Assembly: GCA_023131975.1 (NCBI GenBank)
Contig: JAGLYV010000078.1
Span: forward strand, 3,712 to 67,711
Direction of reading: 5' to 3'
Origin: Candidatus Krumholzibacteriia bacterium
GTDB taxonomy: Bacteria; Krumholzibacteriota; Krumholzibacteriia; Krumholzibacteriales; Krumholzibacteriaceae
Length of the DNA: 64,000 bases
Within the stretch, counting starts at the first letter, position 1. Every line of letters starts with the position of its first letter. The notes under the pieces were generated by a model. That model was not told the origin of the DNA and ran no database searches. It saw nothing but the letters and a program-made list of their open reading frames with translations. The position numbers were made by a program, and so were the translations under genes. Shown one piece after another: positions 1 to 64,000 of this stretch.

Positions 1-372
1 GAAGGGCATCTCCCGCAAGGAGAGCTACAGCCTCACCATACTCCCTGTGACATGCAGGCCTGCCCCTTCTAATATCGTCGTCATCCAGACAGGGGAGGTC
101 GTCGTGGATCAAAGTATAGGCGTGAAGACATTCAATGGCGCAGCCCGCGGTCATCGCGGCCGCCCGGTGCTTTCCGCCGAGTATCTCATGAGTCCATACA
201 CATAGTATGGCTCTCAGCCTCTTTCCCCCACCCAGGACGGCGTATCGCATGGCTTTATGAAGTGATTCCGGGCGCTCCGCACCATCGGGAAGGATAGTTT
301 CAAGAAGGGTGTTGATCCCTGACTTGACCTGCCCCAGTTCGTAACCAATATCTTTTGCCGGCTCGTTATTCA
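1..372 (-). CDS. ispA: Farnesyl/geranylgeranyl diphosphate synthase (trans-isoprenyl diphosphate synthase), N-terminal part; gene runs off the window start
   Basis: Own minus-strand translation: MNNEPAKDIGYELGQVKSGINTLLETILPDGAERPESLHKAMRYAVLGGGKRLRAILCVWTHEILGGKHRAAAMTAGCAIECLHAYTLIHDDLPCLDDDDIRRGRPACHREYGEAVALLAGDAL. This carries the first Asp-rich FARM motif (DDLPCLDDDD...RRG) of polyprenyl synthases. The ATG overlaps the xseB stop. It is absent from the ORF track because the gene is truncated by the window edge. The classic xseB-ispA linkage supports the call. Confidence 0.75.
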
Positions 373-611
373 TTGACAGCGTCACTTTCGAACTCTTCTG
401 AGAGTTTTTTTATCCTCTCATCGGCCTGCTGCAGGATCACCCTGCATTTCCTGCCGATCTTCATCCCCTCTTCATACAGCTTGATGCTTTCTTCCAGAGG
501 AACGACTTCATCTTCAAGACGCCTTACGATCTCCTCAAGCCTCTCTATGGATTCTTCGAAATTGACTTTTACCGCCATCCCTTTTCCTTTCCTTTTTTCT
601 CGACAAGGCAA
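366..611 (-). CDS. xseB: Exodeoxyribonuclease VII small subunit
   Basis: 81-aa helical protein (FEESIERLEEIVRRLE...) typical of XseB. Its start overlaps the xseA 3' end. Confidence 0.8.
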   Translation of the reverse strand: MPCREKRKGKGMAVKVNFEESIERLEEIVRRLEDEVVPLEESIKLYEEGMKIGRKCRVILQQADERIKKLSEEFESDAVNE

Positions 612-2020
612 GAAGCGTTTCCATCATGGAACATTACTTTTATTCGCTGTCCGGGCGAGACGCCGTCCACAGTCCCAACTACTTCATTTCCGTCTCCGGT
701 CACGCAAAACGTGTAACCTCTTTTGAGGATCCCCAAAGGATAGAGCCCTTCCAGCGTTCTCATAATACCATCAGAACTGCTCTTTTTCATGCGAATACTT
801 CCCGATATTTCAGATCTTATCAGTCCCTGCAACCTTCTGAGAGATTCCTTCCCCACCTTGATATTTCCATCGGGAGCATTCCGCACCAGCTCTTTCGTAG
901 AGTCCGCGAGTCGCCGTTCGGACACTCTGCATTTATTCCCCAGGCTGACGCTCATGGAGTTCGCGGCATCATCTATCCGGGTGAGATGATTCTTTGATAT
1001 TCCGGACCAGAGTTCATCAAGTCTCGCAGTCCTGTCTTCAACTCGCAAAAAGGCATCATCTTTCCTGTGTTCGAAAAGTTTGAAAACGCTTCCCCGCATA
1101 ATGTATTCGACAAGGTTAAGTCTTCTTTCAGAAGACCGGAGCCAGTTTTTCCTGATATTTTCAGCAAAACTGTCGAGCCTGTTCAATATATCCAGACTGG
1201 AAGGAGTAGCAAGTTCAGCGGCGGCTGTGGGAGTCGGTGCCCTCAGGTCGGCTACATGGTCGCATATCGTCGTATCCGTCTCATGTCCAATACCCGTAAT
1301 CACGGGATATCTGCATCCTGATACTGCCCGTGCTACAGGTTCCAGATTGAAAGCCCATAGATCCTCGCTGCTACCCCCACCTCTTGCGAGAATTACCAGG
1401 TCCAGGTCTTCCATAGCCTCGATCAGGGCAAAAGCCCGGACGATAGAATCTTTTGCTTTCTGACCCTGGACCTCCGAATGGATATGTTCCAGAGCTGCTA
1501 CTGGCCATCTCCTTTCAACAGTTTTCCTGATATCTCTTATGACCGCCCCCGTCTTCGATGTTATGACGGCTATCTTCTCTGGATATGCGGGGATGACCCG
1601 TTTGCGGGAAATATCCGTGAGCCCTTCGTTTACAAGCTTTCCCAGGAGTCTCTCGAACTCTATCTCAGCCTGCCCCCTGCCTGCGACCACCATGCCATCC
1701 ATGATCAGCTGTGTTTGACCGCTCCCACCGTAATGCGACATTCGTCCTGATGCGATTACGAACATCCCGTTATCGGGAAGGAAAGTGAGCCCGTAAGTAT
1801 TACGTTTGAACATGACAGCACGCAGGAGATTCTTCTCGTCCCTGAGTGTAAGGTAATAATGCCCGGAAATATGAGCCTTGAAGTTGGCGATCTCACCCGC
1901 GACTCTGATCGAGGGAAACTCGGATTCGAGATTCTGCCTCAGCGCATCGGTGATCTCAGAAACTGTATAGATGTCATCAATGCCGCCCATGGAGTGGTTA
2001 TCGGAATCATGCTGATTCAT
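569..2020 (-). CDS. xseA: Exodeoxyribonuclease VII large subunit
   Basis: 483 aa with an N-terminal OB-fold region (VSEITDALRQNLESEFPSIRVAGEIANFK...) and a C-terminal catalytic region. Overlaps xseB, the standard xseA-xseB pair. Confidence 0.85.
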   Translation of the reverse strand: MNQHDSDNHSMGGIDDIYTVSEITDALRQNLESEFPSIRVAGEIANFKAHISGHYYLTLRDEKNLLRAVMFKRNTYGLTFLPDNGMFVIASGRMSHYGGSGQTQLIMDGMVVAGRGQAEIEFERLLGKLVNEGLTDISRKRVIPAYPEKIAVITSKTGAVIRDIRKTVERRWPVAALEHIHSEVQGQKAKDSIVRAFALIEAMEDLDLVILARGGGSSEDLWAFNLEPVARAVSGCRYPVITGIGHETDTTICDHVADLRAPTPTAAAELATPSSLDILNRLDSFAENIRKNWLRSSERRLNLVEYIMRGSVFKLFEHRKDDAFLRVEDRTARLDELWSGISKNHLTRIDDAANSMSVSLGNKCRVSERRLADSTKELVRNAPDGNIKVGKESLRRLQGLIRSEISGSIRMKKSSSDGIMRTLEGLYPLGILKRGYTFCVTGDGNEVVGTVDGVSPGQRIKVMFHDGNASCLVEKKGKEKGWR

Positions 2021-2918
2021 CCGGCATTCCCCTTGCCCATTTTGCAGCCAGAAGAGTGTTTTTCATCAACATCGTGACCGTCATCGGTCCTACGCCTCCT
2101 GGAACAGGTGTGATGAGGGACGCCCGTGGATACACGGAATCGAAATCGATATCTCCCGCCAGACGATATCCCTTTTTCCTCGTTGGATCCTCTACCCTGG
2201 TAGTTCCAACGTCTATGGCTACGACACCTTCTTTTACCATGTCTCCGGTTATCATATAAGGTTGACCTGCCGCGGCGATAAGGATATCAGCATCGATTGT
2301 CGCATCCTTCAGATCTACGGTCCGGGAATGACATATCGTAACAGTGGCATTGCCTGTGTCGGATTGTCCTGAAAGAAGAAGAGCCATCGGTTTTCCTACG
2401 ATAAGACTCCTGCCCACAATAGTCACTTTTTTTCCTTTTGTATCTACACCATATTTCTTTAAGAGAACTGTTATTCCAAGAGGTGTGCAGGAAACGAAGG
2501 TCGGTTTATCGGCAGCCAGCCGTCCGAGGCTGTAAGGATGGAAGCCGTCTACATCCTTTGAGGGAGCGATTGCCTCGATGACTTTTTGCTGATCTATATG
2601 AGAGGGAAGGGGCATCTGCACGAGGATGCCATCGACATCTTCGTCATCGTTAAGTTTTTTTATCCTGTCGAGAAAATAGCCCTCGGATATGTCCGCCGGC
2701 ATTTCTATCAGATCCGATCTGATCCCTATCTTCTCCGCTTTTCTGACCTTCATGCCGACATATGACTGAGAGGCTGGATCTTCCCCGACAATGACGACGG
2801 TGAGTCCCGGCGGTTTTCGAGTCATGGAGAATTCAAGGACTTCTTTCCTGATCTCCTCAGTGATCTCCGCGCCTACTGCCTTGCCATCAATGATTTTTTC
2901 TGACTGTGTATTTTTCAT
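2007..2918 (-). CDS. folD: Bifunctional methylenetetrahydrofolate dehydrogenase / methenyl-THF cyclohydrolase
   Basis: 303 aa. FolD hallmarks are GKAVGAEI..., VGEDPASQSYVGMKVRKAE and a C-terminal Rossmann segment VTIVGRSLIVGKPMA...TVTICHSRT. Confidence 0.9.
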   Translation of the reverse strand: MKNTQSEKIIDGKAVGAEITEEIRKEVLEFSMTRKPPGLTVVIVGEDPASQSYVGMKVRKAEKIGIRSDLIEMPADISEGYFLDRIKKLNDDEDVDGILVQMPLPSHIDQQKVIEAIAPSKDVDGFHPYSLGRLAADKPTFVSCTPLGITVLLKKYGVDTKGKKVTIVGRSLIVGKPMALLLSGQSDTGNATVTICHSRTVDLKDATIDADILIAAAGQPYMITGDMVKEGVVAIDVGTTRVEDPTRKKGYRLAGDIDFDSVYPRASLITPVPGGVGPMTVTMLMKNTLLAAKWARGMPDESA

Positions 2919-3706
2919 GATGATGCCTCATCGACAAACCTGTGGATCCTCTCGACCCTGATGGTTTTCCCATTTTCATCATCAATTTCCGCGAATATTC
3001 CTTCGATACAGGGGTCCTCTCCCCCTGCCTGGAACCGCACATTGACGCCTTTCAAAAACCTTTCTATGACCTGCTTTTTGTCTACCCCGATGACCGACGA
3101 CCAGGGTCCGGTCATACCGATATCCGTCTGATATCCAGTTCCCTGCGGAAGGATCCTCTCATCAGCAGTAGGTATATGAGTGTGGGTGCCCGCCAGCAGG
3201 CTTACCCTCCCATCCAGATAGTTCGCGAGCGCCAGTTTTTCACTTGTCGCTTCAGCGTGAAAATCTATGATGATGATTTTAACATCGGAAGGCATCGAAG
3301 AAAGAATGCTATCAGCTTTTCGAAATGGGCAATCGATATCCGGCATGAAGGTCCTGCCCTGAAGATTGATGACGCAGATGCTACTGCCCCCGGCTTCGGT
3401 GATCGTATACCCGATACCAGGTACACCAGGCGGATAATTCGCGGGACGGAGGAGATCATCGCTGGCATCGAGCAACCGTATCCCTTCCCTCTTATCCCAT
3501 ATGTGATTTCCGCTCGTCATCACATCTACGCCGGCGGCTTTGATCTCCCTTATGACTTTTTCAGTCACTCCAAACATTCCGGCGGCATTTTCTACATTTG
3601 CCGTACAAAGATCTACCTTATACTCACCTTTCAGTGAAGGCAGCCCTGCCTCAAGGGCTTTTCTGCCCACCCTGGACAGAATATCTCCGAGCATGAGCAC
3701 GTTCAT
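2915..3706 (-). CDS. ymdB: YmdB-family metallophosphoesterase (2',3'-cyclic-nucleotide phosphodiesterase-like)
   Basis: 263 aa, near-colinear with remembered B. subtilis YmdB (MNVLMLGDI..GR...NGENAA...GNHIWDK...LRPANYP...INLQGRTFMP...IDFHAEATSEKLA..GTHTH.PTAD.RILP.GT.Y.TD.GMTGP). It sits downstream of rny as in Firmicutes. Confidence 0.8.
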   Translation of the reverse strand: MNVLMLGDILSRVGRKALEAGLPSLKGEYKVDLCTANVENAAGMFGVTEKVIREIKAAGVDVMTSGNHIWDKREGIRLLDASDDLLRPANYPPGVPGIGYTITEAGGSSICVINLQGRTFMPDIDCPFRKADSILSSMPSDVKIIIIDFHAEATSEKLALANYLDGRVSLLAGTHTHIPTADERILPQGTGYQTDIGMTGPWSSVIGVDKKQVIERFLKGVNVRFQAGGEDPCIEGIFAEIDDENGKTIRVERIHRFVDEASS

Positions 3707-3776
3707 ACGAAGTCTCCAGACTTATTGATATGGATCGTGCGGGGAATGCTTTCCCTCAGGCATTTTGTCCACCTGA

Positions 3777-5342
3777 TCATCTCGCAAAATCCACGGACCT
3801 TGTCTCCCGGATCACCACTACCTTGATCTGGCCGGGATACTCCATATCATCCTCGACCTTTCGCGCTATATCCGTTGCAAGCTGGACAGCATGGGCATCG
3901 TCTACCTTCTTGTGGCTGACAAGTATCCTGATCTCCCTCCCTGCCTGAATAGCGTACGATTTCTCGACACCTTCGAAAGCATCGGCAATCTTTTCGAGCT
4001 TTTCAAGTCTTCTTATATAGTTCTCAAGAGTCTCACGTCTTGCTCCAGGCCTTGCGCCAGAAATGGCATCTGCAGCAGAGACTATATGAGCGATCAGAGA
4101 AGTAGCTTCTACATCCTCGTGGTGAGAAGCGATTGAGTTTATAACGATTTCGTTCTCGCCGTAACGTTTCGCGAAATCAGCACCGATTTCAGCGTGAGGG
4201 CCATCGATCTCGTGATCCGCAGCCTTCCCGATGTCATGAAGCAACCCGGCTCTCTTGGCAATGACAGGATCCAGTCCAAGCTCACTTGCAAGCATTGAAG
4301 CCACAAAAGCGACTTCCTTTGAATGCTGAAGCACGTTCTGACCGTACGAAGTCCTGTATTTAAGCCTCCCCAGAAGTTTTGTCATTTCGGGATGCAGTCC
4401 ATGAATATTCAGATCAAGGTAGGTCTGTTCACCGATCTCCCTTATCTCTTCAAGGAGGTCCTTTCTCGTCTTTTCGACGAGTTCCTCGATACGACCGGGG
4501 TGGATCCTGCCGTCCTTGACCAACTTCTCCAGAGACAGTCTTGCGACTTCCCTTCTTATCGGATCGAAGCCGGACAGTATTACAGCTTCCGGGGTGTCAT
4601 CGATGATTACATCGATCCCCGTCGCGCTTTCGAAAGCCCTGATATTCCGGCCTTCCCTTCCTATGATCCTCCCTTTCATCTCATCGTTCGGGAGATCTAC
4701 TACTGACACGGTGGATTCAACGACATGATCCGCGGCACATCGCTCTATAGCGAGGGTGATTATCTCCCTGCTGGCCTTTGTCGCGTTTCTTTCCGCTTCA
4801 TCCTTGATCTCTTTGATTTTCCTTGCGGCCTGCAGTTTTGCTTCACCCTCAAGGTTCGTTATCAGAAGCTTCATCGCAGCCTCTGTGCTCATACCAGCAA
4901 TCTTCTCCAGTTTTTCGTTCTGGCGATGCAGGATTTGAGCAAGCTCTTCATTTTTTTCGGAGACGACACCTATTTTCTTTTCCAGGGTCATTTTCTTGTC
5001 GTTGATCTCCAGCTCGCGCTTTTCGAGGTAGTCCACCTTGCGGTTTATATTCTGTTCCTTCTCCTCGATTCGCCTTTCCAGCTTTTTGAGTTCGACCCTT
5101 TCATCAGCAGTGTCCCTTTCGAACTTCTGCTTCGCCTTATACCAATCATCTTTTGCCTCGAGCATCGACGCTTTTTTCCTTGTCTCAGCCTCTTTCTGTG
5201 CCTCCGCTATAATGTTTCCAGCGAGTTTCTGAGTATGTTTCATCTGGCTCTGAGCTATTTTCCTGCTCGACAGCCATCCAACGAAAAAGCCAAGGAAAAG
5301 AACGAGGATTCCCGCCGAAATATAGAAAAAGATACTATCCAT
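3777..5342 (-). CDS. rny: Ribonuclease Y (N-terminal TM anchor, coiled coil, KH and HD domains)
   Basis: Has a KH motif [15 protein letters not shown] and an HD motif [17 protein letters not shown]...LLHDIGKA. The N-terminal TM helix begins right after [24 protein letters not shown] chose the ATG at 5342 rather than the upstream ATG at 5501, but the true start is uncertain (no strong SD at either). Confidence 0.8.
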
Positions 5343-5429
5343 TTTTATGTGCCCGTATCCTGCCGGGCGGCTCACCTCCTGAAAGTCACAATTCATCACT
5401 GATTGTGAAACGTTTAAATTTTTCTTAAT

Positions 5430-5690
5430 GAGGAGAAACGGGCTGGAAAAAGGAAAATTCCCCACTAGAATGCCGTGAAGGAAGGACCTTTTTAAGCCCA
5501 AAACAACAAGGTGGATATCCCAGCGGCCTTCTCAACCTTCCTGGCAGCGCCAGGCATGGCATCCCAAGCCAGCGTTTGGATCTCCGGGCTCAAAGTGTTG
5601 GCAAAAAATGGTCTTCGCCCACACAAACACAGCAGGGAATTTCTATTCTTCTTTCATCTTTCTCAAATCCCCACTCCAAGTGTCTTTCGA
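5430..5690 (-). ncRNA. Candidate structured ncRNA in the 365-nt zapA-rny intergenic region (possibly 6S/SsrS-like); boundaries approximate
   Basis: No convincing ORF lies between the zapA stop (5708) and the rny start (5342). The minus-strand sequence has complementary distal segments (5'-GAAGAAUAGAAAUUCCC ... GGGGAAUUUUCCUUUUUCC-3') that could form a long irregular closing stem around internal hairpins (CCUGGCGCUGCCAGG). In many bacteria ssrS lies immediately downstream of zapA. This is unverified by folding or a covariance model. Confidence 0.2.
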
Positions 5691-5707
5691 CTCAAGGGGT
5701 CAGAGAA

Positions 5708-6004
5708 TTAACTTCCTGCACCAATCTTGTCTTCAATGAGTTCGCCCAACTGAGCAGCGCGCCTACCGAGTTCCTCTTGAATATTATCGCTGTCTTCCCT
5801 TTCCTGATGTAACTCGTCGGCGATATTTAGAGCAGCTAATATTGCGATTCGTGATTGAGACATTATTCCACTCGAATGGGCTATCTCCCTCATCTTCTGG
5901 TCAACATAGCCGGCGATCATGTGAATATAGTGAGGATCACCGACACCCTTTATTTTATACTCCTGACCAAAAATCTCCACTTTCTCTGTGTTCTTTTCGG
6001 TCAT
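5708..6004 (-). CDS. zapA: Cell division protein ZapA
   Basis: About 98 aa (MTEKNTEKVEIFGQEYKIKG...). Start chosen at the second ATG, which is preceded by GAGAGGTAGGAAG (SD). It is adjacent to a ZapB-like coiled-coil gene. Confidence 0.7.
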   Translation of the reverse strand: MTEKNTEKVEIFGQEYKIKGVGDPHYIHMIAGYVDQKMREIAHSSGIMSQSRIAILAALNIADELHQEREDSDNIQEELGRRAAQLGELIEDKIGAGS

Positions 6005-6080
6005 CTTCCTACCTCTCAAGATCAATACAGTTTATTCCTCCCGACCCCAGCCCGGAAACAACCTCGTCAGAAGTGCATGA

Positions 6081-6365
6081 TCAGATATCCAGACCATCCA
6101 GCTTCATGAGCATCTCCTCGATTTTGTTTCCTATCTCCTCTCTAGTTTTATCGAAATCTTTTCCCTTCTCTTTATCCATCTTAAAGATTTCGAGTTCTTT
6201 AGCCATTTCCTCATTTTTAATATATAACGATTCTATTTTTTCTTTCAATACTTTATTAGCTTCTTCCATTTTCTTTTTTTCATCAGCCAGACGCCCAATG
6301 AGTTCCGCCGCTTTAACTATTTTATTTTCAAGCATTTCCAGACTAGCCAAACCGGTCGAACTCAT
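6081..6365 (-). CDS. zapB: ZapB-like coiled-coil cell-division protein
   Basis: 94-aa all-helical heptad-repeat protein (ASLEMLENKIVKAAELIGRLADEKKKMEEANKVLKEK) resembling ZapB. Lies immediately upstream of zapA. Confidence 0.55.
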   Translation of the reverse strand: MSSTGLASLEMLENKIVKAAELIGRLADEKKKMEEANKVLKEKIESLYIKNEEMAKELEIFKMDKEKGKDFDKTREEIGNKIEEMLMKLDGLDI

Positions 6366-6367
6366 TC

Positions 6368-8788
6368 TTACTCCATCCTTCTTAATGTAACCTGCAATTC
6401 ACGCTGCAGGCTGTTAAGGACCTTTTGAATTACTTTGTCCACAGCGCCATCGTCCAGTGTATTGTCCCGAGACCTGAAACCAAGGCTGAAAGTGTAGCTT
6501 CTCCGACCTTCTCCAAGAGCCTCACCCTGATAGTAATCGAAAAGTCTTATAGATTCAAGGAATTTAGCTCTTTTCTCTATTACTCTTCTTATATCAGCGA
6601 ATGTAACTCGTTCCTGTGCAACAACACAGAGGTCTCTCTTTACCTGCGGGTAGGGACTCAGCCTGGAATACCTGGGTTCTTCGAACCCTGCCCCATGCAT
6701 CACATCCATTATCGCGGTAAAGAAATGGACGGGACTCTCTATCTCGTAGTTTTTCAGGACACTAGAGGGAATGACTCCGGAAATCGCAATTATCTTCCCT
6801 TTTGTCAACCAGTTATAAATATAGGCGGGTTCCTCTTCCTTATTCCGCTGTATCTGTAACTCCGACCTGACAGCGCAACGGTCAAGAAGATATTCCAGTT
6901 CACCCTTCATATCGAAATAATCGACTTCCCTGGATTGATCTATCCACTGGGCTGGAACTGCAGTCCTTGATAACATAGCAGTTAGATGCACCTGTTCGTC
7001 AGGAAGACTCTCTCCGCCATTAACAGGAAGAAACACCTTACCCATCTCGAATATCCTGATACCCTCCTGTTCGGCTGGAGCATTTCTGGAGATCACTCTC
7101 AACATCCCCGGAATCAGTGAAGTCCTCATAGCAGACTGCTGCACTGAAAGCGGATTCTCCAGTCTTATCGGCCTACTCCGGAAATCAGACTCACTCCACC
7201 CCATACGGTCAGGATCTTCCATATTCATAAATGAGGATGTGATTACTTCGGCAAAGCCCCTTGAAGCCAGAAAAGACCTTACCTCCTCATTTCTTTTATC
7301 GACAGTTGATATCTTCGAGAATACGTTCCCCCTCAGATACTCTTCCCTTCCGATATTCTCGTATCCGTATAATCGAGCCACTTCCTCGATTATATCTACC
7401 TCTTCCTTAAGATCTCTCCTGAAGCCGGGGACTATAACGATAACTTCATCTTCCGAGACTTCACAATCAAGTGCCAGCCTCTCCAGAAGACTGGAAAGGT
7501 CATCTCCGTCAAGATGAGTGCCCATGAGCCTGTTTGCCTGAGCAATCCTCAGGGTGATCTTCGTTTTTTCTACTGCTTCAGGTTTTGCTACGAAATCGCG
7601 ACAGGCTGTCTCAGGAATCCCGGCTTTTATCTCCCGGATAAGCCAGCAGGCTCTTTCCAGAGCTTTTACAGTTCCGCTCACATCACTTCCACGCTCGAAC
7701 CTGTATGATGCCTCTGTATCCAGCTTGAGAGATTGACTGGACCGCCTTATCGTCCGGGGACCGAATGCGGCACTTTCCAGAAGGATACGGGTAGTTTTAT
7801 CACTTACCTCCGTATCGGCTCCCCCCATGATCCCGGCGATACCTACGGAGCCATCCTGATCCTTGATCACGAGAACGTCAGGATCGATTTTTCGTTCAGT
7901 CTCGTCCAGAGTTATAATCGTCTCGTTATCATGCCCCCTGCGGACTCCTATCGATTCTCCAGCGAGTCTGTCGCGGTCATACGCGTGAAGCGGCTGACCG
8001 AGTTCCATCAGAACAAAATTAGTCACATCCACTATATTGCTGATCGGCTTTACGCCTGCCGACAAAAGAAGCTTCTGCATCCATTCTGGAGAGGGAACAA
8101 TAGTGACATTATCGATAAAAGCAGCCGAAAATCTCGGGCAGTCCTCCGGATCTTCGATATCGATTCCATAGACCTCTTCCGGTTCAAGGGCAAAGGTCTC
8201 AGGCTCACGAAGTTTTCTTTTATAAAGGGCCGCGATCTCTCTCGCTATTCCCAGATGAGAGAGCTGGTCAGGCCTGTTAGGGGTCACCTCTATATCGAGT
8301 ATTACATCGTCATCGCCCAGTAATCCGGAAAGATCAGCGCCAGCATCCAACTCAAGATCGAGTTCCATTATTCCACCAGAATCGGTTCCGATCCCCAACT
8401 CTGTCTCGGAACAGATCATACCTTCCGATGGTTCGCCACGGAGCTTCGTCTTTTTTATCTTGAATCCGTCCTTTAATACCGCTCCATCGACAGCAACGGC
8501 CACACTCAGACCGACTCTGACATTGGGCGCACCGCAGACGATATCCAAAAGCTTCGCGCCGCCGACATCCACCTTACAGACACTAAGTTTGTCCGCGGCC
8601 GGATGCTTTCCGCATTCCACTACTTTTCCGAAAACGACTCCCGAGTAATCCGCACCCAGATCTTCTACACCTTCAACGTTCAATCCGAACATCGTGAGGT
8701 CAGATGCCAGGGCCTCTGGTGATTCCTCTATGTCCACATACTTTTTCAACCAGTTTATGCTGACTTTCAATCCTGCACCCCCGCCCAC
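6368..8788 (-). CDS. pheT: Phenylalanine--tRNA ligase beta subunit
   Basis: 806 aa with an N-terminal tRNA-binding domain, B3/B4, B5 and FDX-ACB domains. Overlaps the pheS end by 22 nt. Confidence 0.9.
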   Translation of the reverse strand: MGGGAGLKVSINWLKKYVDIEESPEALASDLTMFGLNVEGVEDLGADYSGVVFGKVVECGKHPAADKLSVCKVDVGGAKLLDIVCGAPNVRVGLSVAVAVDGAVLKDGFKIKKTKLRGEPSEGMICSETELGIGTDSGGIMELDLELDAGADLSGLLGDDDVILDIEVTPNRPDQLSHLGIAREIAALYKRKLREPETFALEPEEVYGIDIEDPEDCPRFSAAFIDNVTIVPSPEWMQKLLLSAGVKPISNIVDVTNFVLMELGQPLHAYDRDRLAGESIGVRRGHDNETIITLDETERKIDPDVLVIKDQDGSVGIAGIMGGADTEVSDKTTRILLESAAFGPRTIRRSSQSLKLDTEASYRFERGSDVSGTVKALERACWLIREIKAGIPETACRDFVAKPEAVEKTKITLRIAQANRLMGTHLDGDDLSSLLERLALDCEVSEDEVIVIVPGFRRDLKEEVDIIEEVARLYGYENIGREEYLRGNVFSKISTVDKRNEEVRSFLASRGFAEVITSSFMNMEDPDRMGWSESDFRSRPIRLENPLSVQQSAMRTSLIPGMLRVISRNAPAEQEGIRIFEMGKVFLPVNGGESLPDEQVHLTAMLSRTAVPAQWIDQSREVDYFDMKGELEYLLDRCAVRSELQIQRNKEEEPAYIYNWLTKGKIIAISGVIPSSVLKNYEIESPVHFFTAIMDVMHGAGFEEPRYSRLSPYPQVKRDLCVVAQERVTFADIRRVIEKRAKFLESIRLFDYYQGEALGEGRRSYTFSLGFRSRDNTLDDGAVDKVIQKVLNSLQRELQVTLRRME

Positions 8789-9828
8789 GATCCGGACCAG
8801 AACTGGCCCAGGAATCGGATATCATTGGCAAGAAACCTTCGAATATCATCAATGCCGTATTTAAGCATCGCTATTCTATCGATACCCATACCGAATGCGA
8901 ACCCGGTGACAGAATCAGGGTCATACCCCGCGTATTTGAACACATTCGGATGGACCATTCCCGCCCCCATGATCTCTATCCATCCCGTCTTCTGACATAT
9001 GGAACAGCCTTCTCCCCTGCAACCGAAACACTCCATATCTACTTCCGCGCTGGGTTCAGTAAACGGGAAAAAATGAGGACGGAATCGTACTTTTACGTCT
9101 GGACCAAAAAAGGAATGAATAAAGAAAGTGACATCGTTTCTGAGGTCCGCAAGCGATACATTCCTGTCCACATACAGTCCCTCGATCTGATGGAATTCCG
9201 CAGCATGAGACGGGTCAGGTGTCTCATTCCTGTATACCCTTCCAGGTGATATGATCCTGAGGGGTGGGTCGTTTTTCTCCATATACCTTACCTGCACAGG
9301 AGATGTCTGTGTCCTGAGCAGGATGTCTCTGTTCACATAGAATGTGTCCTGAGAATCCCGGGATGGATGGTCCTCCGGAAAATTCAGAGCTTCAAAATTG
9401 TAGTAATCCAGTTCTACATCGGGTCCTTCAGCCAGGGAATATCCCATCCGGAAGAATATCTCCTTGATGTCTCTCGTGACCCTCGTCAAAACATGAAGAC
9501 CACCCTGCGAGAAAACCCTGCCAGGCAAAGCGTGATCCCCGGGAAAGGGCTCGGGGTCACCGATATTTGCGGATATCTCTTCCAGGCGAGCAGAATATAT
9601 ACCGGACAGTTTCCCCTTGATCTCATTAATCAGGTTTCCCATTGCAGGGCGTTCGCCAGCTGGAAGGCTGCCTATGGATCTAAGTGAAAGAGTCAGACTT
9701 CCCTTTCTCCCAAGATATTTTACGCGCAACTCTTCGATCGCGCCGATATCTGACGCTTCACCTAGTTCCCGTACCGCTGTTTGTTCGAGTTCCTCAAGGG
9801 TCTGTCTGTCGATTCCCTTATTGTTCAT
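8767..9828 (-). CDS. pheS: Phenylalanine--tRNA ligase alpha subunit
   Basis: 353 aa with class II aaRS motifs (..FRPHFFPFTEPSAEVD.., GAGMVHPNV...GFAFGMGIDRIAM). Confidence 0.9.
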   Translation of the reverse strand: MNNKGIDRQTLEELEQTAVRELGEASDIGAIEELRVKYLGRKGSLTLSLRSIGSLPAGERPAMGNLINEIKGKLSGIYSARLEEISANIGDPEPFPGDHALPGRVFSQGGLHVLTRVTRDIKEIFFRMGYSLAEGPDVELDYYNFEALNFPEDHPSRDSQDTFYVNRDILLRTQTSPVQVRYMEKNDPPLRIISPGRVYRNETPDPSHAAEFHQIEGLYVDRNVSLADLRNDVTFFIHSFFGPDVKVRFRPHFFPFTEPSAEVDMECFGCRGEGCSICQKTGWIEIMGAGMVHPNVFKYAGYDPDSVTGFAFGMGIDRIAMLKYGIDDIRRFLANDIRFLGQFWSGSWAGVQD

Positions 9829-10182
9829 CTACTGTGCTTCCTTCGCGATCTCGGCCAGTTTGGCGAAACCGTCAGCGTCATTGATAGCGATTTCCGAAAG
9901 CATCTTCCGATTGATCTCGATATCCGATTTCTTCAGTCCGTTAATAAACCTGCTGTAGCTGAGTCCATTGACTCTCGCAGCAGCGTTTATACGGGCGATC
10001 CATAATCTGCGAAAATCTCTTTTCCTTACGCGCCTGTCCCGGTAAGCATATGAAAGGGCCCTGTTCACGGCTTCCTGGGCACTGCGGAACAGTTTTCCAC
10101 GTCCACCCACAAAGCCCTTGGCCTGTTTCAACACCTTCTTTTTTCTCTTGTGTGAAGCCACACTGTGTTTCGTTCTCGGCAT
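9829..10182 (-). CDS. rplT: 50S ribosomal protein L20
   Basis: 117 aa ([24 protein letters not shown]...[24 protein letters not shown]). Confidence 0.9.
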
Positions 10183-10239
10183 ACTGAAAGCTCCTGTTAC
10201 GTCTCTTCTTATATTCTCAATTAAATGATACAGGCTCCT

Positions 10240-10434
10240 CTAGAGCCCAAGCATTCTCCTGATCCTTCTTGTATCGGATTCAGATGCAATTGTCTGCTTG
10301 CGCAATTTGCGTTTCCTTTTAGTGGATTTTTTCGTCAGAATATGACTCGCATACGCCTTATGTCTCCGGATCTTTCCAGTTCCGGTAAGACGGAATCTTT
10401 TGGCTGCGCCTCTGTTAGTCTTTATTTTCGGCAT
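10240..10434 (-). CDS. rpmI: 50S ribosomal protein L35
   Basis: [27 protein letters not shown]... The start is at the internal ATG of the listed ORF, since the first four residues MQQQ are an upstream extension. Confidence 0.85.
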
Positions 10435-11014
10435 CTGTTGCTGCACCCCCTTTTTTCGTCTTCTTTTCTGAACTCTTATCTGAGCGAGGCCCCATGATAA
10501 GGGACATTATTCTTCCTGTCCTTACCGCTGTTCTTTCCACCGCAGCTATTTCAGAAAACCTCTCAGTTATTTGATTCAATAACTCGTAACCCTTTTCCAG
10601 ATGTTCCATTTCCCTGCCGCGGAAAATGACCGTAAATTTAACTTTATCCTTCTGCTCCAGGAATTTCTCTGCATTCTTCATCTTGAACATAAGATCATGT
10701 TTCTCGATCTTAGGCCGCAGTTTTATTTCCTTGAGATGGGTGACATGCTGTTTCTTTTTTGACTCGCGGGTCTTTTTACTCTGCTCATATTTGTACTTGC
10801 CAAAATCCATTATCTTGCAGACCGGCGGCCTTACGTTCGGAGCGATCTCAACAAGGTCGAGTTCCCTCTCCTCAGCAATTCGTCTGGCTTCATCTGTAGC
10901 CATCACGCCCAACTGTTCACCATTTTCGTCAATGACCCTGATCTCGGGAATCCGAATCATCTCGTTGACCCGGGTTCTCTTTTCTCTTCTCTCTCTGTCA
11001 AATCTACCTTTGAT
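10415..11014 (-). CDS. infC: Translation initiation factor IF-3; probable non-AUG (ATC) start
   Basis: The conserved IF3 N-domain begins ...[36 protein letters not shown] and the C-domain is ...[21 protein letters not shown]. The listed 260-aa ORF has about 60 unrelated upstream residues. A strong SD (AGGAGGTG) sits 5 nt before an in-frame ATC codon at 11014. This is consistent with the well-known autoregulatory rare start codon of infC. Confidence 0.7.
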
Positions 11015-11159
11015 TTGTTCACCTCCTGGTAAACCAAAAAAAAAGGACGCGTAGTTGTTCCACCCGTCCGGCTCTGTCGGCTTTAGATGAAACCCTAACA
11101 GTACAAATAGACCGTAAGGTGAGAGGCTCTCGCCTCTGCTTGCATTATTGCTATATATA

Positions 11160-13094
11160 TTATGCTTTTCGGTCGACTTCGTCAACCAGTTCCGCAATAA
11201 ATTCTTCTATTTTTTTTGTCCCGAGTCTCCCCTCGGCCTTCGTACGGATGTCGAAAGTACCGGCTTCTAACTCCTTGTCCCCACATACAGCCATGTATGG
11301 GATCTTTTGAAGTTCGGCATCGCGGACCTTCAACCCCAGTTTTTCCTCCCTTACATCACACTCCACCCTGAGTCCTGCTTCACGCATTCGCGACGCGGCT
11401 TCCAACGCGTATTCATGGTGAGCGATACCGATGGGAAGGATAACAGCCTGCACAGGAGCGAGCCACAGAGGAAACAATCCCGCGTAATGCTCAGTAAGTG
11501 TCCCTATAAACCTTTCAATCGAGCCAAGAAGGGCTCGATGGATCATATATACATATTCCTTTTTCCCTTCCGAAGACACATACCTCACATCGAACCGCCT
11601 CGGAAGGTTGAAATCGAACTGGATCGTGGTGGCCTGCCAGCCACGACCGAGTGCGTCGATAAGTTTAAGATCTATCTTCGGACCGTAGAACACCGCTTCG
11701 CCGGGCATCTTCTCATAAGGCAACCCCCTCTTCTCGATCGCCTTCAACAACGATGCCTCAGCCATGAACCACTCTTCCTCGGAACCGGCGTATTTTTCCA
11801 TATTCGCCGGGTCGTGAACACTCAATTCGACCTTGTACTTGTCGAAACCGAATGTCGTCAATATATGATGGGCCAGGTCAAAACAGGCGTCGACCTCATC
11901 GTCCAGTTGATCGGGGGTGCAGAATATGTGGGCATCGTCCTGGGTAAACCCCCTGACCCTTAGAAGGCCATGGAGTGTTCCCGACCGTTCATTTCTGTAC
12001 ACTGTGCCGAGTTCGGCATACCTTATGGGAAGGTCGCGATAACTGTGAATGTGGCTCTTGTACACAAGGATATGTCCGGGACAGTTCATGGGCTTCAGAA
12101 CGAATTCCTGGCCCTCATCTGATTTGATGATGAACATGTTCTCCCTGTAATAATCTATGTGTCCCGATGTGTGCCAGAGTTCGCTGCGGGCTATATGCGG
12201 GGTCATGATAAGATCATAGCCACTCTTTCTGTGCTCATCTTTCCAGAAGTCTTCGATCTTTTCACGCAGGATGTATCCCTTGGGGTACCAGAAGACCAGC
12301 CCCCCTCCTGCCTCTTCCTTAATGTCGAAAAGGCCGAGTTGCGGCCCCAGCTTCCGGTGGTCTCGCTTTTTAGCTTCCTCGCGCCGATCGAGTTCGGCCT
12401 TAAGATCTTCATCGGTGAAGAACGCGGTCCCGTATATCCTCTGCAACATCTCTCTCTTCTCGTCTCCACGCCAATAGGCGCCCGCGAGTGAAGTGAGCTT
12501 TACATGCTTGAGCATCTTCGCCCTGGGGATATGAGGCCCTGTGCAAAGATCAGTAAAATTTCCCAGCCGATAGATGGATACTTCCTCCACCTCCAGATCG
12601 TTTATCAGTTCGACCTTGAACTTCTGACCTTCTGCCTCGAAAAGCTCTACTGCTTTGTCCCGGGAAAAGATCTCCCTTTTAAATGACAGGTCGCCACCCT
12701 TGAGCAGCGCGGCCATCTTTTCCTCTATCTTCACGAGATCTTCAGGAACAAGCGTTTTTTCCATAAGGACATCGTAATAGAAACCATCATCTATCGAAGG
12801 GCCGATGGCAAAACTCACGTCTCCGTATAACTCAAGGATCGCCAGAGCCATAAGATGGGACATGCTGTGGCGCAGGATAGGAAGTGATTCATCGTCACTC
12901 ACGGTAAGTACTCTGAACAGCCCTCCCGAAACCAGTGTCTGCTGGAGATCCATCAGCGTGTCATCGATCATTACGGCAACAGCTTTTTTTCTTACGGAAT
13001 TGGGAAGACTCGAAAGAAGCTCTATTACGGGAGTCCCTTCGGCATACTCGCCTCTCGTTCCATCCGGATAAGTTATTTCCAGCATTTTCAGCAC
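11160..13094 (-). CDS. thrS: Threonine--tRNA ligase
   Basis: 644 aa with a TGS domain, a second additional domain, a class II core and an anticodon-binding domain. It begins the thrS-infC-rpmI-rplT-pheST block. Confidence 0.9.
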   Translation of the reverse strand: MLKMLEITYPDGTRGEYAEGTPVIELLSSLPNSVRKKAVAVMIDDTLMDLQQTLVSGGLFRVLTVSDDESLPILRHSMSHLMALAILELYGDVSFAIGPSIDDGFYYDVLMEKTLVPEDLVKIEEKMAALLKGGDLSFKREIFSRDKAVELFEAEGQKFKVELINDLEVEEVSIYRLGNFTDLCTGPHIPRAKMLKHVKLTSLAGAYWRGDEKREMLQRIYGTAFFTDEDLKAELDRREEAKKRDHRKLGPQLGLFDIKEEAGGGLVFWYPKGYILREKIEDFWKDEHRKSGYDLIMTPHIARSELWHTSGHIDYYRENMFIIKSDEGQEFVLKPMNCPGHILVYKSHIHSYRDLPIRYAELGTVYRNERSGTLHGLLRVRGFTQDDAHIFCTPDQLDDEVDACFDLAHHILTTFGFDKYKVELSVHDPANMEKYAGSEEEWFMAEASLLKAIEKRGLPYEKMPGEAVFYGPKIDLKLIDALGRGWQATTIQFDFNLPRRFDVRYVSSEGKKEYVYMIHRALLGSIERFIGTLTEHYAGLFPLWLAPVQAVILPIGIAHHEYALEAASRMREAGLRVECDVREEKLGLKVRDAELQKIPYMAVCGDKELEAGTFDIRTKAEGRLGTKKIEEFIAELVDEVDRKA

Positions 13095-13167
13095 ATCCGC
13101 CTTGTATGGTTAGAATCAACTAGAGTCATGCCGTTTGTGGCGGCTGATCGATTGTGTTCCAGATAAA

Positions 13168-13244
13168 TGGTGGGCGATACTGGAATTGAACCAGTGACCC
13201 CCTGCATGTCAAGCAGGTACTCTAACCATCTGAGCTAATCGCCC
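13168..13244 (-). tRNA. tRNA-Val (anticodon GAC)
   Basis: Hand-folded cloverleaf GGGCGAUUAGCUCAGAUGGUUAGAGUACCUGCUUGACAUGCAGGGGGUCACUGGUUCAAUUCCAGUAUCGCCCACCA. It has a 7-bp acceptor stem, an anticodon loop uuGACau, a T-arm and an encoded CCA. Confidence 0.85.
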
Positions 13245-13310
13245 ACTCAGTTTACCTGCACAATCTAATATATTTATCGACCGCCGGGCAATAGAAAGTT
13301 TCAGCGTTGC

Positions 13311-15233
13311 CTATTTCTTCTCTTCATCGTCAATGACTTCGAATTCAGCATCGACGACCTGATCATCCTCTTTCGCTTCTCCGGCTTTATCCCCGCCATC
13401 CTCGGGCTGTTGCCCCTGCTGGGGCTGCTGATCCGGGGCCGCGTTCTGATACATCGCCTGTGCGGCTTTCTGCCATACAGCGTTATGTGCCTCTGTTGCT
13501 TTTTTGATTCTTTCCACATCATCGGTCTTGGAAGATTCCTTCAGTTCCTCGAGGACTCTCCTCAATTCATCCATATCCTCCGAAGGGATCTTGTCCTTGT
13601 GTTCCTCAATCTGCTTCTCGGTCTGGTAAGCCATCTGGTCCGCCTGATTCTTCAGGTCTATCAATTCACGCTTTTCCTTGTCCTCGCTCGCGTGAGCTTC
13701 TGCTTCTCCGACCATCCTGTCGATATCGTTATCCGACAATCCGCTGGAAGCCTGGATGATGATCTTCTGCTCCTTGTCCGTAGCCTTGTCTTTAGCAGCT
13801 ACATTCAGGATGCCGTTGGCATCGATGTCGAAGGTGACCTCGATCTGGGGGATTCCCCTGGCAGCGGGAGGCAACCCTGCGAGTTGGAAACGGCCGATCG
13901 ACTTATTGCTCGACGCCATCTCTCTCTCCCCCTGAAGAACGTGGATTTCCACTGTGGTCTGGTTGTCCGCGGCTGTAGAGAATATCTCACTCTTTCTCGT
14001 GGGAATCGTAGAGTTCCTCTCTATCAGTCTTGTCATTACTCCGCCCAGAGTCTCAATACCTAGAGAAAGAGGAGTGACATCGAGAAGAAGGACGTCATGC
14101 ACGTCACCCGCGAGTACTCCACCCTGGATAGCAGCGCCCAGAGCGACTACTTCGTCGGGATTGACGCCCTGGTGCGGCTCACGCCCGAATATCTCTTTCA
14201 CCTTTGCGTGTACAGCGGGCATCCTTGTCGTTCCGCCGACAAGAATGACCTCCTGGATATCCGAAGCTGAAAGGCCGGCATCCTTAAGCGCGTTTTTACA
14301 TGGGCCGACAGTCCTCTGTACGAGGTCCTCTGTCAACTGTTCGAATTTCGCCCTCGTAAGCTTGACATTGAGGTGCTTGGGACCAGAGCTGTCAGCGGTA
14401 ATAAATGGCAGGTTGATGTCCGCCTGAGGCACAGTCGAGAGTTCACATTTTGCTTTCTCGGCCGCTTCCTTGAGGCGCTGAAGAGCCATCGGATCCTTCG
14501 ATATGTCTATACCCTGATCCTTCTTGAATTCCGTGACCAGCCAGTCGATGACCCGCTTGTCAAAATCATCTCCACCAAGGTGCGTGTCTCCGTTCGTAGC
14601 CTTGACTTCAAATACAGACTCTCCCAGTTCAAGGACCGATACGTCAAAGGTACCGCCACCGAGATCGAAGACAGCAATAGTCTTTTCGCCTTTTTTGTCA
14701 AGGCCGTAGGCCAACGCAGCTGCGGTAGGCTCGTTGATGATCCTCTCCACTTCAAGTCCCGCAATTTTACCGGCATCCTTGGTCGCCTGCCTCTGACTGT
14801 CATTGAAATAGGCCGGAACAGTGATGACCGCTTTCGTCACCTTTTCGCCAAGATACGTCTCCGCCGCTTCCTTGAGATACTGCAGAGTCATGGCCGAGAT
14901 CTCCGGAGGTGAATATTCCTTTCCATGCGCCACTATTCTCACATCACCGTTCGGCCCTTTTTTCACTTTGTACGGGACTTCTGATATCTCCATCTCCACT
15001 TCAGAAAATTTTCTTCCCATGAATCTCTTGATCGAAAATACGGTATCAGTCGGATTCGTCACGGCCTGACGTTTTGCCAGAGTCCCCACCAGTATATCGT
15101 CCTCCTTGAATCCGGCGATCGAGGGGGTAGTCCTTCCGCCCTCGGGATTGGGGATGATCACAGGCTCTCCGCCTTCGATGACCGCTACACATGAATTCGT
15201 CGTTCCCAGATCGATTCCTATTATCTTGCTCAT
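13311..15233 (-). CDS. dnaK: Chaperone DnaK (Hsp70)
   Basis: Starts [18 protein letters not shown]... and ends with an acidic tail EEVDDEEKK. The listed ORF has a 56-aa spurious upstream extension. No grpE or dnaJ is adjacent. Confidence 0.9.
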
Positions 15234-15444
15234 TGCCACCCTCCAAAAAAAATACGATATTGTTAAACCACAAGATAGCATTATACAAGTAGCATGCCAG
15301 AAAATAATATCAAGCAGCAATGGTATCTCATTTAATAACAATACAATAGAAGGTTGCATGCGGAAGCATGCTAGAGGTTGGCAGCAGGACTGCCACGCCA
15401 CTCGCTGCCATAAGTGCCATAATGGCTCTTATTGGCAGTCTTTG

Positions 15445-15753
15445 TCAGGTACTCGTTTCGTCCTCATTTTTAATAAGACATCGTATGTCGCCATTTTCCA
15501 ATCGAAGCTGGACCTCGTTACATATCTCGAAATTTCTTTTTGCCAGATCTCCGTACTCGTAAAATACACATCTCCCCCTCTTACCGCACCTGCTCTTTGA
15601 ATGACACACCTCAAGCTGCATAAGAAGCCATGAGGAAAGATATTCTCCCTCGTCGACATCCCATCTCTTCATCCCCCTCTCGATGTCATGCTCATGATGA
15701 TAGGGAAAGAGCTGTCTCTGCATCTCCTTTATCAGTTTTTCTATTCTTCTCAT
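15445..15753 (-). CDS. Hypothetical small Cys/His-containing protein (uncertain)
   Basis: 102-aa ORF between cca and dnaK with no recognisable motif. An alternative overlapping frame exists. It may instead be a leader or non-coding region. Confidence 0.25.
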   Translation of the reverse strand: MRRIEKLIKEMQRQLFPYHHEHDIERGMKRWDVDEGEYLSSWLLMQLEVCHSKSRCGKRGRCVFYEYGDLAKRNFEICNEVQLRLENGDIRCLIKNEDETST

Positions 15754-15957
15754 CTCTGTTCTCCCGCATTTAATCTGATCGTATTTATGAAATTCTATAA
15801 ATTCCGCACTTCACTGGTTGACATTATAGGTGTTATCACCTATATTTGTTCTCGGGAGTTCCTGTAATTCCCTCTTTCAATAGGTTCTGCAGGCCTTTAT
15901 GTGACCCGACTATCCTTTCAAGCGGGGTTCACGCCATGCATTGCCCCTGACACCAAG

Positions 15958-17352
15958 TTACAGGAACTCTCTCTTCTTTATATCCTCTCTCATATTTCTG
16001 GCGATCCTCAGAAGATTTTCCCTGGTGTTGTTAGCGGGATCATCCAGGACCTTATCAAGAAGTCTTTCGAGAACAAACCCGACCTCTCTTCCCTCGGTCA
16101 GGCCGATCTCCTTCATCAGATCTTTTCCATTTATATTGAGGTCACTCCTCTTGAATACTGAATCTTTTCTGACGACCTCTTCAATTCGCCGCACAGAGTA
16201 TTTCACTTCATCTTCCGTTTCCTGCCCTGATTCCCCTCTGGCCCTTCCATCCGCCATCCTCAGCTCCATCAGGTCTTCAATATTCTCGACACCGACTCTT
16301 GCCACGAATCTCCGTATTGCTGAATCAGACCACTCCTCCGTAATGAAAAACATGTGATGGAGTATCAGGTGCTCGACTCTGTCTATCAATTCGTTTGAAT
16401 ATTTAAGCCTTCGCATTATTGCCACGGCGGACCTGGCGCTATCCTCTTCATGCCTGTAAAAGACGATCTTACCTCTGTATTCTCTCCTGGTACTTTTCTT
16501 TCCCAGATCATGCAGGAGAGCAGCGAGCCTGAGATGCAATCGAGGCGGAGCCAGATCACACGCCAGAACAGAATGCTTGAAGAGATCGTATTCGTGAAAT
16601 TCGTTCTGTTCCACGCCCCAGGTCTCTTCCAGCTCAGGCAGGATCTTATCCAGGATAGAGTTGTCGTGCATGAAAATAAGACCGGCTGATGGCCTCCCGG
16701 AAAGGAGCAGAAGCTTGTCGAGTTCCATCCTTACGCGTTCAGGCGAGATATCATCCAGCAGACCGGAATGATCCTTCATCATGACAGCGGTGTTTTTTTC
16801 TACTGACAATTCTAATCGAGCCATAAACTGTATCCCGCGGACTATCCTCAGAGGATCCTCGACAAAAGATTCCCTGCGATTGACCCTCAGCAGTCCTGCC
16901 GCAAGATCCGACTTTCCACCAAGCGGATCTATCAGTCTCATACCATTCAGATCCAGAGCCATGGAATTGATAGTGAAATCACGTCTGACGAGGTCTTCTT
17001 CCACCGGCAGAAAAGGATCGTAGCTTACATCAAAATCTCTGTGGTATGGCCCCGTAGATGATTCGCTTCTTGGGAGGGATATGTCAACCGGCTCACAGCC
17101 AGGCTCTCTGAACTTTAGAACACCGAAAGATTTCCCGACAAGGTCGATCTTGCCATGAGGCCTTAGAAGGTCGACCAGCCTCTCCAGGCCTATACCCGTT
17201 ACGAGATAGTCAACATCCACCTTCTCTTCTACTCTGCCGAGAAGAATATCGCGCACAATACCGCCTACAAGGAAAAGACCACCCTCTTCAAGGACCGATC
17301 TCTCCCAGCGGCGGATTTCTCTTTCAAACACAAATTCGGGTATTTCATTCAT
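15958..17352 (-). CDS. cca: CCA-adding tRNA nucleotidyltransferase / poly(A) polymerase family with C-terminal HD domain
   Basis: Has the Pol-beta NTase head (GGIVRDILLGR...DVDYLV), an RNA-binding body and an HD motif (LAALLHDLGK). Confidence 0.8.
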   Translation of the reverse strand: MNEIPEFVFEREIRRWERSVLEEGGLFLVGGIVRDILLGRVEEKVDVDYLVTGIGLERLVDLLRPHGKIDLVGKSFGVLKFREPGCEPVDISLPRSESSTGPYHRDFDVSYDPFLPVEEDLVRRDFTINSMALDLNGMRLIDPLGGKSDLAAGLLRVNRRESFVEDPLRIVRGIQFMARLELSVEKNTAVMMKDHSGLLDDISPERVRMELDKLLLLSGRPSAGLIFMHDNSILDKILPELEETWGVEQNEFHEYDLFKHSVLACDLAPPRLHLRLAALLHDLGKKSTRREYRGKIVFYRHEEDSARSAVAIMRRLKYSNELIDRVEHLILHHMFFITEEWSDSAIRRFVARVGVENIEDLMELRMADGRARGESGQETEDEVKYSVRRIEEVVRKDSVFKRSDLNINGKDLMKEIGLTEGREVGFVLERLLDKVLDDPANNTRENLLRIARNMREDIKKREFL

Positions 17353-17409
17353 ACGACCGAATGTATCGAACGAAAACCCCCGCGGTCAACAGATTAACGG
17401 CGCACCTGA

Positions 17410-18711
17410 TCAATTCCGGCGGGAAATATTTATCCATGTCCGGCGCAACCATCTGAAAATCGGACCAAGCGCTCCTATCGGAAGGATCGAGAATATCTTT
17501 CGTCCGACTTTTGAAGAACAAAACATGAATTGCATTGAGAACAATATTTCAGCTACTTTTCTGCCTGTTTTGATATCTGGACGTGCCTGATTGAACGACG
17601 GGACCTTATATCCCAGATGCCTCCAGGCGCCGATCCTCAGCCAGGATCCATATTTCTTCAGATCAAAAGCATGTGCATGCATGGACAAAACCTCTTTGTG
17701 GCTGATATCTTCAGCTACGATGATCCCGGCTTCGATCGCTCTCCTTACAAGCTTTTCGCCCTCCCCCGTTCTTGCCAGGACTATCGACCATCCACCCTCT
17801 TCCAACCCCTCCTTCGACCAGGCATCACCGACACTTATATCACTCAACTCATTTGTGAGATCCGTGCAGAACAGGCATCTATGATTTATGTAAAAGGGAA
17901 TAGCCTGATTGAAATCCAGCTTGGAGACCTTCAGAGATTCTTCATCCTTATTGACCACTGAAAAATATCCGGGCCAGTCTCCTTCTCGATACGAAAGCTT
18001 TTTCACATCTTCCAGAGACTTGATCCCCATCTTTTTCAGCATCATCCTGGTCGCTTCATAATACAGGTTGTTTCCGCAATATATACCCACACATGGGCCG
18101 ATAGATGAAGCCTTGTCCCACCCCGAATCCTGCAATTTCCTGATTCCATGAATCTGGCACGGAAGACCGCTTACTGCTATCCTCTCACCGTCTCTGAGAT
18201 CCCCCAGTGCCTCGTTCATGGGACTGAGATGATATTTACTCTGAGATGCTTCTGCCACCTCTGTCTTCGACCGGGCGATCACACCTTTCCCAACGAAGGG
18301 CTTTTCTCTATCCATGGTATAAACAAGCGCCCCATCCGATTTATCTATATCGATAAGAAAGTTCAACAACGCAGTAACGATTCCACCACTGGCTCCAGAG
18401 TCCCTGACCTTTTCGTCGACAGCTCGAGCGACCCACGCGCTTTTTACAATACCGGCAAATGGATCTGTCTCCGAATCGCATATAAATCTTTTTTCGAGTC
18501 TTGAAAAATCAACTTCCGCTCCGGGACAGGAAGCGAGACACAGCCCACATGAATCACACCTCTTTCCCACACTGGGAAGACAGTCACCAAGTCGATCGGG
18601 TATGGATATATTTTCGAGATGACAGACTCCGACACAGGTCCCACACCTTGTACACAATCCGGTATCGACGATTTTACTGATCAACGTTTCACACGGCAGC
18701 TGTGCAGACAT
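17410..18711 (-). CDS. Coenzyme F420 hydrogenase/dehydrogenase beta-subunit-like (FrhB/FdhB family) flavo/Fe-S protein
   Basis: N-terminal 2x[4Fe-4S] ferredoxin motifs (CTRCGTCVGVC ... CDSCGLCLASCP) followed by an FrhB N/C-domain-like body. A second copy lies at 58032..59213. Confidence 0.65.
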   Translation of the reverse strand: MSAQLPCETLISKIVDTGLCTRCGTCVGVCHLENISIPDRLGDCLPSVGKRCDSCGLCLASCPGAEVDFSRLEKRFICDSETDPFAGIVKSAWVARAVDEKVRDSGASGGIVTALLNFLIDIDKSDGALVYTMDREKPFVGKGVIARSKTEVAEASQSKYHLSPMNEALGDLRDGERIAVSGLPCQIHGIRKLQDSGWDKASSIGPCVGIYCGNNLYYEATRMMLKKMGIKSLEDVKKLSYREGDWPGYFSVVNKDEESLKVSKLDFNQAIPFYINHRCLFCTDLTNELSDISVGDAWSKEGLEEGGWSIVLARTGEGEKLVRRAIEAGIIVAEDISHKEVLSMHAHAFDLKKYGSWLRIGAWRHLGYKVPSFNQARPDIKTGRKVAEILFSMQFMFCSSKVGRKIFSILPIGALGPIFRWLRRTWINISRRN

Positions 18712-19426
18712 AAAAGCTCCTCATACCGAGCTGACCCAGAAAAGACTTCCCGACCAGATCGGCGATCACACAATCAAATCGTTCTATCCCGGCTCCCCCG
18801 ATCGGGAGAAAGAGAGTTCCTCTGTAATCATCCAGTCGAAATCCGGAATCTCGAAGCATATCGCGGACTTCACGAGGAGCTAGAAACCTGTGTGGCCCCT
18901 CACCATGATGGAATTTCAATATCCCGTTAAGAACGCTTGTCCATTCGGCAAAAGAAGGAGGCAAGCTCATCACGAGTCGTCCTCCATCGACTACCACCCT
19001 CCGCAGCTCTTTCAGGAACAGTAGTGGATCAGGAACATGCTCCAGCGTCTCCAGCGACATTATTCTGTCAAACGAATCATCGAGGAATGGGAGTTCGTGA
19101 AGTGACGTCTGAACATGAGCCTCTTCCGGATTCAGCCTCCTGCTGCCCCTTAACATCTCCAAAGAGAGTTCCGCGTTTACAAGCTTGATTTCCGGACAAT
19201 CCTTTCTCAGCCAGGGGGTACCGTCTCCGATCCTCGACCAGATATTCAGCAGTCTTGTTCCCGGGGCAAGATCGAGTCTCTTCACAGCCTCCCGGAACCT
19301 TTGTGTATGCACGCGATCAAGTTGTTCGTTCGCGTGTTCATATTCATGCTCGGCTATTCCATCCCAGAATACCCGTACTTCATCCATTGTAAAATCGTTG
19401 GCGTATCTACTACTCATCGTTGACAT
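18689..19426 (-). CDS. Class I SAM-dependent methyltransferase
   Basis: 245 aa with a Rossmann methyltransferase core (LNIWSRIGDG..., DDSFDRIMSLETLEHVPDPLLFL..VVDGGRLVMS). Its 3' end overlaps the FrhB-like gene by 23 nt. Confidence 0.7.
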   Translation of the reverse strand: MSTMSSRYANDFTMDEVRVFWDGIAEHEYEHANEQLDRVHTQRFREAVKRLDLAPGTRLLNIWSRIGDGTPWLRKDCPEIKLVNAELSLEMLRGSRRLNPEEAHVQTSLHELPFLDDSFDRIMSLETLEHVPDPLLFLKELRRVVVDGGRLVMSLPPSFAEWTSVLNGILKFHHGEGPHRFLAPREVRDMLRDSGFRLDDYRGTLFLPIGGAGIERFDCVIADLVGKSFLGQLGMRSFYVCTAAV

Positions 19427-20402
19427 CCTCCGTCTTCTTTTCCAGAGGTGCCACCAGCCAGCATACCAGCCCGGTCACTCCCTGTATCAGATAGACAAGA
19501 ATAAAGGAGAGGGAAAAAGTCACTGCCGCTTCCCTCGAAAGCCCCACCCTGCTGAAGACCATTATAAGAACAAGTTCTCTCGTGCCGAGTCCTGACAGGG
19601 AAACTGGTATAAGTGCGGTAAAAATGGCCGCAGAAACACTTACTATCAAAATATGAAATGACGCGCCCGTTCCGACCCCATCGGCCAGAAGGATAAACAC
19701 TCCGAAATGAAGCACCCATGCTATAGCTGATAACAAGATCACCAGAGCCAGGCCGGAATGCCTGAGAGTGGAAAATTCACCTACAGCCTCCCCTATCCCC
19801 TTGTCTATGTTTCCTCTGAGAGACCCTTCCGAAGCGCCGGAGAGAAATTTCCCGGCAATCCGGCTCAAAAGGTCCCTGCGCCAGAAAAGAACCAGGAAGA
19901 CAACCGCGACGGATACCAGCAGGATACCACTTAAAAGAATCTGGTTATTAAAGATACCGGGGAATGAGACAAGACTGGCGAACCCTATCAGGACAAGAAA
20001 CCCCAGATCAAACAATCTGTCAGCCACTGAGCTGTATACAGCTTTGCCGGCCGACATCCCGCCCCGCATCAGATAGATGCTCTTGATAAAATCACCCAGG
20101 CGACCGGGGGTAAGAAATCCCAGATATAGAGCAGATGAATATATCGCGAACGCGCGCACAAGAGATATTTCTCCGCCCTGCATTTTTACAATGGTTCTCC
20201 ATCTCATGGCTTTGACCAGCGTAAAGGACAGGAGGATCAGAACGGTACCGGACATGTGCAGAAAACTTAAACCGGAAAACGAATCTCTCACAGACCGAAG
20301 GTCCACTCTTGACAGGATCACAACGAACAGGGCTATCCCCGCGATCTGAAATGCCGTTCTCAGGATTTTCTTTTGTGAAAATTCCATCTCAGTAACCCGC
20401 AT
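19410..20402 (-). CDS. Polytopic membrane protein, flippase-like / LPG-synthase-TM-like (UPF0104) family
   Basis: 330 aa with about 8 TM segments and no soluble domain. It has the characteristic pairing with an adjacent GT2 polyprenyl-phosphate glycosyltransferase. Confidence 0.55.
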   Translation of the reverse strand: MRVTEMEFSQKKILRTAFQIAGIALFVVILSRVDLRSVRDSFSGLSFLHMSGTVLILLSFTLVKAMRWRTIVKMQGGEISLVRAFAIYSSALYLGFLTPGRLGDFIKSIYLMRGGMSAGKAVYSSVADRLFDLGFLVLIGFASLVSFPGIFNNQILLSGILLVSVAVVFLVLFWRRDLLSRIAGKFLSGASEGSLRGNIDKGIGEAVGEFSTLRHSGLALVILLSAIAWVLHFGVFILLADGVGTGASFHILIVSVSAAIFTALIPVSLSGLGTRELVLIMVFSRVGLSREAAVTFSLSFILVYLIQGVTGLVCWLVAPLEKKTEDVNDE

Positions 20403-20404
20403 GG

Positions 20405-21265
20405 TCAGTCAAGCTTTCTCTCTCTTCTCAATGCGGAGATCTGGTCTGCCATTATGCCCATGAAAAACAGAAGTACACTGGTCAGGATGGTCAGAACTCC
20501 GATATTCGGCGCTCGTCCGAACCGCAGAATACCGTAAATCGTAAACAGGATACCGACCCCCATCATCACTATGGATACTGGCACAAAGACCTTAAGCGGA
20601 TTAAAAAGGACGATGACCCTTATGATGAGAAGAAATGTCTTGTAACCATCTTTGAAGAAACTCACATTGCTCGCTCGTCCGACTCTTGCTTCGGCGGGTA
20701 TCGGCAGATACTTCACGCTGTACGCCGATCTCAGATAGGCAAGCGTGATCGTAGTAGTGAAAGAAAAGCCATTCGGGCAAATATGAAGGAACTGGAATAT
20801 CGTCTCTTTCCTGAAAGCCCGGAATCCCGAGTTCAAATCAGGAATATTCATACCACTAAGGTAATTCGCGACCAGCGACAGAACTTTTTTGCCTGGGGCC
20901 CGCATACCTTTCGACTGGCCTCTGGCACCCACGACCATGTCGTACTCGCCGATCTGGCCTATGAGCTTTTCTATATCAGCAGGATCATGCTGTCCGTCAC
21001 TGTCCATCATGACCACGGTATCTCCATTAGCATTCCTGATACCTGTCTTAAGGGATGCCCCATACCCCTTGTTATAAGGATGTCTGCACACTCGCGCTCC
21101 CGATTCGGCTGCTATTTCGGCGGTCCTGTCAGAGGACCCATCGTCTATGACGATCACTTCCCAGTTCTTTTCACCGGCAAGCCTCATCAGGTCATTGAGG
21201 AATTTCGCGAGCCCCGTCTCCTCATTGTATGCGGGAATGATAATTGTCACATCATATCCGTTCAT
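20405..21265 (-). CDS. GT2 polyprenyl-phosphate sugar synthase (DPM1/GtrB/ArnC-like) with two C-terminal TM helices
   Basis: Motifs IIIPAYNEE, VIVIDDGSSDRT, MDSDGQHDP, and C-terminal helices (VLFNPLKVFVPVSIVMMGVGILF, VLTILTSVLLFFMGIMADQI) as in ArnC/GtrB. Confidence 0.8.
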   Translation of the reverse strand: MNGYDVTIIIPAYNEETGLAKFLNDLMRLAGEKNWEVIVIDDGSSDRTAEIAAESGARVCRHPYNKGYGASLKTGIRNANGDTVVMMDSDGQHDPADIEKLIGQIGEYDMVVGARGQSKGMRAPGKKVLSLVANYLSGMNIPDLNSGFRAFRKETIFQFLHICPNGFSFTTTITLAYLRSAYSVKYLPIPAEARVGRASNVSFFKDGYKTFLLIIRVIVLFNPLKVFVPVSIVMMGVGILFTIYGILRFGRAPNIGVLTILTSVLLFFMGIMADQISALRRERKLD

Positions 21266-21358
21266 ATCGACTCCATCATTCTTTCTGGTCTAAAATCCAG
21301 AAGACACCTTGCTCAGCATTCGTTCAATTCAGCGACCCTGACCTGCAGACATATTGCC

Positions 21359-21446
21359 TGGTGCCGAGGGAGGGACTTGAACCCTCACAGTGCTAAGCAC
21401 CAGCGGATTTTAAGTCCGCTGCGTCTACCAGTTCCGCCACCCCGGC
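21359..21446 (-). tRNA. tRNA-Leu (anticodon UAA), type II with long variable arm
   Basis: GCCGGGGUGGCGGAACUGGUAGACGCAGCGGACUUAAAAUCCGCUGGUGCUUAGCACUGUGAGGGUUCAAGUCCCUCCCUCGGCACCA, hand-folded, with anticodon loop cuUAAaa. Confidence 0.85.
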
Positions 21447-21526
21447 ACTTGACAATTAATAGCCTAATACCCCTGTAACATCAAGTGAAAAGCCGCAATC
21501 TGCAGATGATTAGCATTGGATCAGAA

Positions 21527-21553
21527 AAGAAAACCGGATCCAGGCCGGTTTGG
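21527..21553 (-). terminator. Putative intrinsic terminator downstream of tRNA-Cys
   Basis: On the minus strand, AAACCGGCC-UGGAU-CCGGUUU forms a hairpin followed by UCUUUUCUG. Confidence 0.4.
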
Positions 21554-21558
21554 TTACC

Positions 21559-21633
21559 TGGAGGCGGCGACCGGATTCGAACCGGTGATAACGATTTTGC
21601 AGACCGTCGCCTTAGCCACTTGGCTACGCCGCC
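21559..21633 (-). tRNA. tRNA-Cys (anticodon GCA)
   Basis: GGCGGCGUAGCCAAGUGGCUAAGGCGACGGUCUGCAAAAUCGUUAUCACCGGUUCGAAUCCGGUCGCCGCCUCCA, with a 7-bp acceptor stem and anticodon loop cuGCAaa. Confidence 0.8.
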
Positions 21634-21644
21634 TCATAAAAAAC

Positions 21645-21720
21645 TGGAGCGGGAAACGGGGTTCGAACCCGCGACCTCAACCTTGGCAAGGTTGCGCTCT
21701 ACCAGCTGAGCTATTCCCGC
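21645..21720 (-). tRNA. tRNA-Gly (anticodon GCC)
   Basis: GCGGGAAUAGCUCAGCUGGUAGAGCGCAACCUUGCCAAGGUUGAGGUCGCGGGUUCGAACCCCGUUUCCCGCUCCA, with anticodon loop uuGCCaa. Confidence 0.85.
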
Positions 21721-21761
21721 TCTCCATCTCGATCTTTTGTGTTGTAAGTATAATTATTGTA

Positions 21762-23267
21762 TTATCTCGTTGTCAACCTCATTCCTATCCTGCCCCGGGC
21801 ACTTTCGTACATTTTTATATATTCACTGGCAGAATTACCCCAGGAATGGTCTTCCTTCATCATCCTGATGCGAGCCTTCTCGACAGCTTTAGAGTTATTG
21901 TAAAACTTCAGGGCTCTTTTTATCGTGTCGGTCAGGGCTTCGGGTGTGTAGTCTTCAAACGTAAATCCGTTACCCTTTCCACCACCGGAAGTCAGCTCAA
22001 AAACGGTGTCCTTAAGCCCACCGGTCGCCCTGACGACAGGTATGGTCCCATAACGCAGGCTATACATCTGATTAAGACCACAGGGCTCATACCTCGACGG
22101 CATCAGGAAGAAATCACTTCCAGCCTCTACGAGATGCGCGGTAGCATTGTTGAACACCAGCTTGACGCCCATTTTCTCCGGATACTTCTTTCGCAATTCT
22201 GTATAGAGATCATGATATTTTTTCTGTCCCGTACCCAGGATAACAAACTTAAGATCGAGATCCATAAGTTCATCGAGCGCCTCGGATAGTATATCGAAAC
22301 CCTTCTGGTCAACAAGCCTTGAGACGATACCCAGCACAGGCTCATCTCCAGCCGGCAGCCCGAAATCCTTGAGAAGCTGATCTTTGTTCTTCTTCTTTCC
22401 GGAAAGATCGGAAGCAGTGAAATTATGAGAAATAAGTTCGTCCTTTTCAGGGTCCCACGCATCCGGGTCGATTCCATTCAGAATACCGACAAGGTCGTCT
22501 TTCCTGTAGGTAAGGACACCCTCAAGCCCGCAACCGAACTCCTCGGACATCGATATCTCTTCGGCATATGTCCTGCTGACAGTATTGATGACCCCGGAGA
22601 ACATGAGGGCCATCTTCATGAGATTCACCCTTCCCCAGAACTCGAACGGACTCATCGGCTGAAACAGCTCGGGATCCAGCCCCGCCTTTTCCAGAAAATC
22701 TGGCTCGAAGATGCCCTGGTAAGCCAGATTGTGTACGCTGAAGACTGTTCCAGCTTCACGAAGATCTGGATTTCCGGATTCCTCTATTGAAAGGTAGACC
22801 GGTATCAGGCCGGCATGAAAATCATTGCAGTGGATGACGTCCGGTTTAAGACCAAGCGCCTTTATCGATTCCATGACCGCCCTGTTGAAGAAGATGATCC
22901 TCTCATCCTCATCTTCGTAGGCGTCTCCGGTCTCCGGCACGGTGTATATCCCGGCTCGTCCGTAAAAATGGTCATTATCGATAAAATAGACCTTTATCCC
23001 CGTACCGGGTTTCAAACAGCTCTGGAGGTTGAATTTATGGATCTTTCCATCGACCTCAGCATCCAGGGTACCGATCTTTGATTCAGGTCTGATCTTGAAT
23101 TTCTCCCTGTCTATCTCTGAATAAAGAGGGGTGAATATCGTCATCTCACAGCCGAGTTTCTCAAGTTCATCGGGGAGAGCTCCCACCACATCGGCAAGGC
23201 CTCCTACTTTGGAAAACGGGACTATCTCCGTCGAAACAAGTGCTACTCCGAGAGTTTTTTCCGCCAT
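21762..23267 (-). CDS. glgA: Glycogen (starch) synthase, ADP-glucose type (GT5)
   Basis: Starts MAEKTLGVALVSTEIVPFSKVGGLADVVGALP..., a canonical GlgA N-terminus with the KVGGL motif. 501 aa. Confidence 0.85.
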   Translation of the reverse strand: MAEKTLGVALVSTEIVPFSKVGGLADVVGALPDELEKLGCEMTIFTPLYSEIDREKFKIRPESKIGTLDAEVDGKIHKFNLQSCLKPGTGIKVYFIDNDHFYGRAGIYTVPETGDAYEDEDERIIFFNRAVMESIKALGLKPDVIHCNDFHAGLIPVYLSIEESGNPDLREAGTVFSVHNLAYQGIFEPDFLEKAGLDPELFQPMSPFEFWGRVNLMKMALMFSGVINTVSRTYAEEISMSEEFGCGLEGVLTYRKDDLVGILNGIDPDAWDPEKDELISHNFTASDLSGKKKNKDQLLKDFGLPAGDEPVLGIVSRLVDQKGFDILSEALDELMDLDLKFVILGTGQKKYHDLYTELRKKYPEKMGVKLVFNNATAHLVEAGSDFFLMPSRYEPCGLNQMYSLRYGTIPVVRATGGLKDTVFELTSGGGKGNGFTFEDYTPEALTDTIKRALKFYNNSKAVEKARIRMMKEDHSWGNSASEYIKMYESARGRIGMRLTTR

Positions 23268-24314
23268 TTATTTTTCCTCTACCTTCTGTTCTTCCTTATT
23301 ATTTGCTGTTACGAGTTCAATGTCGATATCCCTGAGTATACGCGCCGCGTCTTCCGGCGGAGTAGGGTTGATATAAAAACCGCTTCCCCATTCGAATCCG
23401 GCGACCCTGGTCAACTTCGGCATTATTTCGATATGCCAGTGATAATAATCAAGATCCGGCTGATTGCACGGAGAAGTGTGGATTATGAAGTTGAAAGGTG
23501 GTTCGTCGAGGGCAATATCCAGCCTCAGCAGAACGTTTTTCATTATGTCGGCCAGCTGCGGGAACCACTCCGTGGGCGTCTGTTCGAAAGCCGATATATG
23601 CTTCAAAGGCAGGACCCAGGTCTCAAAGGGAAATCGCGCAGCGTAGGGCGCGATGGCGATAAAATGATCGTTCTGGTAGACGATCCTTTTCTCTTCTTTT
23701 ATCTCCTGCATGAGGATATCACAGAAAATACATCGTTCCTTAAGGTCATAATGAAATTTTGCTCCGGTCAGCTCCTCGATCGCCCTCTTCGGGATGATCG
23801 GAGTGGCAATGATCTGAATATGGGAATGCTCCAGGGAAGCTCCAGCTTCTTCCCCCCAGTTCTTGAAAACAAGAATATATCTGAACCTGGAATCCCTCTT
23901 CAGGTCCAGGCAACGTTCCCTCAGGGCCCAGAAGATCGATTCGACATGGCTGTCAGAAAGGTACTGGAGGTTCTTTGAATGATCGGGTGATTCGATGAGG
24001 ACCTCGTGAGCCCCGACTCCCCGCATCATATCATAGATACCGTCACCTCTCTTATCGAGGTCACCTTCGATCTGAAGAGCGGGAAATTTATTGGGAACTA
24101 CCCGAACACTCCAGCCTTCTTTGTCAGGCAGGGACTTCGGGTCTCTATAGGCAAGGACTTCAGGGGGCGTCTTGTCTTCGTTCCCGTTGCAGAAGGGACA
24201 GAACCCGCCTTTTGGAGGCAATTTCTCTCTCTTGAAATCGTCAGGCCTTTTGCCCCTTTCGGTGGAGATAATGACCCACCGTTCCATTATCGGGCTCTTG
24301 CGTAATTCCGGCAT
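23268..24314 (-). CDS. galT: Galactose-1-phosphate uridylyltransferase family (HIT-like hexose-1-P nucleotidyltransferase)
   Basis: 348 aa with a Cys-rich zinc site (CPFCNGNE) and an HxHxQ active-site motif (SLEHSHIQII). Its stop abuts the glgA start, so they are probably co-transcribed. Confidence 0.6.
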   Translation of the reverse strand: MPELRKSPIMERWVIISTERGKRPDDFKREKLPPKGGFCPFCNGNEDKTPPEVLAYRDPKSLPDKEGWSVRVVPNKFPALQIEGDLDKRGDGIYDMMRGVGAHEVLIESPDHSKNLQYLSDSHVESIFWALRERCLDLKRDSRFRYILVFKNWGEEAGASLEHSHIQIIATPIIPKRAIEELTGAKFHYDLKERCIFCDILMQEIKEEKRIVYQNDHFIAIAPYAARFPFETWVLPLKHISAFEQTPTEWFPQLADIMKNVLLRLDIALDEPPFNFIIHTSPCNQPDLDYYHWHIEIMPKLTRVAGFEWGSGFYINPTPPEDAARILRDIDIELVTANNKEEQKVEEK

Positions 24315-24345
24315 TGGTTACTGTCTCCTTCCTGAGACTCCGTTG

Positions 24346-24906
24346 CTATTTTCTGATTGTCGTTTTGACTATCCAGCAGTCAGGATACTCTTCTGCCAGT
24401 CTTACTCTCGCGTCAGATGCACCTTCTCGTCCGGAAAAATCGCCTGCCCGGACCTTATAAAGACCACCTTCGTAGTCTATATACACAGCAAGTCCTGTTC
24501 CCGCCATTAATTTTTTCTTAAACTCTTTTGCCTTCTCCAGGTCTGAAGAAGCGAATACCTGCACCCTGTAACCTTTCGCGAATTTTTCCACCGAAGGCGG
24601 CTCTTCGTTGATATCCTTTACCGAAAATGTGTCCGGAGCTGTTTTCTCAAGTTTATCAAGCAATTCCGTCTCTTCTCCGATATCTTCATCCTCAAGGACC
24701 TCTTCATCAATGTCGTATACCTCTTCCAGTTTCTCGTCCAATGGCACGACTTTGTCTTCCGTTCGCGTGGATTCCAGATCAACCGGTTCCGGGACAGATG
24801 ACACCCTGTTTCCCGTTTCGGTCCTCGTACACCCGGTCTGAACAAAAAGAATCACTAAAATTGCGAATGACAATAAATACAAACGGTTTTCTGCAATTTT
24901 CATCAT
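24346..24906 (-). CDS. SPOR-domain lipoprotein
   Basis: Lipoprotein signal MMKIAENRLYLLSFAILVILFVQTGC, an acidic linker, and a C-terminal SPOR-like repeat (GYRVQVFASSDLEKAKEFKKKL...LYKVRAGDFSGREGA). Confidence 0.55.
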   Translation of the reverse strand: MMKIAENRLYLLSFAILVILFVQTGCTRTETGNRVSSVPEPVDLESTRTEDKVVPLDEKLEEVYDIDEEVLEDEDIGEETELLDKLEKTAPDTFSVKDINEEPPSVEKFAKGYRVQVFASSDLEKAKEFKKKLMAGTGLAVYIDYEGGLYKVRAGDFSGREGASDARVRLAEEYPDCWIVKTTIRK

Positions 24907-25036
24907 GGCCTTCGACCTCCAGATATGGAACTTGTCAGCCCTCTCCGCACCTTGATTATCAGAAAAAGTACTACCTGTCAATTAAATTGGAAAGTCATAT
25001 ATTCGGGCGCCCTGCTATTACCCCCTCAGATCCTCA

Positions 25037-26197
25037 TCACATCCTGTCATCTTCGAGCTGTTTTCCTGCTCCATGGATCAAGTCAAGATAGAATCTTTCC
25101 GTGCGTTCCGCGACTGAGTCCCAATTGTACTCTTCCTCGATCTTCTTTCTTCCGTGACTGCCCATCCACGAGGCCCGGCTGTCATCCAAAACGATCATCT
25201 CCCTCAATCCCCTGCCCAGATCACTTTTGTCCCCTCTTTTGAAAATCGCTCCGACCTTTCCCGCGACTTCAAGGTTTTCCGGAATATCGCTGATCAGCAC
25301 CGGTCTTGAAAAACTCATCGCCTCCATAAGTGAGATCGGAAGACCCTCTACCAGCGAAGGCAAAACGTAGAAGGCACAGTGAGCGTACAATTCATCCAGG
25401 TTTTCCCCGGCGACATATCCCGGGAATATCACCCTGTTGTCAGCGATTCCATGCAGTTTTCGCGCATATTCGACTTCAAACCTCTCGTCACCTACAATGA
25501 CGAGCTTCATGTCCGTATCGATTTCGGACCATGCTTCCAGCAGAGTATCGAATCCTCTTTCGACTATGAACCGGCCTACGGTGAGGATAAATTTCCCACT
25601 TTCGATTCCCAACCCGAGGAGGTCCCTTAGGGGTGGGCTTTCTCTGAGCGTAGCACCATTTGGAATGTAAACGACTTTCGAAGAATATCTCGATGACAGA
25701 TCCTCCGCCATCAGTTTCGATACAGCTATCGTCGCACTGGCAGACCTGACTGCTCGCGCCTCACCCTTGCGTAAAAGGTATTTTACCACCCTTCCCCACT
25801 TGCTCTGCCTGTAATCGAGAGCATGAACGGTTGAGACAGTCAGTTTATTCGCCATCACGGGTATCCCCGCGAACAGCGAAGGGCCTATCCCATGATAGTG
25901 GATGATATCAAAAGGTCCTGACAGAGCTTTCATTGTTGCTATGAAAGAGTGTGTACCCGCATCCAGATTCTTTGTGGGGATAGACGGCAGCAGTCTCACA
26001 TTCATTCCGAGATGCTCTCCGTCAATACTGAAAGGTTTACGGCCGAAAACGGTTATCTCATGCCCCCTGCCCGCAAGGCGTCTCCCTATTTCCTCGACAT
26101 GCCTTTCTATACCTCCGAATAACGCGGGAAGACCTTTCGACCCGATCATCGCTATCTTCAGATTTGAATTGCCATCTTTATTCATGATCAGACTCAT
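25037..26197 (-). CDS. GT4 family glycosyltransferase
   Basis: 386 aa with N- and C-terminal GT-B Rossmann halves (..LMEAMSFSRPVLISD.. in the C-domain). Confidence 0.8.
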   Translation of the reverse strand: MSLIMNKDGNSNLKIAMIGSKGLPALFGGIERHVEEIGRRLAGRGHEITVFGRKPFSIDGEHLGMNVRLLPSIPTKNLDAGTHSFIATMKALSGPFDIIHYHGIGPSLFAGIPVMANKLTVSTVHALDYRQSKWGRVVKYLLRKGEARAVRSASATIAVSKLMAEDLSSRYSSKVVYIPNGATLRESPPLRDLLGLGIESGKFILTVGRFIVERGFDTLLEAWSEIDTDMKLVIVGDERFEVEYARKLHGIADNRVIFPGYVAGENLDELYAHCAFYVLPSLVEGLPISLMEAMSFSRPVLISDIPENLEVAGKVGAIFKRGDKSDLGRGLREMIVLDDSRASWMGSHGRKKIEEEYNWDSVAERTERFYLDLIHGAGKQLEDDRM

Positions 26198-27192
26198 GTG
26201 ACAGAAATATCTCTTCTCAACAATAACAACAACCAGTTTTTAAGTATCCATAAAACAGGCTTTACAGGATTTCTTTTCATAGAGGCTCTGGCAGTGCAGA
26301 TCATCCAGCACGAAAGCGTACATTTATCGACTACTTTGCGGACCTTTTCCGCTTGTTCGCTCTTCCATATCTCTTCAATGGTATTTTTCGTGACATCACC
26401 CATCTCCTGTTCCAGGGTAAGACAGGGGAACACTTTGCCATTCGGATCGATGAACACGGAATCCCGCCCGGCTCTGCATCCAAGCGCCCTCCGCCCCACG
26501 CTGTTGTAATAAAGGACTCCCGAATAAAAATATGCTCTCAGCCATCGCTTCGGGCTGAAGCTCCCGAGCTCTTTCTTCATGACATACTTCAACTCATTCT
26601 CGAGTTCTCCTGGTTCGACCTGCTGATTGTCCTTTGTCGAGAAGTAAAAATCGGAGTTCTGAGCAACTGACGTAGTAAACTGGAACCCAAACTGCCTGGA
26701 CAGGTCATATACGGCTCCCAGATGCCTGACATTCTCCTTCTGCGCGGTAAAAGCAACCCTGACATTTCTGTATCCGAGTTTTTTCAGTTGCGTCAGAGTC
26801 TCGACGATCTTTTTGAATCCATCCTCGACACCTCTGATCTGGTCATGCATTTCTCCGATTCCGTCCAGTGATACTGCTATTCCGATCTTCCTGCTTATCT
26901 TCTTGAGAGAAGGCGCGGCATGGGCGATCCTTCTATTCTGAAAACCATTTGTCGATATCACGATCCGTGGATGCCCACAATGATCATATATACTACGGAC
27001 CATATCCACGATATCGTCTCGCAGGAAAGGCTCGCCCCCGGTTACATTCAGGTCATTCACGGTCGATGGAAGCTTCTTCACATCTTCGATATCGAACTCC
27101 ATTCCCGCCGGCAGCTTCCAGATATTGCACATATTGCACCTGGAATCACATCTGTATGTCACGGCCAGCACCGCGTCGAACGGCAACGCCAT
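26194..27192 (-). CDS. Radical SAM enzyme with C-terminal Cys-rich (SPASM-like) extension
   Basis: CxxxCxxC cluster motif near the N-terminus (YRCDSRCNMCN). A C-terminal Cys cluster (...CLTLEQE...CTLSCWMICTARAS) is also present. Start and stop overlap the flanking GT4 genes. Confidence 0.7.
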   Translation of the reverse strand: MALPFDAVLAVTYRCDSRCNMCNIWKLPAGMEFDIEDVKKLPSTVNDLNVTGGEPFLRDDIVDMVRSIYDHCGHPRIVISTNGFQNRRIAHAAPSLKKISRKIGIAVSLDGIGEMHDQIRGVEDGFKKIVETLTQLKKLGYRNVRVAFTAQKENVRHLGAVYDLSRQFGFQFTTSVAQNSDFYFSTKDNQQVEPGELENELKYVMKKELGSFSPKRWLRAYFYSGVLYYNSVGRRALGCRAGRDSVFIDPNGKVFPCLTLEQEMGDVTKNTIEEIWKSEQAEKVRKVVDKCTLSCWMICTARASMKRNPVKPVLWILKNWLLLLLRRDISVT

Positions 27193-27207
27193 ATCTATCC
27201 ACCCTCT

Positions 27208-28350
27208 CTATCGACCAAGACCTTCCACAAGTTCGGAATAACCCCTGATCATATTCTCCTCCGAATAATCTCTCAACACTCTTTTTCTGGCCATTTTCCC
27301 GATACCTGCCAGGAGAGCCGGATCGGACTTCAACCTGAGCAGCGTATCGGCCATGAGGATCGAATCCCCACTCGGCACCAGCATCCCTTCCTCTCCGTCC
27401 AGGAACATCTCCGCTATCGACCCGACATCAGTCGATACGACCGCAAGCCCCGAAGACATAGCCTCAAGGACAGTGAGAGGAAAGGTCTCGACGACCGGAT
27501 ATGAACAGAGTGTGGCGGCATCGGAAAGAGCGAATATCCTGTCAATATCGTCCCGCACTCCCATAAACCTGATCCTGTCCGGTTTCGCCGTTTTCTTGAC
27601 GATTTCATGCAATTTCCCTGCCTCTACACCATCCCCGGCTATTAAAAATGTGAAGTCATCGTGTGATCTGAGAAGTTTATCAGCGACATCGATAAACATA
27701 TCGTGGTTTTTTTCAGGTCTGAGAGCCGCCACGATCGTCACGACGAAATCATTTTCAGGTATCGAATACTGCCTTCTAAGTTCTTTTTTATGATCAATGG
27801 AAACCGGAGGACTGAATCTGTCCGTATCAATACCATTGGGAACCAGGATTATCTTTTCTGGAGGGATCCTCCCATCCTTTTCCAGAAATCTGGCGTGAGG
27901 AGGAGCCAGCGCGACAAATCGGTCGAACATGCGAAGAACCAGCCTGTCCGTAAAGCTGAAAGTGCCTTTCTTCCCCCATAGTCCGGTCGAATGTACACTG
28001 AGGATCCTGCTTCTTATACCTGCCATCTGTGACGCTGTCGCACCCAGCAATATCGCGTCATGATGATCCAGTACGATAAGGACGGGGTCATCGCCGACAG
28101 AAAATATCCTCTTTAACTTTGCGAAAGAGGATAGATCGAATCTTCCGCGGGCAACGCCTGACCGGAGTGTGACTCCCGCATCGATGAGCTGCTGCCCGAC
28201 ATGCCCCGGCAACCTCAGGCAGATCACTTCAACATCATGTCCATAGCGGGACATGCCTGTCGCCAGGGCCTTTATCACCATCTCGGCCCCACCCGTCACA
28301 AGGGTGGAACAGAGGATAAAGATTTTCCTCCTGCTTCGGCGAGAACCCAT
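27208..28350 (-). CDS. GT4 family glycosyltransferase
   Basis: 380 aa GT-B (ILCSTLVTGGAEMV... N-domain, EGMLVPSGD... C-domain). Confidence 0.8.
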   Translation of the reverse strand: MGSRRSRRKIFILCSTLVTGGAEMVIKALATGMSRYGHDVEVICLRLPGHVGQQLIDAGVTLRSGVARGRFDLSSFAKLKRIFSVGDDPVLIVLDHHDAILLGATASQMAGIRSRILSVHSTGLWGKKGTFSFTDRLVLRMFDRFVALAPPHARFLEKDGRIPPEKIILVPNGIDTDRFSPPVSIDHKKELRRQYSIPENDFVVTIVAALRPEKNHDMFIDVADKLLRSHDDFTFLIAGDGVEAGKLHEIVKKTAKPDRIRFMGVRDDIDRIFALSDAATLCSYPVVETFPLTVLEAMSSGLAVVSTDVGSIAEMFLDGEEGMLVPSGDSILMADTLLRLKSDPALLAGIGKMARKRVLRDYSEENMIRGYSELVEGLGR

Positions 28351-28361
28351 GGTATTCCCTT

Positions 28362-29000
28362 TTATATGTAAGGGGCTTCCCTGCGTCCCTGTTTGCAGCG
28401 CAGATCCTTCAGGTCTTCGTGGACCCTGGCAGGATTGCCATAGGCGAGGACTCCCGGGGGAAGGTCCTTCGTCACAACGGACCCGCTGCCGACAAGCGTA
28501 CCCTCACCGATAGTGACATATGGTACGACCGTAACATTGACACCGATCCTGCATCCCTTTTTAAAGACGGGCCCCCTCATGCAGTCACCAGAGTCGGGAC
28601 ATCCGGGATGAATGTCGTTCGCCACGGTGACTCCAGGCGCCATAAAGACTTCATCCTCGATCACGGTAAACTGGGCTATGTATATATTGCAGTGGATCTT
28701 GACGTTGTGGCCGATAGTACATCCGTAATCGATCACCGAATTATTCCATATATTAAAATGGTCGCCGATAGTGTTTTCTTCCCTGATAATGACATTGTGG
28801 CCCGTCTCGAGCCCCTTGCCTATCTTCGACCCGGCATAGATGACGCTTCCGCTTCGTATCCTCGCGCCCTCGCCGATTTCAAGGAGTTCACTGACATTTC
28901 GCCTTGGTGACAGGTAGCCCACTATGGCTTCCGGGTCGATATCAGCCCCGGCTCCAAGACGCAGTTCACCGAGTTTCCTCGGATTGATTAAAGGATCCAT
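28362..29000 (-). CDS. Left-handed beta-helix (hexapeptide) sugar N/O-acetyltransferase (WbpD/PglD-like)
   Basis: 212 aa with repeated [LIV]-G-x-x-x-x hexapeptide units (IGHNVKIHCNIYIAQFTVIEDEVFMAPGVTV...). Confidence 0.75.
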   Translation of the reverse strand: MDPLINPRKLGELRLGAGADIDPEAIVGYLSPRRNVSELLEIGEGARIRSGSVIYAGSKIGKGLETGHNVIIREENTIGDHFNIWNNSVIDYGCTIGHNVKIHCNIYIAQFTVIEDEVFMAPGVTVANDIHPGCPDSGDCMRGPVFKKGCRIGVNVTVVPYVTIGEGTLVGSGSVVTKDLPPGVLAYGNPARVHEDLKDLRCKQGRREAPYI

Positions 29001-29016
29001 CTGAAACCACCCTGAC

Positions 29017-30042
29017 TTACTTTAAGGCTTTCGGGTATTCTATTTTGATCTCCGTACCGGCAGCAGCCATCGATCTGTCCGCTGCATCAAGCACCAGCAG
29101 TACTTCCAGCCCGTGTTTTCCACTGCTTCGTGACGCTGTTCCGTTTATGCAGTCGATGAAATGCTGGCACTCTATCTTCAGTGGTTCCGCATCCTCGAGC
29201 TTCGGAATCGAGATATCGCCATACCTGTACGCAAGCTGGAACTCTCCGAAGGTGTCATAATGTGGTATGACGTCTACACCCTTGTCATAGATACGGATCT
29301 TTTCGAGACTTGCGATGTCATCATAAACAAGCATCTTCTTACTGCCGACCACGGTTGTCGCGCGGATCTTGTTCGGATTCAGCCAGGATACCTGAAGATT
29401 CGCGAGAATAGAGCCGGGGTACCGGAGCGTCAAAAAGGCTACATCCTGAATGTCGGGTTGTATGTAGGAATGTCCTACGGCAGATACGGCCACAGGCCTG
29501 GATTCGAGGATGTAATTCATGATGGAGACATCATGAGGGGCAAGATCCCAGACCACATTGATGTCCTCCTGGAACAGGCCCAGGTTGACGCGGGATGTGG
29601 ACATATAGTAAATGTCACCAAGGTCGCCTGCCTTGATAAGATCCCTGATCTTGTTTACAGCAGCGGTATATACGAATGTGTGACCTACCATCAGGGTACG
29701 GTCTGCCTTCTCCGCCAGCTCGACCAGCTTGACTCCTTCTTCAACTGTGCGTGTAAGAGGTTTTTCACAGAATACGTGCTTTCCGGCTTCGAGAGCTTCC
29801 GAAGCTATGCCGGCATGAGTAGATACAGGCGTTGCAATGACAACGGCCTCTATCTCGGGGTCGGCAATGATAGTCTTGTAGTCTGTGGTGGTCTCAAGGG
29901 ACGGGTACAACATTTTCATGTGGTTCAGGCGATCTTCAGAAAGATCGCTTGCCGTCTTGACTCTGGCGTCCTTCAGGTTGATGAAGTTCCTGATGAGGTT
30001 TGGACCCCAGTATCCGCATCCGATCACTCCTACAGTCAGCAA
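29017..30042 (-). CDS. Gfo/Idh/MocA-family NAD-dependent sugar oxidoreductase (WbpB-like)
   Basis: N-terminal Rossmann motif VGVIGCGYWGPNLIRNF and EKP motif (CEKPL). Confidence 0.75.
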   Translation of the reverse strand: MLTVGVIGCGYWGPNLIRNFINLKDARVKTASDLSEDRLNHMKMLYPSLETTTDYKTIIADPEIEAVVIATPVSTHAGIASEALEAGKHVFCEKPLTRTVEEGVKLVELAEKADRTLMVGHTFVYTAAVNKIRDLIKAGDLGDIYYMSTSRVNLGLFQEDINVVWDLAPHDVSIMNYILESRPVAVSAVGHSYIQPDIQDVAFLTLRYPGSILANLQVSWLNPNKIRATTVVGSKKMLVYDDIASLEKIRIYDKGVDVIPHYDTFGEFQLAYRYGDISIPKLEDAEPLKIECQHFIDCINGTASRSSGKHGLEVLLVLDAADRSMAAAGTEIKIEYPKALK

Positions 30043-30057
30043 TGTGCCTCCATTCGT

Positions 30058-30795
30058 TTAAAGTCCCCCTGTGCCGGCGAGCATCACAGGTATCGTCCTG
30101 AATATTATCTTCAAGTCCATGGCGAGAGACCAGTTCTCTATGTAATAGAGATCCAGCTTGACCATCTCGTGGAACGGGACGGTACTCCTTCCACTGACCT
30201 GCCAGAGGCCTGTCAATCCAGGCTTTACTTTCAGCCTCAACTTGTGCCATTCATCATACTGCTCATACTCATACCCAAGTGGCGGCCGCGGGCCGACGAT
30301 AGTCATCTCACCCTTGAGTATGTTGATGAACTGCGGCAGTTCATCAAGACTGGTCCGCCTCAAAAACCCGCCAAGGCCGGTTATCCGCGGATCATGGGAT
30401 ATTTTATATAGATTACTTTCCTGGCCGTCAAGTGATGATTGCGACATCTGGCCCTTGATGAAATTCTGGGCAAACTCCCTGTGGATCGAATCGTCATTGT
30501 CGGGACGCATGGTCCGGAACTTGAAAAAGGCAAAAGAACGCCCATTTTCCCCGATTCTCTGTTGCTTAAAGAAGACGGAGCCTCTGGACGTTATCTTGAT
30601 AAGCACAGCAAGGGCGAGAAAAAATGGGAACCCTATCATTAGAACACCCAGTGATACGCCCACATCTATGAAACGTTTGACAAATCTCTGCGCAACGCCC
30701 CGCTCCCGTATGGCGAACGAGACACCACCGTCAAGTCGTTCCTCATGCTGCTCAATCTTGATGTCACTGTCCAGGGCCAGTGATAACTTTCTCAT
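30058..30795 (-). CDS. Small initiating phosphoglycosyl transferase (PglC/WbaP C-domain-like bacterial sugar transferase)
   Basis: A single N-terminal re-entrant helix, then ...KFRTMR...DPRIT..G.FLRRTSLDELPQFINILKGEMTIVGPRP. Confidence 0.8.
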   Translation of the reverse strand: MRKLSLALDSDIKIEQHEERLDGGVSFAIRERGVAQRFVKRFIDVGVSLGVLMIGFPFFLALAVLIKITSRGSVFFKQQRIGENGRSFAFFKFRTMRPDNDDSIHREFAQNFIKGQMSQSSLDGQESNLYKISHDPRITGLGGFLRRTSLDELPQFINILKGEMTIVGPRPPLGYEYEQYDEWHKLRLKVKPGLTGLWQVSGRSTVPFHEMVKLDLYYIENWSLAMDLKIIFRTIPVMLAGTGGL

Positions 30796-30880
30796 AGCTG
30801 AACTGTCCCGTCTCAGTTACCGACTAAACTTATGTCTTTAACCGTTAATCTATATGCCCCCTCCTTGTTAAAGACCTCTC

Positions 30881-31987
30881 TTATGTCTGATCGATAGTTC
30901 TTAACACCTCACAGACACGATCGACTTTATCCAATGCGAGTTCCGGAAACATCGGAAGAGTGATGCTGGTAGTCATCAATTTTTCTGATACCGGAAAATC
31001 TCCACTTGAATAACCCAGGTGCAAAAATGCTGGTTGCAGGTGGATGGGGACCGGATAATGCCGACCCCACCCTATATCTGCGTCAGCAAGTGCCTTACCG
31101 ACAACCTGCTGGTCTTTACACCCCAGCGCGAAAAGATGATAGACTGGCTCGCAATCCTTGCTTTCTGCGGCCATCCAATACCCTGTATCCTTCAGACCCT
31201 CGTGATATCTCTCGGCGAGTGCCCTTCTTTTTTCATTCCATCCGTCCAGGTATGCCAGTTTCACTCCCAGAACTGCCGCCTGGATTGCCTGAAGCCTGTA
31301 ATTATAACCTAGCTCTGTGTGCTCGTTTTTAACGATCTGACCGTGATGCCTGAGCCCCTTCATGCGTCTTACCAGTTCCTTGTCATCGGTAGTGACAGCA
31401 CCACCCTCCCCGAAAGACCCCAGGTTCTTGCTGGGATAAAAGGAGAATGCAGCCGCATGGCCGAGTGATCCGGCTCTTCTTCCTTTATATCTGGCACCAT
31501 GGGCCTGACAGGAATCCTCGATCACCTTGAGCCCATGTTTCTCCGCGATCTCCATAATCGAGTCCATATCGCATGGCTGACCGAAGAGATGCACGGGGAT
31601 TATAGCCTTTGTCTTGTCTGTAATAGCAGCTTCGAGTTTCGATGGGTCCATAAGCGCGGTGTCTTCAAGGACATCGATCAGGACAGGCTTTACGCCGATC
31701 ATTCCGATCGCCTCGACGGTAGCGATAAAAGTGTTCGCAACCGTGATCACCTCATCGCCCGGTCCAATCTTGAATCCAAGAAGAGCAAGTACAAGAGCTG
31801 ATGTACCACTGCTCGTCCCGGCACAGTATTTCGTGCCGCAATAATCCGCAAAATTCGCTTCGAACTCTTCGAGCCCCGGACCAAGCACAAACGCCGTTTT
31901 ATCGATCACTTTCTCGATAGCAGCATCGACTTCGGCCCTTATCGTCTGTGTTTGCTCACTAAGGTTGAAAAACGGTATCTTACCCAT
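30881..31987 (-). CDS. DegT/DnrJ/EryC1/StrS-family PLP-dependent sugar aminotransferase (WbpE-like)
   Basis: 368 aa with DegT-family N-terminus (IPFFNL...) and motifs (..FYPSKNLGSFGEGGAVTT..). Confidence 0.8.
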   Translation of the reverse strand: MGKIPFFNLSEQTQTIRAEVDAAIEKVIDKTAFVLGPGLEEFEANFADYCGTKYCAGTSSGTSALVLALLGFKIGPGDEVITVANTFIATVEAIGMIGVKPVLIDVLEDTALMDPSKLEAAITDKTKAIIPVHLFGQPCDMDSIMEIAEKHGLKVIEDSCQAHGARYKGRRAGSLGHAAAFSFYPSKNLGSFGEGGAVTTDDKELVRRMKGLRHHGQIVKNEHTELGYNYRLQAIQAAVLGVKLAYLDGWNEKRRALAERYHEGLKDTGYWMAAESKDCEPVYHLFALGCKDQQVVGKALADADIGWGRHYPVPIHLQPAFLHLGYSSGDFPVSEKLMTTSITLPMFPELALDKVDRVCEVLRTIDQT

Positions 31988-32443
31988 AGATCACGCCTCT
32001 TCCATCTCAGTTTTAAATACCCCTTACCCAAGTCCCCTGATTATAACATCATTGACAAATTAATACTAGCCCCTAAATTCCGACCTGGATTCAGGGAAAC
32101 AATCCTCCGCATGATAGCAAATAGCACTACGATAGGGAATTTTCCCTCAAAAGCGCCAGCCTTGACTTTGGGCCGGACTTTTGCTTTAATCCCTTTATGA
32201 GAATTCTGCTTGTATCAGAAGAAATCACCGCAAGCCCTTCGGAAGGGCTTCTCGTCTTTATTATGCATATCTGCAGATATCTATCTGCCAGACATCAGCT
32301 TAAGGTGATATACAGAGATGGAAATCCTGAAGCTCACCTGGATGCTCTCCCGCTTCTTTCAGGCCGACTGCATTCGGGGAGAAATCTTCGTAACTATTTT
32401 AAAACAACCAATTTGATCTGATTATCTACATCCCATCTTCTCT

Positions 32444-32473
32444 TGACAGGGGCCGCCAGGAAGGGGTACAGTC
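32444..32473 (+). promoter_or_regulatory. Sigma70-like promoter for the rmlC-rmlD operon
   Basis: TTGACA - 18 nt - TACAGT lies about 45 nt upstream of the SD-containing start of rmlC. Confidence 0.35.
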
Positions 32474-32517
32474 TCTGATACCTGTCACCCATGATTACGC
32501 TCACAAAGGAGCCTGAA

Positions 32518-32973
32518 ATGATAGATGGTGTAAAGATAAAGAAACTGAAGGTGATTTCTGATGAACGAGGCAGGCTCATGGAGATGGTCCGTGCCGATGA
32601 TGAGGATTTCGTCAAGTTCGGCCAAGTCTACATGACTACCTGTTACGAGGGCGTCGTCAAGGGCTGGCATTACCACCATAAACAGTTCGACTACATGACT
32701 GTCATCAGGGGCATGATGAAGATCGTACTTTATGACAACCGTGAAGAGTCATCTACGCATGGAGAGGTCAACGAGTTCTTTGCCGGGGAAAATAATCCGA
32801 TCAGAGTCCAGATCCCTCCTGGTGTGTGTCATGGATTCAAATGTATAAGTCCCGGAGAGGCGATCGTGGTTAACACGGTATCGGAACCGTACGCATACGA
32901 TGACCCCGACGAACACCGTATGGACCCTCATAATAACGATATCCCATACGACTGGAACAGAAAAGACGGATAG
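32518..32973 (+). CDS. rmlC: dTDP-4-dehydrorhamnose 3,5-epimerase-like cupin (RmlC/WxcM family)
   Basis: Cupin fold. Start moved to the second ATG because AAGGAG lies inside the first nine codons of the listed ORF. Confidence 0.6.
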   Translation: MIDGVKIKKLKVISDERGRLMEMVRADDEDFVKFGQVYMTTCYEGVVKGWHYHHKQFDYMTVIRGMMKIVLYDNREESSTHGEVNEFFAGENNPIRVQIPPGVCHGFKCISPGEAIVVNTVSEPYAYDDPDEHRMDPHNNDIPYDWNRKDG

Positions 32974-32989
32974 CAACGGTGGTTCACCG

Positions 32990-33853
32990 ATGAAAAAAGT
33001 ATATGTCACAGGTTCCCGCGGAATGCTCGGCAGGGCACTTGTTCCCATCTTCTCGGAACATTACGAAGTAAGAGGCACAGATCTGCCCGACGCCGATGTC
33101 CGTGTGGCAACCGATATCCACGAGGATATCCTGAGATTCGCTCCCGATATCGTCATCCATCTCGCATCGATGACCGACGTTGACGGATGCGAACTCGATC
33201 CGGAACAGGCTGATATCTCGAACCGGGCCGGTACTGAAAACGTGGCGAAAGCCTGCCTGGAATGCGACGCAGTCATGGGTTATGTCAGCACGGGAATGAT
33301 CTATAACGGTTTAAAACCTTACCCCTATATCGAATATGACAAGCCCGACCCTATTTCGGTCTATGGGAGGACCAAATTCGAAGGTGAACTCGCTATGCGT
33401 TCCATCCTTAAACGATATTACATCTTCAATACGTGCTGGATCTTCGGCGGAGGCGCCGTAGACAAGAAATTCGTTGCCCGAATCATCGACATGGCTCGTA
33501 ACAACCCTTCGATCAGGATTGTAGACGATAAACTTGGATCACCGACCTACACGGTCGACCTTGCTTCCCGTATATTGAGACTCATCGGTGACGGGGTACC
33601 TTTTGGGCGCTATCACTGTGTCAATTCTGGCTGCGTGAGCAGGTATGAAGTCGCTGGTGAGATAATAAAGGCCGCAGGTATCGAAGGCTGTGAAGTACTT
33701 CCCGTCCCTTCGACCGAATTTCCTCTTCCGGCACCGAGACCAGCGATGGAAGGTATGTCAAACTACGCGATGAGTCTACTCGGAATGGAAAGGATGCGTG
33801 ACTGGCGTACGGCCCTGCATGAATACGTCACGTCCGAACTGTCCTCAGACTGA
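32990..33853 (+). CDS. rmlD: dTDP-4-dehydrorhamnose reductase
   Basis: Starts MKKVYVTGSRGMLGRAL. Has an RmlD-like SDR Rossmann fold and the YGRTK motif (VYGRTKFEGE). Confidence 0.75.
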   Translation: MKKVYVTGSRGMLGRALVPIFSEHYEVRGTDLPDADVRVATDIHEDILRFAPDIVIHLASMTDVDGCELDPEQADISNRAGTENVAKACLECDAVMGYVSTGMIYNGLKPYPYIEYDKPDPISVYGRTKFEGELAMRSILKRYYIFNTCWIFGGGAVDKKFVARIIDMARNNPSIRIVDDKLGSPTYTVDLASRILRLIGDGVPFGRYHCVNSGCVSRYEVAGEIIKAAGIEGCEVLPVPSTEFPLPAPRPAMEGMSNYAMSLLGMERMRDWRTALHEYVTSELSSD

Positions 33854-33898
33854 AAAGAGATTTCCCGTTTTTCCGAGCACCCGCCATCCCCGGGATGC

Positions 33899-34627
33899 TC
33901 AGGTGTTGTTGGCTCCGGTCTTCGCAACCAGATTGCCCGCTTTTAAAAGAGATTCGAATGTTCCCGCGTCCGTCCACCAACCGTCGAGGATGTCCCAGGC
34001 AAGCTCTCCCCTGTCGATGTAGGCGTTGTTGACATCGGTGATCTCGAGCTCACCGCGGCCCGAAGGCTTAAGAGTCTTGATAATATCGAAGACCGTGTTG
34101 TCGTACATGTAGATCCCTGTCACGGCGTAACTGGATCCGGGTTTGGCGGGTTTCTCCTCTATCTTGACGACTCTTTCACCTTCAAGCACAGGCACGCCGA
34201 ACCGCTCCGGGTCCGGGACTTCCTTTAGGAGTATTCTGGCTCCAGAATCCTGCTTCCTGAATGCATCGACTGCTGCAGCAATATTCTTCTCTATGATATT
34301 GTCTCCCAGTACTACACAGATGCTTTCGTCACCGGCGAAGTACTCAGCCAGCTTCAATGCCTCGGCGATTCCCCCCTCACCCTCCTGATACGTATAATTG
34401 ATATGCTCCAGCCCGAATTTGCTCCCGTTTCCCAGCAGCCTGAGAAAATCACCAGCGTTATTCCCTCCGGTGACGACGAGGATATCACGTATATCAGCAT
34501 CGATAAGTGTCTGTATAGGATAGTAGATCATCGGTTTGTCGTGTACGGGAAGCAGATGCTTGTTGGTTATTTTTGTCAGGGGCAGAAGCCGGCTGCCGAG
34601 CCCCCCGGCCAATATAATTCCCTTCAT
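33899..34627 (-). CDS. Sugar-phosphate nucleotidyltransferase, short RmlA-like form (glucose-1-phosphate thymidylyltransferase family)
   Basis: MKGIILAGGLGSRLLPLTKITNKHLLPV. The SD AAGGAG lies upstream. Confidence 0.7.
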   Translation of the reverse strand: MKGIILAGGLGSRLLPLTKITNKHLLPVHDKPMIYYPIQTLIDADIRDILVVTGGNNAGDFLRLLGNGSKFGLEHINYTYQEGEGGIAEALKLAEYFAGDESICVVLGDNIIEKNIAAAVDAFRKQDSGARILLKEVPDPERFGVPVLEGERVVKIEEKPAKPGSSYAVTGIYMYDNTVFDIIKTLKPSGRGELEITDVNNAYIDRGELAWDILDGWWTDAGTFESLLKAGNLVAKTGANNT

Positions 34628-34884
34628 CGATCGATTCTCCTTTTTTCATGTTCAAGACCGGGGCAGTATAGCAATACTCCCGGCCAAACTCAAGCTTATA
34701 CCCGCTGATCAGCATATTTATCATTGTACGAAGAATCGATTAACGCTACTATGACTGTTCGTGGAGTGTAATTACCAAGTCCTTATCGCACTGGTCCCCG
34801 ACCGCTGATTCAACCAGGATCTTTGAGGACCAGCGACGATCGATCAGAGAATCAGATTTTCTCGCTCTCAGCAGGAGACAGGTG

Positions 34885-35562
34885 ATGCCAAAAATGACAC
34901 CCAGCCACAAGCCGTTCGAAATCCGGGACTGCGCTCTGGCAGCGGTCGCTACAGGCGTAAAGGCCCAGAACCTGAAAGAATTCTGTGACGCTATCGGGAA
35001 GATCGAACCTGAGAGTATTTACTATCACTTCTGGGGGGGGCTCCTCAAACCGAGGTTCGACGATCCGGAATATCACAACGATTTTGCTGCCTGGGCCAGC
35101 CACGCCCTTCATGACAAGATCCTTGCGGAGAGACTGTCGGTTCTCGACCCATCGGAAATCCCCGATCTCGAAAAAATCCGCGCTGAACTTATTGATATCA
35201 TAGAAGAAAGACTCGACGAAAACGAATATGTGCCTTGGTGCAAACGCGACCAGCAGTTTCATTTCATCACATCACAGATTGTTGTTTTCGATACACGAAA
35301 GACGATTTCAAAAGCCAATGAACTTGTCAAAATCATACCTTCGCTGACTTCCAGCAGCATCTTCTACCATTTTATCGACGCCCGCAGGAGGACATTCGGA
35401 AATATAGACGATTTCAGCAGTTGGCTCTACGGTTTCGCCGACAAGCATTCCGACCTTTGTTGTCTCCTGGCTACGATAGACCCTTTCTTCTCGACGCTCC
35501 CCGAACTGAAGTCTCAGATCGCGGATATAATGAAGGAGTATTTTCAGGGGGGTGAGAAATGA
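34885..35562 (+). CDS. Uncharacterised conserved protein translationally coupled to treT
   Basis: About 225 aa, predicted soluble and helical, with no recognisable catalytic motif. The stop overlaps the treT start (ATGA). The SD AGGAGA lies 7 nt upstream of the ATG at 34885. Confidence 0.5.
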   Translation: MPKMTPSHKPFEIRDCALAAVATGVKAQNLKEFCDAIGKIEPESIYYHFWGGLLKPRFDDPEYHNDFAAWASHALHDKILAERLSVLDPSEIPDLEKIRAELIDIIEERLDENEYVPWCKRDQQFHFITSQIVVFDTRKTISKANELVKIIPSLTSSSIFYHFIDARRRTFGNIDDFSSWLYGFADKHSDLCCLLATIDPFFSTLPELKSQIADIMKEYFQGGEK

Positions 35563-36803
35563 GAACCTCAATACTCGATAAATACGCTGACATAGTCGGG
35601 TGGGACGTGATCGACCAGCTTCATCAGCTTGTGGCTCCCCTCAGGGACATAAAGATAGTACATGTCAACTCCACGCGCAAGGGAGGCGGGGTCGCCGAGA
35701 TCTTGAACAAGCTCGTTCCTCTTAAGAGGGAACTCGGAATGAACGTGTCATGGGAAGTCGTAGAGGGGAACGATGATTTCTTCAAGTGCACCAAAAGTTT
35801 TCATAACGGTCTTCAGGGTGACAAGGTGGAGATCCCCAGATCTCTTCTTGATTCATATGAGCGGGTTAACGAAGAGAACGCCGACAAGCTGAGAGGAAAA
35901 TTGACGGATGCTGATATCGTTGTAATCCATGATCCCCAACCAGCCCCCCTCTTACGTTTCATTCCTGAAAGGAAGGGAAAATGGATATGGCGTTGCCATA
36001 TCGATGCAAGTCATCCCGACAGGTTCGTGTGGAAATACCTTCGCGATTTCATTGTGGAGTACGACGCGAGCATATTCTCTCTTGCGGCGTTTGCACAGCC
36101 TCTTCCCCATACCGAATTCCTGATACCGCCCAGTATTGATCCTCTGAGTGACAAGAACATCGAACTCGACCGAAAAGAGATCGAATCGACCGTCTCGAAC
36201 CTGGGTATAGACACGGAACGTCCGATCATGCTGCAGGTTTCCCGTTTCGACCGTTTCAAGGACCCGGTCGGTGTCATCCAGGCCTACAGGCTTACCAAGA
36301 AATTCGTACCCTCCTTGCAGCTCGTTCTGGCGGGCGGGGAAGCGACCGACGATCCAGAATCACAAGCAGTGCTCGAAGATATCAATATAGCCGCCAACAA
36401 AGATACGGATATTCATATCCTTGTTCTTCCGTCCGACGCGCACAGGACCATAAACGCTCTTCAGAGAGCATCCGATATAGTATTGCAGAAATCCACACGG
36501 GAAGGATTCGGGCTCACCGTGACCGAAGCCATGTGGAAGGGAAAACCTGTCATAGGCGGAGACACCGGCGGTATCAGGATACAGGTAGTAAATCATCGCA
36601 CGGGATTCCTTGTGAACACCCCTGAAGGAGCCGCGCTTCGTGCCCGTTACCTGCTCTTCCACCGAGACAAGCTGATGGAGATGGGATCGACCGCGAAGAA
36701 ATTCGTTAAAGAAAACTTCCTCCTTACAAGGCATCTACGCGAATACCTTACCGTAATGGTCTCCATAATACACGGCGAAAAAGACAGGATCGAGCTTGAT
36801 TAA
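35559..36803 (+). CDS. treT: Trehalose glycosyltransferring synthase (TreT-like GT4; NDP-glucose + glucose -> trehalose)
   Basis: 414 aa, near-colinear with remembered archaeal/Thermotogae TreT (VHVNST..GGGVAEIL..LVPL, WRCHID, PPSIDPLSDKN, QVSRFD, QRASDIVLQKSTREGFGLTVTEAMWKGKPVIG). Confidence 0.7.
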   Translation: MRTSILDKYADIVGWDVIDQLHQLVAPLRDIKIVHVNSTRKGGGVAEILNKLVPLKRELGMNVSWEVVEGNDDFFKCTKSFHNGLQGDKVEIPRSLLDSYERVNEENADKLRGKLTDADIVVIHDPQPAPLLRFIPERKGKWIWRCHIDASHPDRFVWKYLRDFIVEYDASIFSLAAFAQPLPHTEFLIPPSIDPLSDKNIELDRKEIESTVSNLGIDTERPIMLQVSRFDRFKDPVGVIQAYRLTKKFVPSLQLVLAGGEATDDPESQAVLEDINIAANKDTDIHILVLPSDAHRTINALQRASDIVLQKSTREGFGLTVTEAMWKGKPVIGGDTGGIRIQVVNHRTGFLVNTPEGAALRARYLLFHRDKLMEMGSTAKKFVKENFLLTRHLREYLTVMVSIIHGEKDRIELD

Positions 36804-36830
36804 AAGATTTTTACGACACAGGTATCTCTC

Positions 36831-37622
36831 GTGAAGGTGATTAGAGAAGGAGTGGATCTTGAAGCCTTTCTGAGGTCCCTGCGCGCCAGAAAGGAAAGAG
36901 TGCTCCTACTCGACTACGACGGAACACTCGCTCCGTTCAGGGTAAAAAGATCGATGGCCTTTCCATACGAAGGAGTAAGGGATCGTATATCAACTATACT
37001 GAGACTGGAAAGATGCAGGACTGTGATTATCTCGGGCAGGAGCATAAAAGATTTGCCCCCGTTGCTCGGCATTCATCCCCTACCCGAGATATGGGGATGC
37101 CACGGATGGGAAAGGCTTTACCCAGATGGAACCTACGCTGGACCAACACTCGGGAATGAGACTGAAAAAGCGTTCAACCTTATCCGGTCATGGGCCGCAA
37201 GTAAAGATATCGGATCACGGTGCGAATCAAAGCCGGCATCGATTGCCGTACACTGGCGCGGAATCGATGAAAGCAAAGCAGAATCAGAGAGAATATCCCT
37301 CGAGACAGATGTGGTTCCGAATCTGAAAGACGCTGGCATAGCAGTTAGAAGATTTGACGGAGGGCTCGAATTTGTCGCCACTGGAAACGACAAGGGGACT
37401 GCGGTGAAAACAATCCTGCGAGAGAGCGGAGATGACGCAGCCATAGTCTACATGGGCGATGACCTTACCGACGAAAAGGCGTTCGAGGCCCTGAGTAAAA
37501 AAGGGCTCTCCCTCCTTGTAAGACCGGAATTCAGGAAGACCGCCGCCGATGCATGGCTTATCCCTCCAGGTGAGCTCCTCGATTTTCTTGATTACTGGAT
37601 AGAAGGATGTGCACTCACATGA
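36831..37622 (+). CDS. otsB: Trehalose-6-phosphate phosphatase (HAD family)
   Basis: Has the HAD motif I LLLDYDGTLAP, a later GDD motif (YMGDDLTDE), and a probable GTG start. Confidence 0.75.
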   Translation: MKVIREGVDLEAFLRSLRARKERVLLLDYDGTLAPFRVKRSMAFPYEGVRDRISTILRLERCRTVIISGRSIKDLPPLLGIHPLPEIWGCHGWERLYPDGTYAGPTLGNETEKAFNLIRSWAASKDIGSRCESKPASIAVHWRGIDESKAESERISLETDVVPNLKDAGIAVRRFDGGLEFVATGNDKGTAVKTILRESGDDAAIVYMGDDLTDEKAFEALSKKGLSLLVRPEFRKTAADAWLIPPGELLDFLDYWIEGCALT

Positions 37623-39109
37623 ACAGCGAAACTGCGGCTTATAAAAGGCTTGTGATAGTATCCAACCGGCTTCCTTTCGTTCTTGAGAAGTGCGGAGACG
37701 GATGGACTGCGATTCCGGGTTCAGGCGGTCTTGTAACGGCCCTTGCCCCCGTACTCAGAAACCGCGGAGGCATATGGATCGGCTGGCCCGGCATCTCCGA
37801 ATCCGCCGACATATCCGAACTGGTCGAAAAAGCCTCAAAAGATGCGGGGTTTTCGATGACACCCGTAATGCTCAACAAGGATGAGGTTCTGAACTATTAT
37901 GTAGGTTTTTCAAATGAAGTCATCTGGCCGCTCTTTCACGATTTTCAGTCCTACTGCAACTTTGACCCCCGTTACTGGGAAATTTATCAAAAGATAAATT
38001 CGAGGTTTGCTTCTGTAATTGCCGAAAATGCCTCCCCGGAGGATTTTATATGGGTTCATGACTATCACCATATCTGTGTGGCCACCGAACTGAGAAAGCT
38101 GAACGTATCCTCCCGGCTCGGATTCTTTCTGCATATACCATTTCCTCCTCTGGACCTCTTTGTCAAGCTCCCCTGGAGATATGAGCTGCTGCGGGCGATG
38201 CTCGACTACGACCTTATAGGATTCCAAACTCTTCGCGACCGACGGAATTTCACACAGTGTCTTGGGGCCTTTGTAAAAAACATCCGCACGAAGGGGACAG
38301 GACGGCTTCTTTCAGTGGAATTTGAAGGACGGACGAGACTCGTAGGAGCATTCCCTGTCAGCATCGATTACCGGGAATTCTCCCAGATGGCCAGGACACG
38401 CGAAGTGGCTGACAGAGGGTGGTTTATTCATGAAGACATCCCGGACAGAAAGATAGTGCTGGGTGTGGATAGACTTGATTATACCAAGGGCATCATTTAT
38501 CGACTCAAGGCTTTTGCGAGACTGTTGGAAAAACACCCTGAGATACACAGGATGATCACACTAGTACAGGTCGTCGTTCCAAGCAGAAGGAACATTCCCA
38601 TATACGAGAACCTCAAGGTTGAGATCGAAAGACTCGTGGGCGAGATCAACGGGAGGTTCACAAAATCAGGATGGGTGCCTATTCATTATATATTCCGATC
38701 CCTGTCAAGGACCGAACTCCTTGCGTATTACCGATCGTCTGAAATAGCTATAGTCACGCCTCTCAAGGACGGCATGAACCTCGTGGCCAAAGAATATTGT
38801 GCTTCGAGCATCGAACAGACAGGGGCGCTTATACTCAGTGAGTTTGCCGGAAGCGCGCATCAGCTCCAAACCGGGGCTTTTATCGTCAACCCCTATCACA
38901 TCGATGAAGTCGCGGATGCGATATACACGGCCTTCAAAATGAATCAAGAAGAACTCAAGGTTCGAATGAAAAAAATGCAGAAATCCATAACCAGGCAGGA
39001 TATATACTGGTGGGTCGATTCATTCCTGAACGCGGCCATATCAGGAAAACTCAAGGATTTTCCTTTTCTCGAAGAACTCAGCCATGATACCGAACCCAAG
39101 TCGGAGTGA
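37619..39109 (+). CDS. otsA: Alpha,alpha-trehalose-phosphate synthase (UDP/ADP-forming), GT20
   Basis: Starts LVIVSNRLP..., with WIGWPG, VHDYHH and [10 protein letters not shown] motifs typical of OtsA. It overlaps the otsB stop. Confidence 0.85.
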
Positions 39110-39184
39110 CAAGACAATCTCGACGATATTTCCTGTGACAGGGAAGGTTAAGGACCCTCTGGCAACTTCTAACGGAGGCGAAGG

Positions 39185-40015
39185 ATGAAAGTCTGTTTCT
39201 TTTCATCGCCCGCCGCATGATCGAGAACGGGATCAGGGTCTCTTTCATCACCGGTGACCACGGCCAGCCGGATGTGGAGATCTACGATGACATCGCTATA
39301 CCGCCACGGAATCCTCTCAGCAGACGCGATAATCGCCCAGACCGAAAAACAGCGTGGACTCCTTAAAGAAAATCTCGGTGTCGACTCGATTCTCATAAGA
39401 AACGGCATACCGCTGGCAACCGATATCGATCCACCCCTGCCGACTCATCCCTCTGATTTCTCTGGTTCCGGAGCCCGGACCCAACGACCGGGATTCCTCT
39501 GGGTAGGCAGCTTTAGAAGGAGAAAACGCCCCGAACTGTTTTTGGAGCTGGCTCGGAGGATACCTGACGCGTCTTTTACGATAATCGGTGGAGGTGGCGA
39601 CGATCCTGCCTACCACGAGGAGATCGTGAGAGAAATAGCCGCACTTGAGAATGTCGATTATCCGGGATTTATGAAACCGGGCGATATCGACCGTTACTAT
39701 TCAAAAGCGTACGCATACGTCAATACATCCACTCTCGAAGGGTTTCCGAACACCTATCTCCACTCCTGGAGATATGGTGTGCCTGTGCTGACCATCGAGA
39801 TAGATCCTGATTCCCTTATCGAGAATAACGGTATCGGCGCCTGCACCGGCGATCTGGAAGGCCTTGTATCCTCTGCCAGAAGATTGCTCGACGATCCTGA
39901 AGAGAGATCGTCCATGTCGTCAAGATCGATCGATTATGTCCGGAAAAATCACGATATCAGGGATAAGGCAGACCAATATATAACTCTATTCAACGACCTT
40001 CTCGATCGTTCCTGA
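39185..40015 (+). pseudogene. Frameshifted/truncated GT4 glycosyltransferase remnant
   Basis: A good SD (AACGGAGGCGAAGG) and ATG at 39185 give MKVCFFSSPAA, then a stop. Reading continues in two other frames. An intact GT4 C-terminal domain (FLWVGSFRRRKRPELF...TSTLEGFPNTYLHSWRYGVPVL) is preserved from 39254 onward. The N-terminal Rossmann half is only about 70 codons across three frames, against about 180 expected. Confidence 0.45.
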
Positions 40016-41209
40016 TAATTTTGAGATCATAATATCGAGTCGTTCTGGATATGTCTCTCCCGAGATGTGTTGTTCGGCCCACGCGCGTGCATTCTTCCCT
40101 GTAGCTTCCGCGAGTTTATGATCCAGAAGAAGGCTGCATGTCTTTTCAGCAAATTCTGCGGGGGAATCACCCCTGTGATATTCCCTTCCGTCAGTGAGTC
40201 CCATTCCCGATACGCCTTCACCGGTACTGACGACAGGTACTCCCATCGCCGCCGCCTCCAGCATCCTTATCCTGATCCCGCCAGCAAAGCGAAGCGGCAA
40301 TACCATCGCGGAACATTCTCCGAGTTCTTTTCTTATGTCCCTGACATAACCGGCAAAGACCACATTATCATGATCTCGCCCGGAAATATCTTCCGGTATC
40401 CCCTCTCCCACTACGCGCAATACGGTCCCGGGGCTTTTCTCCAATATGATCGGAAAGATATCATCGAGCATATATCTCAACGCGTCTTCATTGAAATCCG
40501 ATGAAAAATGTCCCAGGAACAACAGGGTTCCTCCCGGTCGATCGTGAATAACGGGGCTGAATTCATCCAGATCCATTGACACGGGAAGATCGATGATCGT
40601 CTTCCCGGCCAGATACGGCATCCCCCTCAGCGTATCAGCGTCCTTTTCCGTGACCGTTATTATGGCCGGGTACTCTCTGTACGCCAGTTTTTCTATCGAT
40701 TCTCTCATCCTGAATCCACGGCTCTTTTTTTGATCGGTCTTTCCTCCTCCACGGTTTTCTCGTGACACGAGATGATCCAGATCGTGAGTAAGAAGAGCGA
40801 CCCGGCGTCCAGCCAGCAGACCTGGAAGCCTGAAGAGATACCAGTAGTTCGCGATCACAAGATCCACATCTTCCGCTTCAGCTGTATCGCGTATCAGGCC
40901 GAGGAAAGGTTCGGGAGCAGCATAACTTACTTCCATGGGAATGGAATGAAAGATGGAGCTATATATATTTTTCAGTTTGTAGAATATTCTGTGAAAAAAT
41001 GATCTTCGGTGTGGGGCCACCATCGCCGCTATCTCGACAGACGGACGCCTGATCTCATCCAGCCTTTTAAGATCCTCCGTTGAAAGTGTCATAGTGGACA
41101 ATATGACTTCGTGTCTCGATGAAAGGCCATCGATCAGGTTCATTATCAACCTGCCCGTGCCTCTTTCAACAGGATAGGGGCTGTATGGCAATGCTATAAG
41201 TATCTTCAT
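39986..41209 (-). CDS. GT4 family glycosyltransferase
   Basis: 407 aa GT-B (..FLGHFSSDFNEDAL.., EAAAMGVPVVST). Confidence 0.8.
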   Translation of the reverse strand: MKILIALPYSPYPVERGTGRLIMNLIDGLSSRHEVILSTMTLSTEDLKRLDEIRRPSVEIAAMVAPHRRSFFHRIFYKLKNIYSSIFHSIPMEVSYAAPEPFLGLIRDTAEAEDVDLVIANYWYLFRLPGLLAGRRVALLTHDLDHLVSRENRGGGKTDQKKSRGFRMRESIEKLAYREYPAIITVTEKDADTLRGMPYLAGKTIIDLPVSMDLDEFSPVIHDRPGGTLLFLGHFSSDFNEDALRYMLDDIFPIILEKSPGTVLRVVGEGIPEDISGRDHDNVVFAGYVRDIRKELGECSAMVLPLRFAGGIRIRMLEAAAMGVPVVSTGEGVSGMGLTDGREYHRGDSPAEFAEKTCSLLLDHKLAEATGKNARAWAEQHISGETYPERLDIMISKLSGTIEKVVE

Positions 41210-42351
41210 CTCTTTGCCCCGTATTCCAGAATTTCATCATATACTGCTATTGTATCTGCCACAGATCTTTCAATCCTGAAACGGTCTTCAAATTCAACTC
41301 GTGCGTTGTTCCCCATTCGGGCAAGTAGATCCCTGTCCTCATAAAGTCTGTTTACGGTATCCGCGATCCCCTCTGGACGGGAATGATCGACCAGGAATCC
41401 GGTCCTGCCGTCTCCGACCAGTTCCGGTATCCCGAATATATTTGTGGCGACAACCGGGAGTCCGCCGGCAAAGGCCTCCATGATGACATACGGCGTAGCC
41501 TCCAGCAACGACGATACAACGAGAATATCGGCGGAATCGATGATTCCCGCAATGTCATCTCTGTACCCGGCGAAAATGACCCTGTCACTCAGCCCATACT
41601 CTGTCACCCTCTGTTCAAGCTCTCCCTTCATCTCCCCCTCGCCGATCAGGGCAAGGACTACTTTATCAGGAAGAAGCCTCATGGACTCAATGAGAGTATC
41701 CTGACCCTTTCTGCTTTCTATGGACCCGATCGAGACGAGTCTTAGATAGCCTTCATCGCGGTCGAACCCGTCGAATATATCGGAGGGATCCGGCCTCCCC
41801 GGGTCCGGGATGCCGTTGTAAACTACCCTTATCCTCGATTGTGAGATTTTGTGTTTGTCTGTCAGGTGTTTTATATTATCGGAACTGACCGTTATCACCC
41901 TGTCAATATGCCTGCTCCCGACCCCCTTGAGGATCCTCCCCTTCATAAATGAATCGACCATCGGAAGGTGTTCCGTTGAAACAATAGCCTTTACACCGGC
42001 GGCCCTTGCAACAGGAGCCACAAGGCTGTACCACGAATCAAAGGGGCCCGGAAGGTTCAGATGAAATACTTCCGGGGATATATCTTTAAGTACCTTGTAC
42101 AGAGAACTTGCTCCAACCACGGAAAAAATACTCTCCCACCTTATCCTGAAATGATCGATTCCCGAGTCCTTGAACCATCTACCAAGTCTTCCCTCTCCAC
42201 CACCGCCGCAACTTACCAGGGTAGGAGTATAACCTCTGCCGGCCAGATTTGACGCCAGGAGAAAAAGATACCTTTCAGCTCCCCCGGTGTATGAAGCATC
42301 GGAAAATAATACTACTCTCACTTTGTCAGATGATCCATTCACACTAAGCAT
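41206..42351 (-). CDS. GT4 family glycosyltransferase
   Basis: 381 aa GT-B (VVLFSDASYTGGAERYL N-domain; IMEAFAGGLPVVAT C-domain). Confidence 0.8.
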   Translation of the reverse strand: MLSVNGSSDKVRVVLFSDASYTGGAERYLFLLASNLAGRGYTPTLVSCGGGGEGRLGRWFKDSGIDHFRIRWESIFSVVGASSLYKVLKDISPEVFHLNLPGPFDSWYSLVAPVARAAGVKAIVSTEHLPMVDSFMKGRILKGVGSRHIDRVITVSSDNIKHLTDKHKISQSRIRVVYNGIPDPGRPDPSDIFDGFDRDEGYLRLVSIGSIESRKGQDTLIESMRLLPDKVVLALIGEGEMKGELEQRVTEYGLSDRVIFAGYRDDIAGIIDSADILVVSSLLEATPYVIMEAFAGGLPVVATNIFGIPELVGDGRTGFLVDHSRPEGIADTVNRLYEDRDLLARMGNNARVEFEDRFRIERSVADTIAVYDEILEYGAKR

Positions 42352-42360
42352 CTCCAGTAC

Positions 42361-45009
42361 TTACGAGCCGGGACGGATGAGTACTCTTGTAATTTCATAT
42401 CCATTAGCACTGTCCCTGTTTCGCAGGTAGTCGTGGATCTTTCTGTTGGGCAGATACGAGGCTTCCTTCACTGATATTCTGAAAGTATATACTCCGGGAG
42501 ACATCCCCTCGGGGACATGTATCCGGAATTCCTGCCTGACAGGAGAATCACTCCACTGATCAGGAAATGCCCTTCCCCCCATTAATCTTTCGGATCTTGT
42601 CGTCCTGAAAAACATTCCCTGACGTCTTTCGATAATTCTTCTATATTGCTTGTCATACCATTCCCTGTAGAATGCCCCTTTTGGAAAATCGGTATCCAGC
42701 CGCACCGTCCATTCAAGGGGAAGACCGAAATCAACTCCGTGTACAGCCCTCCAGCAGAAAGAACCTTTCAGTGTGTCTCCAGACACGATCTCTCTCGAAT
42801 CCATCCATATACTTTCAAGCCGGATCCCGGTGTCCGGAAACTCTTTTCCGGAAAGAATACGCAAGCTGGAATCGTATGGAATATCTTCGTCGAGGAATGC
42901 TTCCACATCTTCCCCGCATTCAGACGGTCCGGTCACAGAAGTAATAAGTCCATCTGATATCAGATCCCCCGGGCAATCCACATCGACCGAAAAGAGGAGG
43001 AACCTGCCGTTTCGAGATATCTCGTTCAAAACAGGTCCAGCAGATCGGAATTTCAACAGAATATCGTTTGTCGCATCGACTGGCACGGTGCTGAAAAAAT
43101 CACAGGACACTTCTCGCTCCGTATCCACAACCAGATAACCGACTCCCTCTGTTTTCAGCCACTCCAGGCTTTCCCACATGGGTACTACCGGGCTGAAAAG
43201 ATCCCGGGTATTCTCGATCCTTTCTACCGCATGGGGGTCAGATGGGGAACCGTGTTGCCCCAGGATGACAGTCACAAAATGGTCCGTCACAGCTGAAATC
43301 AGATAACTTGTTTCCGGATCCGAACTGATAACGGAGTTCGAAGGCAGCTCTGAAAGAAGACCCTCTATGTCCGAGATCGCTTCTCCTTCATCAGCCTCCG
43401 GCTGACCGGCGAGACTTCCTGTGACCTTATAAGCATCGATAGCAGCGGTCCTCAAAGGTAACGCGATCAAAGCGATCAGGATGATAGCCAGGGTCCTCAC
43501 CAGCAATCTGTTCCACCACGCCACCTGCCCCGCAGTTTTATTGATTCTTCCACTGACCAGGAGACGTAACGAGCCGACAGTCAAAACGGATAGTACACAT
43601 GCCATCGGAGCAGCATCCAGCAGCCTGTAGTACAGGTATCCACTGAGGGATATCAGGAAAGTCGATGTCAGGGGGTTGAAAACGAGGAGTGCTGGCAGAA
43701 GGAACATAAGTCCCGCAAGAAATCCATATTCCCTTATTCTACCTGATATGAAAATGAACGGTGAGAGAAGAGCAATGAAAAAGAAAGAAAGCCCGGAATA
43801 CGACAACACTTCAGCGGGATCCACAACAGAGAGTGTCCTGCCTATCATCAAAAGACCCTGCGCGTGAGTATGTATTTCGTTAAAATCTCTCCCTGAGATC
43901 AATAGTCGAATGATCAGGGGCAGAACAATCGCCACAAGTATGATCGGAAACGCAAATCCAAGTCGCACCCTCCACTTCGCTCCTCTTCCCGGAAACATAC
44001 TGTACAGGAAAAACGAAACCATTGTGATTCCGAGCAACAGGGGAAAGACAATATGGACCGCGACTCCAGCCAGTGACAGGATCGCTGCATAGACAAGGTT
44101 CCATTTCCCACTGCCTTTGATATACCGGATTATGTATCCAGCCGTAAGCCAGTATAGCGCCATCATCATGTTTTTGCTGTAACCGGCTTTGGTCAGCCAC
44201 ACCAGGCCTTCTCCATGTATGAGGAGAATAAGGAAGACAGATGCAAGGATCGTGAGGGCCAGTGACCTCAGGATCTCTCTCGCAAACACCCAGAAGGCTA
44301 ACAGATAGAAGAAAGCAAGAAATGAGGGAAGCATGCGCCAGAGGATCAGGGGAGAAGTATCAGCCATGAATACCCATAGTGCCACAACAGGATGCCATGC
44401 GCCTTTCCGTGGATCAAAAAGGCCCCCGTCACCACCTTTAAAAAATGAATCAGCAGGAAAGAGGCGACCTGTCTCGATACTTCTGCCTATATAGCTCAAA
44501 TGATCGGGGGCATCTGTCGCGATTCCCGTCTCACCACTCCCGAAATAGAATACAAAGAGGAGAAGAAACATCGCAGAGCCAAAAAACAGGAGTGCTTTTC
44601 GTTCGCGTGGAGCCAACTCATCGCCTGTTCCAAGAATCCCTACGAGGTCCCCTCTTTCGCAGGGATAGGGATACCCGCATCTTACAAAGACAAGTACGGC
44701 CATCCCGGCTGTAGCAACAACCCCCATGACAGCGATTACAGGATAATCCAGTCCAGGAATCAAACCGAGGCTCACAAGCAGGATCGAGTAGATCAGCCCC
44801 GAAGAAAAGACCCGTGATAACCCTTCCACGGTCACGGTCAATTTCCCGAAAAATAGATAGTTGATGTATATCCCCGGCAAGACAAAGATAGACAGAAATG
44901 CCAGTGCGACCCCGACTATCTCCAGCCCCGGAATGACTCTGAAAGCGGTCAGAAGGGAAAGACCCAGTATCGATATAGAAATAACAAGTGCAGTCGTTCT
45001 CTTGTTCAT
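42361..45009 (-). CDS. Large GT-C-fold membrane glycosyltransferase candidate (YfhO/ArnT-like: about 14 TM helices plus a roughly 280-aa C-terminal extracytoplasmic domain)
   Basis: 882 aa with long hydrophobic stretches through about residue 600, then a soluble tail. Located downstream of an ArnE-like 4-TM protein and a soluble GT2 polyprenyl-P sugar synthase. This is the same gene logic as csbB-gtcA-yfhO and arnC-arnE/F-arnT. Confidence 0.4.
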   Translation of the reverse strand: MNKRTTALVISISILGLSLLTAFRVIPGLEIVGVALAFLSIFVLPGIYINYLFFGKLTVTVEGLSRVFSSGLIYSILLVSLGLIPGLDYPVIAVMGVVATAGMAVLVFVRCGYPYPCERGDLVGILGTGDELAPRERKALLFFGSAMFLLLFVFYFGSGETGIATDAPDHLSYIGRSIETGRLFPADSFFKGGDGGLFDPRKGAWHPVVALWVFMADTSPLILWRMLPSFLAFFYLLAFWVFAREILRSLALTILASVFLILLIHGEGLVWLTKAGYSKNMMMALYWLTAGYIIRYIKGSGKWNLVYAAILSLAGVAVHIVFPLLLGITMVSFFLYSMFPGRGAKWRVRLGFAFPIILVAIVLPLIIRLLISGRDFNEIHTHAQGLLMIGRTLSVVDPAEVLSYSGLSFFFIALLSPFIFISGRIREYGFLAGLMFLLPALLVFNPLTSTFLISLSGYLYYRLLDAAPMACVLSVLTVGSLRLLVSGRINKTAGQVAWWNRLLVRTLAIILIALIALPLRTAAIDAYKVTGSLAGQPEADEGEAISDIEGLLSELPSNSVISSDPETSYLISAVTDHFVTVILGQHGSPSDPHAVERIENTRDLFSPVVPMWESLEWLKTEGVGYLVVDTEREVSCDFFSTVPVDATNDILLKFRSAGPVLNEISRNGRFLLFSVDVDCPGDLISDGLITSVTGPSECGEDVEAFLDEDIPYDSSLRILSGKEFPDTGIRLESIWMDSREIVSGDTLKGSFCWRAVHGVDFGLPLEWTVRLDTDFPKGAFYREWYDKQYRRIIERRQGMFFRTTRSERLMGGRAFPDQWSDSPVRQEFRIHVPEGMSPGVYTFRISVKEASYLPNRKIHDYLRNRDSANGYEITRVLIRPGS

Positions 45010-45051
45010 CCGAACTCCTGACCGCGTACCAACCCGAGCTTTTACTTTTGC

Positions 45052-45420
45052 CTAACTGTAAGTCTTGCTTACCAGAAATACACCGGCGCAGATTACAAGA
45101 ATACCCGCGAATCTCTGGACAGAAAACGGTTCGTTAAGCAGTACCGGAGCGAGAAGCGCAGTTATGACATATGAAAGACTGACCATCGGGAAAGCCCAAC
45201 TCAACTCAGCCCTGGAAAGTATCACTATCCAGAGTACGGCACTCACCGCGTATGAACAGAACCCGCCGATAACGAAGCCCGATGTGATGACCTTCATCGT
45301 GGTTCCCGCTATATTACTCAGATCCAGCTTCCCGATCTTGTTTATTCCGGCTTTCATCATAAACTGACCGGCAGTGTTCAGGCAGACAGTGGCAATTATA
45401 AGCAGGAGACTTTTAAACAT
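45052..45420 (-). CDS. Small 4-TM DMT/SMR-like protein, ArnE/ArnF-like lipid-linked sugar flippase subunit
   Basis: 122 aa and ArnE-like (AGQFMMKAG...; AFPMVSLSYVITALLAPVLLNEPFS). Confidence 0.55.
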   Translation of the reverse strand: MFKSLLLIIATVCLNTAGQFMMKAGINKIGKLDLSNIAGTTMKVITSGFVIGGFCSYAVSAVLWIVILSRAELSWAFPMVSLSYVITALLAPVLLNEPFSVQRFAGILVICAGVFLVSKTYS

Positions 45421-45460
45421 CTCTCTTCCTTTCCAGGTCAGAACAAAAAATGTCCGGAAA

Positions 45461-46141
45461 TCACTTCAACGGCTTAAAGCGAAGCTTCACAAGATAGAGA
45501 AGGTTCTCGAACCCGTCCTTCCACTTATCCAGCTTGACTTCCCCGACCCGCGGATGATAATTCACGTGATATTCGTCAAACTTTATCTCGGGATGACGAA
45601 TGGCATTTATCTTTATCTCCTCACTGAGGGGCATACCGTCACTCTCAAGCTGAAGCTTGGGATAGATCTCGCTCCTGTATATCCACATACCCGACTGCGA
45701 GTCGTTTATAGCCCTGAAAAAAAGAAGGAATGTGCCCGCGGTAAGAATCCAGTTCCCGAGCTTATTGGACAGATTCATGGCATCCTGGTTCTTCAGGGGA
45801 AACCTGGAGGCTGAGACGAAATCGAGTTCTTTATCGAGAAGGTGGTCGATGCATTCCTCGATCTGTTCGACAGCGTAAGTGCCGTCACCATCCATCGTGA
45901 CAGTGATGTCACCTGTGACCGATGGCAACCCGGCTTTGTATGCCGCTCCGTATCCTTTGCGCTTTTCAAATACTACTCTGGCTCCCAGCTTTTTCGCAAC
46001 CTCTGACGTCCTGTCTGTGGAATTGTTATCGACTACGACGATCTCATCCACGGATTCAGGCAACGAAGGGATGACCAGGGCCAGTCCCTCTTCTTCATTA
46101 AAACAGGGGATGACTACAGATATCTTTTTCCCACGATACAT
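45461..46141 (-). CDS. GT2 polyprenyl-phosphate sugar synthase (soluble DPM1/GtrB-like)
   Basis: KISVVIPCFNEEEGL, VVVDNNSTDRT and TMDGDGTY motifs. It has no C-terminal TM helices. Confidence 0.75.
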   Translation of the reverse strand: MYRGKKISVVIPCFNEEEGLALVIPSLPESVDEIVVVDNNSTDRTSEVAKKLGARVVFEKRKGYGAAYKAGLPSVTGDITVTMDGDGTYAVEQIEECIDHLLDKELDFVSASRFPLKNQDAMNLSNKLGNWILTAGTFLLFFRAINDSQSGMWIYRSEIYPKLQLESDGMPLSEEIKINAIRHPEIKFDEYHVNYHPRVGEVKLDKWKDGFENLLYLVKLRFKPLK

Positions 46142-46153
46142 AATTAATCCTTA

Positions 46154-47656
46154 TCAGAAAAGGGCTACAATCTTCTCCTTGAAAGGAACAGGGAGACTCA
46201 GTATCAATTCCTTCTCCCTGGGCCCCAAGACCTTCATAAACCGAAATCCGGCGAAAAGCAACACTACCCCGACAACCATCTGAACGGTGAGAGCCGGGAT
46301 CGAATCCCATTTCGACGCCGTTATTGCCAGACAGGCAACAGGAGCCGCCGCCGCGTAACACTTCAAAATAAAGCCGACAGGAGTTCGAATATCCTTCCGG
46401 AACTTCTTGACGGCAACATTAAAGACAACTACTTCCAGGACAAGAACAAGGACAACGGGAATAAAGGCTCCCCAGATGCCGTATCTTGGAATCAAAGCAA
46501 TATCCAGACCTATATTAATAATGGCCATCAAACCGAGTACAATCATGTTAACCCAGCTTTTTTCCATCACATACAGTGCCATACTCAGCGGAGTATAGAG
46601 AAATGAATATGAAAAGACAACGAAAAATAATTGTGTAAACTTTGCTGCTGGAAGCATTTCACTCCCAAAAAGTACTGGAACGAGAGGTCTGGCAAAAGCG
46701 AACCCCATTGCCGCAACCGGTATTACCAGAAGAAAAAGGAGTCTGAAATACAGGTCGATTGCCTCAGGAAGCCTTCCGGAATCCTTTGAATAGACTTCCG
46801 AAGTACCGGCCATAACGATGGGCCATATAGTCAGCGGCACAAATTCCAGGGCCATCTGTGGAATATCGTACGCCAGGCCAAAATATCCCGAAGCCTCCAT
46901 TCCGACCCACTTCCCAAGAAACAGGACTTCGGAATGCCTCCAGACGATCTGATTAAGGAAACCGGTCACTATGAATGGAAGAGAAAACTTCATCATCTGC
47001 GAGAATGCTGGCGGATCGCCCCCGCCCGCCGGACACGACTTTATGAGGCCCACAACCTGAGGAAGGAGTACGGCAGTCATGAGCAGATCGATAATAGCAC
47101 CTGCAAGCAGATAGCCGACAATCCCCATGCCAGCCCTAAGAAGTAACATCATAATAACAAGATAAGCAGCGTTACCAACAGCAATTACAATGCTGAGCAT
47201 CCTGGTCTCATACCAGGCCTGGAGGGTGTTGCTTATCATTGATATCCCGACTTTGAAGATCACTAACCCCACCGCGACCATCAGGTACAGGCTGAAATCA
47301 CCATCCTGAACCTTATATATGGCACTGATCCGGTCCCGGAAGATCCACGTCATCACCAGAACGACACACCACGAAACCATCTGTATTATAAAATATTTTT
47401 TGAGGTTACTTTTGAATCTGCCCATCCCCCCGCTGACCCTTATTCCCGGTAGATACTTGAGTACCGCGTTTCCGCCTCCGACCATTGCGATTATCAGGGC
47501 GAATCCGGCAAGCGTCTTCAGAACACTGAGCATGCCCCAGTTGTAACTCCCCAGAACCCTCACGACTATGACATAACTGATCGGGCCAGCAAGATAGCGC
47601 GCTACCCTGGCGAATATATTCCATGACATCGCTTTTCCCACTTTTTCATATGTCAT
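46154..47656 (-). CDS. wzx: Wzx-like oligosaccharide flippase (MOP/polysaccharide biosynthesis protein family)
   Basis: 500 aa with about 12 to 14 TM helices in a PST-family arrangement. Confidence 0.7.
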   Translation of the reverse strand: MTYEKVGKAMSWNIFARVARYLAGPISYVIVVRVLGSYNWGMLSVLKTLAGFALIIAMVGGGNAVLKYLPGIRVSGGMGRFKSNLKKYFIIQMVSWCVVLVMTWIFRDRISAIYKVQDGDFSLYLMVAVGLVIFKVGISMISNTLQAWYETRMLSIVIAVGNAAYLVIMMLLLRAGMGIVGYLLAGAIIDLLMTAVLLPQVVGLIKSCPAGGGDPPAFSQMMKFSLPFIVTGFLNQIVWRHSEVLFLGKWVGMEASGYFGLAYDIPQMALEFVPLTIWPIVMAGTSEVYSKDSGRLPEAIDLYFRLLFLLVIPVAAMGFAFARPLVPVLFGSEMLPAAKFTQLFFVVFSYSFLYTPLSMALYVMEKSWVNMIVLGLMAIINIGLDIALIPRYGIWGAFIPVVLVLVLEVVVFNVAVKKFRKDIRTPVGFILKCYAAAAPVACLAITASKWDSIPALTVQMVVGVVLLFAGFRFMKVLGPREKELILSLPVPFKEKIVALF

Positions 47657-47658
47657 GT

Positions 47659-48786
47659 TTATCCAACCTGCCCTGAGAAGGTTTTTATGAAAAATGGAGC
47701 TACATCCGTGATCTTCGACCCGCTGAACGCGACATCCCGATTTGTGAAAAGTGCGCTGAACATACTCTCTTCAGCGGGATGGTAACCATGCATCGCCGCG
47801 ACAGGCGTCTTTCCCATATAACTCGGTACAATAATATTACCTGCATCGAGCTGAAAGATTATGTCCCCGAATCGCCCGTCACTGAATTTAATCCCCATCA
47901 TGACGAGTTCGTCTTCTTTTAATATTCTCCCACGATCAGATCGGCAAAGAATCTCTCTTATCTTATCTCCAGCATGGAGGTCGTTGATCCTGAACCTTGC
48001 CATCGTAGAGTCGAAAAAAGGGATATAATCATCGGGGATCCTGAATCCGGCATCTTCTATCTCCGGGACAAGATCTATATGAGCGGTCACATCGCACATC
48101 CCATGGTCTCCCATAACTGCCAGCATCAGACCATTCTGTTTACAGAGCAGTCCTTCGATCCGTTTGCGGTACCACTCCAATTTCTCTTTTGTTTCAGTCG
48201 ATCCTGTTCCTGTCATGTGCATGACCGCGTCCAGGCCGGCCGTGTATAACAGATAAAAACCATTTCCTTCTTCTTTGAGAGCCACATTCAGTTCGTCAAA
48301 GGCTTTATCTTCCGGCGTCTCGTAGTCCCATACCTTTACATTTATCCCTGATTCGATGGCCCTGTCTAAGATCGTACTTCTTCCTCTTACACTTTCAGGC
48401 GCGAACAACCTCTTTCGGGCGGGAAGATCGAGGTACGGAAGTACCGTGCCGGGAACATCGTAAAGGTTATAGTAGGCCGACACTCCATCGAGACGCCTCA
48501 ACTTCCAGTTTACGAGACGCCTGACCCAGAGTCTGGACGTATCCGACATTCCGGGAACAGACCTGATGAATCTGAACGGGCCGTCATCATCCGCAAATGA
48601 ATACATCATCCACAATTCGTGTTCATCCGGATTTATTCCAGTCATGATCGAAGTCAATGCAGACTGACTGAACCCGGGTACCGTCTCAAGCCTGACCGCG
48701 TCCGACAACCCTTCAGGTCTGAAAGCATGCCTGCTGACAAGTTCGAATCCCAGAGCATCGATGATTATCAACACTTTCTTGCTCAT
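47659..48786 (-). CDS. Alkaline-phosphatase-superfamily enzyme (type I phosphodiesterase / nucleotide pyrophosphatase-like)
   Basis: Starts MSKKVLIIIDALGFELVS (metal-site Asp motif) and has a later MGDHGM motif. No signal peptide or TM is evident. Start chosen at the internal ATG, which avoids overlap with the upstream gene. Confidence 0.55.
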   Translation of the reverse strand: MSKKVLIIIDALGFELVSRHAFRPEGLSDAVRLETVPGFSQSALTSIMTGINPDEHELWMMYSFADDDGPFRFIRSVPGMSDTSRLWVRRLVNWKLRRLDGVSAYYNLYDVPGTVLPYLDLPARKRLFAPESVRGRSTILDRAIESGINVKVWDYETPEDKAFDELNVALKEEGNGFYLLYTAGLDAVMHMTGTGSTETKEKLEWYRKRIEGLLCKQNGLMLAVMGDHGMCDVTAHIDLVPEIEDAGFRIPDDYIPFFDSTMARFRINDLHAGDKIREILCRSDRGRILKEDELVMMGIKFSDGRFGDIIFQLDAGNIIVPSYMGKTPVAAMHGYHPAEESMFSALFTNRDVAFSGSKITDVAPFFIKTFSGQVG

Positions 48787-48799
48787 ATGATCACTTTTC

Positions 48800-50065
48800 T
48801 TATCTTCCAAATACAATTCTTGACCACCATCTGTGACACGACTCAGCTCCATCATTCCAATCTCCACCTGAATACGGAAAGCCCCCGGGCGGACTGACAT
48901 CGAGATTCCCTGTCCCATTTCTGGCCAGAACGGCTAGTAAGTGAAGCGACGCTGCTCTGACTATTCCAGCAGGAGTGCTGGAAAATAGCGCCCTCCCCAG
49001 AAATGCCGCGGTCCGAACCATATTCACTCTACCGATCCTGGCAGCAATCGGTTTCCAGGACCTCATCCAGTCTATTATCCCATGCCTGTCGGACCGGAAA
49101 ACGGCAACAGGCTGTAATCCTTTCCATGTCAATGGCACCCTGGCATCCTTGTCTAGAGCTGCCGCGCATTTTCCCCATACCTCGAGAATATCTTCAGCGC
49201 ATTCAAGATACATCTCCCTGAATTCACAATCCTGGACCTCGAGTATATCAAGGGAAGGATTAATCTTGAAGACACTCCATTTTCTCGTTTTCCTGACCAT
49301 AGCTTTCGTAATAAGGTTCCTGCAAGGGATCGAATCACATTTTTCATCGATAGATATCCATCTTTTCTGGTATCCGCTCACATACTCTTTCGAAACTATG
49401 AGTATGCCGGTCAGGATATCGGTATATACCCGCGCGATATTATAGAAAAAACCATAGATCTCATCTTCTCCTTCGGGATTATTCTCCGGCCAGCATGACA
49501 GAAGTGAGGCCATCCTGTTTTCAAGGAGAAGCAATCCCTCACTGACTTCGATATCACCCGTATTGAAAGAAGGCAGCATGTCGAGGATCATTTCTTTCCC
49601 GTATAGAATATGGCCGTGATTCTTCAGTACAAATACTCCGGGAGAAGGAGAAAAAGATCCCAGCTCATCAACATGAACAATGCCGACATCCACCCTTCCA
49701 AGAAAAGTCGCTTCTGGAATCAATCCCTCGCATGCCTCTCCCAGTTCTTTTCTGAGAGCAAGCGATTCAAGAAGCTTCTCCCTAGAATTCAGGACGACAA
49801 GCAGGTCTATATCCGAGAGAAAAATCGGGTTTCCACTCTCAAATGAAATAGTACCCTCTCCAAGGGCGAAACTTCCTCCCAGAATGATCGCCTCTGTATT
49901 ATCAAGTCCGATATTGTCGGAAAGAAGGGATCCGCATTCTCGAAGAAAACCATGAAAATGTTCGAGATACCAGGCAGACGCGGGATTGCCGGAATCTTTC
50001 TCATCCAGCCTGAAAAACCCGCATTCATTATACGGGTCGTTATCGTGATTATCTCTACCTGGCAA
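48800..50065 (-). CDS. Nucleotidyltransferase-fold protein (Pol-beta superfamily; LicD-like phosphotransferase or other NTase) with large C-terminal region
   Basis: ILGGSFALGEGTISFESGNPIFLSDIDLLVVL matches the hG[GS]x(9-13)[DS]hDh NTase signature. A downstream acidic residue lies in VGIVHVDEL. 421 aa. Its start abuts the BY-kinase stop. Confidence 0.45.
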   Translation of the reverse strand: MPGRDNHDNDPYNECGFFRLDEKDSGNPASAWYLEHFHGFLRECGSLLSDNIGLDNTEAIILGGSFALGEGTISFESGNPIFLSDIDLLVVLNSREKLLESLALRKELGEACEGLIPEATFLGRVDVGIVHVDELGSFSPSPGVFVLKNHGHILYGKEMILDMLPSFNTGDIEVSEGLLLLENRMASLLSCWPENNPEGEDEIYGFFYNIARVYTDILTGILIVSKEYVSGYQKRWISIDEKCDSIPCRNLITKAMVRKTRKWSVFKINPSLDILEVQDCEFREMYLECAEDILEVWGKCAAALDKDARVPLTWKGLQPVAVFRSDRHGIIDWMRSWKPIAARIGRVNMVRTAAFLGRALFSSTPAGIVRAASLHLLAVLARNGTGNLDVSPPGGFPYSGGDWNDGAESCHRWWSRIVFGR

Positions 50066-50830
50066 TTATACCCGCCTGTATATGAACTCGGGGATATAGT
50101 ATTTTTTCTTATTCAAAACAGAACCTATGAATTCTCCATCCAGCTTCTCGATCATAGTCATCGCTCTCTTTATTACTTCCCTCTTCGTCCTGCCCGCCTC
50201 GACGACTATAACAATGCCAGTAGAGAGTGCCCCGATGATCGGCGTCTCAGGAGCCTCAAGTATCGCTGATGTATCTATAAGCACATAGTCATAATGCTCC
50301 GCGACAGCATTGATAAAACTTTTCATCCGCTCGGAATTGAATAGCGGTTGGGTAATATCCGCGCTTCTTGTCGTCCCGATCGTGATAATATCCATCACAC
50401 CCTCGTCCAGGACAGTGATCACTTCTGAAAGTTCAGCTTCACCCGACAGCAGATCGAGAATACCTTTCTCATTGCTGACACCGAAGAGGTCATGAAGCTG
50501 CGGGTTGTTGACCGCGCAATCGATTATCAGTACCCTGTCCACTTCTCCCAGGGCCAGCACCCTGGCAAGATATGCGGAGATCATCGTCTTACCTTCACCC
50601 CCGACAGCACTCGTAAACATCACAACTCGCGAATCGCGGTTCTTGATCTCGGAATCGATGGCATTACGGAGGTTCAACAGTGATCTTCGAAAATCTTTGT
50701 CCAGCCCCTTCATGAAGCTGGTCTCACCCCTGCTGGATACACGTTTGGCGGGTTTCGGTCTCAACACTTTTCCCGAACCGGTCTTTTTTGCGGTCTCCGC
50801 TTTTCTCAGGGCATCGAATATCTTACTCAA
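50066..50830 (-). CDS. BY-kinase (CpsD/CapB/Wzc-C-domain-like tyrosine autokinase ATPase)
   Basis: Has Walker A FTSAVGGEGKT, Walker A' VLIIDCAV, Walker B DYVLIDTSAIL and a C-terminal Tyr-rich tail KKKYYIPEFIYRRV. Confidence 0.75.
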   Translation of the reverse strand: MSKIFDALRKAETAKKTGSGKVLRPKPAKRVSSRGETSFMKGLDKDFRRSLLNLRNAIDSEIKNRDSRVVMFTSAVGGEGKTMISAYLARVLALGEVDRVLIIDCAVNNPQLHDLFGVSNEKGILDLLSGEAELSEVITVLDEGVMDIITIGTTRSADITQPLFNSERMKSFINAVAEHYDYVLIDTSAILEAPETPIIGALSTGIVIVVEAGRTKREVIKRAMTMIEKLDGEFIGSVLNKKKYYIPEFIYRRV

Positions 50831-50858
50831 GTGTTTTCCCTTCGCCGTGGAAAGGCCC

Positions 50859-51704
50859 CTACATCGGCCCGTTCCTTCGATCCATCACCGGACTTTCCTT
50901 GCTTTCCAGATCCCGTATTCCCTCTCGTACGATCTTGCCGCTGATAGTCCTTGTGTTGGCCACATACCCAAGAAGAAGCACCCTGTCACACAACACATTG
51001 ATAAGCCTGGGCGTCCCGCCTGAATAATGGTAGATCTCCTCTAGAGCATCATCCGTAAAAACCGGCCCTCCGTTATTAACAGAGGCGATCTCCAGTCTGT
51101 ATTTGATATATTTAATGACGTCCTCTCGACTCAGCATGGGTATCCTGCATACCCCAGGTATCCTTTGACGCAGTTGCCGCAGTTCGTTGAGGTTGAGAAT
51201 ATTTTCGAGTTCCGGTTGACCGACAAGCATAATCTGGATCAACTTCCTATCACGAGTCTCAAGATTTGAAAGCATCCGCAATTCTTCCAGGACTTCGGGA
51301 GAAAGATTCTGTGCCTCATCGATTATCAGTACCGTATTCCTGTTGTTTTCATATTGGGAGATGAGAAAACGGTTCAGGGCCAGAAGCATCTGGGCCTTGT
51401 TCATATTTTCAGCGTCTATTCCAAAATCATTACAGATCAGGTACAGCAGCTGATCGAAAGGGAAAAGGGTGGAAAAAACAAAAGCCACCTCGAGCGAAGG
51501 CTGGAAAAGGTCGATAAACGCGTTCACTACCGTTGTCTTCCCTACGCCGACCTCACCGGTGACAGCGATGAATCCCTTTTTCTGGAATACCCCATAGGTA
51601 ATATACGCAAGCGCGTCCCTGTGGCTCTCGCTCCTGTACAGAAACCTGGGATCAGGAGTGACGTTGAATGGCAGTTCTTTGAATCCGTAATAATTTTCGT
51701 ACAT
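50859..51704 (-). CDS. ExeA/GspA-like AAA ATPase of the type associated with EPS/PEP-CTERM loci
   Basis: Has an N-terminal FxLxxxPF..PDPRFLY box, a Walker A GEVGVGKTT and Walker B LIIDEAQNL. Confidence 0.65.
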   Translation of the reverse strand: MYENYYGFKELPFNVTPDPRFLYRSESHRDALAYITYGVFQKKGFIAVTGEVGVGKTTVVNAFIDLFQPSLEVAFVFSTLFPFDQLLYLICNDFGIDAENMNKAQMLLALNRFLISQYENNRNTVLIIDEAQNLSPEVLEELRMLSNLETRDRKLIQIMLVGQPELENILNLNELRQLRQRIPGVCRIPMLSREDVIKYIKYRLEIASVNNGGPVFTDDALEEIYHYSGGTPRLINVLCDRVLLLGYVANTRTISGKIVREGIRDLESKESPVMDRRNGPM

Positions 51705-51709
51705 AGCTT

Positions 51710-53074
51710 TTATTTACTGTCAAGGTCAGGGAAGCTTGAAAGCACCTGGAACCCCAGCGCATCCTCAGCTTCGTTTACATTCTTTATCGAGTGATCCAGA
51801 TTATCCATGAAAAAAGCGAACCCCAGCGCTATGATAAGGCTGAAAAGAGGTCCGAGTGCCATCCGGACATAATCCCTCGTCTTCTTCTGATAAGCCCTGG
51901 TCGCCGGAGCAAGGATCGTAATCGACCATTCGGGATTACTGGCCATATTGATCCTGGAATTCAGATGCTGTTCCTGGAGCAGATCGAGCCTTTCCTCCAG
52001 AATCTCAAGGGTCTTGTTTATCCGGTGAAGCTCGCCCTCCTTCTCCGGATAGGATATCTTTTCCCCGTCCATGACAGCCATGAGGTTGACCAGGTTCTCT
52101 TCACGGCTGGTCACGATATCGAGTCTCTTTTTCTGAATCTCTACAGAGGCCTGTATTTCAACCTCCATGTAGGAAAGCACGTCCTCTATCTGCCACCTCA
52201 CCGTTTTCATCTCCATATGATCATCGGTATATTTTACGGCGAGTTCCGATTCGCTAATTCTCAATTTGACCAACTGTTCCGTATACTGTTCAAGCTTGGA
52301 CTTTCTGTTCAGATCACCCGTAAGCACGCTGGTGATAGTAGCCATCTGTTCGACTCCGACCGACTCGAACTCCTCCAGATTTTCGATGATCCCCACCAGC
52401 TGTATCTTTTCGTCTCTCACCTCATCCAGATCGCTCCGATAACCTTCCAGCCTGGTCAAAGTGTTTCTCACCTGGGACTGAATGTCAACCAGGCCCCATT
52501 TCTTCTCCATCCTTGTTTTCCTCTCTCTCCAGTATTCGATATCGGTTTTTACCGAATTCATCTCGGAAGAGAAAAAATCCTCCATCTCGGGAGGAGTACG
52601 GACCATCTGATAATATTCCTTGTACGAGTTTATTATCGCATTGACCGAGGCTTCACAGAATACGGGATGAAGTCCCGAATATGAGACCCAGAGAACGTTC
52701 GAGGTAGCAATAACACCGGACTGGACCCTTTCAAAGTCTATTTTTTCTGAACTGGAATAACCCTCTGGGAGAAAATCAACGACAAGCTCCCTCGCACGAT
52801 CGATAACGACCTGGGATTTGACCATCTCGATCTGGGAAGATATCTCCTCTTCCCATGTCAGAGTCCGTACATTATTATTGAACACGCCACTCGCTTCCCC
52901 ACGCCTGACGAGCATTTTCCCTGTCGATTCGAATATGGCCGACTCTCTCAGATTCAGGCCGATGACAAGGGTCGTGGAAACAAGGACAACACCCAGAATA
53001 ATCCATTTTCTTCTGAAAATGACTTCGAGAAAATCCTTTATGGTCGATTCTTTCTGTACAGTTTTTTTTTCCAT
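51710..53074 (-). CDS. Polysaccharide co-polymerase / chain-length determinant (Wzz/GumC/EpsF-like PCP)
   Basis: Has an N-terminal TM (WIILGVVLVSTTLVIGL), a long coiled-coil periplasmic region and a C-terminal TM (LGPLFSLIIALGFAFFM). Confidence 0.75.
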   Translation of the reverse strand: MEKKTVQKESTIKDFLEVIFRRKWIILGVVLVSTTLVIGLNLRESAIFESTGKMLVRRGEASGVFNNNVRTLTWEEEISSQIEMVKSQVVIDRARELVVDFLPEGYSSSEKIDFERVQSGVIATSNVLWVSYSGLHPVFCEASVNAIINSYKEYYQMVRTPPEMEDFFSSEMNSVKTDIEYWRERKTRMEKKWGLVDIQSQVRNTLTRLEGYRSDLDEVRDEKIQLVGIIENLEEFESVGVEQMATITSVLTGDLNRKSKLEQYTEQLVKLRISESELAVKYTDDHMEMKTVRWQIEDVLSYMEVEIQASVEIQKKRLDIVTSREENLVNLMAVMDGEKISYPEKEGELHRINKTLEILEERLDLLQEQHLNSRINMASNPEWSITILAPATRAYQKKTRDYVRMALGPLFSLIIALGFAFFMDNLDHSIKNVNEAEDALGFQVLSSFPDLDSK

Positions 53075-53079
53075 TATCT

Positions 53080-53868
53080 TTATCTCGCCTGTCCAGATGA
53101 CTTATAGAAGTCATAAACGGCCTTTACGTTAGCAACATTCCATCCCTTCAGATAGACATCCATCGGCTTGAGAAGTATAGCTGAGAAACTCTCGATAAAA
53201 TCCTCCGTCGAAGCAAGTCTGGATTTGGGAACCATCACTATATCGAACGGCCTCATGGGTACATCCAGATCGTACCTGTTATCGTCGATTATTCTGTCTA
53301 CATCCACCTCGATACCGACTATGTGGTTCCAGTCCAATCTCCGTACGATAACAACACCATTCCTCTTCGCGCTGTCCCTGAGGCCGCTTCCCATCGCGAG
53401 AGCACTCATCAGAGTCAGTCCCTTCTGATACCTGTAACCTCCCGGATTACCGACTTGTCCCATCACATAGATCATCTGAGGTTCGAATTCACGTATTATA
53501 ACGGTAATTTCAGGGGCACGGAGAATCTCCGAGAACTTCATGGTCAACAGACTATCGACCTGAGAAACAGTCTTTCCAGCGACGACAACATCCCCGATGT
53601 AGGGATATGATATCCTTCCATCGGGCCTGACCTTGACGGCCTCTCTGGAATATTTTTCATTGTAGAAAAAATGCACATCTACTACGTCACCATAGCCGAT
53701 ATAGTACTCATCCATCCATGGTCCGGACGGGAGGCTATCAGCACTAAACGGCAGTTTTTCTACCTCCCCACCCCTGTTTACGACCAGCCGGTTTCCACCA
53801 CCGCACCCCGTACACAGGACAAGCAGAGCGCACAATACGGCACCAAATATAACCGCGGTATAGCGCAT
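53080..53868 (-). CDS. Wza/GumB/EpsE-like polysaccharide export lipoprotein (Poly_export + SLBB)
   Basis: Has a lipobox (AVLCALLVLCTGC), a PES-like motif region (YYIGYGDVVDVHFF) and an SLBB (IYVMGQVGNPGGYRY). Start chosen at the internal ATG that gives the signal peptide. Confidence 0.7.
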   Translation of the reverse strand: MRYTAVIFGAVLCALLVLCTGCGGGNRLVVNRGGEVEKLPFSADSLPSGPWMDEYYIGYGDVVDVHFFYNEKYSREAVKVRPDGRISYPYIGDVVVAGKTVSQVDSLLTMKFSEILRAPEITVIIREFEPQMIYVMGQVGNPGGYRYQKGLTLMSALAMGSGLRDSAKRNGVVIVRRLDWNHIVGIEVDVDRIIDDNRYDLDVPMRPFDIVMVPKSRLASTEDFIESFSAILLKPMDVYLKGWNVANVKAVYDFYKSSGQAR

Positions 53869-53988
53869 TTCACCTCTCATATCTCTAACCATGACACTCG
53901 ACCCTGCTGAATCTGTAAGTCGGCGCAAATCTACCTGTTTAGGTGTAATTTGTCAAACAAGAATTAGGGCAAGATACATGCCAGAACG

Positions 53989-54681
53989 TCAATAAGCCCC
54001 TTTCCTGGCGATTACGGCGGGGATTGTCCTGATGATGATCATCATGTCCGTCATGAGGCTCCGTTTCCTGATGTACTCCAAATCAAGCCGCATCCATTCC
54101 TGAAACCCGATATGGCTTCTACCTGATATCTGCCAGAAACACGTTATCCCTGGAATGACATCAAGCCGTTTCTTCTGCCAGGGCAGATAATGAGCCACTT
54201 CCGAAGGCAGGTTGGGCCGCGGCCCGACAATACTCATATCTCCTTTAATAACATTGAATAATTGGGGCAGCTCGTCGAGGCTTGACCTCCGGAGAAACCT
54301 TCCGACCCTTGTTACGCGCGGATCCTCTTTCAGCTTAAATATGGGGCCGTCGACTCCACTGAGTGGTCTCAGAACCCCGACTACATTCTCGGCGCCTGTG
54401 AACATCGATCGGAACTTGTAAAAATCGAATGATTTGCCATCCTTCCCGACTCTCTTCTGTTTGAAGAGGATATGTCCGGGAGAATCGAGTTTTATCAATA
54501 TTATTATCACGGGTATCACAGGCAGGAAAAAGATCAGGATAGCAATCGCAACAATCACATCGAATATCCTCTTTAAAACCACGAAGCTCAGACGATCATG
54601 AACATCGGGGATATCGACATGTGTGATCAAGGATCCCTCTGCTGTCTGTATTATCTCTTTCACCTCGGGAATTCCACTCAT
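53989..54681 (-). CDS. Initiating phosphoglycosyl transferase (bacterial sugar transferase; EpsL/WbaP C-domain-like)
   Basis: KFRSM...DPRVTRVGRFLRRSSLDELPQLFNVIKGDMSIVGPRP. Start placed at the ATG preceded by GGGAGGAAAA. Confidence 0.8.
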   Translation of the reverse strand: MSGIPEVKEIIQTAEGSLITHVDIPDVHDRLSFVVLKRIFDVIVAIAILIFFLPVIPVIIILIKLDSPGHILFKQKRVGKDGKSFDFYKFRSMFTGAENVVGVLRPLSGVDGPIFKLKEDPRVTRVGRFLRRSSLDELPQLFNVIKGDMSIVGPRPNLPSEVAHYLPWQKKRLDVIPGITCFWQISGRSHIGFQEWMRLDLEYIRKRSLMTDMMIIIRTIPAVIARKGAY

Positions 54682-55030
54682 TTTTCCTCCCAAAAAAACC
54701 CAGGCCACTTCCTTCAGCCCGGGTTTCAAGACACACAAAAACGCCTGCCATAGAAACTCACTTCAAACCATCAGGTTCCAGCACTGAAGTAAATATCTAT
54801 AGCAAACGTTTCCTCGTACACCTCCCTGTACTGAGAGAATACTATCACAAATCGCCTGATACTGTCAACACTTAATAAGAAAACATGATGGCGAGAAACC
54901 GGTTCATAAGCGAGGGCTCGCCCATAACATCTTTGTCTTGTAAACCTTTCTGACAACCGACATAATTACGACTCAAGTACTTTTGTGCCCAATACTTGCA
55001 TCTTTCCGCAGGATCTGAAAGGAACAGGCA

Positions 55031-56200
55031 GTGCCGATGACCGATAGCAACGACAAGATAAGGATCTGCATGATGATGCCGAAATGCCATATCGGCGGAG
55101 CCGAAGTGCAGGTCATGGGTCTTCTGAAGAATATAGATAGATCCAGATTCGCCGTATCCCTCTGCCTCTTTAACCATGGTATCAAGAGCATGGAAATAGA
55201 AGCAGCGAAGCATGCTGCGGACGTTCAATATCTCGGTTTCAGATGGAGATACTTCCCCGTCGTCTTTCTGAAGATGGTGAAATACCTTCGACACGGTAGA
55301 TTCGATGTCGTTCACGCTCATCTCGCCTGGGCTGGTCTTGTCGGAAGGTTAGCGGCCTGGGTTGCCGGCGTTCCAGTCCGTATCACGACCGAACATGGGA
55401 AGGGACTCTGGAAATCACCTTTCCAGGTGTTGATCGAGAAAGCGATGAACAGGATCACTGATATGAGGATATGTGTAAGCAGGGATATCTTCAGAATCCG
55501 AAGAGACCGTGAAGGCACTCCGGAAGAAAAACTGGTCTATATACCCAACGGAGTCGATCCTGAAGCCTTTAGCGCAAGTGGTGCAAAAAAAGGAATTATG
55601 GAGGAATTCGACTGGTCCCCCTCTGCCCCACTGATCCTGTCGATCGGCAGGATCGTAGAGGCAAAGAACTACCCCCTGCTGGTAGAAGCTTTTTCAATAC
55701 TACTTAAGAGCGTTCCGCACGCGAAATGTATCATTGTGGGGGAAGGGCCTTGCCAGCCCGAAGTGGAGGCAGCTATCGAAAGATACAGTGTTGGAGCCAG
55801 TATAAGGCTTGCCGGGACGAGAAGAGATATTCCGGCCTTCTTCGATGCTGCTGACACCTTTGTTCTTTCATCGGTCAGGGAAGGCCTTCCCGTCACTCTC
55901 CTTGAGGCGATGGCCGCAGGAACTCCCATTGTAGCAACCGATGCAGGAGGTATCCCGGAAGCTGTTACGGACGGCGAAAGCGCAATCCTCGTACAGTCTG
56001 GAGATGCGGGATCACTTGCAGAAGCGATGGCTATGGTTCTCGGAGATGATGCGACTGCGGACAGAATCTCTGCCTCGGCTCAAAGTGTAGTAAGGGAAAG
56101 ATTCAGTATCCAAAACACAACCCGCCGCGTAGAAGAGATCTATATTAGCAAACTGGTTTCTAAAAAGATAAAGCCGCCAGACCAGCTGACAAGAAAATAG
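55031..56200 (+). CDS. GT4 family glycosyltransferase
   Basis: 389 aa GT-B (IGGAEVQV N-domain; EAMAAGTPIVATDAGGIPE C-domain). GTG or ATG start (55031 or 55037). Confidence 0.8.
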   Translation: MPMTDSNDKIRICMMMPKCHIGGAEVQVMGLLKNIDRSRFAVSLCLFNHGIKSMEIEAAKHAADVQYLGFRWRYFPVVFLKMVKYLRHGRFDVVHAHLAWAGLVGRLAAWVAGVPVRITTEHGKGLWKSPFQVLIEKAMNRITDMRICVSRDIFRIRRDREGTPEEKLVYIPNGVDPEAFSASGAKKGIMEEFDWSPSAPLILSIGRIVEAKNYPLLVEAFSILLKSVPHAKCIIVGEGPCQPEVEAAIERYSVGASIRLAGTRRDIPAFFDAADTFVLSSVREGLPVTLLEAMAAGTPIVATDAGGIPEAVTDGESAILVQSGDAGSLAEAMAMVLGDDATADRISASAQSVVRERFSIQNTTRRVEEIYISKLVSKKIKPPDQLTRK

Positions 56201-56285
56201 TCGATTTGGATCAATAGCTGTTATAGTATTATGGTCCGTTATAATACTTTGACGATGGATTAATAATAAGAATGGAGATGTCATA

Positions 56286-58007
56286 ATGGTATTGCCTCTT
56301 TCGCCCTCGCTGGTAAGAAATGTCATATATCCCGTGTACAGGGGGTTTAGGGGAGACAGGCTTTTATCGACCCTCAATGAGTTGGAGAAGAACCAGTGGC
56401 TCTCGCTCCCCGAGATCGAGGATATCCAGTGGCGACGAATGAGTTCTTTCCTCAAAGAGATAACAGCCCACGTCCCCTATTACATGGATATTTTCAATGA
56501 ACTGGGGTTGAAGCCCGGGGACATTCAGAATCCGAACGATTTCATGCAATTACCTCTACTGGATAAATACGTAATCCGCCAGGAAGGCAAGCGGATGGTG
56601 ACCAACGATCCCGTGAAAAAGGGATACAAGGCGAGTACGGGAGGATCGACAGGAGAACCGCTCTATTTTTCCAATGACCTTTCCGCAGCTCCTATTCGGA
56701 GAGCGAATACCGCGAGAGGACACAGAATGGCCGGAATCGACATCGGTGATAAGCAGGCCTTTGTCTGGGGCTTTCCATTCGACATTCCACTCAAGGAGCG
56801 GATGGCAAGCACGGTCAGGAACTATTTTGCCAATATCACCTACCTTTCATCTTTCAATCTTTCAGAAAAAGCGATGGCGGATTACGCGGCGAAGCTAAAG
56901 AGGTACAAGCCGGCCCTTGTGATCGGATACCCTTCGGCCGTAACCTTCTTTGCCGAATTCCTCCGTATGAGGAATATTACCGGAATCCGGCCAAAAGCGG
57001 TCATCTCAAGTGGGGAAAAAATGTTCCCGCAGCAGAGAGAAACGCTCGAAGAAGTCTTCGGGTGCAGGGTCTTCGACCGCTATGGCAGTAATGAAGTCGG
57101 GAATGTCGCTCATGAATGCGATCAGCATAAGGGCCTTCATATATTCTCGGATCTTATCTACCTCGAGATACTCAGAGAAAACGGCCGTCCAGCCGAACCG
57201 GGCGAAGTAGGAGAACTTGTTATTACTGACCTGCTCAACCATTACATGCCGTTCGTCAGGTACAGGACCGGCGACATGGCAATCCTCAGCAGCAGGACAT
57301 GCGCATGCGGCAGGGGTCTACCGCTTCTCGAGCGGATAGAGGGCAGAACCTTCGACAATATAATGACTCCCGACGGACGGTCGATTGGCGGATACTTCTG
57401 GACTTATCTCTCAAGAGTGGTTCCAGGAATAAAGCAGTTCCAGGTCGAGCAAAAGCAACGAAGCTCCCTGGTCTTTAGAATTGTCCCGGGACCGGACTGG
57501 AACGACTCGTACAAGGAACGACTCATCAGCGAGATTAGCGAGAACATGGGCGAATCGGTCAAGGTAAAGATCGACAGGGTCGATGAGATTCCGCTCACTC
57601 CGGCGGGTAAGTTCAAATTCATCATCTCGAAGGTCGAGGAAAGACTCGTAGTTAAGTCAAAGATCCACAAGGCTGTCGTGACCAGAGTTGATCCGAACCA
57701 CATCGACTGCGTGATCATAGACGAGGATGTTCTCGAGATGAGCAACATAGCTCCCTGCGAAAGGGTCCTTATTGTCGACAACACCAATGGCGCAAGAGTC
57801 GAAACATTTGTCCTGAAAGGGAAAAAGGGAAGCGGAGAGCTGATATCCTGTGGAGCGGTAAGCAAACAGATCCACGATGGGGACGAGATAATTCTCATGG
57901 CTTTTACCTGGTCGGAAGAGACGCACGACCAGTTCACCAATATTCTTGTCGACGAAAAGAACAGATTCGTCCGTTACCTGACAGAAAAGGCGGGCGACAA
58001 GATCTAG
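56286..58007 (+). CDS. CapK/PaaK-like adenylate-forming enzyme fused to a C-terminal PanD-like (aspartate-1-decarboxylase fold) domain
   Basis: Residues 1 to about 450 are PaaK-like (STGGSTGEPL P-loop, etc.). Residues about 457 to 573 align across the full PanD length (KxH, TNGAR, GSGxLIxCGA, GDEIIL.AF). See the matching finding for the substituted catalytic residues. Confidence 0.6.
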   Translation: MVLPLSPSLVRNVIYPVYRGFRGDRLLSTLNELEKNQWLSLPEIEDIQWRRMSSFLKEITAHVPYYMDIFNELGLKPGDIQNPNDFMQLPLLDKYVIRQEGKRMVTNDPVKKGYKASTGGSTGEPLYFSNDLSAAPIRRANTARGHRMAGIDIGDKQAFVWGFPFDIPLKERMASTVRNYFANITYLSSFNLSEKAMADYAAKLKRYKPALVIGYPSAVTFFAEFLRMRNITGIRPKAVISSGEKMFPQQRETLEEVFGCRVFDRYGSNEVGNVAHECDQHKGLHIFSDLIYLEILRENGRPAEPGEVGELVITDLLNHYMPFVRYRTGDMAILSSRTCACGRGLPLLERIEGRTFDNIMTPDGRSIGGYFWTYLSRVVPGIKQFQVEQKQRSSLVFRIVPGPDWNDSYKERLISEISENMGESVKVKIDRVDEIPLTPAGKFKFIISKVEERLVVKSKIHKAVVTRVDPNHIDCVIIDEDVLEMSNIAPCERVLIVDNTNGARVETFVLKGKKGSGELISCGAVSKQIHDGDEIILMAFTWSEETHDQFTNILVDEKNRFVRYLTEKAGDKI

Positions 58008-58031
58008 CGGTGGAAGGATACCTAAGAAACC

Positions 58032-59213
58032 TCACCAGGGCCTTATGGGTATCTTCGCCAGGATTTTCAGTATCAGTCGAGGAGGAGTCCACAGGTTCAA
58101 AATCTTTTCAAGACAGATCCTGCCCATGTCGTCCATCCGCATCTTAAGATGAGCCAATAAGGTACCTGATTCACACCCGGCACGTATTCGGGTATTTTTG
58201 TTCTTTCTACGCAATCCCGGCCAGTCCACCGACTGTTTTACATCCTCAATGGTGACTGGACGCGATTCGAGGCTGCTGCTGGAAAGGGTCAGAAGTTCCC
58301 TCCCCCTTTCACTGTGTACAATCACGAGAGAAAGACCTCCACCCACTTCACCGGAACGGACTATATTCCACGGATCAGCCACAGTGATATCCGCGCCCGC
58401 CCCCATGGGATTCGGGCAGAGCCTGCAAGCAGGCAGCGTCCAGAGACCTTTCCCGAAGGGAAGAGCCGCAGCATCGGCCCACTCAATCGTACGGTCCTCT
58501 ATCTCGATCTTGCCCGGCCACCCTTTCCCGCGGTACGACACCTTGCCCTCACCCTCACGGTCCAGTCCCATTCGTCCGCGCATAAAGCGCGTAAACCCCT
58601 CGTTTTTTTGCTGCTTGCAAAAAACTCCGATCATGATGAGATCATCGCGTTTTCCCCCGTAGAAATTGTCCAGAGCGATAAGTTGGCAATTAGTGCCCAC
58701 GACAATCAACTTCCCTTCGCGGGGCCGGGAAAACTCGAGGTTCTCCAGTACCGGGACCGGTCGATAGGTCGAGTTTGCAAAGTCTTCCACTCGAAACCCC
58801 CGGGAAACATATCCACCCTTCACCCATGGGAAAAAAGTATCGTCGACAAGGCAGTAAGCCTCATCAACGATACCGGTATTGAGGGCAGATTCGATAAGGG
58901 TACGGATCACTCCACCCGATGATGAGTTACGTCGCCGGTCCGGATCGGTCGAGTGGCTGAGCCATGAGGAAGCGATCGAAGTCCATGACATTTCCTTCCA
59001 GGGATTAGCTGACAGGAGAGGAACGGGACATATCCTGACGCAGAGACCACAGGATATACAGCTCGCTTCATCCCAGATTATCCTGAATCGGCCATCTTCG
59101 ATCCAGTCGCGCGAAAGAGCTCCCGATGCACATCCTGCGAGGCACGCGCCACACTGGCAACAGCGATCGACTTCGAAATGGATCTTATCATCCTTACCGT
59201 ACGAGATCATCAA
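58032..59213 (-). CDS. FrhB/FdhB-like Fe-S flavoprotein (pyruvyl-transferase-associated type)
   Basis: 2x[4Fe-4S] motifs (CCQCGACLAGC; CISCGLCVRICP) followed by an FrhB-like body. Overlaps the upstream pyruvyl transferase by 20 nt. Confidence 0.65.
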   Translation of the reverse strand: MMISYGKDDKIHFEVDRCCQCGACLAGCASGALSRDWIEDGRFRIIWDEASCISCGLCVRICPVPLLSANPWKEMSWTSIASSWLSHSTDPDRRRNSSSGGVIRTLIESALNTGIVDEAYCLVDDTFFPWVKGGYVSRGFRVEDFANSTYRPVPVLENLEFSRPREGKLIVVGTNCQLIALDNFYGGKRDDLIMIGVFCKQQKNEGFTRFMRGRMGLDREGEGKVSYRGKGWPGKIEIEDRTIEWADAAALPFGKGLWTLPACRLCPNPMGAGADITVADPWNIVRSGEVGGGLSLVIVHSERGRELLTLSSSSLESRPVTIEDVKQSVDWPGLRRKNKNTRIRAGCESGTLLAHLKMRMDDMGRICLEKILNLWTPPRLILKILAKIPIRPW

Positions 59214-60477
59214 GACGCTCCATAGACTGACGGACGTGGCTCTTTTTTTCTTCTATTACATTCGACAGGTGGTCTTTCCATCGTTGTCTTTCAAGCCACA
59301 TCCTGTCGAAAGCTCCCAGTGTCCACTCCGCGGTGAACTCCTCGATGTCGACCGAGAACTCCTCGAGCCCCAGTGACCTCATGTATTCGCGCACCTTAAA
59401 AAGGTAATTGACAGATATAGTCGGCACACAGGCGCCCGTTGAAAGGATGCAAGCGTGCATCCTGGTGGTGATGTTAAGGTCGGAGCAGGCTAGCATCCCT
59501 TTCAAAGCTGCTGGTGTAGGGAGCTGCTCTATGACCAGCACTTCCTTAGCAAGCTTCATCCTGCTGCGGATCTCCAGAGAGGTAGCCAAATCGTCCTCCC
59601 TGCAGCCATGGACCGGGTAGTTGGTCGGATAGAGGACAATTCTGACTCCGTATTCCGATATTAACGAATCGGCCAGCAAGGCCATCTCATCCAGATAGGA
59701 CTCGTAGTTGCTGAATTCGGTCTCGATCCTGTTCCGGAAATAACTCCAGCGCATCGCCGAGATTCCGACAATACTGTCGTTTTCATCCGCTCCGATAATC
59801 TGCAGTGCTTCTTCCCGCGGGATCCATTCCTGAAGAACAGCCATGTCGATAGTCTCGACAAGATTGGTGGCATCATCCCCTGTAAGTACGCGGGTCGCTT
59901 TCGTCGACTCTTCATCTCTCGTGTATATAAGGTCGACACTTTTCAGGACAGGCCTGGCAAGCCGCTTCGACCATCCAAAAATGAATGGACCGATCGTCGA
60001 CGGAAATATCACCATCTTTTTCCCCAGTTTCCGTACAAGGGAGAGAGTGTACAAGGAGAATACCACGTTTTTGAAGAACTTGTCGTTTATACGCTCAGCA
60101 CCAACACTTATCACCAGGTCAGCATCTATGAATGCAGCAAGTTTTCTGGCGAAGGGAACCTTTCCCCTGTCGATAGAGGATTGCGGGAGCACCGATACCG
60201 CCGTCATACAGACAGTCATCCAGAAGGATGTCTTTAAAAGCCAAAAAATCTGCTTGAGCCGAGCTTGAAGGAAGGGATATTCGAAGATGTCTTTTATTGT
60301 CTCGATTCCATAAAGGTCATGAAAAACTTTCGGAACATGAGCCATGACCTTTATCGTGCTTCCTGGAAAGCGTTCTCTCAGCAGCTTTATTGCGTTCTCC
60401 ACAAGCGCGCAGGAACCGACATTCGCGTCAGTGTATGCCTCGATAATCAAAATATTCAAAATCTCTTTATTATTCAT
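59194..60477 (-). CDS. Polysaccharide pyruvyl transferase (CsaB/WcaK family)
   Basis: 427 aa. The N-terminus NILIIEAYTDANVGSCALVENAIKLL is typical of PS_pyruv_trans. It is classically paired with an FrhB-like gene. Confidence 0.65.
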   Translation of the reverse strand: MNNKEILNILIIEAYTDANVGSCALVENAIKLLRERFPGSTIKVMAHVPKVFHDLYGIETIKDIFEYPFLQARLKQIFWLLKTSFWMTVCMTAVSVLPQSSIDRGKVPFARKLAAFIDADLVISVGAERINDKFFKNVVFSLYTLSLVRKLGKKMVIFPSTIGPFIFGWSKRLARPVLKSVDLIYTRDEESTKATRVLTGDDATNLVETIDMAVLQEWIPREEALQIIGADENDSIVGISAMRWSYFRNRIETEFSNYESYLDEMALLADSLISEYGVRIVLYPTNYPVHGCREDDLATSLEIRSRMKLAKEVLVIEQLPTPAALKGMLACSDLNITTRMHACILSTGACVPTISVNYLFKVREYMRSLGLEEFSVDIEEFTAEWTLGAFDRMWLERQRWKDHLSNVIEEKKSHVRQSMERLDDLVR

Positions 60478-60489
60478 ATCCCTTTTCTG

Positions 60490-61602
60490 TCACCTGTCCA
60501 TTTTCCCTGCCAAATGTGGTATTTGTTCAAACAGGTCTTCGTAAAGGGGGACGATTGATTCGATCCCAAAACGTTGCTGCGCTTTTTTTGCAATACTGCC
60601 TCTGTCAAACATGAAGTCCCCTGCCTTTTCGATGCTGACAGTCAATGCCTCAATGTCGCCGGAAGGAACAATGTGACCATTCTCGCCTTCCTCGATGAGT
60701 TCGTCGATGCCTCCAGGACATGCAAAGGCGATCACGGGACATCCCAGGGACAACGCTTCAACGAGGACATTGGGAAACCCCTCATATCTGGAACTAAGAA
60801 CGAAGGCAGCGGCGTGGCGAACAAACGGATAGGGGTTCGATACAAAGCCGTGAAATATTATTCTATCGTCAATTCGAAGTTCTCGCGACCGCGCCTCGAG
60901 CGAGCCTTTTAGTCCGCCTTCACCGAGAATATGCAGGTAGATTTCAGGGTCGCGTACCTTTGCCATCGCATCCAGGAGCATGTCGAACCCTTTTTGCGGA
61001 TGGAGGCGTCCCATAGCCACGATGTTTACCTTACCGATAGAGAAGCTTTCAGGACAGTCTCCGGCAGCTTGATCAATGATCCTGCCGGTGTCGGCAGGAT
61101 TGTTTATCGTGACTATCCTTTCCAGAGGAACATGGTATGTTCTGTGGACGTCACCTCTCATGTCATTTGACTGGCAGATGATCCGGTCCAGATACCGATA
61201 AGAAAGCCTATACATCCATGGGGCGTTCCAGAAACTTTTGGCAGTCGAGATCCTCATCGAAGGGATACCGCTTTCTCTGCCATAATAGACAGGATCTGCT
61301 TTCCTTACCATGAGGCGGGAAAATCCGAGTACCATATTCATGTAACATATAGTCCCTATGACAACATCCGGACGCACAGTGTCAATCAGCCCTGGCAGAC
61401 GAAAAAATGCGCCGGCCAGACTGGTCCGCATATCGTAAAGTTCTATATCTTCGGAAAGATCCCGGAGGAATACTCCTTTTTTTCTTAATAGAGCCAGATG
61501 GATCGAGAACCGCCGCCGATCTATGTTGTTCATAATGTGAACAAATACTCTCTCGGCTCCTCCTCCTTCCAATGTCGGGATACAGAAAAGAACTTTTTTC
61601 AT
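60490..61602 (-). CDS. GT4 family glycosyltransferase
   Basis: MKKVLFCIPTLEGGGAERV..., with a C-domain EALSLGCPVIAF. Start at the internal ATG. Confidence 0.8.
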   Translation of the reverse strand: MKKVLFCIPTLEGGGAERVFVHIMNNIDRRRFSIHLALLRKKGVFLRDLSEDIELYDMRTSLAGAFFRLPGLIDTVRPDVVIGTICYMNMVLGFSRLMVRKADPVYYGRESGIPSMRISTAKSFWNAPWMYRLSYRYLDRIICQSNDMRGDVHRTYHVPLERIVTINNPADTGRIIDQAAGDCPESFSIGKVNIVAMGRLHPQKGFDMLLDAMAKVRDPEIYLHILGEGGLKGSLEARSRELRIDDRIIFHGFVSNPYPFVRHAAAFVLSSRYEGFPNVLVEALSLGCPVIAFACPGGIDELIEEGENGHIVPSGDIEALTVSIEKAGDFMFDRGSIAKKAQQRFGIESIVPLYEDLFEQIPHLAGKMDR

Positions 61603-61606
61603 CGTA

Positions 61607-62824
61607 TCAGATCTCACCCCACCCACTTGGCGAAAGGAGGCTAAGAATGACATATTTTAACTTGTATGCCCTCAACTTCCATAATGCCGTTGTTTCTCCG
61701 TTGAAAAGTCTCAATATGTTGAGGAAAAATCCAGGATCGGTCCTGTGGATCAGACGGCCCTTCCAATGCCATGGTGCTCCACACCCCGTCCTGTTAATCT
61801 CTTTCGGGTCCTCACCGTAAAGATTTTTCCTTCCTTCGGCCTGGAAAAGAGAAGTCGTGGCGAGGTATCCCAGCTCCCCGGCCAGGTCGAAAAGTCCCTG
61901 GTTCATCCCGCCTCCAGGCCAGCATAGGTAATCGACCCGCCTCCCGAGTGATTCCTCGAGTATCCTTTTTGAATCTGCCAGTTCGGATCTGACTCGCGCG
62001 GCGAATTCCGCATCCGTCTCGTAGCTGTCCGCCGCACGCGGGCTTTTACCGGCGATCGTCGACAGCTGCTCGCGCCAGTCGTTTCTATTGAAAAAATCGG
62101 CACTGCCGTTTTCGCTTACGTAATCGGCGAGCTTTGAATCTAGACTCTGGTCCTGGAAATATTTTTTCGTGACAAGTGATTTTCCATGTTCATAGACCGG
62201 GGTTCCGTAAGGGATTCTGTCTTCCAGCCGCGCGCTCATGTATTCGTGTTTCCTGTCGGGCATCCTGTTCCACGAGAGCCATGGAGGAGGATTGTAACCA
62301 TCGACTCCGGAAGGCCTGTGAAAATCGATTATCCGGGGGCCGTTGAAATACCATGTATGTGTCGCCGCGTGGCTCTGGATTTCGATCGCCCCGTCCTCCT
62401 CCATCTTTCTCATTTCGCATATGGAGAGAAAACCGCGGTTCTCAAGTTCCTCCACCGACAGGTCTCCGTTCCACACGTCATCGAGGGTAGGGCGCGGAAT
62501 CGGAGAAGGGTCGATGAAATCGGTCGTCATCCAGACAACCGCTTTGTGCCCGTATTTCCTGATGAGAGGAAAGGCGTATGTCCAGTTGTTCAGGTAACCA
62601 TCATCGAATGTCAATATGAAGGGGTTTTCCGGAAGGGAAACATTATCCTTCATGTGGGCATGCAACATATTGAGGGTAATCGCGTTCCAACCACGGTCCC
62701 TGAGTATCCTCATCTGACCCTCGAAAACATCGTGCCGCACGAAGAGGTGCGGCCATAGCCATCCTGGAACGGCGGGACCGACCCCATGATACATAACAAC
62801 AGGTATACCTTTAATTCTCATCAC
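61607..62824 (-). CDS. Polysaccharide deacetylase (CE4/NodB homology) family protein
   Basis: Has the LTFDDGY motif (FILTFDDGYLNNW) plus downstream His motifs. About 405 aa, like the EPS-locus deacetylase subfamily. Confidence 0.7.
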   Translation of the reverse strand: MMRIKGIPVVMYHGVGPAVPGWLWPHLFVRHDVFEGQMRILRDRGWNAITLNMLHAHMKDNVSLPENPFILTFDDGYLNNWTYAFPLIRKYGHKAVVWMTTDFIDPSPIPRPTLDDVWNGDLSVEELENRGFLSICEMRKMEEDGAIEIQSHAATHTWYFNGPRIIDFHRPSGVDGYNPPPWLSWNRMPDRKHEYMSARLEDRIPYGTPVYEHGKSLVTKKYFQDQSLDSKLADYVSENGSADFFNRNDWREQLSTIAGKSPRAADSYETDAEFAARVRSELADSKRILEESLGRRVDYLCWPGGGMNQGLFDLAGELGYLATTSLFQAEGRKNLYGEDPKEINRTGCGAPWHWKGRLIHRTDPGFFLNILRLFNGETTALWKLRAYKLKYVILSLLSPSGWGEI

Positions 62825-63016
62825 GCGGGTCGCTGCTCCAGTTATTGTTCATGACTCCTTATAATCTACAGTACGCAAATTGCCGCAGTAAAATCAAGTA
62901 GATAGTCCAGCCATGCGCCCAACAACCTTCGTTTCAGCTGATGAAAAGAAGGTTTTGAAGACCTGTCCTGAAATAATATGGATCAGAAAACCCGGTAGCA
63001 GTAAAGATAAGTGGTT

Positions 63017-63964
63017 CTATGACATAAGAGCTGAATACAGTATCGGAATAAGGATCTCGTGATGTCCCGTGATAGCGATCGAGCGCCCTCCGAACGATGC
63101 CGGGCGATTCAGGACATTTTCTCCCGGCCTGTAATGCTGAACCATGTCGAGGTTGCAGGTCGTTATCCTCGAGAAGGATGCCCCCTTGTTTCTCGCCACG
63201 CTGAAAGCCTTGAGAAATACCTCAGGAAGGATCACGGCAGATCCGGCATTGATCACTGTTCCTCCCTCAAGGCCCAGACTCTCGACCCGTCCGCAGAATA
63301 TCCTGAAATCCCTGTATGAAAGCCCTCCCCATGCTGAGCCGTCATATGACGGATGCTGGTTTATGATATCCGTGCCGATCGCGATATGGACTGTCACCGG
63401 AATATCATGCTCGTATGCTGACGCAAAAAGGCTCTTGTCGCGATTCGGAGCTTTTTTCCGGCTGATATACCTGCCGATCGCCTCCCCCAGTCCCAGGCCC
63501 TCAACGACACCATCATCAACGGCTTCGGCAAGAAGCGCCGCGGTCTCTTCAGTAAAACCGAATATTCCTTTCTTGAGATTCTCGGCTACATCCTCGGAAG
63601 TCTTCCCGAAAAAGGCGATCTCGATATCATGTATAGCGCAGGCTCCATTTACGGCAAGAGAAGTCATGAGACCATTCTTCATCATCTCGATCAGATATAG
63701 AGGGAGTCCACATTTGATCACGTGAGCTCCGATCATCCAGATGATCTCCTGATTTTCGGAAGAACGTGCTTCTTCCATCGACTTTACGATCTCCTTTATC
63801 CTGCTGCCGGCAAGCTGGTCGGGCAGCGAATCGAACCATTCCCTGAACCCGCTGCTGCCCTTGATCGGTTTTCCATAGTCATTCAGGGATACCTTGCTCG
63901 TCCTCTCAACAAACGGTATTGTCCGAATTCCCGAAAAGTCCGACTCCTTATATTTACCTGTCAT
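63017..63964 (-). CDS. Deoxyhypusine-synthase-like family protein (uncertain)
   Basis: The pattern IIWMIGAHVIKCGL...LMTSLAVNGACAIHDIE and later ...DIPVTV..., ...GTVINAGSAV... resembles the DHS-like fold. The assignment is weak. Confidence 0.35.
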   Translation of the reverse strand: MTGKYKESDFSGIRTIPFVERTSKVSLNDYGKPIKGSSGFREWFDSLPDQLAGSRIKEIVKSMEEARSSENQEIIWMIGAHVIKCGLPLYLIEMMKNGLMTSLAVNGACAIHDIEIAFFGKTSEDVAENLKKGIFGFTEETAALLAEAVDDGVVEGLGLGEAIGRYISRKKAPNRDKSLFASAYEHDIPVTVHIAIGTDIINQHPSYDGSAWGGLSYRDFRIFCGRVESLGLEGGTVINAGSAVILPEVFLKAFSVARNKGASFSRITTCNLDMVQHYRPGENVLNRPASFGGRSIAITGHHEILIPILYSALMS

Positions 63965-64000
63965 GCTCCCCGGCTTTCTCCTCGGCGATCAACCTGATCT

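Follow-up and report, generated by a model that had tools for sequence, protein, structure and literature searches.

The described systems closest to the locus reported here are the exopolysaccharide (EPS) loci associated with XrtA and PEP-CTERM proteins (Haft et al. 2006, PMC1569441), which it resembles in carrying a TIGR03015-type ATPase inside a module of Wza, polysaccharide co-polymerase (PCP), ATPase and bacterial tyrosine autokinase (BY-kinase). The NCBIfam models of this set are TIGR03013, TIGR03027, TIGR03007, TIGR03018, TIGR03015, TIGR03006, TIGR03088 and TIGR03109, and the zooglan-type cluster is one such XrtA/PEP-CTERM-associated EPS locus (cited in bioRxiv 10.64898/2025.12.21.693542). 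In Sphingomonas sp. LM7, promonan is made by a Wzy-dependent EPS cluster (prm) in which PrmE, an AAA+ ATPase encoded between Wza and Wzz/BY-kinase, was described as required for promonan production; the cluster listing given for prm shows no exosortase gene (PMC11340318).

The sequence of this genome covered here was the window, that is, the whole 64-kb stretch of DNA analysed, with 10 kb on each side of it (84 kb). Positions 25037-63964 were probably a patchwork of sugar-related gene clusters around a conserved capsule/EPS cassette of about 15 kb, which occupied 39986-54738 and 63017-63964 on the minus strand (Table 1). The cassette genes were ordered as initiating phosphoglycosyl transferase (PGT), short Wza, PCP, AAA ATPase, BY-kinase, ANT-like nucleotidyltransferase, phosphodiesterase, Wzx and GT2, followed by the small EamA protein, the 882-aa membrane protein and the GT4s, and were collinear in every one of the 38 species-level relatives; the cassette is conserved among uncultured Krumholzibacteria generally. 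The ATPase was the most conserved cassette protein (median identity 79% over 41 species-level loci), and the medians for the other proteins were 78% (GT2), 67% (PGT, 63-74% across 28 related loci), 58% (BY-kinase), 51% (PCP), 47% (Wza), 43% (the GT4 at 41206-42351, which was kept in relatives), 37% (882-aa protein) and 33% (nucleotidyltransferase). Gene spacing and one consensus promoter match, a sigma-70-like site at 54868-54839 ahead of the PGT as first gene, suggested the operon structure of the cassette. Synteny in the relatives identified the GSU2086-family gene as the conserved neighbour directly upstream, and the gene for a DUF3108 protein came next, just outside the window end.

Table 1. 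Features of the region, with profile scores in bits (score/cutoff where a cutoff is given)
Feature	Position	Strand	Evidence or content
Second PGT sub-locus	25037-31987	minus	aminotransferase, second small PGT, Gfo/Idh-type dehydrogenase, hexapeptide acetyltransferase, GT4, radical SAM/SPASM, GT4
Sub-locus GT4s (glycan-type)	25037-26197, 27208-28350	minus	
Sub-locus PGT	30058-30795	minus	TIGR03025 285/295.55; TIGR03013 156.5/393.35
rml-type (dTDP-rhamnose pathway) genes	32491-34627	rmlC-like cupin plus, rmlD plus, rmlA minus	cupin weak, 53.6/155.75; rmlD 235.7/224; rmlA 248.6/360.65 (its top match)
Trehalose block: DUF5752, TreT, OtsB, OtsA	34882-39109	plus	DUF5752 274; TreT 404.8; T6PP 74.6; OtsA TIGR02400 522.8
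TreT (trehalose synthase)	35559-36803	plus	
N-terminally truncated GT4 remnant	39254-40015	plus	last ~50 of 170 positions of Glyco_transf_4 N-domain profile
Cassette GT4s (glycan-type)	39986-41209, 41206-42351	minus	Pfam GT4 domains; TIGR03088 158 and TIGR03087 112, both below cutoff
882-aa membrane protein	42361-45009	minus	~15 transmembrane segments, ~350-aa C-terminal soluble domain
Small EamA-like protein	45052-45420	minus	Pfam EamA 29.6; four hydrophobic segments
GT2 polyprenyl-phosphate sugar synthase, DPM/AglJ/PpgS-like	45461-46141	minus	TIGR04182 121.7, NF041391 103, both below cutoff
Wzx-type flippase	46154-47656	minus	Polysacc_synt_3 55; Polysacc_synt 46; fourteen hydrophobic segments
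Alkaline-phosphatase-superfamily phosphodiesterase	47659-48918	minus	Pfam Phosphodiest 49.6
ANT-like conserved protein	48800-50065	minus	nucleotidyltransferase fold resembling aminoglycoside nucleotidyltransferases
BY-kinase	50066-50830	minus	TIGR03018 121.2/230.65; TIGR01007 99.8/108
TIGR03015-type ATPase (ExeA-like, AAA_22)	50859-51704	minus	TIGR03015 321.0/324.5; AAA_22 98
PCP, PCP-2b type	51710-53074	minus	weak TIGR03017, TIGR03007 and Pfam Wzz matches
Short OPX/Wza lipoprotein, Poly_export + SLBB	53080-53928	minus	TIGR03027 118.4/180; EpsY 78.7; Pfam
Initiating PGT, small Bac_transf form	53989-54738	minus	TIGR03025 287.7/295.55; TIGR03013 187/393.35
Accessory GT4 (glycan-type)	55031-56200	plus	
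CapK-like ligase fused to PanD-like domain	56286-58007	plus	
FrhB-like Fe-S protein	58032-59213	minus	
Pyruvyl transferase	59194-60477	minus	
Accessory GT4 (glycan-type)	60490-61653	minus	
CE4 deacetylase	61607-62824	minus	PgaB N-terminal domain 97 (top match)
GSU2086-family protein	63017-63964	minus	NF052581 387.7/250

The Wza-PCP-ATPase-BY-kinase block described in the sequence-only reading of this DNA was confirmed gene by gene. The ATPase aligned to positions 1-268 of the 269 positions of TIGR03015, 3.5 bits under the curated cutoff, and matched no other NCBIfam model; its close homologues reached 323-327 bits. No domain other than AAA was seen in the 281 aa of the protein; its Walker A (GEVGVGKTT) and Walker B (LIIDEAQ) motifs were intact, and the translated sequence had no evident hydrophobic stretch. 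The Wza had 282 aa with a single N-terminal hydrophobic segment and, judged by its length, appeared to be without the outer-membrane-spanning C-terminal domain; no beta-barrel partner for it was identified in the cassette. The PCP, whose position was kept in all relatives, was predicted to hold two transmembrane segments around ~360 periplasmic residues, and the BY-kinase, encoded apart from it, showed a Walker A motif and, at its C-terminus, a short cluster of tyrosines (YY..Y). Models of the XrtA set were the top NCBIfam matches for Wza, BY-kinase and four of the six glycan-type GT4s, all below cutoff, with TIGR03088 at 112-200 bits (cutoff 409) and TIGR03007 at 28.9 bits (cutoff 278.85). 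Since these remaining models scored well below cutoff, the case for homology between the entire module and XrtA loci rested mainly on the ATPase and the gene order. The cutoffs of TIGR03027, TIGR03007 and TIGR03018 discriminate poorly outside Proteobacteria, because the Wza of the exosortase-A-linked locus L062 also fell under its TIGR03027 cutoff (154.6 against 180). Among the models that the sequence-only reading had put forward, TIGR03015 was matched narrowly under its cutoff, and TIGR03007, TIGR03018, TIGR03006, TIGR03013 and TIGR03088 were well under cutoff or unmatched.

Both initiating transferases of that reading stood, with TIGR03025 scores (285 and 288 bits) slightly short of the cutoff; TIGR03013 aligned with the C-terminal catalytic domain only of each. 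The Wzx flippase was likewise recovered. Seven intact GT4 genes were reached only if TreT was counted; six were of glycan type, and the truncated remnant began 144 bp past the otsA stop codon. Two C55-P-sugar synthases do exist, but one lay inside the region (the cassette GT2) and the other outside it at 20405-21265. The ANT-like nucleotidyltransferase and the phosphodiesterase were conserved candidate tailoring enzymes; the true start of the latter was probably the methionine of MSKKVLII near 48786, and the phosphodiesterases of relatives had 376-379 aa. The small four-transmembrane EamA-like protein was a candidate flippase for a polyprenyl-phosphate sugar. The 882-aa protein gave no Pfam, NCBIfam or PDB match, and its AF2 model was unusable (pLDDT 42). 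Its family had 366 representatives among 1.84 billion proteins, a few of which matched DUF6541, DUF1616 or DUF6077. It could be guessed to be a GT-C-type transferase or a polymerase, and together with GT2 and the EamA-like protein it probably forms a three-part periplasmic glycosylation or polymerisation module.

The segment 54879-63001 was a strain-specific insertion of 8.1 kb, missing in the closest relative, L085, and in the other relatives; L085 aligned to window positions 64000-63002 and 54878-40857, and just 64 bp separated the two blocks. The CE4 deacetylase, which had been called of the EPS-locus type, sat in this insertion and gave no TIGR03006 match, so that the label was not retained. 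The trehalose block stood outside any glycan-assembly locus. The enzyme set of the left sub-locus suggested a diacetamido-sugar-primed glycan, and neither its genes nor the rml genes occurred in the 10-kb cassette flanks of relatives. Glycan genes crossed both borders of the region: LPS-core genes lay beyond 64000 on the right, and a GT2 and a flippase-like protein (19410-21265) lay on the left. The left flank of the window held housekeeping genes. The insertion, the trehalose and rml-type blocks, the second PGT sub-locus and the LPS core were separate or accessory units around the cassette.

To search for exosortases, an HMM was built from those of nine outgroup loci, including the seed L062, whose exosortase reached the XrtA cutoff (TIGR03109.2, 223 against 208 bits). 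At E<=10 no match was found in the window, where every stop-to-stop ORF of 60 aa or longer was searched, or in L001, L002 and the 43 Krumholzibacteria-type loci (596 kb), and no exosortase was found in this genome between -61 kb and +23 kb relative to the ATPase (the window with its 10-kb flanks). Exosortase families were also absent from the profile matches of every large ORF scanned. PEP-CTERM tails were sought in 9715 ORFs from the window and all loci with a regular expression (not TIGR02595) that combined a PEP motif at the C-terminus with a hydrophobic stretch and a basic tail. This returned two spurious outgroup matches and none in the window, and no TIGR03006-, TIGR03016- or TIGR03019-type gene was found in the window's glycan region. 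The earlier statement that the 64 kb hold neither exosortase nor PEP-CTERM substrate was thus borne out. Any inference of an exosortase partner was not, as an exosortase was detected beside the cassette in none of the 43 Krumholzibacteria-type loci versus 9 of the 39 outgroup loci. Four ATPases within 10 kb of a detected exosortase, all from other phyla, scored 284-297 bits on TIGR03015, below the 321.0 bits found here. In the exosortase-bearing outgroup loci, Wza (~6.2 kb), ATPase (10.0 kb) and BY-kinase (~11.1 kb) lay on one strand, the divergent exosortase was 3-6 kb upstream of Wza by coordinates, and the gap between Wza and ATPase presumably contained the PCP, which gives the order seen here. 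The exosortase-type resemblance noted in the earlier reading was accordingly real, because the ATPase outscored these four exosortase-linked ones and the Wza-ATPase-BY-kinase order was common to those loci, although all other XrtA-set models stayed under cutoff. In predicted protein sequence and in order, the four-gene export module is homologous to the module beside exosortase A in other phyla. As the module occurs without a physically linked exosortase in this lineage, a role in polysaccharide assembly or export would be the best reading of the ATPase, which should not be taken to indicate protein sorting.

A Wzx-dependent capsule or exopolysaccharide is the most likely product of the cassette, in which the PGT, Wzx, PCP, BY-kinase and OPX of the Wzx/Wzy-dependent pathway were all present. 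Undecaprenyl phosphate would be primed by the small PGT, the repeat unit would be assembled by GT4 enzymes at the cytoplasmic face, and Wzx would flip it across the inner membrane. Polymerisation and hand-over would be governed by the PCP-2b protein, the separate tyrosine autokinase and the TIGR03015-type AAA ATPase, and the short Wza-type OPX would carry the polymer toward the outer membrane. No Wzy_C or O-antigen-ligase match was found among the ORFs examined for Wzy, in which the 882-aa protein was the sole unassigned polytopic protein. A different view is that this is a genuine XrtA/PEP-CTERM system with its exosortase and substrates elsewhere in the genome, the cassette polysaccharide being the partner of sorted PEP-CTERM proteins. 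Such a system would account for an ATPase score at least as high as those of exosortase-linked ATPases, for the shared module order and for the name "XrtA/PEP-CTERM system-associated ATPase" carried by several close homologues in NCBI records. Linkage of exosortase and EPS genes is also not obligatory, since in Sphingomonadales genomes exosortase/PEP-CTERM systems occur irrespective of one particular EPS cluster (bioRxiv 10.64898/2025.12.21.693542). We nevertheless consider it unlikely, given the absence of exosortases around this ATPase and in the 43 loci, the lack of genuine PEP-CTERM tails in the sequences searched and of the accompanying gene types in the window's glycan region, and a literature search in which no report joining Krumholzibacteria and exosortases was found.

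The ATPase might instead be a generic type II secretion GspA/ExeA that has strayed into an ordinary Wzx/Wzy capsule cluster and has no glycan role, an outcome that the sequence-only reading itself had raised. JGI calls many of the homologues "general secretion pathway protein A", and Pfam sees generic AAA domains only. Against these names stood the end-to-end match to TIGR03015 and to no other NCBIfam model, the short length without a transmembrane segment or peptidoglycan-binding domain, the absence of type II secretion genes from the 84 kb, and a slot between PCP and BY-kinase that was fixed in all 38 loci for the best conserved cassette protein. These data supported a TIGR03015-type assignment and made a stray secretion ATPase extremely improbable. 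The 39-kb megalocus proposed earlier, whose product would be one highly branched, decorated polymer or two commonly controlled polymers, was in keeping with dense glycan genes throughout, two PGTs with one Wzx, and rml-type genes that could supply a cassette sugar. This proposal was hard to sustain and has little probability, because unrelated trehalose genes lay mid-region, the strand changed several times, conservation was limited to 15 kb, 54879-63001 was missing in the closest relative, the left sub-locus and rml genes were missing from the cassette flanks of relatives, and glycan genes continued past both borders. We therefore favored a conserved capsule/EPS cassette within a patchwork. 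Beyond this, it is a tentative proposition, somewhat doubtful when all its parts are taken jointly, that Krumholzibacteria lack exosortases entirely, that the TIGR03015 ATPase is an obligatory exosortase-independent third partner in the export machine of PCP-2b, BY-kinase and short OPX, and that the lineage-specific nucleotidyltransferase-phosphodiesterase pair stands for a glycan modification not described before, and the 882-aa protein for a new class of polymerase or GT-C.

GtrA/GtrB/GtrC and ArnC/ArnEF/ArnT are three-component periplasmic glycosylation systems. The cassette was similar to them in its consecutive genes for a GT2 synthase, a small four-transmembrane protein and a large polytopic membrane protein, but the large protein here matched no GT-C or Wzy family and could be the missing polymerase instead. 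The short Wza was like the short class 3 OPX of the composite OPX/beta-barrel export system EpsY/EpsX of Myxococcus xanthus (PMC9601211, PMC9603273, PMC12819527), and its 282 aa and EpsY score were consistent with an OPX without its own outer-membrane pore; in contrast to EpsY/EpsX, no beta-barrel partner was identified, and the OPX class was judged by length and domains. The prm cluster, likened by gene content, also places an AAA+ ATPase gene beside those for Wza, Wzz and a separately encoded BY-kinase, but its listing includes a recognisable Wzy and a beta-barrel of the outer membrane, and neither was found here. Compared with XrtA loci, no exosortase, EpsI, TIGR03006 deacetylase, FemAB-like protein, TIGR03016 barrel or PEP-CTERM protein was in view, the PGT was of the short form, and every score but that of the ATPase was far under cutoff. 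The nine outgroup loci in which an exosortase lies no more than 10 kb away nevertheless shared the module order of the cassette, to which the Krumholzibacteria have added the nucleotidyltransferase, the phosphodiesterase, the GT2/EamA pair and the 882-aa membrane protein.

The ORFs of the window were listed and scanned against NCBIfam and Pfam, and the region that the sequence-only reading had described as one glycan megalocus of about 39 kb was found to consist of five units (table below). The genes listed in that reading were present at their places with four corrections, and the observation was largely right. The framing as a megalocus was abandoned, since unrelated genes interrupted the region and glycan genes ran beyond both of its borders. 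The count of seven intact GT4 genes was reached only when TreT was included. Both polyprenyl-phosphate sugar synthases existed, but the second lay outside the 39-kb region. The CE4 deacetylase, taken to be of the EPS-locus type, gave no match to TIGR03006 and was most similar to the N-terminal domain of PgaB (97 bits).

Positions of the features in the window
Feature	Position	Strand	Content
Housekeeping genes	1 to ~17 kb		xseA, folD, RNase Y, pheST, IF3, dnaK, CCA enzyme
Block before unit 1	17.4-21.3 kb		FrhB-like protein, methyltransferase, flippase-like LPG_synthase_TM protein, GT2 polyprenyl-phosphate sugar synthase
FrhB/FdhB-like Fe-S protein	17410-18711	minus	
Genes between this block and unit 1			three tRNA genes, glgA, galT, rlpA
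Unit 1	25037-31987	minus	GT4, radical SAM/SPASM protein, GT4, hexapeptide acetyltransferase, Gfo/Idh-type dehydrogenase, small PGT (TIGR03025, 285 bits), DegT-type aminotransferase
Radical SAM/SPASM-type protein	26194-27192	minus	
Unit 2	32491-34627		rmlC-like cupin (53.6 bits, weak), rmlD (above cutoff), rmlA
Unit 3, trehalose block	34882-39109	plus	DUF5752, TreT, OtsB, OtsA
Unit 4	39254-54738	plus, then minus	truncated GT4 (plus); on the minus strand GT4, GT4, 882-aa protein, small EamA-like protein, GT2 polyprenyl-phosphate sugar synthase, Wzx, alkaline-phosphatase-family phosphodiesterase, 421-aa protein without matches, BY-kinase, AAA ATPase, PCP, short Wza, second small PGT
Truncated GT4	39254-40015	plus	
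882-aa protein	42361-45009	minus	
Insertion relative to closest relative	54879-63001		8.1 kb
Unit 5	55031-62824		GT4, CapK-like ligase/PanD-like fusion, FrhB-like Fe-S protein, pyruvyl transferase, GT4, CE4 deacetylase
CapK-PanD fusion	56286-58007	plus	573 aa
FrhB/FdhB-like Fe-S protein	58032-59213	minus	
GSU2086-family protein	63017-63964	minus	
DUF3108	about 63954-64850		9115-10011 of the right-flank locus L001

To the left of the window were xseB, ispA, dxs, NAD kinase, and recN, and to the right came DUF3108 and then a cluster of LPS-core genes that includes four GT9 genes, genes of the RfaE type, and a putatively MsbA-like ABC exporter. The product of the last window gene was found in identical form on DAOVNZ010000001.1 (282 kb; GCA_030629965.1), where the record coordinate equals the window coordinate plus 116329. 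Where the ATPase recurred in NCBI records with the same or nearly the same sequence, the label was Candidatus Krumholzibacteria or Krumholzibacteriota. A consensus scan gave 35 promoter-like sites (21.3 ± 4.5 in shuffles) and 24 terminator-like sites (17.4 in shuffles), both only modestly above the shuffles, and a single promoter-like site, upstream of the PGT, was used.

The ATPase of unit 4 (281 aa), which carried Walker A and Walker B motifs, matched positions 1-268 of 269 of TIGR03015 (“XrtA/PEP-CTERM system-associated ATPase”) with 321.0 bits, against a curated cutoff of 324.5. No other NCBIfam model matched, and Pfam gave AAA domains only. The protein is no generic ExeA of a type II secretion system. 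To calibrate this near miss, 80 loci were fetched from species-representative genomes through an alignment of ATPase homologues. Among them, 41 were of the Krumholzibacteria type (ATPase identity of 71-86%) and 39 were outgroup loci (42-50%) from Myxococcota, other “delta” lineages, Omnitrophota, Rokubacteria, Spirochaetes, and Sphaerotilus. The four exosortase-linked ATPases that were scored reached 284-297 bits on TIGR03015, below the ATPase of the window.

Comparison of the window proteins with all loci by tblastn, together with the precomputed neighbourhoods of two relatives, revealed a conserved cassette with the fixed order DUF3108, GSU2086-family protein, PGT, Wza, PCP, ATPase, BY-kinase, 421-aa protein, phosphodiesterase, Wzx, GT2, EamA-like protein, 882-aa protein, and GT4. 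This order was collinear in all 38 loci with at least four of these genes (38/38). Median identities differed sharply from gene to gene: the ATPase was the most conserved protein of the cassette in this phylum-level clade (79%), followed by GT2 (78%), EamA-like protein (69%), PGT (67%), BY-kinase (58%), Wzx (53%), PCP (51%), Wza (47%), 882-aa protein (37%), and 421-aa protein (33%). The ATPase always had the co-polymerase on one side and the tyrosine kinase on the other. In loci L005-L045 its identity was 71-86%, versus 40-67% for the neighbouring PCP, Wza, and BY-kinase, and it dropped sharply to at most 50% in the nearest homologues outside Krumholzibacteria. In the cassette flanks of relatives, tblastn found neither the left sub-locus nor the trehalose genes, and it found an rmlA homologue in one locus only (L011). 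The GSU2086-family protein scored 388 bits (cutoff 250). It was always paired with the DUF3108 protein immediately upstream of the cassette PGT in relatives. Here, as in the closest relative, the pair stood between the cassette and the LPS-core genes, and its neighbours in locus L003 were instead PhoU and a phosphate ABC transporter.

TIGR03015 ATPases are without an established function, and their name rests solely on co-occurrence with exosortase A. A membrane protein of one outgroup locus (L062:102-1022) was an exosortase A (TIGR03109.2, 223 bits; cutoff 208), and an HMM seeded from it detected exosortases in 9 of the 39 outgroup loci. The same HMM gave no match in the 43 loci of the Krumholzibacteria type (the 41 plus L003 and L004; 596 kb), nor in the window or its flanks, as the sequence-only reading had noted for the 64 kb. 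The exosortase-linked outgroup loci had the order divergent exosortase, Wza, gap, ATPase, BY-kinase, which was also the order in the window; the gap presumably holds the PCP. L062 was high in GC with unreliable ORF calls, and neither a PCP nor a BY-kinase was retrieved from it. Because Wza missed the TIGR03027 cutoff even beside an exosortase (154.6 versus 180), the other XrtA-set models below threshold were weak evidence either way. The cassette could not be filed as an XrtA/PEP-CTERM system, since the defining exosortase and substrates were looked for and found nowhere in the sequence covered. The literature search found nothing on TIGR03015 and no link of Krumholzibacteria to exosortase, and the ATPase was not discussed by Haft 2006 (PMC1569441). 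Since the ATPase was conserved, fixed in place, and never beside an exosortase in these relatives, the sequence comparison suggests that it acts in polymerising or exporting polysaccharide, not in protein sorting.

The 882-aa protein contained about 15 transmembrane segments and belonged to a small family (366 representatives at E≤1e-3 among 1.84 billion proteins) without a Pfam model; Pfam searches of 38 members gave only DUF6541, DUF1616, and DUF6077, in a few distant members. An invariant motif, D166..D169-H170...D199-x-R201-K202, lay in a periplasmic loop, and a conserved soluble domain was present at the C-terminus. PDB sequence and profile searches found nothing, and an AlphaFold (AF2) model from a 5-sequence alignment was unusable (pLDDT 42). 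Its gene comes directly after those of the polyprenyl-phosphate sugar synthase and a small protein with four transmembrane segments, so the 882-aa protein may be a periplasmic transferase resembling the GT-C type. It could instead be the polymerase, as the region contained no recognisable Wzy. PDB sequence and profile searches gave nothing usable for the ATPase, DUF3108, the GSU2086-family protein, or the nucleotidyltransferase-like 421-aa protein.

The closest relative, L085 (GCA_019038625.1; ATPase 98% identical), aligned to window positions 64000-63002 and 54878-40857, two blocks that only 64 bp separate in it, so the intervening 8.1 kb of the window are an insertion, which carries the CE4 deacetylase, the pyruvyl transferase, two GT4 genes, and the CapK-PanD fusion. 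A mobile-element origin was not supported, because the borders showed no direct or inverted repeats of at least 9 bp and no GC shift. In the fusion, which lies in this strain-specific segment, a CapK-like adenylate-forming ligase (AMP-binding/CapK_C; DVU_1553 family, 157 bits) was followed at the C-terminus by a domain like PanD, the aspartate decarboxylase (Pfam Asp_decarbox, 88.9 bits, residues 454-561). The fusion might link the making of a substituent derived from an amino acid with the step that ligates it to the glycan. The second of the two FrhB/FdhB-like Fe-S proteins (58032-59213) overlapped the start of the polysaccharide pyruvyl transferase, and the first adjoined the methyltransferase, LPG_synthase_TM, and GT2 genes before unit 1. 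The radical SAM/SPASM-type protein between two GT4 genes of unit 1 matched the PTO1314 family best (90 bits, below cutoff), and rmlA was likewise a best match below cutoff (248.6 versus 360.65 bits, NCBIfam scan). The trehalose block is unrelated to glycan assembly. Two trehalose routes, TreT and OtsB/OtsA, adjoined in it, and the DUF5752 gene preceded treT and overlapped its start by 4 bp, which suggests a tie to trehalose synthesis. The truncated GT4 started 144 bp after otsA, lacked roughly the first 120 residues of the N-terminal domain, and is probably a rearrangement remnant where the conserved cassette ends; its homologues in relatives were convergent to the cassette end.

In the proposed mechanism, the PGT would prime the lipid carrier, the GT4s would assemble the repeat unit, and Wzx would flip it, while PCP-2b, BY-kinase, and the TIGR03015 ATPase would govern polymerisation and export via the short OPX. 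In class 3 OPX systems, the OPX needs a β-barrel partner (PMC9601211, PMC9603273, PMC12819527). By analogy the short OPX of the cassette should need one as well; none was identified, and DUF3108 is a candidate outer-membrane partner. The most useful point is that an exosortase-named ATPase was the best-conserved part of a cassette with no exosortase in the surrounding sequence. This is also a first gene-level description of the conserved surface-polysaccharide cassette of this uncultured phylum, set apart from strain-variable accessories, although practical consequences are modest as the pathway type is already well known.

The core belongs, as a lineage-specific member, to the class of Wzx-dependent polysaccharide loci with PCP-2b, BY-kinase, and OPX. 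The type of export module is shared with the exosortase-A loci of other phyla. In 21 outgroup loci (among L053-L084) a WecA/MraY-type transferase (TIGR02380, 107 bits) directly followed the ATPase and BY-kinase, so the initiating enzyme class there differs from the Bac_transf PGT of the cassette. In Sphingomonas LM7, the AAA+ ATPase PrmE, encoded between Wza and Wzz/BY-kinase, is required for the production of promonan (PMC11340318). PrmE, which may belong to the same family, provides the single genetic result on such an ATPase, and the role in polymerisation or export suggested here is in line with it.

Follow-up and report, generated by a model that had tools for sequence, protein, structure and literature searches.

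To our knowledge, radical SAM sugar chemistry has so far been known mainly from antibiotic pathways and from a few membrane-lipid head groups. The antibiotic enzymes include BlsE (PDB 7vob), the cytosylglucuronate decarboxylase of the blasticidin S pathway, which acts on a free nucleoside. BtrN, NeoN, and HygY are small; their cluster motif lies near the N terminus, and, as judged from the BtrN alignment, a CX17C hairpin followed by a CX2-3C pair lies in the C-terminal part. The full SPASM domain reportedly contains a seven-cysteine motif, CX9-15GX4C - gap - CX2CX5CX3C - gap - C, and the canonical SPASM maturases anSME, PqqE, CteB, SuiB, and SkfB have seven or eight C-terminal cysteines. The twitch domain is a truncated SPASM domain in which a β-hairpin cysteine pair and a second cysteine pair are enough for one cluster (PMC11002830). 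According to PMC10991966, the hydrogen donor for sugar epimerization by NeoN and HygY is a nonligand cysteine, Cys249 donating the hydrogen atom in NeoN, and the twitch epimerase HygY turns into a dehydrogenase on mutation of one cysteine. The radical SAM enzymes Cds, HpnJ, and PtmC take as substrate a sugar that is already attached to a carrier.

The 64,000-nucleotide stretch of DNA that was analyzed (the window) carries a radical SAM gene at positions 26194 to 27192 which, like all features given below, lies on the minus strand. From its sequence and genomic surroundings, the product is probably a cytoplasmic tailoring enzyme of the SPASM/twitch subgroup that serves in the assembly line of a polyprenyl-diphosphate-linked glycan. 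The gene has an ATG start and encodes 332 aa with no predicted transmembrane segment. The CxxxCxxC motif noted in the sequence-only reading was read directly as C15-x3-C19-x-M21-C22 (CDSRCNMC, C15-x3-C19-x2-C22; 27127 to 27150) and is predicted to bind the SAM-cleaving [4Fe-4S] cluster. Each of the three cysteines is conserved in 92 to 97% of 119 family representatives, M21 was found in 75 of 77 loci, and G52, G53, and E54 of the GGE SAM-binding motif (GGEP, residues 52 to 55) are invariant. The assignment to the radical SAM enzymes was borne out by Pfam, with scores of 49.6 bits for Radical_SAM (PF04055; cutoff, 29.5) and 46.9 bits for SPASM (PF13186; cutoff, 21.5; residues 239 to 295 covered), both far in excess of chance expectation. 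The protein was modeled by AF2 with a pLDDT of 96. A membrane anchor was considered and rejected, as no hydrophobic segment was found and the C-terminal helix was modeled with high confidence; in this model, the helix is read as packing on the protein.

The second, C-terminal cysteine cluster that had been proposed earlier is present, but in a form other than that of a full SPASM domain. Five cysteines (C239, C257, C291, C295, and C299) are each conserved in 87 to 91% of the 119 family representatives and lie in a domain at 26296 to 26478, comprising the C239-x17-C257 hairpin, C291-x3-C295, and C299 within W-M-[IV]-C-T. The segment C239-x12-G252-x4-C257 agrees with the SPASM motif over its first half, while the second half, C291-x3-C295-x3-C299, is followed by no more cysteines, and the full seven-cysteine motif is thus not present. 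The spacing characteristic of an auxiliary cluster was nevertheless found, since CX17C equals that of the BtrN hairpin (C169/C187), with which it aligns. The domain is therefore better described as twitch-like, with one predicted auxiliary cluster, than as a full two-cluster SPASM domain. C239, C257, C291, and C295 behave as a unit, all four being absent from 33 of the 77 loci, and their assignment as auxiliary-cluster ligands is deduced from this co-loss and not from coordinates. C299 and W296 are retained in all 77 loci, including those where the four-cysteine set is gone. One HMM alignment places C299 opposite C232 of BtrN, which we take to be a cluster ligand. Glycine occupies position 299 in the Segatella copri and P. 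xylanivorans homologues, and the clade with S. copri keeps the four auxiliary cysteines; no full-length family representative was found to lack both the four-cysteine set and C299. The S. copri homologue has the protein accession WP_050758626.1, and the homologous genes are LK433_RS14900 in S. copri DSM 18205 and FXF36_RS15425 in Pseudobutyrivibrio xylanivorans MA3014. Since C299 is not universal, the chemistry may differ among clades.

These data bear on a reading in which the enzyme is a dehydrogenase of the BtrN/anSME type, oxidizing a sugar hydroxyl to a ketone with the auxiliary cluster as electron acceptor, so that the keto-sugar would be available for tailoring or for an unusual linkage. 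The alignment of CX17C...CX3C with the BtrN hairpin agrees with such a reading, as do the structure and profile searches, whose matches include BtrN, anSME, and SpeY, a twitch dehydrogenase; the Gly-299 clade that keeps its auxiliary cysteines would suit the cysteine-to-dehydrogenase precedent given for HygY in PMC10991966. Against this, the 33 loci without the four auxiliary cysteines still lie in glycan cassettes, and the enzyme itself retains C299, a candidate hydrogen donor that would favor hydrogen return over oxidation. A dehydrogenase is accordingly regarded as quite unlikely.

BlsE shares the unusual CxxxCxMC form of the cluster motif. A further possibility is a BlsE-like decarboxylase or dehydratase that would take a hydrogen from a uronic acid or other sugar residue and remove CO2 or water, to yield a pentose or deoxy-keto sugar in the glycan. 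The two proteins are only 17% identical, however, and differ in that the present enzyme has the four auxiliary-cluster cysteines and C299 and is encoded in a polyprenyl-linked glycan operon rather than in an antibiotic pathway. The BlsE score is also nearly equaled by that of SkfB. Furthermore, no UDP-sugar 6-dehydrogenase or uronic-acid gene was prominent in the named conserved-neighbor clusters, many small clusters and singletons being unannotated. A BlsE-like reaction is considered unlikely.

The identity of the family was further assessed with the NCBIfam models, none of which reached its cutoff on the protein. The scores were 55.4 bits for MoaA (TIGR02666; cutoff, 284), 67.6 bits for AhbD (cutoff, 500), 68.9 bits for NirJ2 (cutoff, 500), 60.3 bits for NirJ1 (cutoff, 650), and 90.2 bits for the PTO1314 family (TIGR03961; cutoff, 306), the last giving a best E value of 9e-29 among 59 representatives. 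MoaA, AhbD/NirJ, and PTO1314 were excluded because no cutoff was reached, and 59 distant family members were likewise far under the cutoffs of the heme-pathway, MoaA, and PTO1314 models. A housekeeping cofactor enzyme (MoaA, AhbD/NirJ, QueE, or PflA-like) that stands in a glycan operon by chance could account for the weak matches to NirJ2, AhbD, and MoaA, and also for the automatic names on the homologues P0046, P0052, and P0121, which are those of cofactor enzymes (for example, "Fe-coproporphyrin III synthase" at JGI). Scores of 55 to 90 bits against cutoffs of 284 to 650, the lack of heme or molybdenum-cofactor genes nearby, and the conserved glycosyltransferase synteny and fusions described below make this extremely improbable. 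The best homologues are thus not housekeeping enzymes, in agreement with what had been anticipated, and some homologues are currently mislabeled as heme or molybdenum-cofactor enzymes. The family is large and falls outside every curated model. Homology to calditol synthase by way of PTO1314 was also rejected, as many other families scored at least as well as PTO1314 on the 59 representatives; the analogy was kept.

The operon extends from 31987 to 24346, and its genes, in order of transcription, suggest the synthesis and assembly of an amino sugar-containing glycan. The first gene (30881 to 31987) encodes a DegT-family sugar C3-aminotransferase (Pfam, 389 bits), with PDB matches to QdtB (E = 4e-98), DesV (E = 4.5e-99), and WbpE (E = 2e-77). 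It is followed by a small Bac_transf phosphoglycosyl transferase (PGT) with one transmembrane or hydrophobic segment (30058 to 30795; Pfam, 219 bits; TIGR03025, 285 bits), the predicted initiator of a polyprenyl-diphosphate-linked glycan. The next product (29017 to 30042) is a GFO/IDH/MocA oxidoreductase by Pfam and a candidate sugar 3-dehydrogenase; its PDB matches are generic, and its score for the NCBIfam UDP-GlcNAc 3-dehydrogenase, 182 bits, is under the cutoff of 450. A hexapeptide N-acetyltransferase resembling QdtC and WlbB (28362 to 29000; Pfam Hexapep) matched QdtC (3fs8) at E = 3.8e-30 and WlbB (3mqg) at E = 5e-15. Two GT4 glycosyltransferases, at 27208 to 28350 and 25037 to 26197, both identified by the Pfam domains Glycos_transf_1 and Glyco_transf_4, flank the radical SAM gene, as had been claimed. 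The upstream GT4, whose top NCBIfam match is TIGR03088 at a subcutoff 158 bits, holds the same position in Krumholzibacteriota relatives, while the downstream GT4 gives a weak DUF1972-type signal. The last gene encodes a SPOR-domain protein with one transmembrane segment (24346 to 24981; Pfam SPOR), a conserved downstream neighbor in Krumholzibacteriota that occupies the same position in loci L001, L003, L005, L006, and L007. The order aminotransferase, PGT, oxidoreductase, acetyltransferase, GT4, radical SAM, GT4, SPOR is retained in relatives down to 50% identity. The operon is a phylum-conserved core locus, and its product, called an EPS in the sequence-only reading, may be any polyprenyl-linked surface glycan.

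Both ends of the radical SAM gene had been described as overlapping the GT4 genes. This held for the stop codon, whose TGA overlaps the start of the downstream GT4 in the ATGA at 26194 to 26197, but not for the start codon, which is separated from the end of the upstream GT4 (27208) by a 15-nt spacer containing the ribosome-binding-like GAGGGTGG. Intergenic gaps throughout the operon are just −4 to 85 nt, which leaves no space for a precursor-peptide ORF within it. The earlier view that a RiPP role is unlikely was thereby strengthened, as it was by the absence of an RRE and by neighbors that are glycosyltransferases and Wzy-type proteins. In more general terms, the enzyme might mature a peptide or protein, acting in RiPP biosynthesis or, like anSME, activating an adjoining enzyme. 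Most SPASM/twitch enzymes modify peptides, strong structural matches were obtained to SkfB, SuiB, CteB, and PqqE, and the GT4s weakly match TIGR04157, a glycosyltransferase family that its NCBIfam short name, glyco_rSAM_CFB, connects with radical SAM systems. However, Pfam detected no RRE, PqqD, or N-terminal extension in the protein, and the CxxxCxxC motif already begins at residue 15, hence there is no leader-binding domain. The enzyme differs from the canonical SPASM maturases also in its smaller number of C-terminal cysteines (five against seven or eight), in having no peptide or protein substrate nearby, and in its conserved partners. No conserved small ORF, protease, exporter, or transporter was observed among the neighbors over 77 loci. 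With regard to anSME-like activity, which would call for a target protein with a conserved (C/S)x(P/A)xR motif encoded close by, no sulfatase gene was found in the operon, and maturation of the partner GT4 was rejected, as the SxPxR matches are not conserved in GT4 orthologues. A maturase is therefore highly improbable.

The association with glycan assembly was supported by the wider family, which comprises 309 clusters at 50% identity and is present in at least 574 species genomes from many bacterial and archaeal lineages, mostly uncultured, as well as in the gut bacterium S. copri. Loci were scanned with a 17-sequence family alignment, and neighbors were counted over 77 loci from many phyla with a crude ORF caller. 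A GT4 was located within one gene of the radical SAM gene in 40 of these loci, a number that rises to 61 for distances of up to three genes and to 63 for up to five; in all, 126 of the 601 neighboring ORFs encode GT4s. A Wzy_C protein adjoins the radical SAM gene in 27 of the 77. The downstream GT4 is the conserved partner of the radical SAM enzyme: matches with 33 to 44% identity and at least 85% coverage occur in 23 loci that lack the Krumholzibacteriota-type synteny. In S. copri, the order is glycosyltransferase, radical SAM, GT4, where the orthologue of the downstream GT4 directly follows the radical SAM gene (34% identity, 99% coverage). In P0228, this orthologue (33% identity, 96% coverage) is the GT4 half of a single protein, fused at the C terminus of the radical SAM enzyme. 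Other fusions involve an N-terminal GT4 (P0150 and P0151), GT2 (P0141 and P0169, with partial GT2 in P0145 and P0149), GT28-C (P0201, on 6 contigs), and LPG_synthase_TM (P0221 and P0257), and in locus L089 the order is PGT, WecG, and a TM-radical SAM fusion. The family is thus tied genomically to GT4s and to Wzy_C-type membrane proteins and is repeatedly fused to glycosyltransferase domains. Because the enzyme adjoins or is fused to sugar-adding enzymes across lineages, it probably edits a sugar during cell-surface glycan building. Owing to the synteny across phyla and the independent GT2, GT4, GT28-C, and LPG_synthase_TM fusions, the predicted role in glycan assembly has more support than was available to the sequence-only reading. 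The step had been called unusual, which stands relative to characterized systems, while in metagenomes it is common.

In the pathways of Cds, HpnJ, and PtmC, a glycosyltransferase attaches a sugar to a lipid or carrier, and the attached sugar is then remodeled by the radical SAM enzyme. The present locus resembles them in this logic; the substrates in those systems are membrane lipids or ACP-bound intermediates rather than polyprenyl-diphosphate glycans. For these enzymes, contraction of the ring of a carrier-bound hexose to give a cyclitol has been proposed, and here such a reaction would anchor the glycan through an ether-type linkage that resists hydrolysis. In hopanoid loci, the radical SAM enzyme HpnJ is encoded together with a GT2 (HpnI) and a protein of the LPG_synthase_TM type (HpnL), and the family members fused to LPG_synthase_TM are in keeping with this arrangement. 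HpnJ, however, carries a B12-binding domain, whereas the Pfam scan detected no such domain (PF02310) in the present protein, and PTO1314, the best curated archaeal family, scores no better than heme and peptide families. Ring contraction is for these reasons very unlikely. The cobalamin-dependent sugar C-methyltransferases differ from the enzyme in the same respect, their B12-binding domain being N-terminal. Separate B12-radical SAM genes are present in some related loci.

The most likely role suggested by these comparisons is that of a radical editor, perhaps an epimerase, whose substrate is a sugar either linked to a polyprenyl carrier or activated by a nucleotide. The oxidoreductase, aminotransferase, and acetyltransferase would together make a 3-acetamido sugar, which the initiating PGT would place on polyprenyl phosphate and the upstream GT4 would extend. 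The radical SAM enzyme would then cleave SAM to give the 5'-deoxyadenosyl radical and abstract a hydrogen from a sugar carbon, either of the lipid-linked intermediate or of the nucleotide sugar that serves the partner GT4 as a donor. After resolution of the substrate radical, the downstream GT4 would use the edited sugar, or may have just made it. The favored chemistry, which is speculative, is a redox-neutral abstraction and return of hydrogen, resulting in epimerization; by analogy with the twitch epimerases NeoN and HygY, C299 might act as the hydrogen-atom donor and the four-cysteine auxiliary cluster as an accessory redox center. No sugar-nucleotide pathway was common to all the loci examined, and the target sugar therefore cannot be named.

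It is conceivable, although rather doubtful, that the family represents a previously unrecognized class of radical glycan-editing enzymes. These would act on polyprenyl-diphosphate-linked oligosaccharides in Wzy-dependent pathways, be physically coupled to GT4s, and occur in more than 10 phyla, including CPR, archaea, and S. copri. The three cysteine states (cluster and cysteine, cysteine only, and cluster only) would set the radical outcome, epimerization or oxidation, giving surface sugars that no NAD-dependent pathway makes. No biochemical or genetic account of any family member was found in the literature, nor was such a system described in reports on radical SAM enzymes in O-antigen, capsule, EPS, lipid-linked, or Patescibacteria contexts, and no report was found in which radical SAM sugar chemistry forms an integral part of the assembly of bacterial surface polysaccharides. 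If lipid-linked or activated sugars are indeed edited, many uncultured anaerobes, among them CPR bacteria and one abundant human gut species, would bear surface glycan residues that standard pathway annotation cannot predict, with consequences for the prediction of glycan structures, for recognition by phages and the immune system, and for the discovery of enzymes. The natural variants without the cluster cysteines or without C299 would be a ready-made experiment on the choice of twitch enzymes between epimerization and oxidation.

Within the operon, 17 internal promoter-like matches (shuffle expectation, 12.9 ± 3.5) and 16 terminator-like matches (9.5 ± 2.9) were counted, both near expectation, and were given no weight. 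In the 503-nt intergenic region upstream, the ORFs of at least 20 aa look random, with the exception of a decayed glycosyltransferase remnant.

The radical SAM gene (rSAM; 26194-27192, minus strand) codes for a 332-residue protein and has a GC content like that of its surroundings. The CxxxCxxC motif noticed in the sequence-only reading was located as CDSRCNMC (C15-x3-C19-x2-C22), with a GGEP motif at residues 52 to 55. The Pfam Radical_SAM (49.6 bits) and SPASM (46.9 bits) models both matched above cutoff, and the AlphaFold model was confident (pLDDT, 96.1; pTM, 0.93). On sequence evidence, the protein is best described as a widespread, uncharacterised twitch-type radical SAM sugar enzyme that appears to have been recruited into primary surface-glycan assembly lines. 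This supports the overall earlier reading, with corrections to the start overlap, the SPASM assignment, and the EPS. No paper was found in the literature on this family or on radical SAM chemistry as part of Wzy-type glycan assembly.

Assignment as a housekeeping cofactor enzyme was rejected because rSAM and 59 distant family members all fell below the NCBIfam cutoffs. For rSAM, the best model was PTO1314 (90 against a cutoff of 306), followed by NirJ2 (69 against 500), AhbD (68 against 500), and MoaA (55 against 284). Scores so far below cutoff argue against MoaA-like enzymes being the best homologues, an outcome for which the sequence-only reading had allowed. Labels such as "Fe-coproporphyrin III synthase" carried by some homologues at JGI look like over-annotation. 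The PDB matches of the family profile (SkfB, BlsE, CteB, BtrN, MoaA, anSME, GDGT-MAS, and PqqE) all belong to the SPASM/twitch subgroup. BlsE and rSAM have in common the unusual CxxxCxMC motif, and M21 is kept in 75 of 77 related loci; a BlsE-like decarboxylation or dehydration is considered improbable beside the epimerisation favoured below.

The enzyme had been called SPASM-like, with a second cysteine cluster at the C-terminus, and rSAM has five C-terminal cysteines (239, 257, 291, 295, and 299) besides the SPASM match. The opening half of the SPASM motif is matched by C239-x12-G252-x4-C257, and in an HMM alignment with BtrN this pair shows the CX17C spacing of hairpin C169/C187, so auxiliary-cluster spacing of the SPASM/twitch type is present. 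The second half reads C-x3-C-x3-C with no later cysteine and departs from the seven-Cys SPASM pattern; the domain is twitch-like but not a full SPASM. A BtrN-like oxidation by rSAM is rated slightly less probable still than the BlsE-like chemistry. Over 77 loci, two clean types and one mixed locus were observed: C239, C257, C291, and C295 were retained in 43 loci, including the window, and lost all together in 33. All 77 keep W296 and C299 (motif W-M-[IV]-C-T). Glycine replaces C299, with the four cysteines retained, in the proteins of S. copri and P. xylanivorans introduced below and in a few other family representatives; loss of the four together with C299 was seen in no full-length representative. 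The four cysteines are read as forming one putative, dispensable twitch-type auxiliary cluster and C299 as probably having a separate role, with the caveat that one HMM alignment sets C299 opposite BtrN C232.

All 33 auxiliary-less loci are from Patescibacteria/CPR, Gammaproteobacteria, or unclassified "bacterium" MAGs. A Wzy_C gene lies within three genes in 28 of them, and a Bac_transf initiating transferase within five genes in none. A recurrent CPR/Gammaproteobacteria cassette (loci L029, L030, L032, L042, L047, and similar) runs auxiliary-less rSAM, Wzy_C, GT4, GT4, GHL15/FG-GAP, DUF11-like.

In the window, rSAM belongs to a compact minus-strand operon (31987 to 24346; gaps of -4 to 85 nt) in the order DegT aminotransferase, small Bac_transf phosphoglycosyl transferase, GFO/IDH/MocA oxidoreductase, hexapeptide acetyltransferase, GT4, rSAM, GT4, and SPOR protein. 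The proposed placement between two GT4 genes was borne out by Pfam for both neighbours (27208-28350 upstream and 25037-26197 downstream). Overlap with both neighbours had also been claimed; the rSAM stop does share bases with the downstream GT4 start (ATGA), but 15 nt separate the upstream GT4 stop from the rSAM start. The closest relatives of the aminotransferase are the C3-aminotransferases QdtB, DesV, and WbpE, those of the acetyltransferase are QdtC and WlbB, and the oxidoreductase gave a sub-threshold NCBIfam match to UDP-GlcNAc 3-dehydrogenase. Together with the initiating transferase, these likenesses suggest that the operon builds a 3-acetamido sugar, which would go onto polyprenyl phosphate for the GT4s to extend; that the product is an EPS, as first named, is not established. 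A peptide maturase is unlikely, in line with the sequence-only reading: no precursor-like ORF fits within the operon, no RRE was found in rSAM, and no small ORF is conserved across the 77 loci.

Relatives in Krumholzibacteriota preserve the entire operon order at identities as low as 50%. When ORFs were called in 77 loci and the neighbouring ORFs clustered, GT4s made up 126 of 601, with one at most one gene away in 40 loci, three in 61, and five in 63. In 27/77 loci the family gene is directly next to one for a Wzy_C-family membrane protein, and GHL15/FG-GAP proteins are present in 17/77; further recurrent neighbours are Wzz-like proteins, phosphoglycosyl transferases, NAD-dependent epimerases, and B12-type radical SAM genes. 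Family representatives are fused to GT2 (P0141 and P0169; partial in P0145 and P0149), an N-terminal GT4 (P0150 and P0151), a C-terminal GT4 (P0228), a GT28 C-terminal domain (P0201, on six contigs), LPG_synthase_TM (P0221 and P0257), a methyltransferase (P0179), and GHL15 (P0143). Locus L089 has the order PGT - WecG - [LPG_synthase_TM-rSAM].

The downstream GT4 is the conserved partner of rSAM. It has matches (33-44% identity, ≥85% coverage) in 23 loci outside Krumholzibacteriota-type synteny, is equivalent to the GT4 part of P0228 (33% identity, 96% coverage), and in S. copri has an orthologue directly 3' of the rSAM gene there, in the order GT - rSAM - GT4 (34% identity, 99% coverage). An anSME-like maturation of this GT4 was rejected, its SxPxR motifs not being conserved, as was membrane anchoring of rSAM, which has no hydrophobic segment. 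Tandem radical SAM/SPASM paralogues occur in some loci (L088, 8238-12154; L060 and L083, gene +1); the FAD_binding_6 protein between the two in L088 may serve as a dedicated source of electrons. In L031, L036, L063, and L084, the glycan cluster that holds the family member also has one to three genes for B12-binding radical SAM proteins, which add another kind of radical enzyme to these loci.

Close homologues (50-95% identity) are labelled Krumholzibacteriota wherever a source gives a name, which makes this phylum the probable origin of the window. An exhaustive search of cluster representatives gave 309 clusters at E ≤ 1e-30, and screening a single genome for each species gave at least 574 confirmed loci, the best 80 of which span Krumholzibacteriota, many CPR/Patescibacteria groups, Actinomycetes, Thermoleophilia, Chloroflexota, Gammaproteobacteria, Planctomycetota, Verrucomicrobiota, Sumerlaeota, and archaea. 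Two cultured carriers were found, Segatella copri DSM 18205 (L091, NZ_CP085934.1, 7788-12613; GT - rSAM - GT4 - nucleotidyltransferase) and Pseudobutyrivibrio xylanivorans MA3014 (L090, pNP95, 8986-10158). Both genes are in polysaccharide loci on records filed as plasmids, and their proteins (39-40% identity) carry a C-terminal extension of 60-70 residues. A contig labelled "Patescibacteria group bacterium" (L011/P0020) is probably mis-binned, given its 67% rSAM identity and full Krumholzibacteriota operon order.

As to mechanism, rSAM would cleave SAM and abstract a hydrogen from a sugar, which would be either linked to polyprenyl-PP as an intermediate or used by the partner GT4 as its donor; the sugar radical would then be resolved. 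Cds, HpnJ, and PtmC are radical SAM enzymes that remodel a sugar already attached to its carrier. Cys249 of NeoN is a precedent for a non-ligand cysteine, and HygY is described as a twitch epimerase that became a dehydrogenase when one cysteine was mutated (PMC10991966). By analogy with this NeoN/HygY precedent, epimerisation is favoured for the window's type, and the HygY mutant suggests that the Gly-299 clade may carry out oxidation. Ring contraction is considered very improbable.

Other features surround the operon. A decayed glycosyltransferase remnant (32197-32601, plus strand), corresponding to approximately residues 1-127 of 352 at 39% identity, runs into the start of the cupin ORF at 32491-32973; relatives L001, L003, and L007 have the gene at full length, occupying the same divergent site ahead of the aminotransferase gene. 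A second membrane glycosylation module (17410-21265, minus strand) comprises a FrhB-like protein, a methyltransferase, an LPG_synthase_TM protein with the same domain as that fused in P0221 and P0257, and a GT2 whose C-terminal part has three hydrophobic segments. The tRNA genes Leu(taa), Cys(gca), and Gly(gcc) form a cluster of three at 21359-21720 (minus strand), between this GT2 module and glgA. A separate Wzx/Wza-type polysaccharide locus (39254-56200) holds several GT4s, a GT2, a Polysacc_synt flippase, a phosphodiesterase, P-loop ATPases, Poly_export, and a second Bac_transf. No Pfam model matches the 882-aa product of ORF 42361-45009, but approximately 14 hydrophobic segments within residues 1-514 make it a candidate polymerase. 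No dTDP-glucose 4,6-dehydratase was found among the ORFs scanned at 8.8-56 kb of the 64-kb window to go with the RmlC/FdtA-like cupin, RmlD-like reductase, and RmlA genes of the stretch 32491-39109. That stretch continues with DUF5752, a TreT-like GT, a trehalose-phosphate phosphatase, and a GT20 trehalose-phosphate synthase.

Follow-up and report, generated by a model that had tools for sequence, protein, structure and literature searches.

An orfY-treT-otsB-otsA trehalose cassette within a Krumholzibacteriota polysaccharide locus and the DUF5752 protein encoded ahead of TreT

The closest known system to the gene pair considered here is orfY-treT of Thermoproteus tenax, in which orfY was reportedly described upstream of treT by Kouril et al. 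in 2008 (Arch Microbiol 190:355). Structures exist for T. tenax OrfY (4CSO, released in 2014) and for Thermoproteus TreT (6ZJ4 and related entries), the TreT structure paper being that of Mestrom et al. The same organism has a stress operon, msc-gt-tpsp, that combines trehalose-6-phosphate (T6P) synthase, T6P phosphatase and a GT4 glycosyltransferase with an MscS-type channel; its GT4 is a PimA-like protein that activates TPSP by complex formation (Zaparty et al. 2013, PMC3634074). In E. coli and other bacteria, the genes for the HAD-IIB T6P phosphatase and the GT20 T6P synthase adjoin, otsB coming before otsA and its stop codon overlapping the otsA start. The malEFG-treT-trmB clusters of Thermococcales encode a TreT of the same family as that described below (PF21269 plus a GT4 C-terminal domain), set beside an ABC sugar transporter and TrmB in an uptake-linked use of the enzyme. 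The TreT reaction has been reported as reversible in Pyrococcus horikoshii and not in T. tenax (PMC13597711), and TreT of Sulfolobus acidocaldarius adds to in vivo trehalose synthesis beside the TPS/TPP route (PMC7688234).

Here we compare these systems with a cassette in a 64,000-nucleotide stretch of contig JAGLYV010000078.1 from a Candidatus Krumholzibacteriia bacterium, referred to as the window. The cassette resembles msc-gt-tpsp in joining T6P synthase, T6P phosphatase and a GT4 gene, but synthase and phosphatase are separate genes, the GT4 is a true TreT, and the channel gene that accompanies many related cassettes is absent from this copy. Its otsBA pair is arranged as in E. coli, yet is preceded by orfY-treT in the same operon, and its OtsA is closest to an actinobacterial enzyme (5JIJ). 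Unlike the Thermococcales genes, its treT is found without an ABC-transporter/TrmB context.

Gene layout and enzyme assignments

The ORF listing of the window contains four tightly packed, co-directional genes on the + strand between 34885 and 39109, preceded by a divergent intergenic region:

34628..34884, no strand assigned: intergenic region between an rmlA-like gene (- strand) and orfY (+ strand), the presumed promoter/leader
34885 (ATG)..35562, or from GTG 34882, + strand: orfY, DUF5752 family protein of 225 aa (226 aa from the GTG)
35559..36803, + strand: treT, GT4 trehalose glycosyltransferring synthase (EC 2.4.1.245) of Thermoproteus type, 414 aa
36831..37622, + strand: otsB, HAD-IIB trehalose-6-phosphate phosphatase, 263 aa
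37607..39109, + strand: otsA, GT20 trehalose-6-phosphate synthase, 500 aa (496 aa from ATG 37619)

The initial annotation had described a four-gene trehalose module lying within a surface-polysaccharide locus, its first gene coupled to treT by an ATGA overlap, and the ORFs, the family matches, all well outside chance expectation, and the junction confirm both points. At the orfY/treT junction (GAGAAATGAGAACC), the treT ATG at 35559 overlaps the orfY stop TGA at 35560-35562 (ATGA, -4 nt), with a G-rich Shine-Dalgarno-like run shortly upstream of the overlap; orfY itself has an AGGAG about 7 nt upstream of its ATG at 34885. A gap of 27 nt separates treT from otsB, which overlaps otsA by 16 nt when the latter is read from ATG 37607 or by 4 nt (ATGA) from the in-frame ATG 37619, the overlap in relatives such as locus L001 also being 4 nt.

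The GT4 had been called near-colinear with TreT, and this holds over the full length of the protein. The N-terminal domain matches PF21269 over model positions 1-144 of 144 (E = 2e-57) and the C-terminal GT-B domain matches Glycos_transf_1 (PF00534, E = 1.8e-24). The best solved relative is Thermoproteus TreT 6ZJ4 (E = 8.5e-129, 52% identity, residues 6-401 against 2-393), followed by Pyrococcus TreT 2X6Q (E = 1.6e-109), while the next family, BshA-like, reaches only E = 3e-12. The protein scores 433 bits with the Thermoproteus type and 370 bits with the Pyrococcus type, and is thus nearer to the former; its 404.8 bits against NF041139 (TreT_Thcocales) fall below the cut-off of 775, that model being specific to Thermococcales and the window TreT belonging to the Thermoproteus-type, OrfY-linked branch. 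In an alignment of bacterial and archaeal TreTs, the motifs HDPQPA, WRCHID, PPSIDPL, QVSRxDxxKDP and E315-x7-E323 are invariant, and the donor-site motif of the window protein reads QVSRFDRFKDP. From general knowledge of GT4 enzymes, we take this R/K phosphate-binding motif and the E-x7-E pair to be catalytic or donor-binding. A mannosyl- or glucosyl-glycerate synthase, the alternative assignment raised at the outset for this gene, is rejected, as it had no match in the family or structure searches.

The remaining two genes form the canonical OtsB-OtsA pair that had been proposed. OtsB matches Trehalose_PPase (PF02358, E = 1.6e-17, 63.9 bits against a cut-off of 27) and TIGR00685 (74.6 bits, above the cut-off of 68.05), and its PDB matches are T6P phosphatases throughout. 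OtsA covers positions 2-470 of the 473 in Glyco_transf_20 (PF00982, E = 1.3e-138), scores 522.8 bits against TIGR02400, narrowly under the equivalog cut-off of 564.85, and only 340 bits against the model for glucosylglycerol-phosphate synthase, a rival GT20 function with a cut-off of 569. Among its PDB matches 5JIJ ranks first (E = 1.6e-112), and the 17 highest-scoring are all T6P synthases. The donor nucleotide of the window OtsA is uncertain because 5JIJ is the OtsA of M. thermoresistibile, which prefers ADP-glucose. By homology, TreT would form trehalose in a single step from free glucose and NDP-glucose, and OtsA would form T6P from NDP-glucose and glucose-6-phosphate for dephosphorylation by OtsB; one-step and two-step routes thus appear to be encoded side by side, as originally noted.

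The DUF5752 family and the distribution of the cassette

The 225-aa product of the first gene, initially listed as uncharacterised and as a candidate new accessory or regulator of TreT, is assigned by profile search to the Pfam family DUF5752 (PF19027; E = 7.6e-82, 274.1 bits against a cut-off of 23, model positions 2-207 of 208). It is a full-length homologue of T. tenax OrfY and shares its fold, so it belongs to a known family for which a structure has been solved and is not a new protein; the proposed linkage to treT stood, and the newness did not. OrfY is an acidic protein with an internal duplication and an orphan fold, the family having a median pI of 5.16 and a net charge of -11. An alignment-based model of OrfY (pLDDT 76.7) was used in preference to an AF2 single-sequence model (pLDDT 41). 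About 36 positions are invariant, many of them polar or aromatic (D15, C16, E32, Y47, H48, W50, N65, D66, H162, R168, R169, D176 and W180), a pattern that suggests a ligand-binding or interface site. Among the papers searched, nothing relevant to DUF5752, OrfY or 4CSO was found.

Homologues of OrfY co-occur with treT in every context that we looked up. In all 80 bacterial loci found with OrfY, treT lies immediately downstream on the same strand, the distance between stop and start being -4 nt in 49 loci, -1 nt in 17, and between -20 and +10 nt in all 80. The three crenarchaeal loci (Pyrobaculum, Saccharolobus and Thermoproteus) likewise place TreT after DUF5752, the two genes overlapping by 4 nt. 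DUF5752 also forms the C-terminal cytoplasmic end of MscS-like channels, in MscS(beta-domain)-DUF5752 fusions that make up three separate clusters at 50% identity from independent assemblies; treT was directly downstream of the fusion gene in both of the clusters whose context was looked up. DUF5752 joined to a Mak_N_cap, alpha-amylase or EAL domain was seen in single members only, and these cases were set aside as possible assembly artefacts. Such strict adjacency of orfY and treT would also be expected of an autoregulator encoded first in its own operon.

Downstream of this core the content varies. Where 4 kb or more of downstream sequence is available (51 loci), 40 loci have otsB and/or otsA and 14 have an MscS channel gene, which in bacterial cassettes is often inserted between otsB and otsA; orfY-treT without otsBA occurs in the other 11 and also in Crenarchaeota. 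Hosts of the cassette include Krumholzibacteriota, Desulfobacterota, Bacteroidota, Zixibacteria, Planctomycetes and Acidobacteriota, among others. The three Pyrococcus/Thermococcus-type treT loci that we looked up are all ABC-transporter/TrmB clusters in which DUF5752 is absent, and on the basis of these three OrfY marks only a single TreT subtype. The window operon is therefore a further copy of a widespread cassette whose orfY-treT core is common to many bacterial phyla and Crenarchaeota. A literature search on Krumholzibacteriota with trehalose and on treT/otsA/otsB clusters returned no description of an orfY-treT-otsBA cassette.

With textbook enzymes and a catalogued first-gene family, the window itself offers little that is new. 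A modest wider interest lies in OrfY, which has had a structure since 2014 and which, in both bacteria and archaea, is tied to one TreT subtype in every locus examined. Krumholzibacteriota, Desulfobacterota and other uncultured lineages of this kind have their trehalose capacity as a portable cassette, which helps when metagenomes are read for tolerance of osmotic stress or desiccation.

Upstream region and polysaccharide surroundings

The intergenic region 34628..34884 contains no ORF, and an Rfam scan of 34400-39400 gave no match. Scans for sigma-70-like promoters (7 observed against 5.5 expected) and terminators (10 observed against 5.7 expected) were at chance level, with no + strand terminator found downstream of otsA. 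Palindromes upstream of orfY are weak, and no shared operator is clearly conserved in the aligned upstream regions of 16 relatives.

The surrounding polysaccharide locus extends from about 17.4 to 56 kb of the window. It includes genes for two priming transferases (Bac_transf), about eight GT4/GT2 genes, and DegT, RmlC-like, RmlD and RmlA-like genes. Also encoded are a Wzx-type flippase, a Poly_export/Wza protein and a P-loop ATPase of the AAA_31/ParA type with a resemblance to a BY-kinase. AglF-like matches had suggested an archaeal (methanogen) origin, which is rejected because all close relatives are bacterial. The cassette forms a compact, separate unit, and GC content is even at 0.49-0.51; this uniformity, together with the synteny kept in the clade, argues against a recent horizontal insertion into the locus. 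In 14 of the 16 loci of the closest clade the glycan flanks are kept, one flank carrying Bac_transf, DegT, RmlC-like, RmlD and RmlA-like genes and the opposite flank GT4 genes together with the gene for a membrane protein of 882 aa, while two close relatives (L002 and L010) are without them. At 64 loci from other phyla, none of 19 flank genes was present at any. The position within the glycan locus is probably inherited synteny of a Krumholzibacteriota-like clade, and not a functional need of the cassette.

Proposed role of OrfY and competing explanations

These observations are probably best explained jointly by one orfY-treT-otsB-otsA operon that encodes two routes to the compatible solute trehalose, with OrfY regulating TreT and the glycan position inherited. 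Because of its gene content (trehalose enzymes, with MscS in many cassettes), the operon may act in osmotic or desiccation stress. OrfY would be translated in step with TreT, its likeliest role being that of a sensor or regulator of the synthase-type enzyme that neither catalyses a reaction nor binds DNA, one that may tie TreT activity or direction to osmotic state or trehalose level. We favour such an osmosensing or regulatory partner over a transcription factor because of the MscS fusions, the acidity, the lack of a DNA-binding match above noise and the absence from the three Pyrococcus-type treT loci looked up; with the fusions on one hand and the differing, transporter-linked TreT on the other, this is a concrete, testable hypothesis. 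We offer more tentatively, as a possibility, that OrfY docks on synthase-type TreT as an osmosensing module, either free and produced in step with the enzyme or as the tail of an MscS-like channel, the orfY-treT-otsB-(mscS)-otsA cassette then being a self-contained, horizontally spread osmostress unit. By docking, OrfY would make trehalose synthesis, or the direction of the reaction, responsive to membrane tension, ionic strength or the amount of trehalose.

The depositors of 4CSO labelled OrfY a transcription factor in the PDB, and a DNA-binding protein of this kind could act at the intergenic region ahead of orfY to autoregulate the operon. This is unlikely given an acidic family (median pI 5.16) with no helix-turn-helix or winged-helix match above noise and no DNA-binding domain in a Pfam scan, aligned upstream regions without a conserved operator, and DUF5752 forming the cytoplasmic end of MscS-like channels whose genes still adjoin treT. 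The 4- or 1-nt orfY/treT overlap in 66 of the 80 loci also counts against it, since near-equimolar synthesis with TreT would follow. Two synthetic routes within one operon seem redundant, so that TreT might instead run mainly in reverse, from trehalose and NDP to NDP-glucose and glucose, recycling trehalose after stress while OtsAB synthesises it and OrfY gates the direction. The reversibility reported for P. horikoshii TreT (PMC13597711) would allow this, but we judge it improbable: the window enzyme is nearer to the Thermoproteus type, lacks the transporter/TrmB context of Pyrococcus-type genes, and has a synthetic counterpart acting in vivo alongside TPS/TPP in S. acidocaldarius (PMC7688234).

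A functional tie to the polysaccharide locus, proposed initially as shared regulation with EPS production or as use of trehalose or T6P as a glycan primer or acceptor, found little support and seems very unlikely. The shared flanks of the 14 closest loci speak for it, and a clade-specific link to glycan synthesis is conceivable, for example through NDP-glucose donor provided by the divergent rmlA-like gene. The link to EPS is nonetheless weak, as the flanks are missing from all 64 loci of other phyla and from L002 and L010, the self-contained cassette is transcribed away from its rmlA-like neighbour, and the recurrent extra partner elsewhere, the MscS channel, points to osmoregulation. There is, finally, only a slight chance that the TreT-like GT4 also, or instead, serves as a protein activator of OtsA or OtsB in the manner of the T. 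tenax GT-TPSP complex (PMC3634074), for which the common parts list of GT4, TPS, TPP and, in many cassettes, MscS channel is suggestive. The T. tenax activator is PimA-like and not a TreT, whereas the window GT4 retains every motif invariant among TreTs, including E-x7-E, and orfY-treT persists in the 11 of 51 bacterial loci and in the Crenarchaeota that have it without otsBA.

Gene identities in the trehalose operon

Four genes on the plus strand, in a region of flat GC content, make up the trehalose operon.

Genes of the trehalose operon (window coordinates)
34882 (GTG start) or 34885 (ATG start) to 35562, + strand: orfY, 226 or 225 aa; DUF5752 (PF19027), Pfam E 7.6e-82
35559-36803, + strand: treT, 414 aa; TreT_GT1 (PF21269), Pfam E 2e-57; Glycos_transf_1, Pfam E 1.8e-24
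36831-37622, + strand: otsB, 263 aa; Trehalose_PPase, Pfam E 1.6e-17; TIGR00685 (NCBIfam), 74.6 bits, exceeding the cut-off of 68.05
37607-39109, + strand: otsA, 500 aa; Glyco_transf_20, Pfam E 1.3e-138

The initial annotation was correct in these gene calls and in proposing translational coupling of orfY and treT: the four ORFs are co-directional, and the orfY/treT junction in the window sequence is a true ATGA overlap (GAGAAATGAGAACC) preceded by a G-rich ribosome-binding run. A gap of 27 nt separates treT from otsB. The longest otsA ORF overlaps otsB by 16 nt, while a start at the in-frame ATG 37619 gives a 4-nt overlap, again ATGA; the relative L001 has a 4-nt otsB/otsA overlap in longest-ORF calls.

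The assignment of the GT4 protein to TreT is borne out by solved structures and motifs. Its match to Thermoproteus TreT 6ZJ4, of a series that we take to be the T. uzoniensis TreT structures, has an E-value of 8.5e-129 with 52% identity over 391 aligned residues, and that to Pyrococcus horikoshii TreT 2X6Q an E-value of 1.6e-109, while the next-best GT4 family reaches only 3e-12. The motifs HDPQPA, WRCHID, PPSIDPL, QVSRxDxxKDP and E315-x7-E323 are invariant when the protein is aligned with archaeal and bacterial TreTs. Because of these structure matches and motifs, the alternative of a mannosyl- or glucosyl-glycerate synthase is ruled out. The protein falls under the Thermococcales-specific equivalog cut-off of NCBIfam. 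A second set of solved TreT structures is ascribed to T. uzoniensis (PMC11046441). PDB matches of OtsB are exclusively trehalose-6-phosphate (T6P) phosphatases, and the top of the OtsA list consists of T6P synthases only (5JIJ, E 1.6e-112), with OtsA narrowly missing the TIGR02400 cut-off (522.8 against 564.85 bits).

OrfY and its linkage to treT

The 225-aa protein had been put forward as a candidate new TreT accessory or regulator. This was overstated, as the protein belongs to DUF5752 and has a structurally solved homologue, and hence is no orphan: almost all of it aligns to PDB 4CSO from Thermoproteus tenax (E 2e-20), an entry titled “OrfY protein, transcription factor”. Kouril et al. (2008) reportedly introduced the name orfY for the T. 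tenax gene that precedes treT. In a large protein collection, the family falls into some 3,200 clusters at 90% identity, or 992 representatives at 50% identity. OrfY is an internal duplication whose N and C halves share 28% identity (E 2e-4) and each carry a YHF...(N/D)DFxxW motif. Polar and aromatic residues account for many of its roughly 36 invariant positions.

Scanning genomes with OrfY gave more than 451 relatives, and the best 80, all bacterial, were examined. In every one of these 80 loci treT lies directly downstream on the same strand, at a distance always within -20 to +10 nt of the orfY stop (-4 nt in 49 loci and -1 nt in 17). A 4-nt overlap of the DUF5752 gene with treT is also found in Pyrobaculum ferrireducens, Saccharolobus solfataricus and one Thermoproteus MAG, so that the co-occurrence of orfY homologues with treT holds in 80/80 bacterial loci and three archaeal genomes. 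Where at least 4 kb of sequence follows treT (51 loci), otsB and/or otsA is present downstream in 40 (22 as otsB-otsA, 10 as otsB-mscS-otsA and eight partial). The operon in the window is thus another example of a known, widespread kind.

In contrast, treT of the Pyrococcus/Thermococcus type is found in ABC sugar-transporter/TrmB clusters that have no DUF5752 neighbour (3/3 loci).

Pyrococcus/Thermococcus-type treT genes
L087, 4001-5245
L088, 4001-5245
L089, 4001-5245

TreT therefore occurs in two distinct genomic contexts, and OrfY marks one TreT subtype, which includes the Thermoproteus enzyme. The latter is reported to be unidirectional (PMC13597711).

Mechanosensitive channels and the role of OrfY

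With the enzymes assigned, the remaining interest lies in the role of OrfY, for which fusions with MscS-type mechanosensitive channels supply a testable hypothesis. An MscS-type gene is the extra gene within the cassettes of other phyla (14/51 loci), usually placed between otsB and otsA; the window cassette has none. In addition, an exhaustive profile search found longer proteins (P0241, P0264 and P0226) with DUF5752 placed after the MscS beta-domain, replacing the C-terminal domain of the channel. These fusions recur in several independent assemblies, and treT directly follows the fusion gene in both clusters whose context was looked up.

MscS-type channel genes within cassettes (selected loci)
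L019, 8891-10051
L045, 8637-9767
L052, 8700-9776
L064, 6271-7353

MscS-DUF5752 fusion genes
L081, 2948-4330
L082, 199-1581
L083, 6001-7095

The PDB title of 4CSO would make OrfY a transcription factor. A classical factor of this kind is unlikely, since the family is acidic (median pI 5.16), can form the cytoplasmic tail of a channel and has no recognised DNA-binding fold; no conserved operator was seen upstream of orfY. We infer instead that OrfY would partner TreT as a sensor or regulator. An osmoregulatory role of the whole cassette would fit the parallel with the msc-gt-tpsp stress operon of T. tenax (PMC3634074).

In the P. ferrireducens locus (L084), an MscS-type channel gene (2621-3643, - strand) is divergent upstream of orfY-treT with one small ORF between, and a sugar ABC transporter lies downstream.

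The surrounding glycan locus

Housekeeping genes extend to about 17 kb of the window, followed by a polysaccharide locus to about 56 kb, within which the trehalose operon is divergent from an rmlA-like gene. The reported embedding is real and represents clade-level synteny: 14 of the 16 closest loci, in Krumholzibacteriota- or Latescibacteria-type MAGs, share the flanks, which are missing in the close relatives L002 and L010 and in all 64 loci of other phyla (80 loci compared). The window probably stems from the lineage of the MAGs that share the flanks. With flanks so limited to the clade, the proposed co-regulation with exopolysaccharide production or glycan-primer role is only weakly indicated. 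Across the operon region, an Rfam scan gave no match, and promoter and terminator scans remained at chance level.

Several other genes of the window were noted.

Other genes of the window
17410-21265, - strand: row of FrhB/FdhB-like protein, methyltransferase, LPG_synthase_TM protein and GT2 in the glycan locus
21762-24314, - strand: GlgA-type glycogen synthase (Glyco_transf_5) and GalT/HIT-like protein
26194-27192, - strand: radical-SAM/SPASM enzyme flanked by two GT4 genes in the glycan locus
39185-40015, + strand: decayed GT4 gene right after otsA
42361-45009, - strand: 882-aa multi-pass membrane protein in the glycan locus
56286-58007, + strand: 573-aa protein with a C-terminal PanD (aspartate decarboxylase) domain

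The GT4 remnant reflects either gene decay or misassembly: 'MKVCFFSSPAA*' at 39185-39220 matches the start of a 378-384-aa GT4 found at the equivalent position in relatives, residues 26-63 follow in a different frame, some 78 residues (64-141) are gone, and residues 142-369 lie at 39287-39994. PanD (residues 454-561) is the only Pfam match of the 573-aa protein, whose N-terminal ~450 residues have none, which is unusual for PanD. The 882-aa membrane protein has no Pfam match and is conserved at 37-43% identity in three compared loci (L009, L011 and L012). The GlgA and GalT/HIT-like genes lie towards the housekeeping-gene end of the polysaccharide locus. In L081, too, a GlgA gene is present, directly upstream of the MscS-DUF5752-treT unit.
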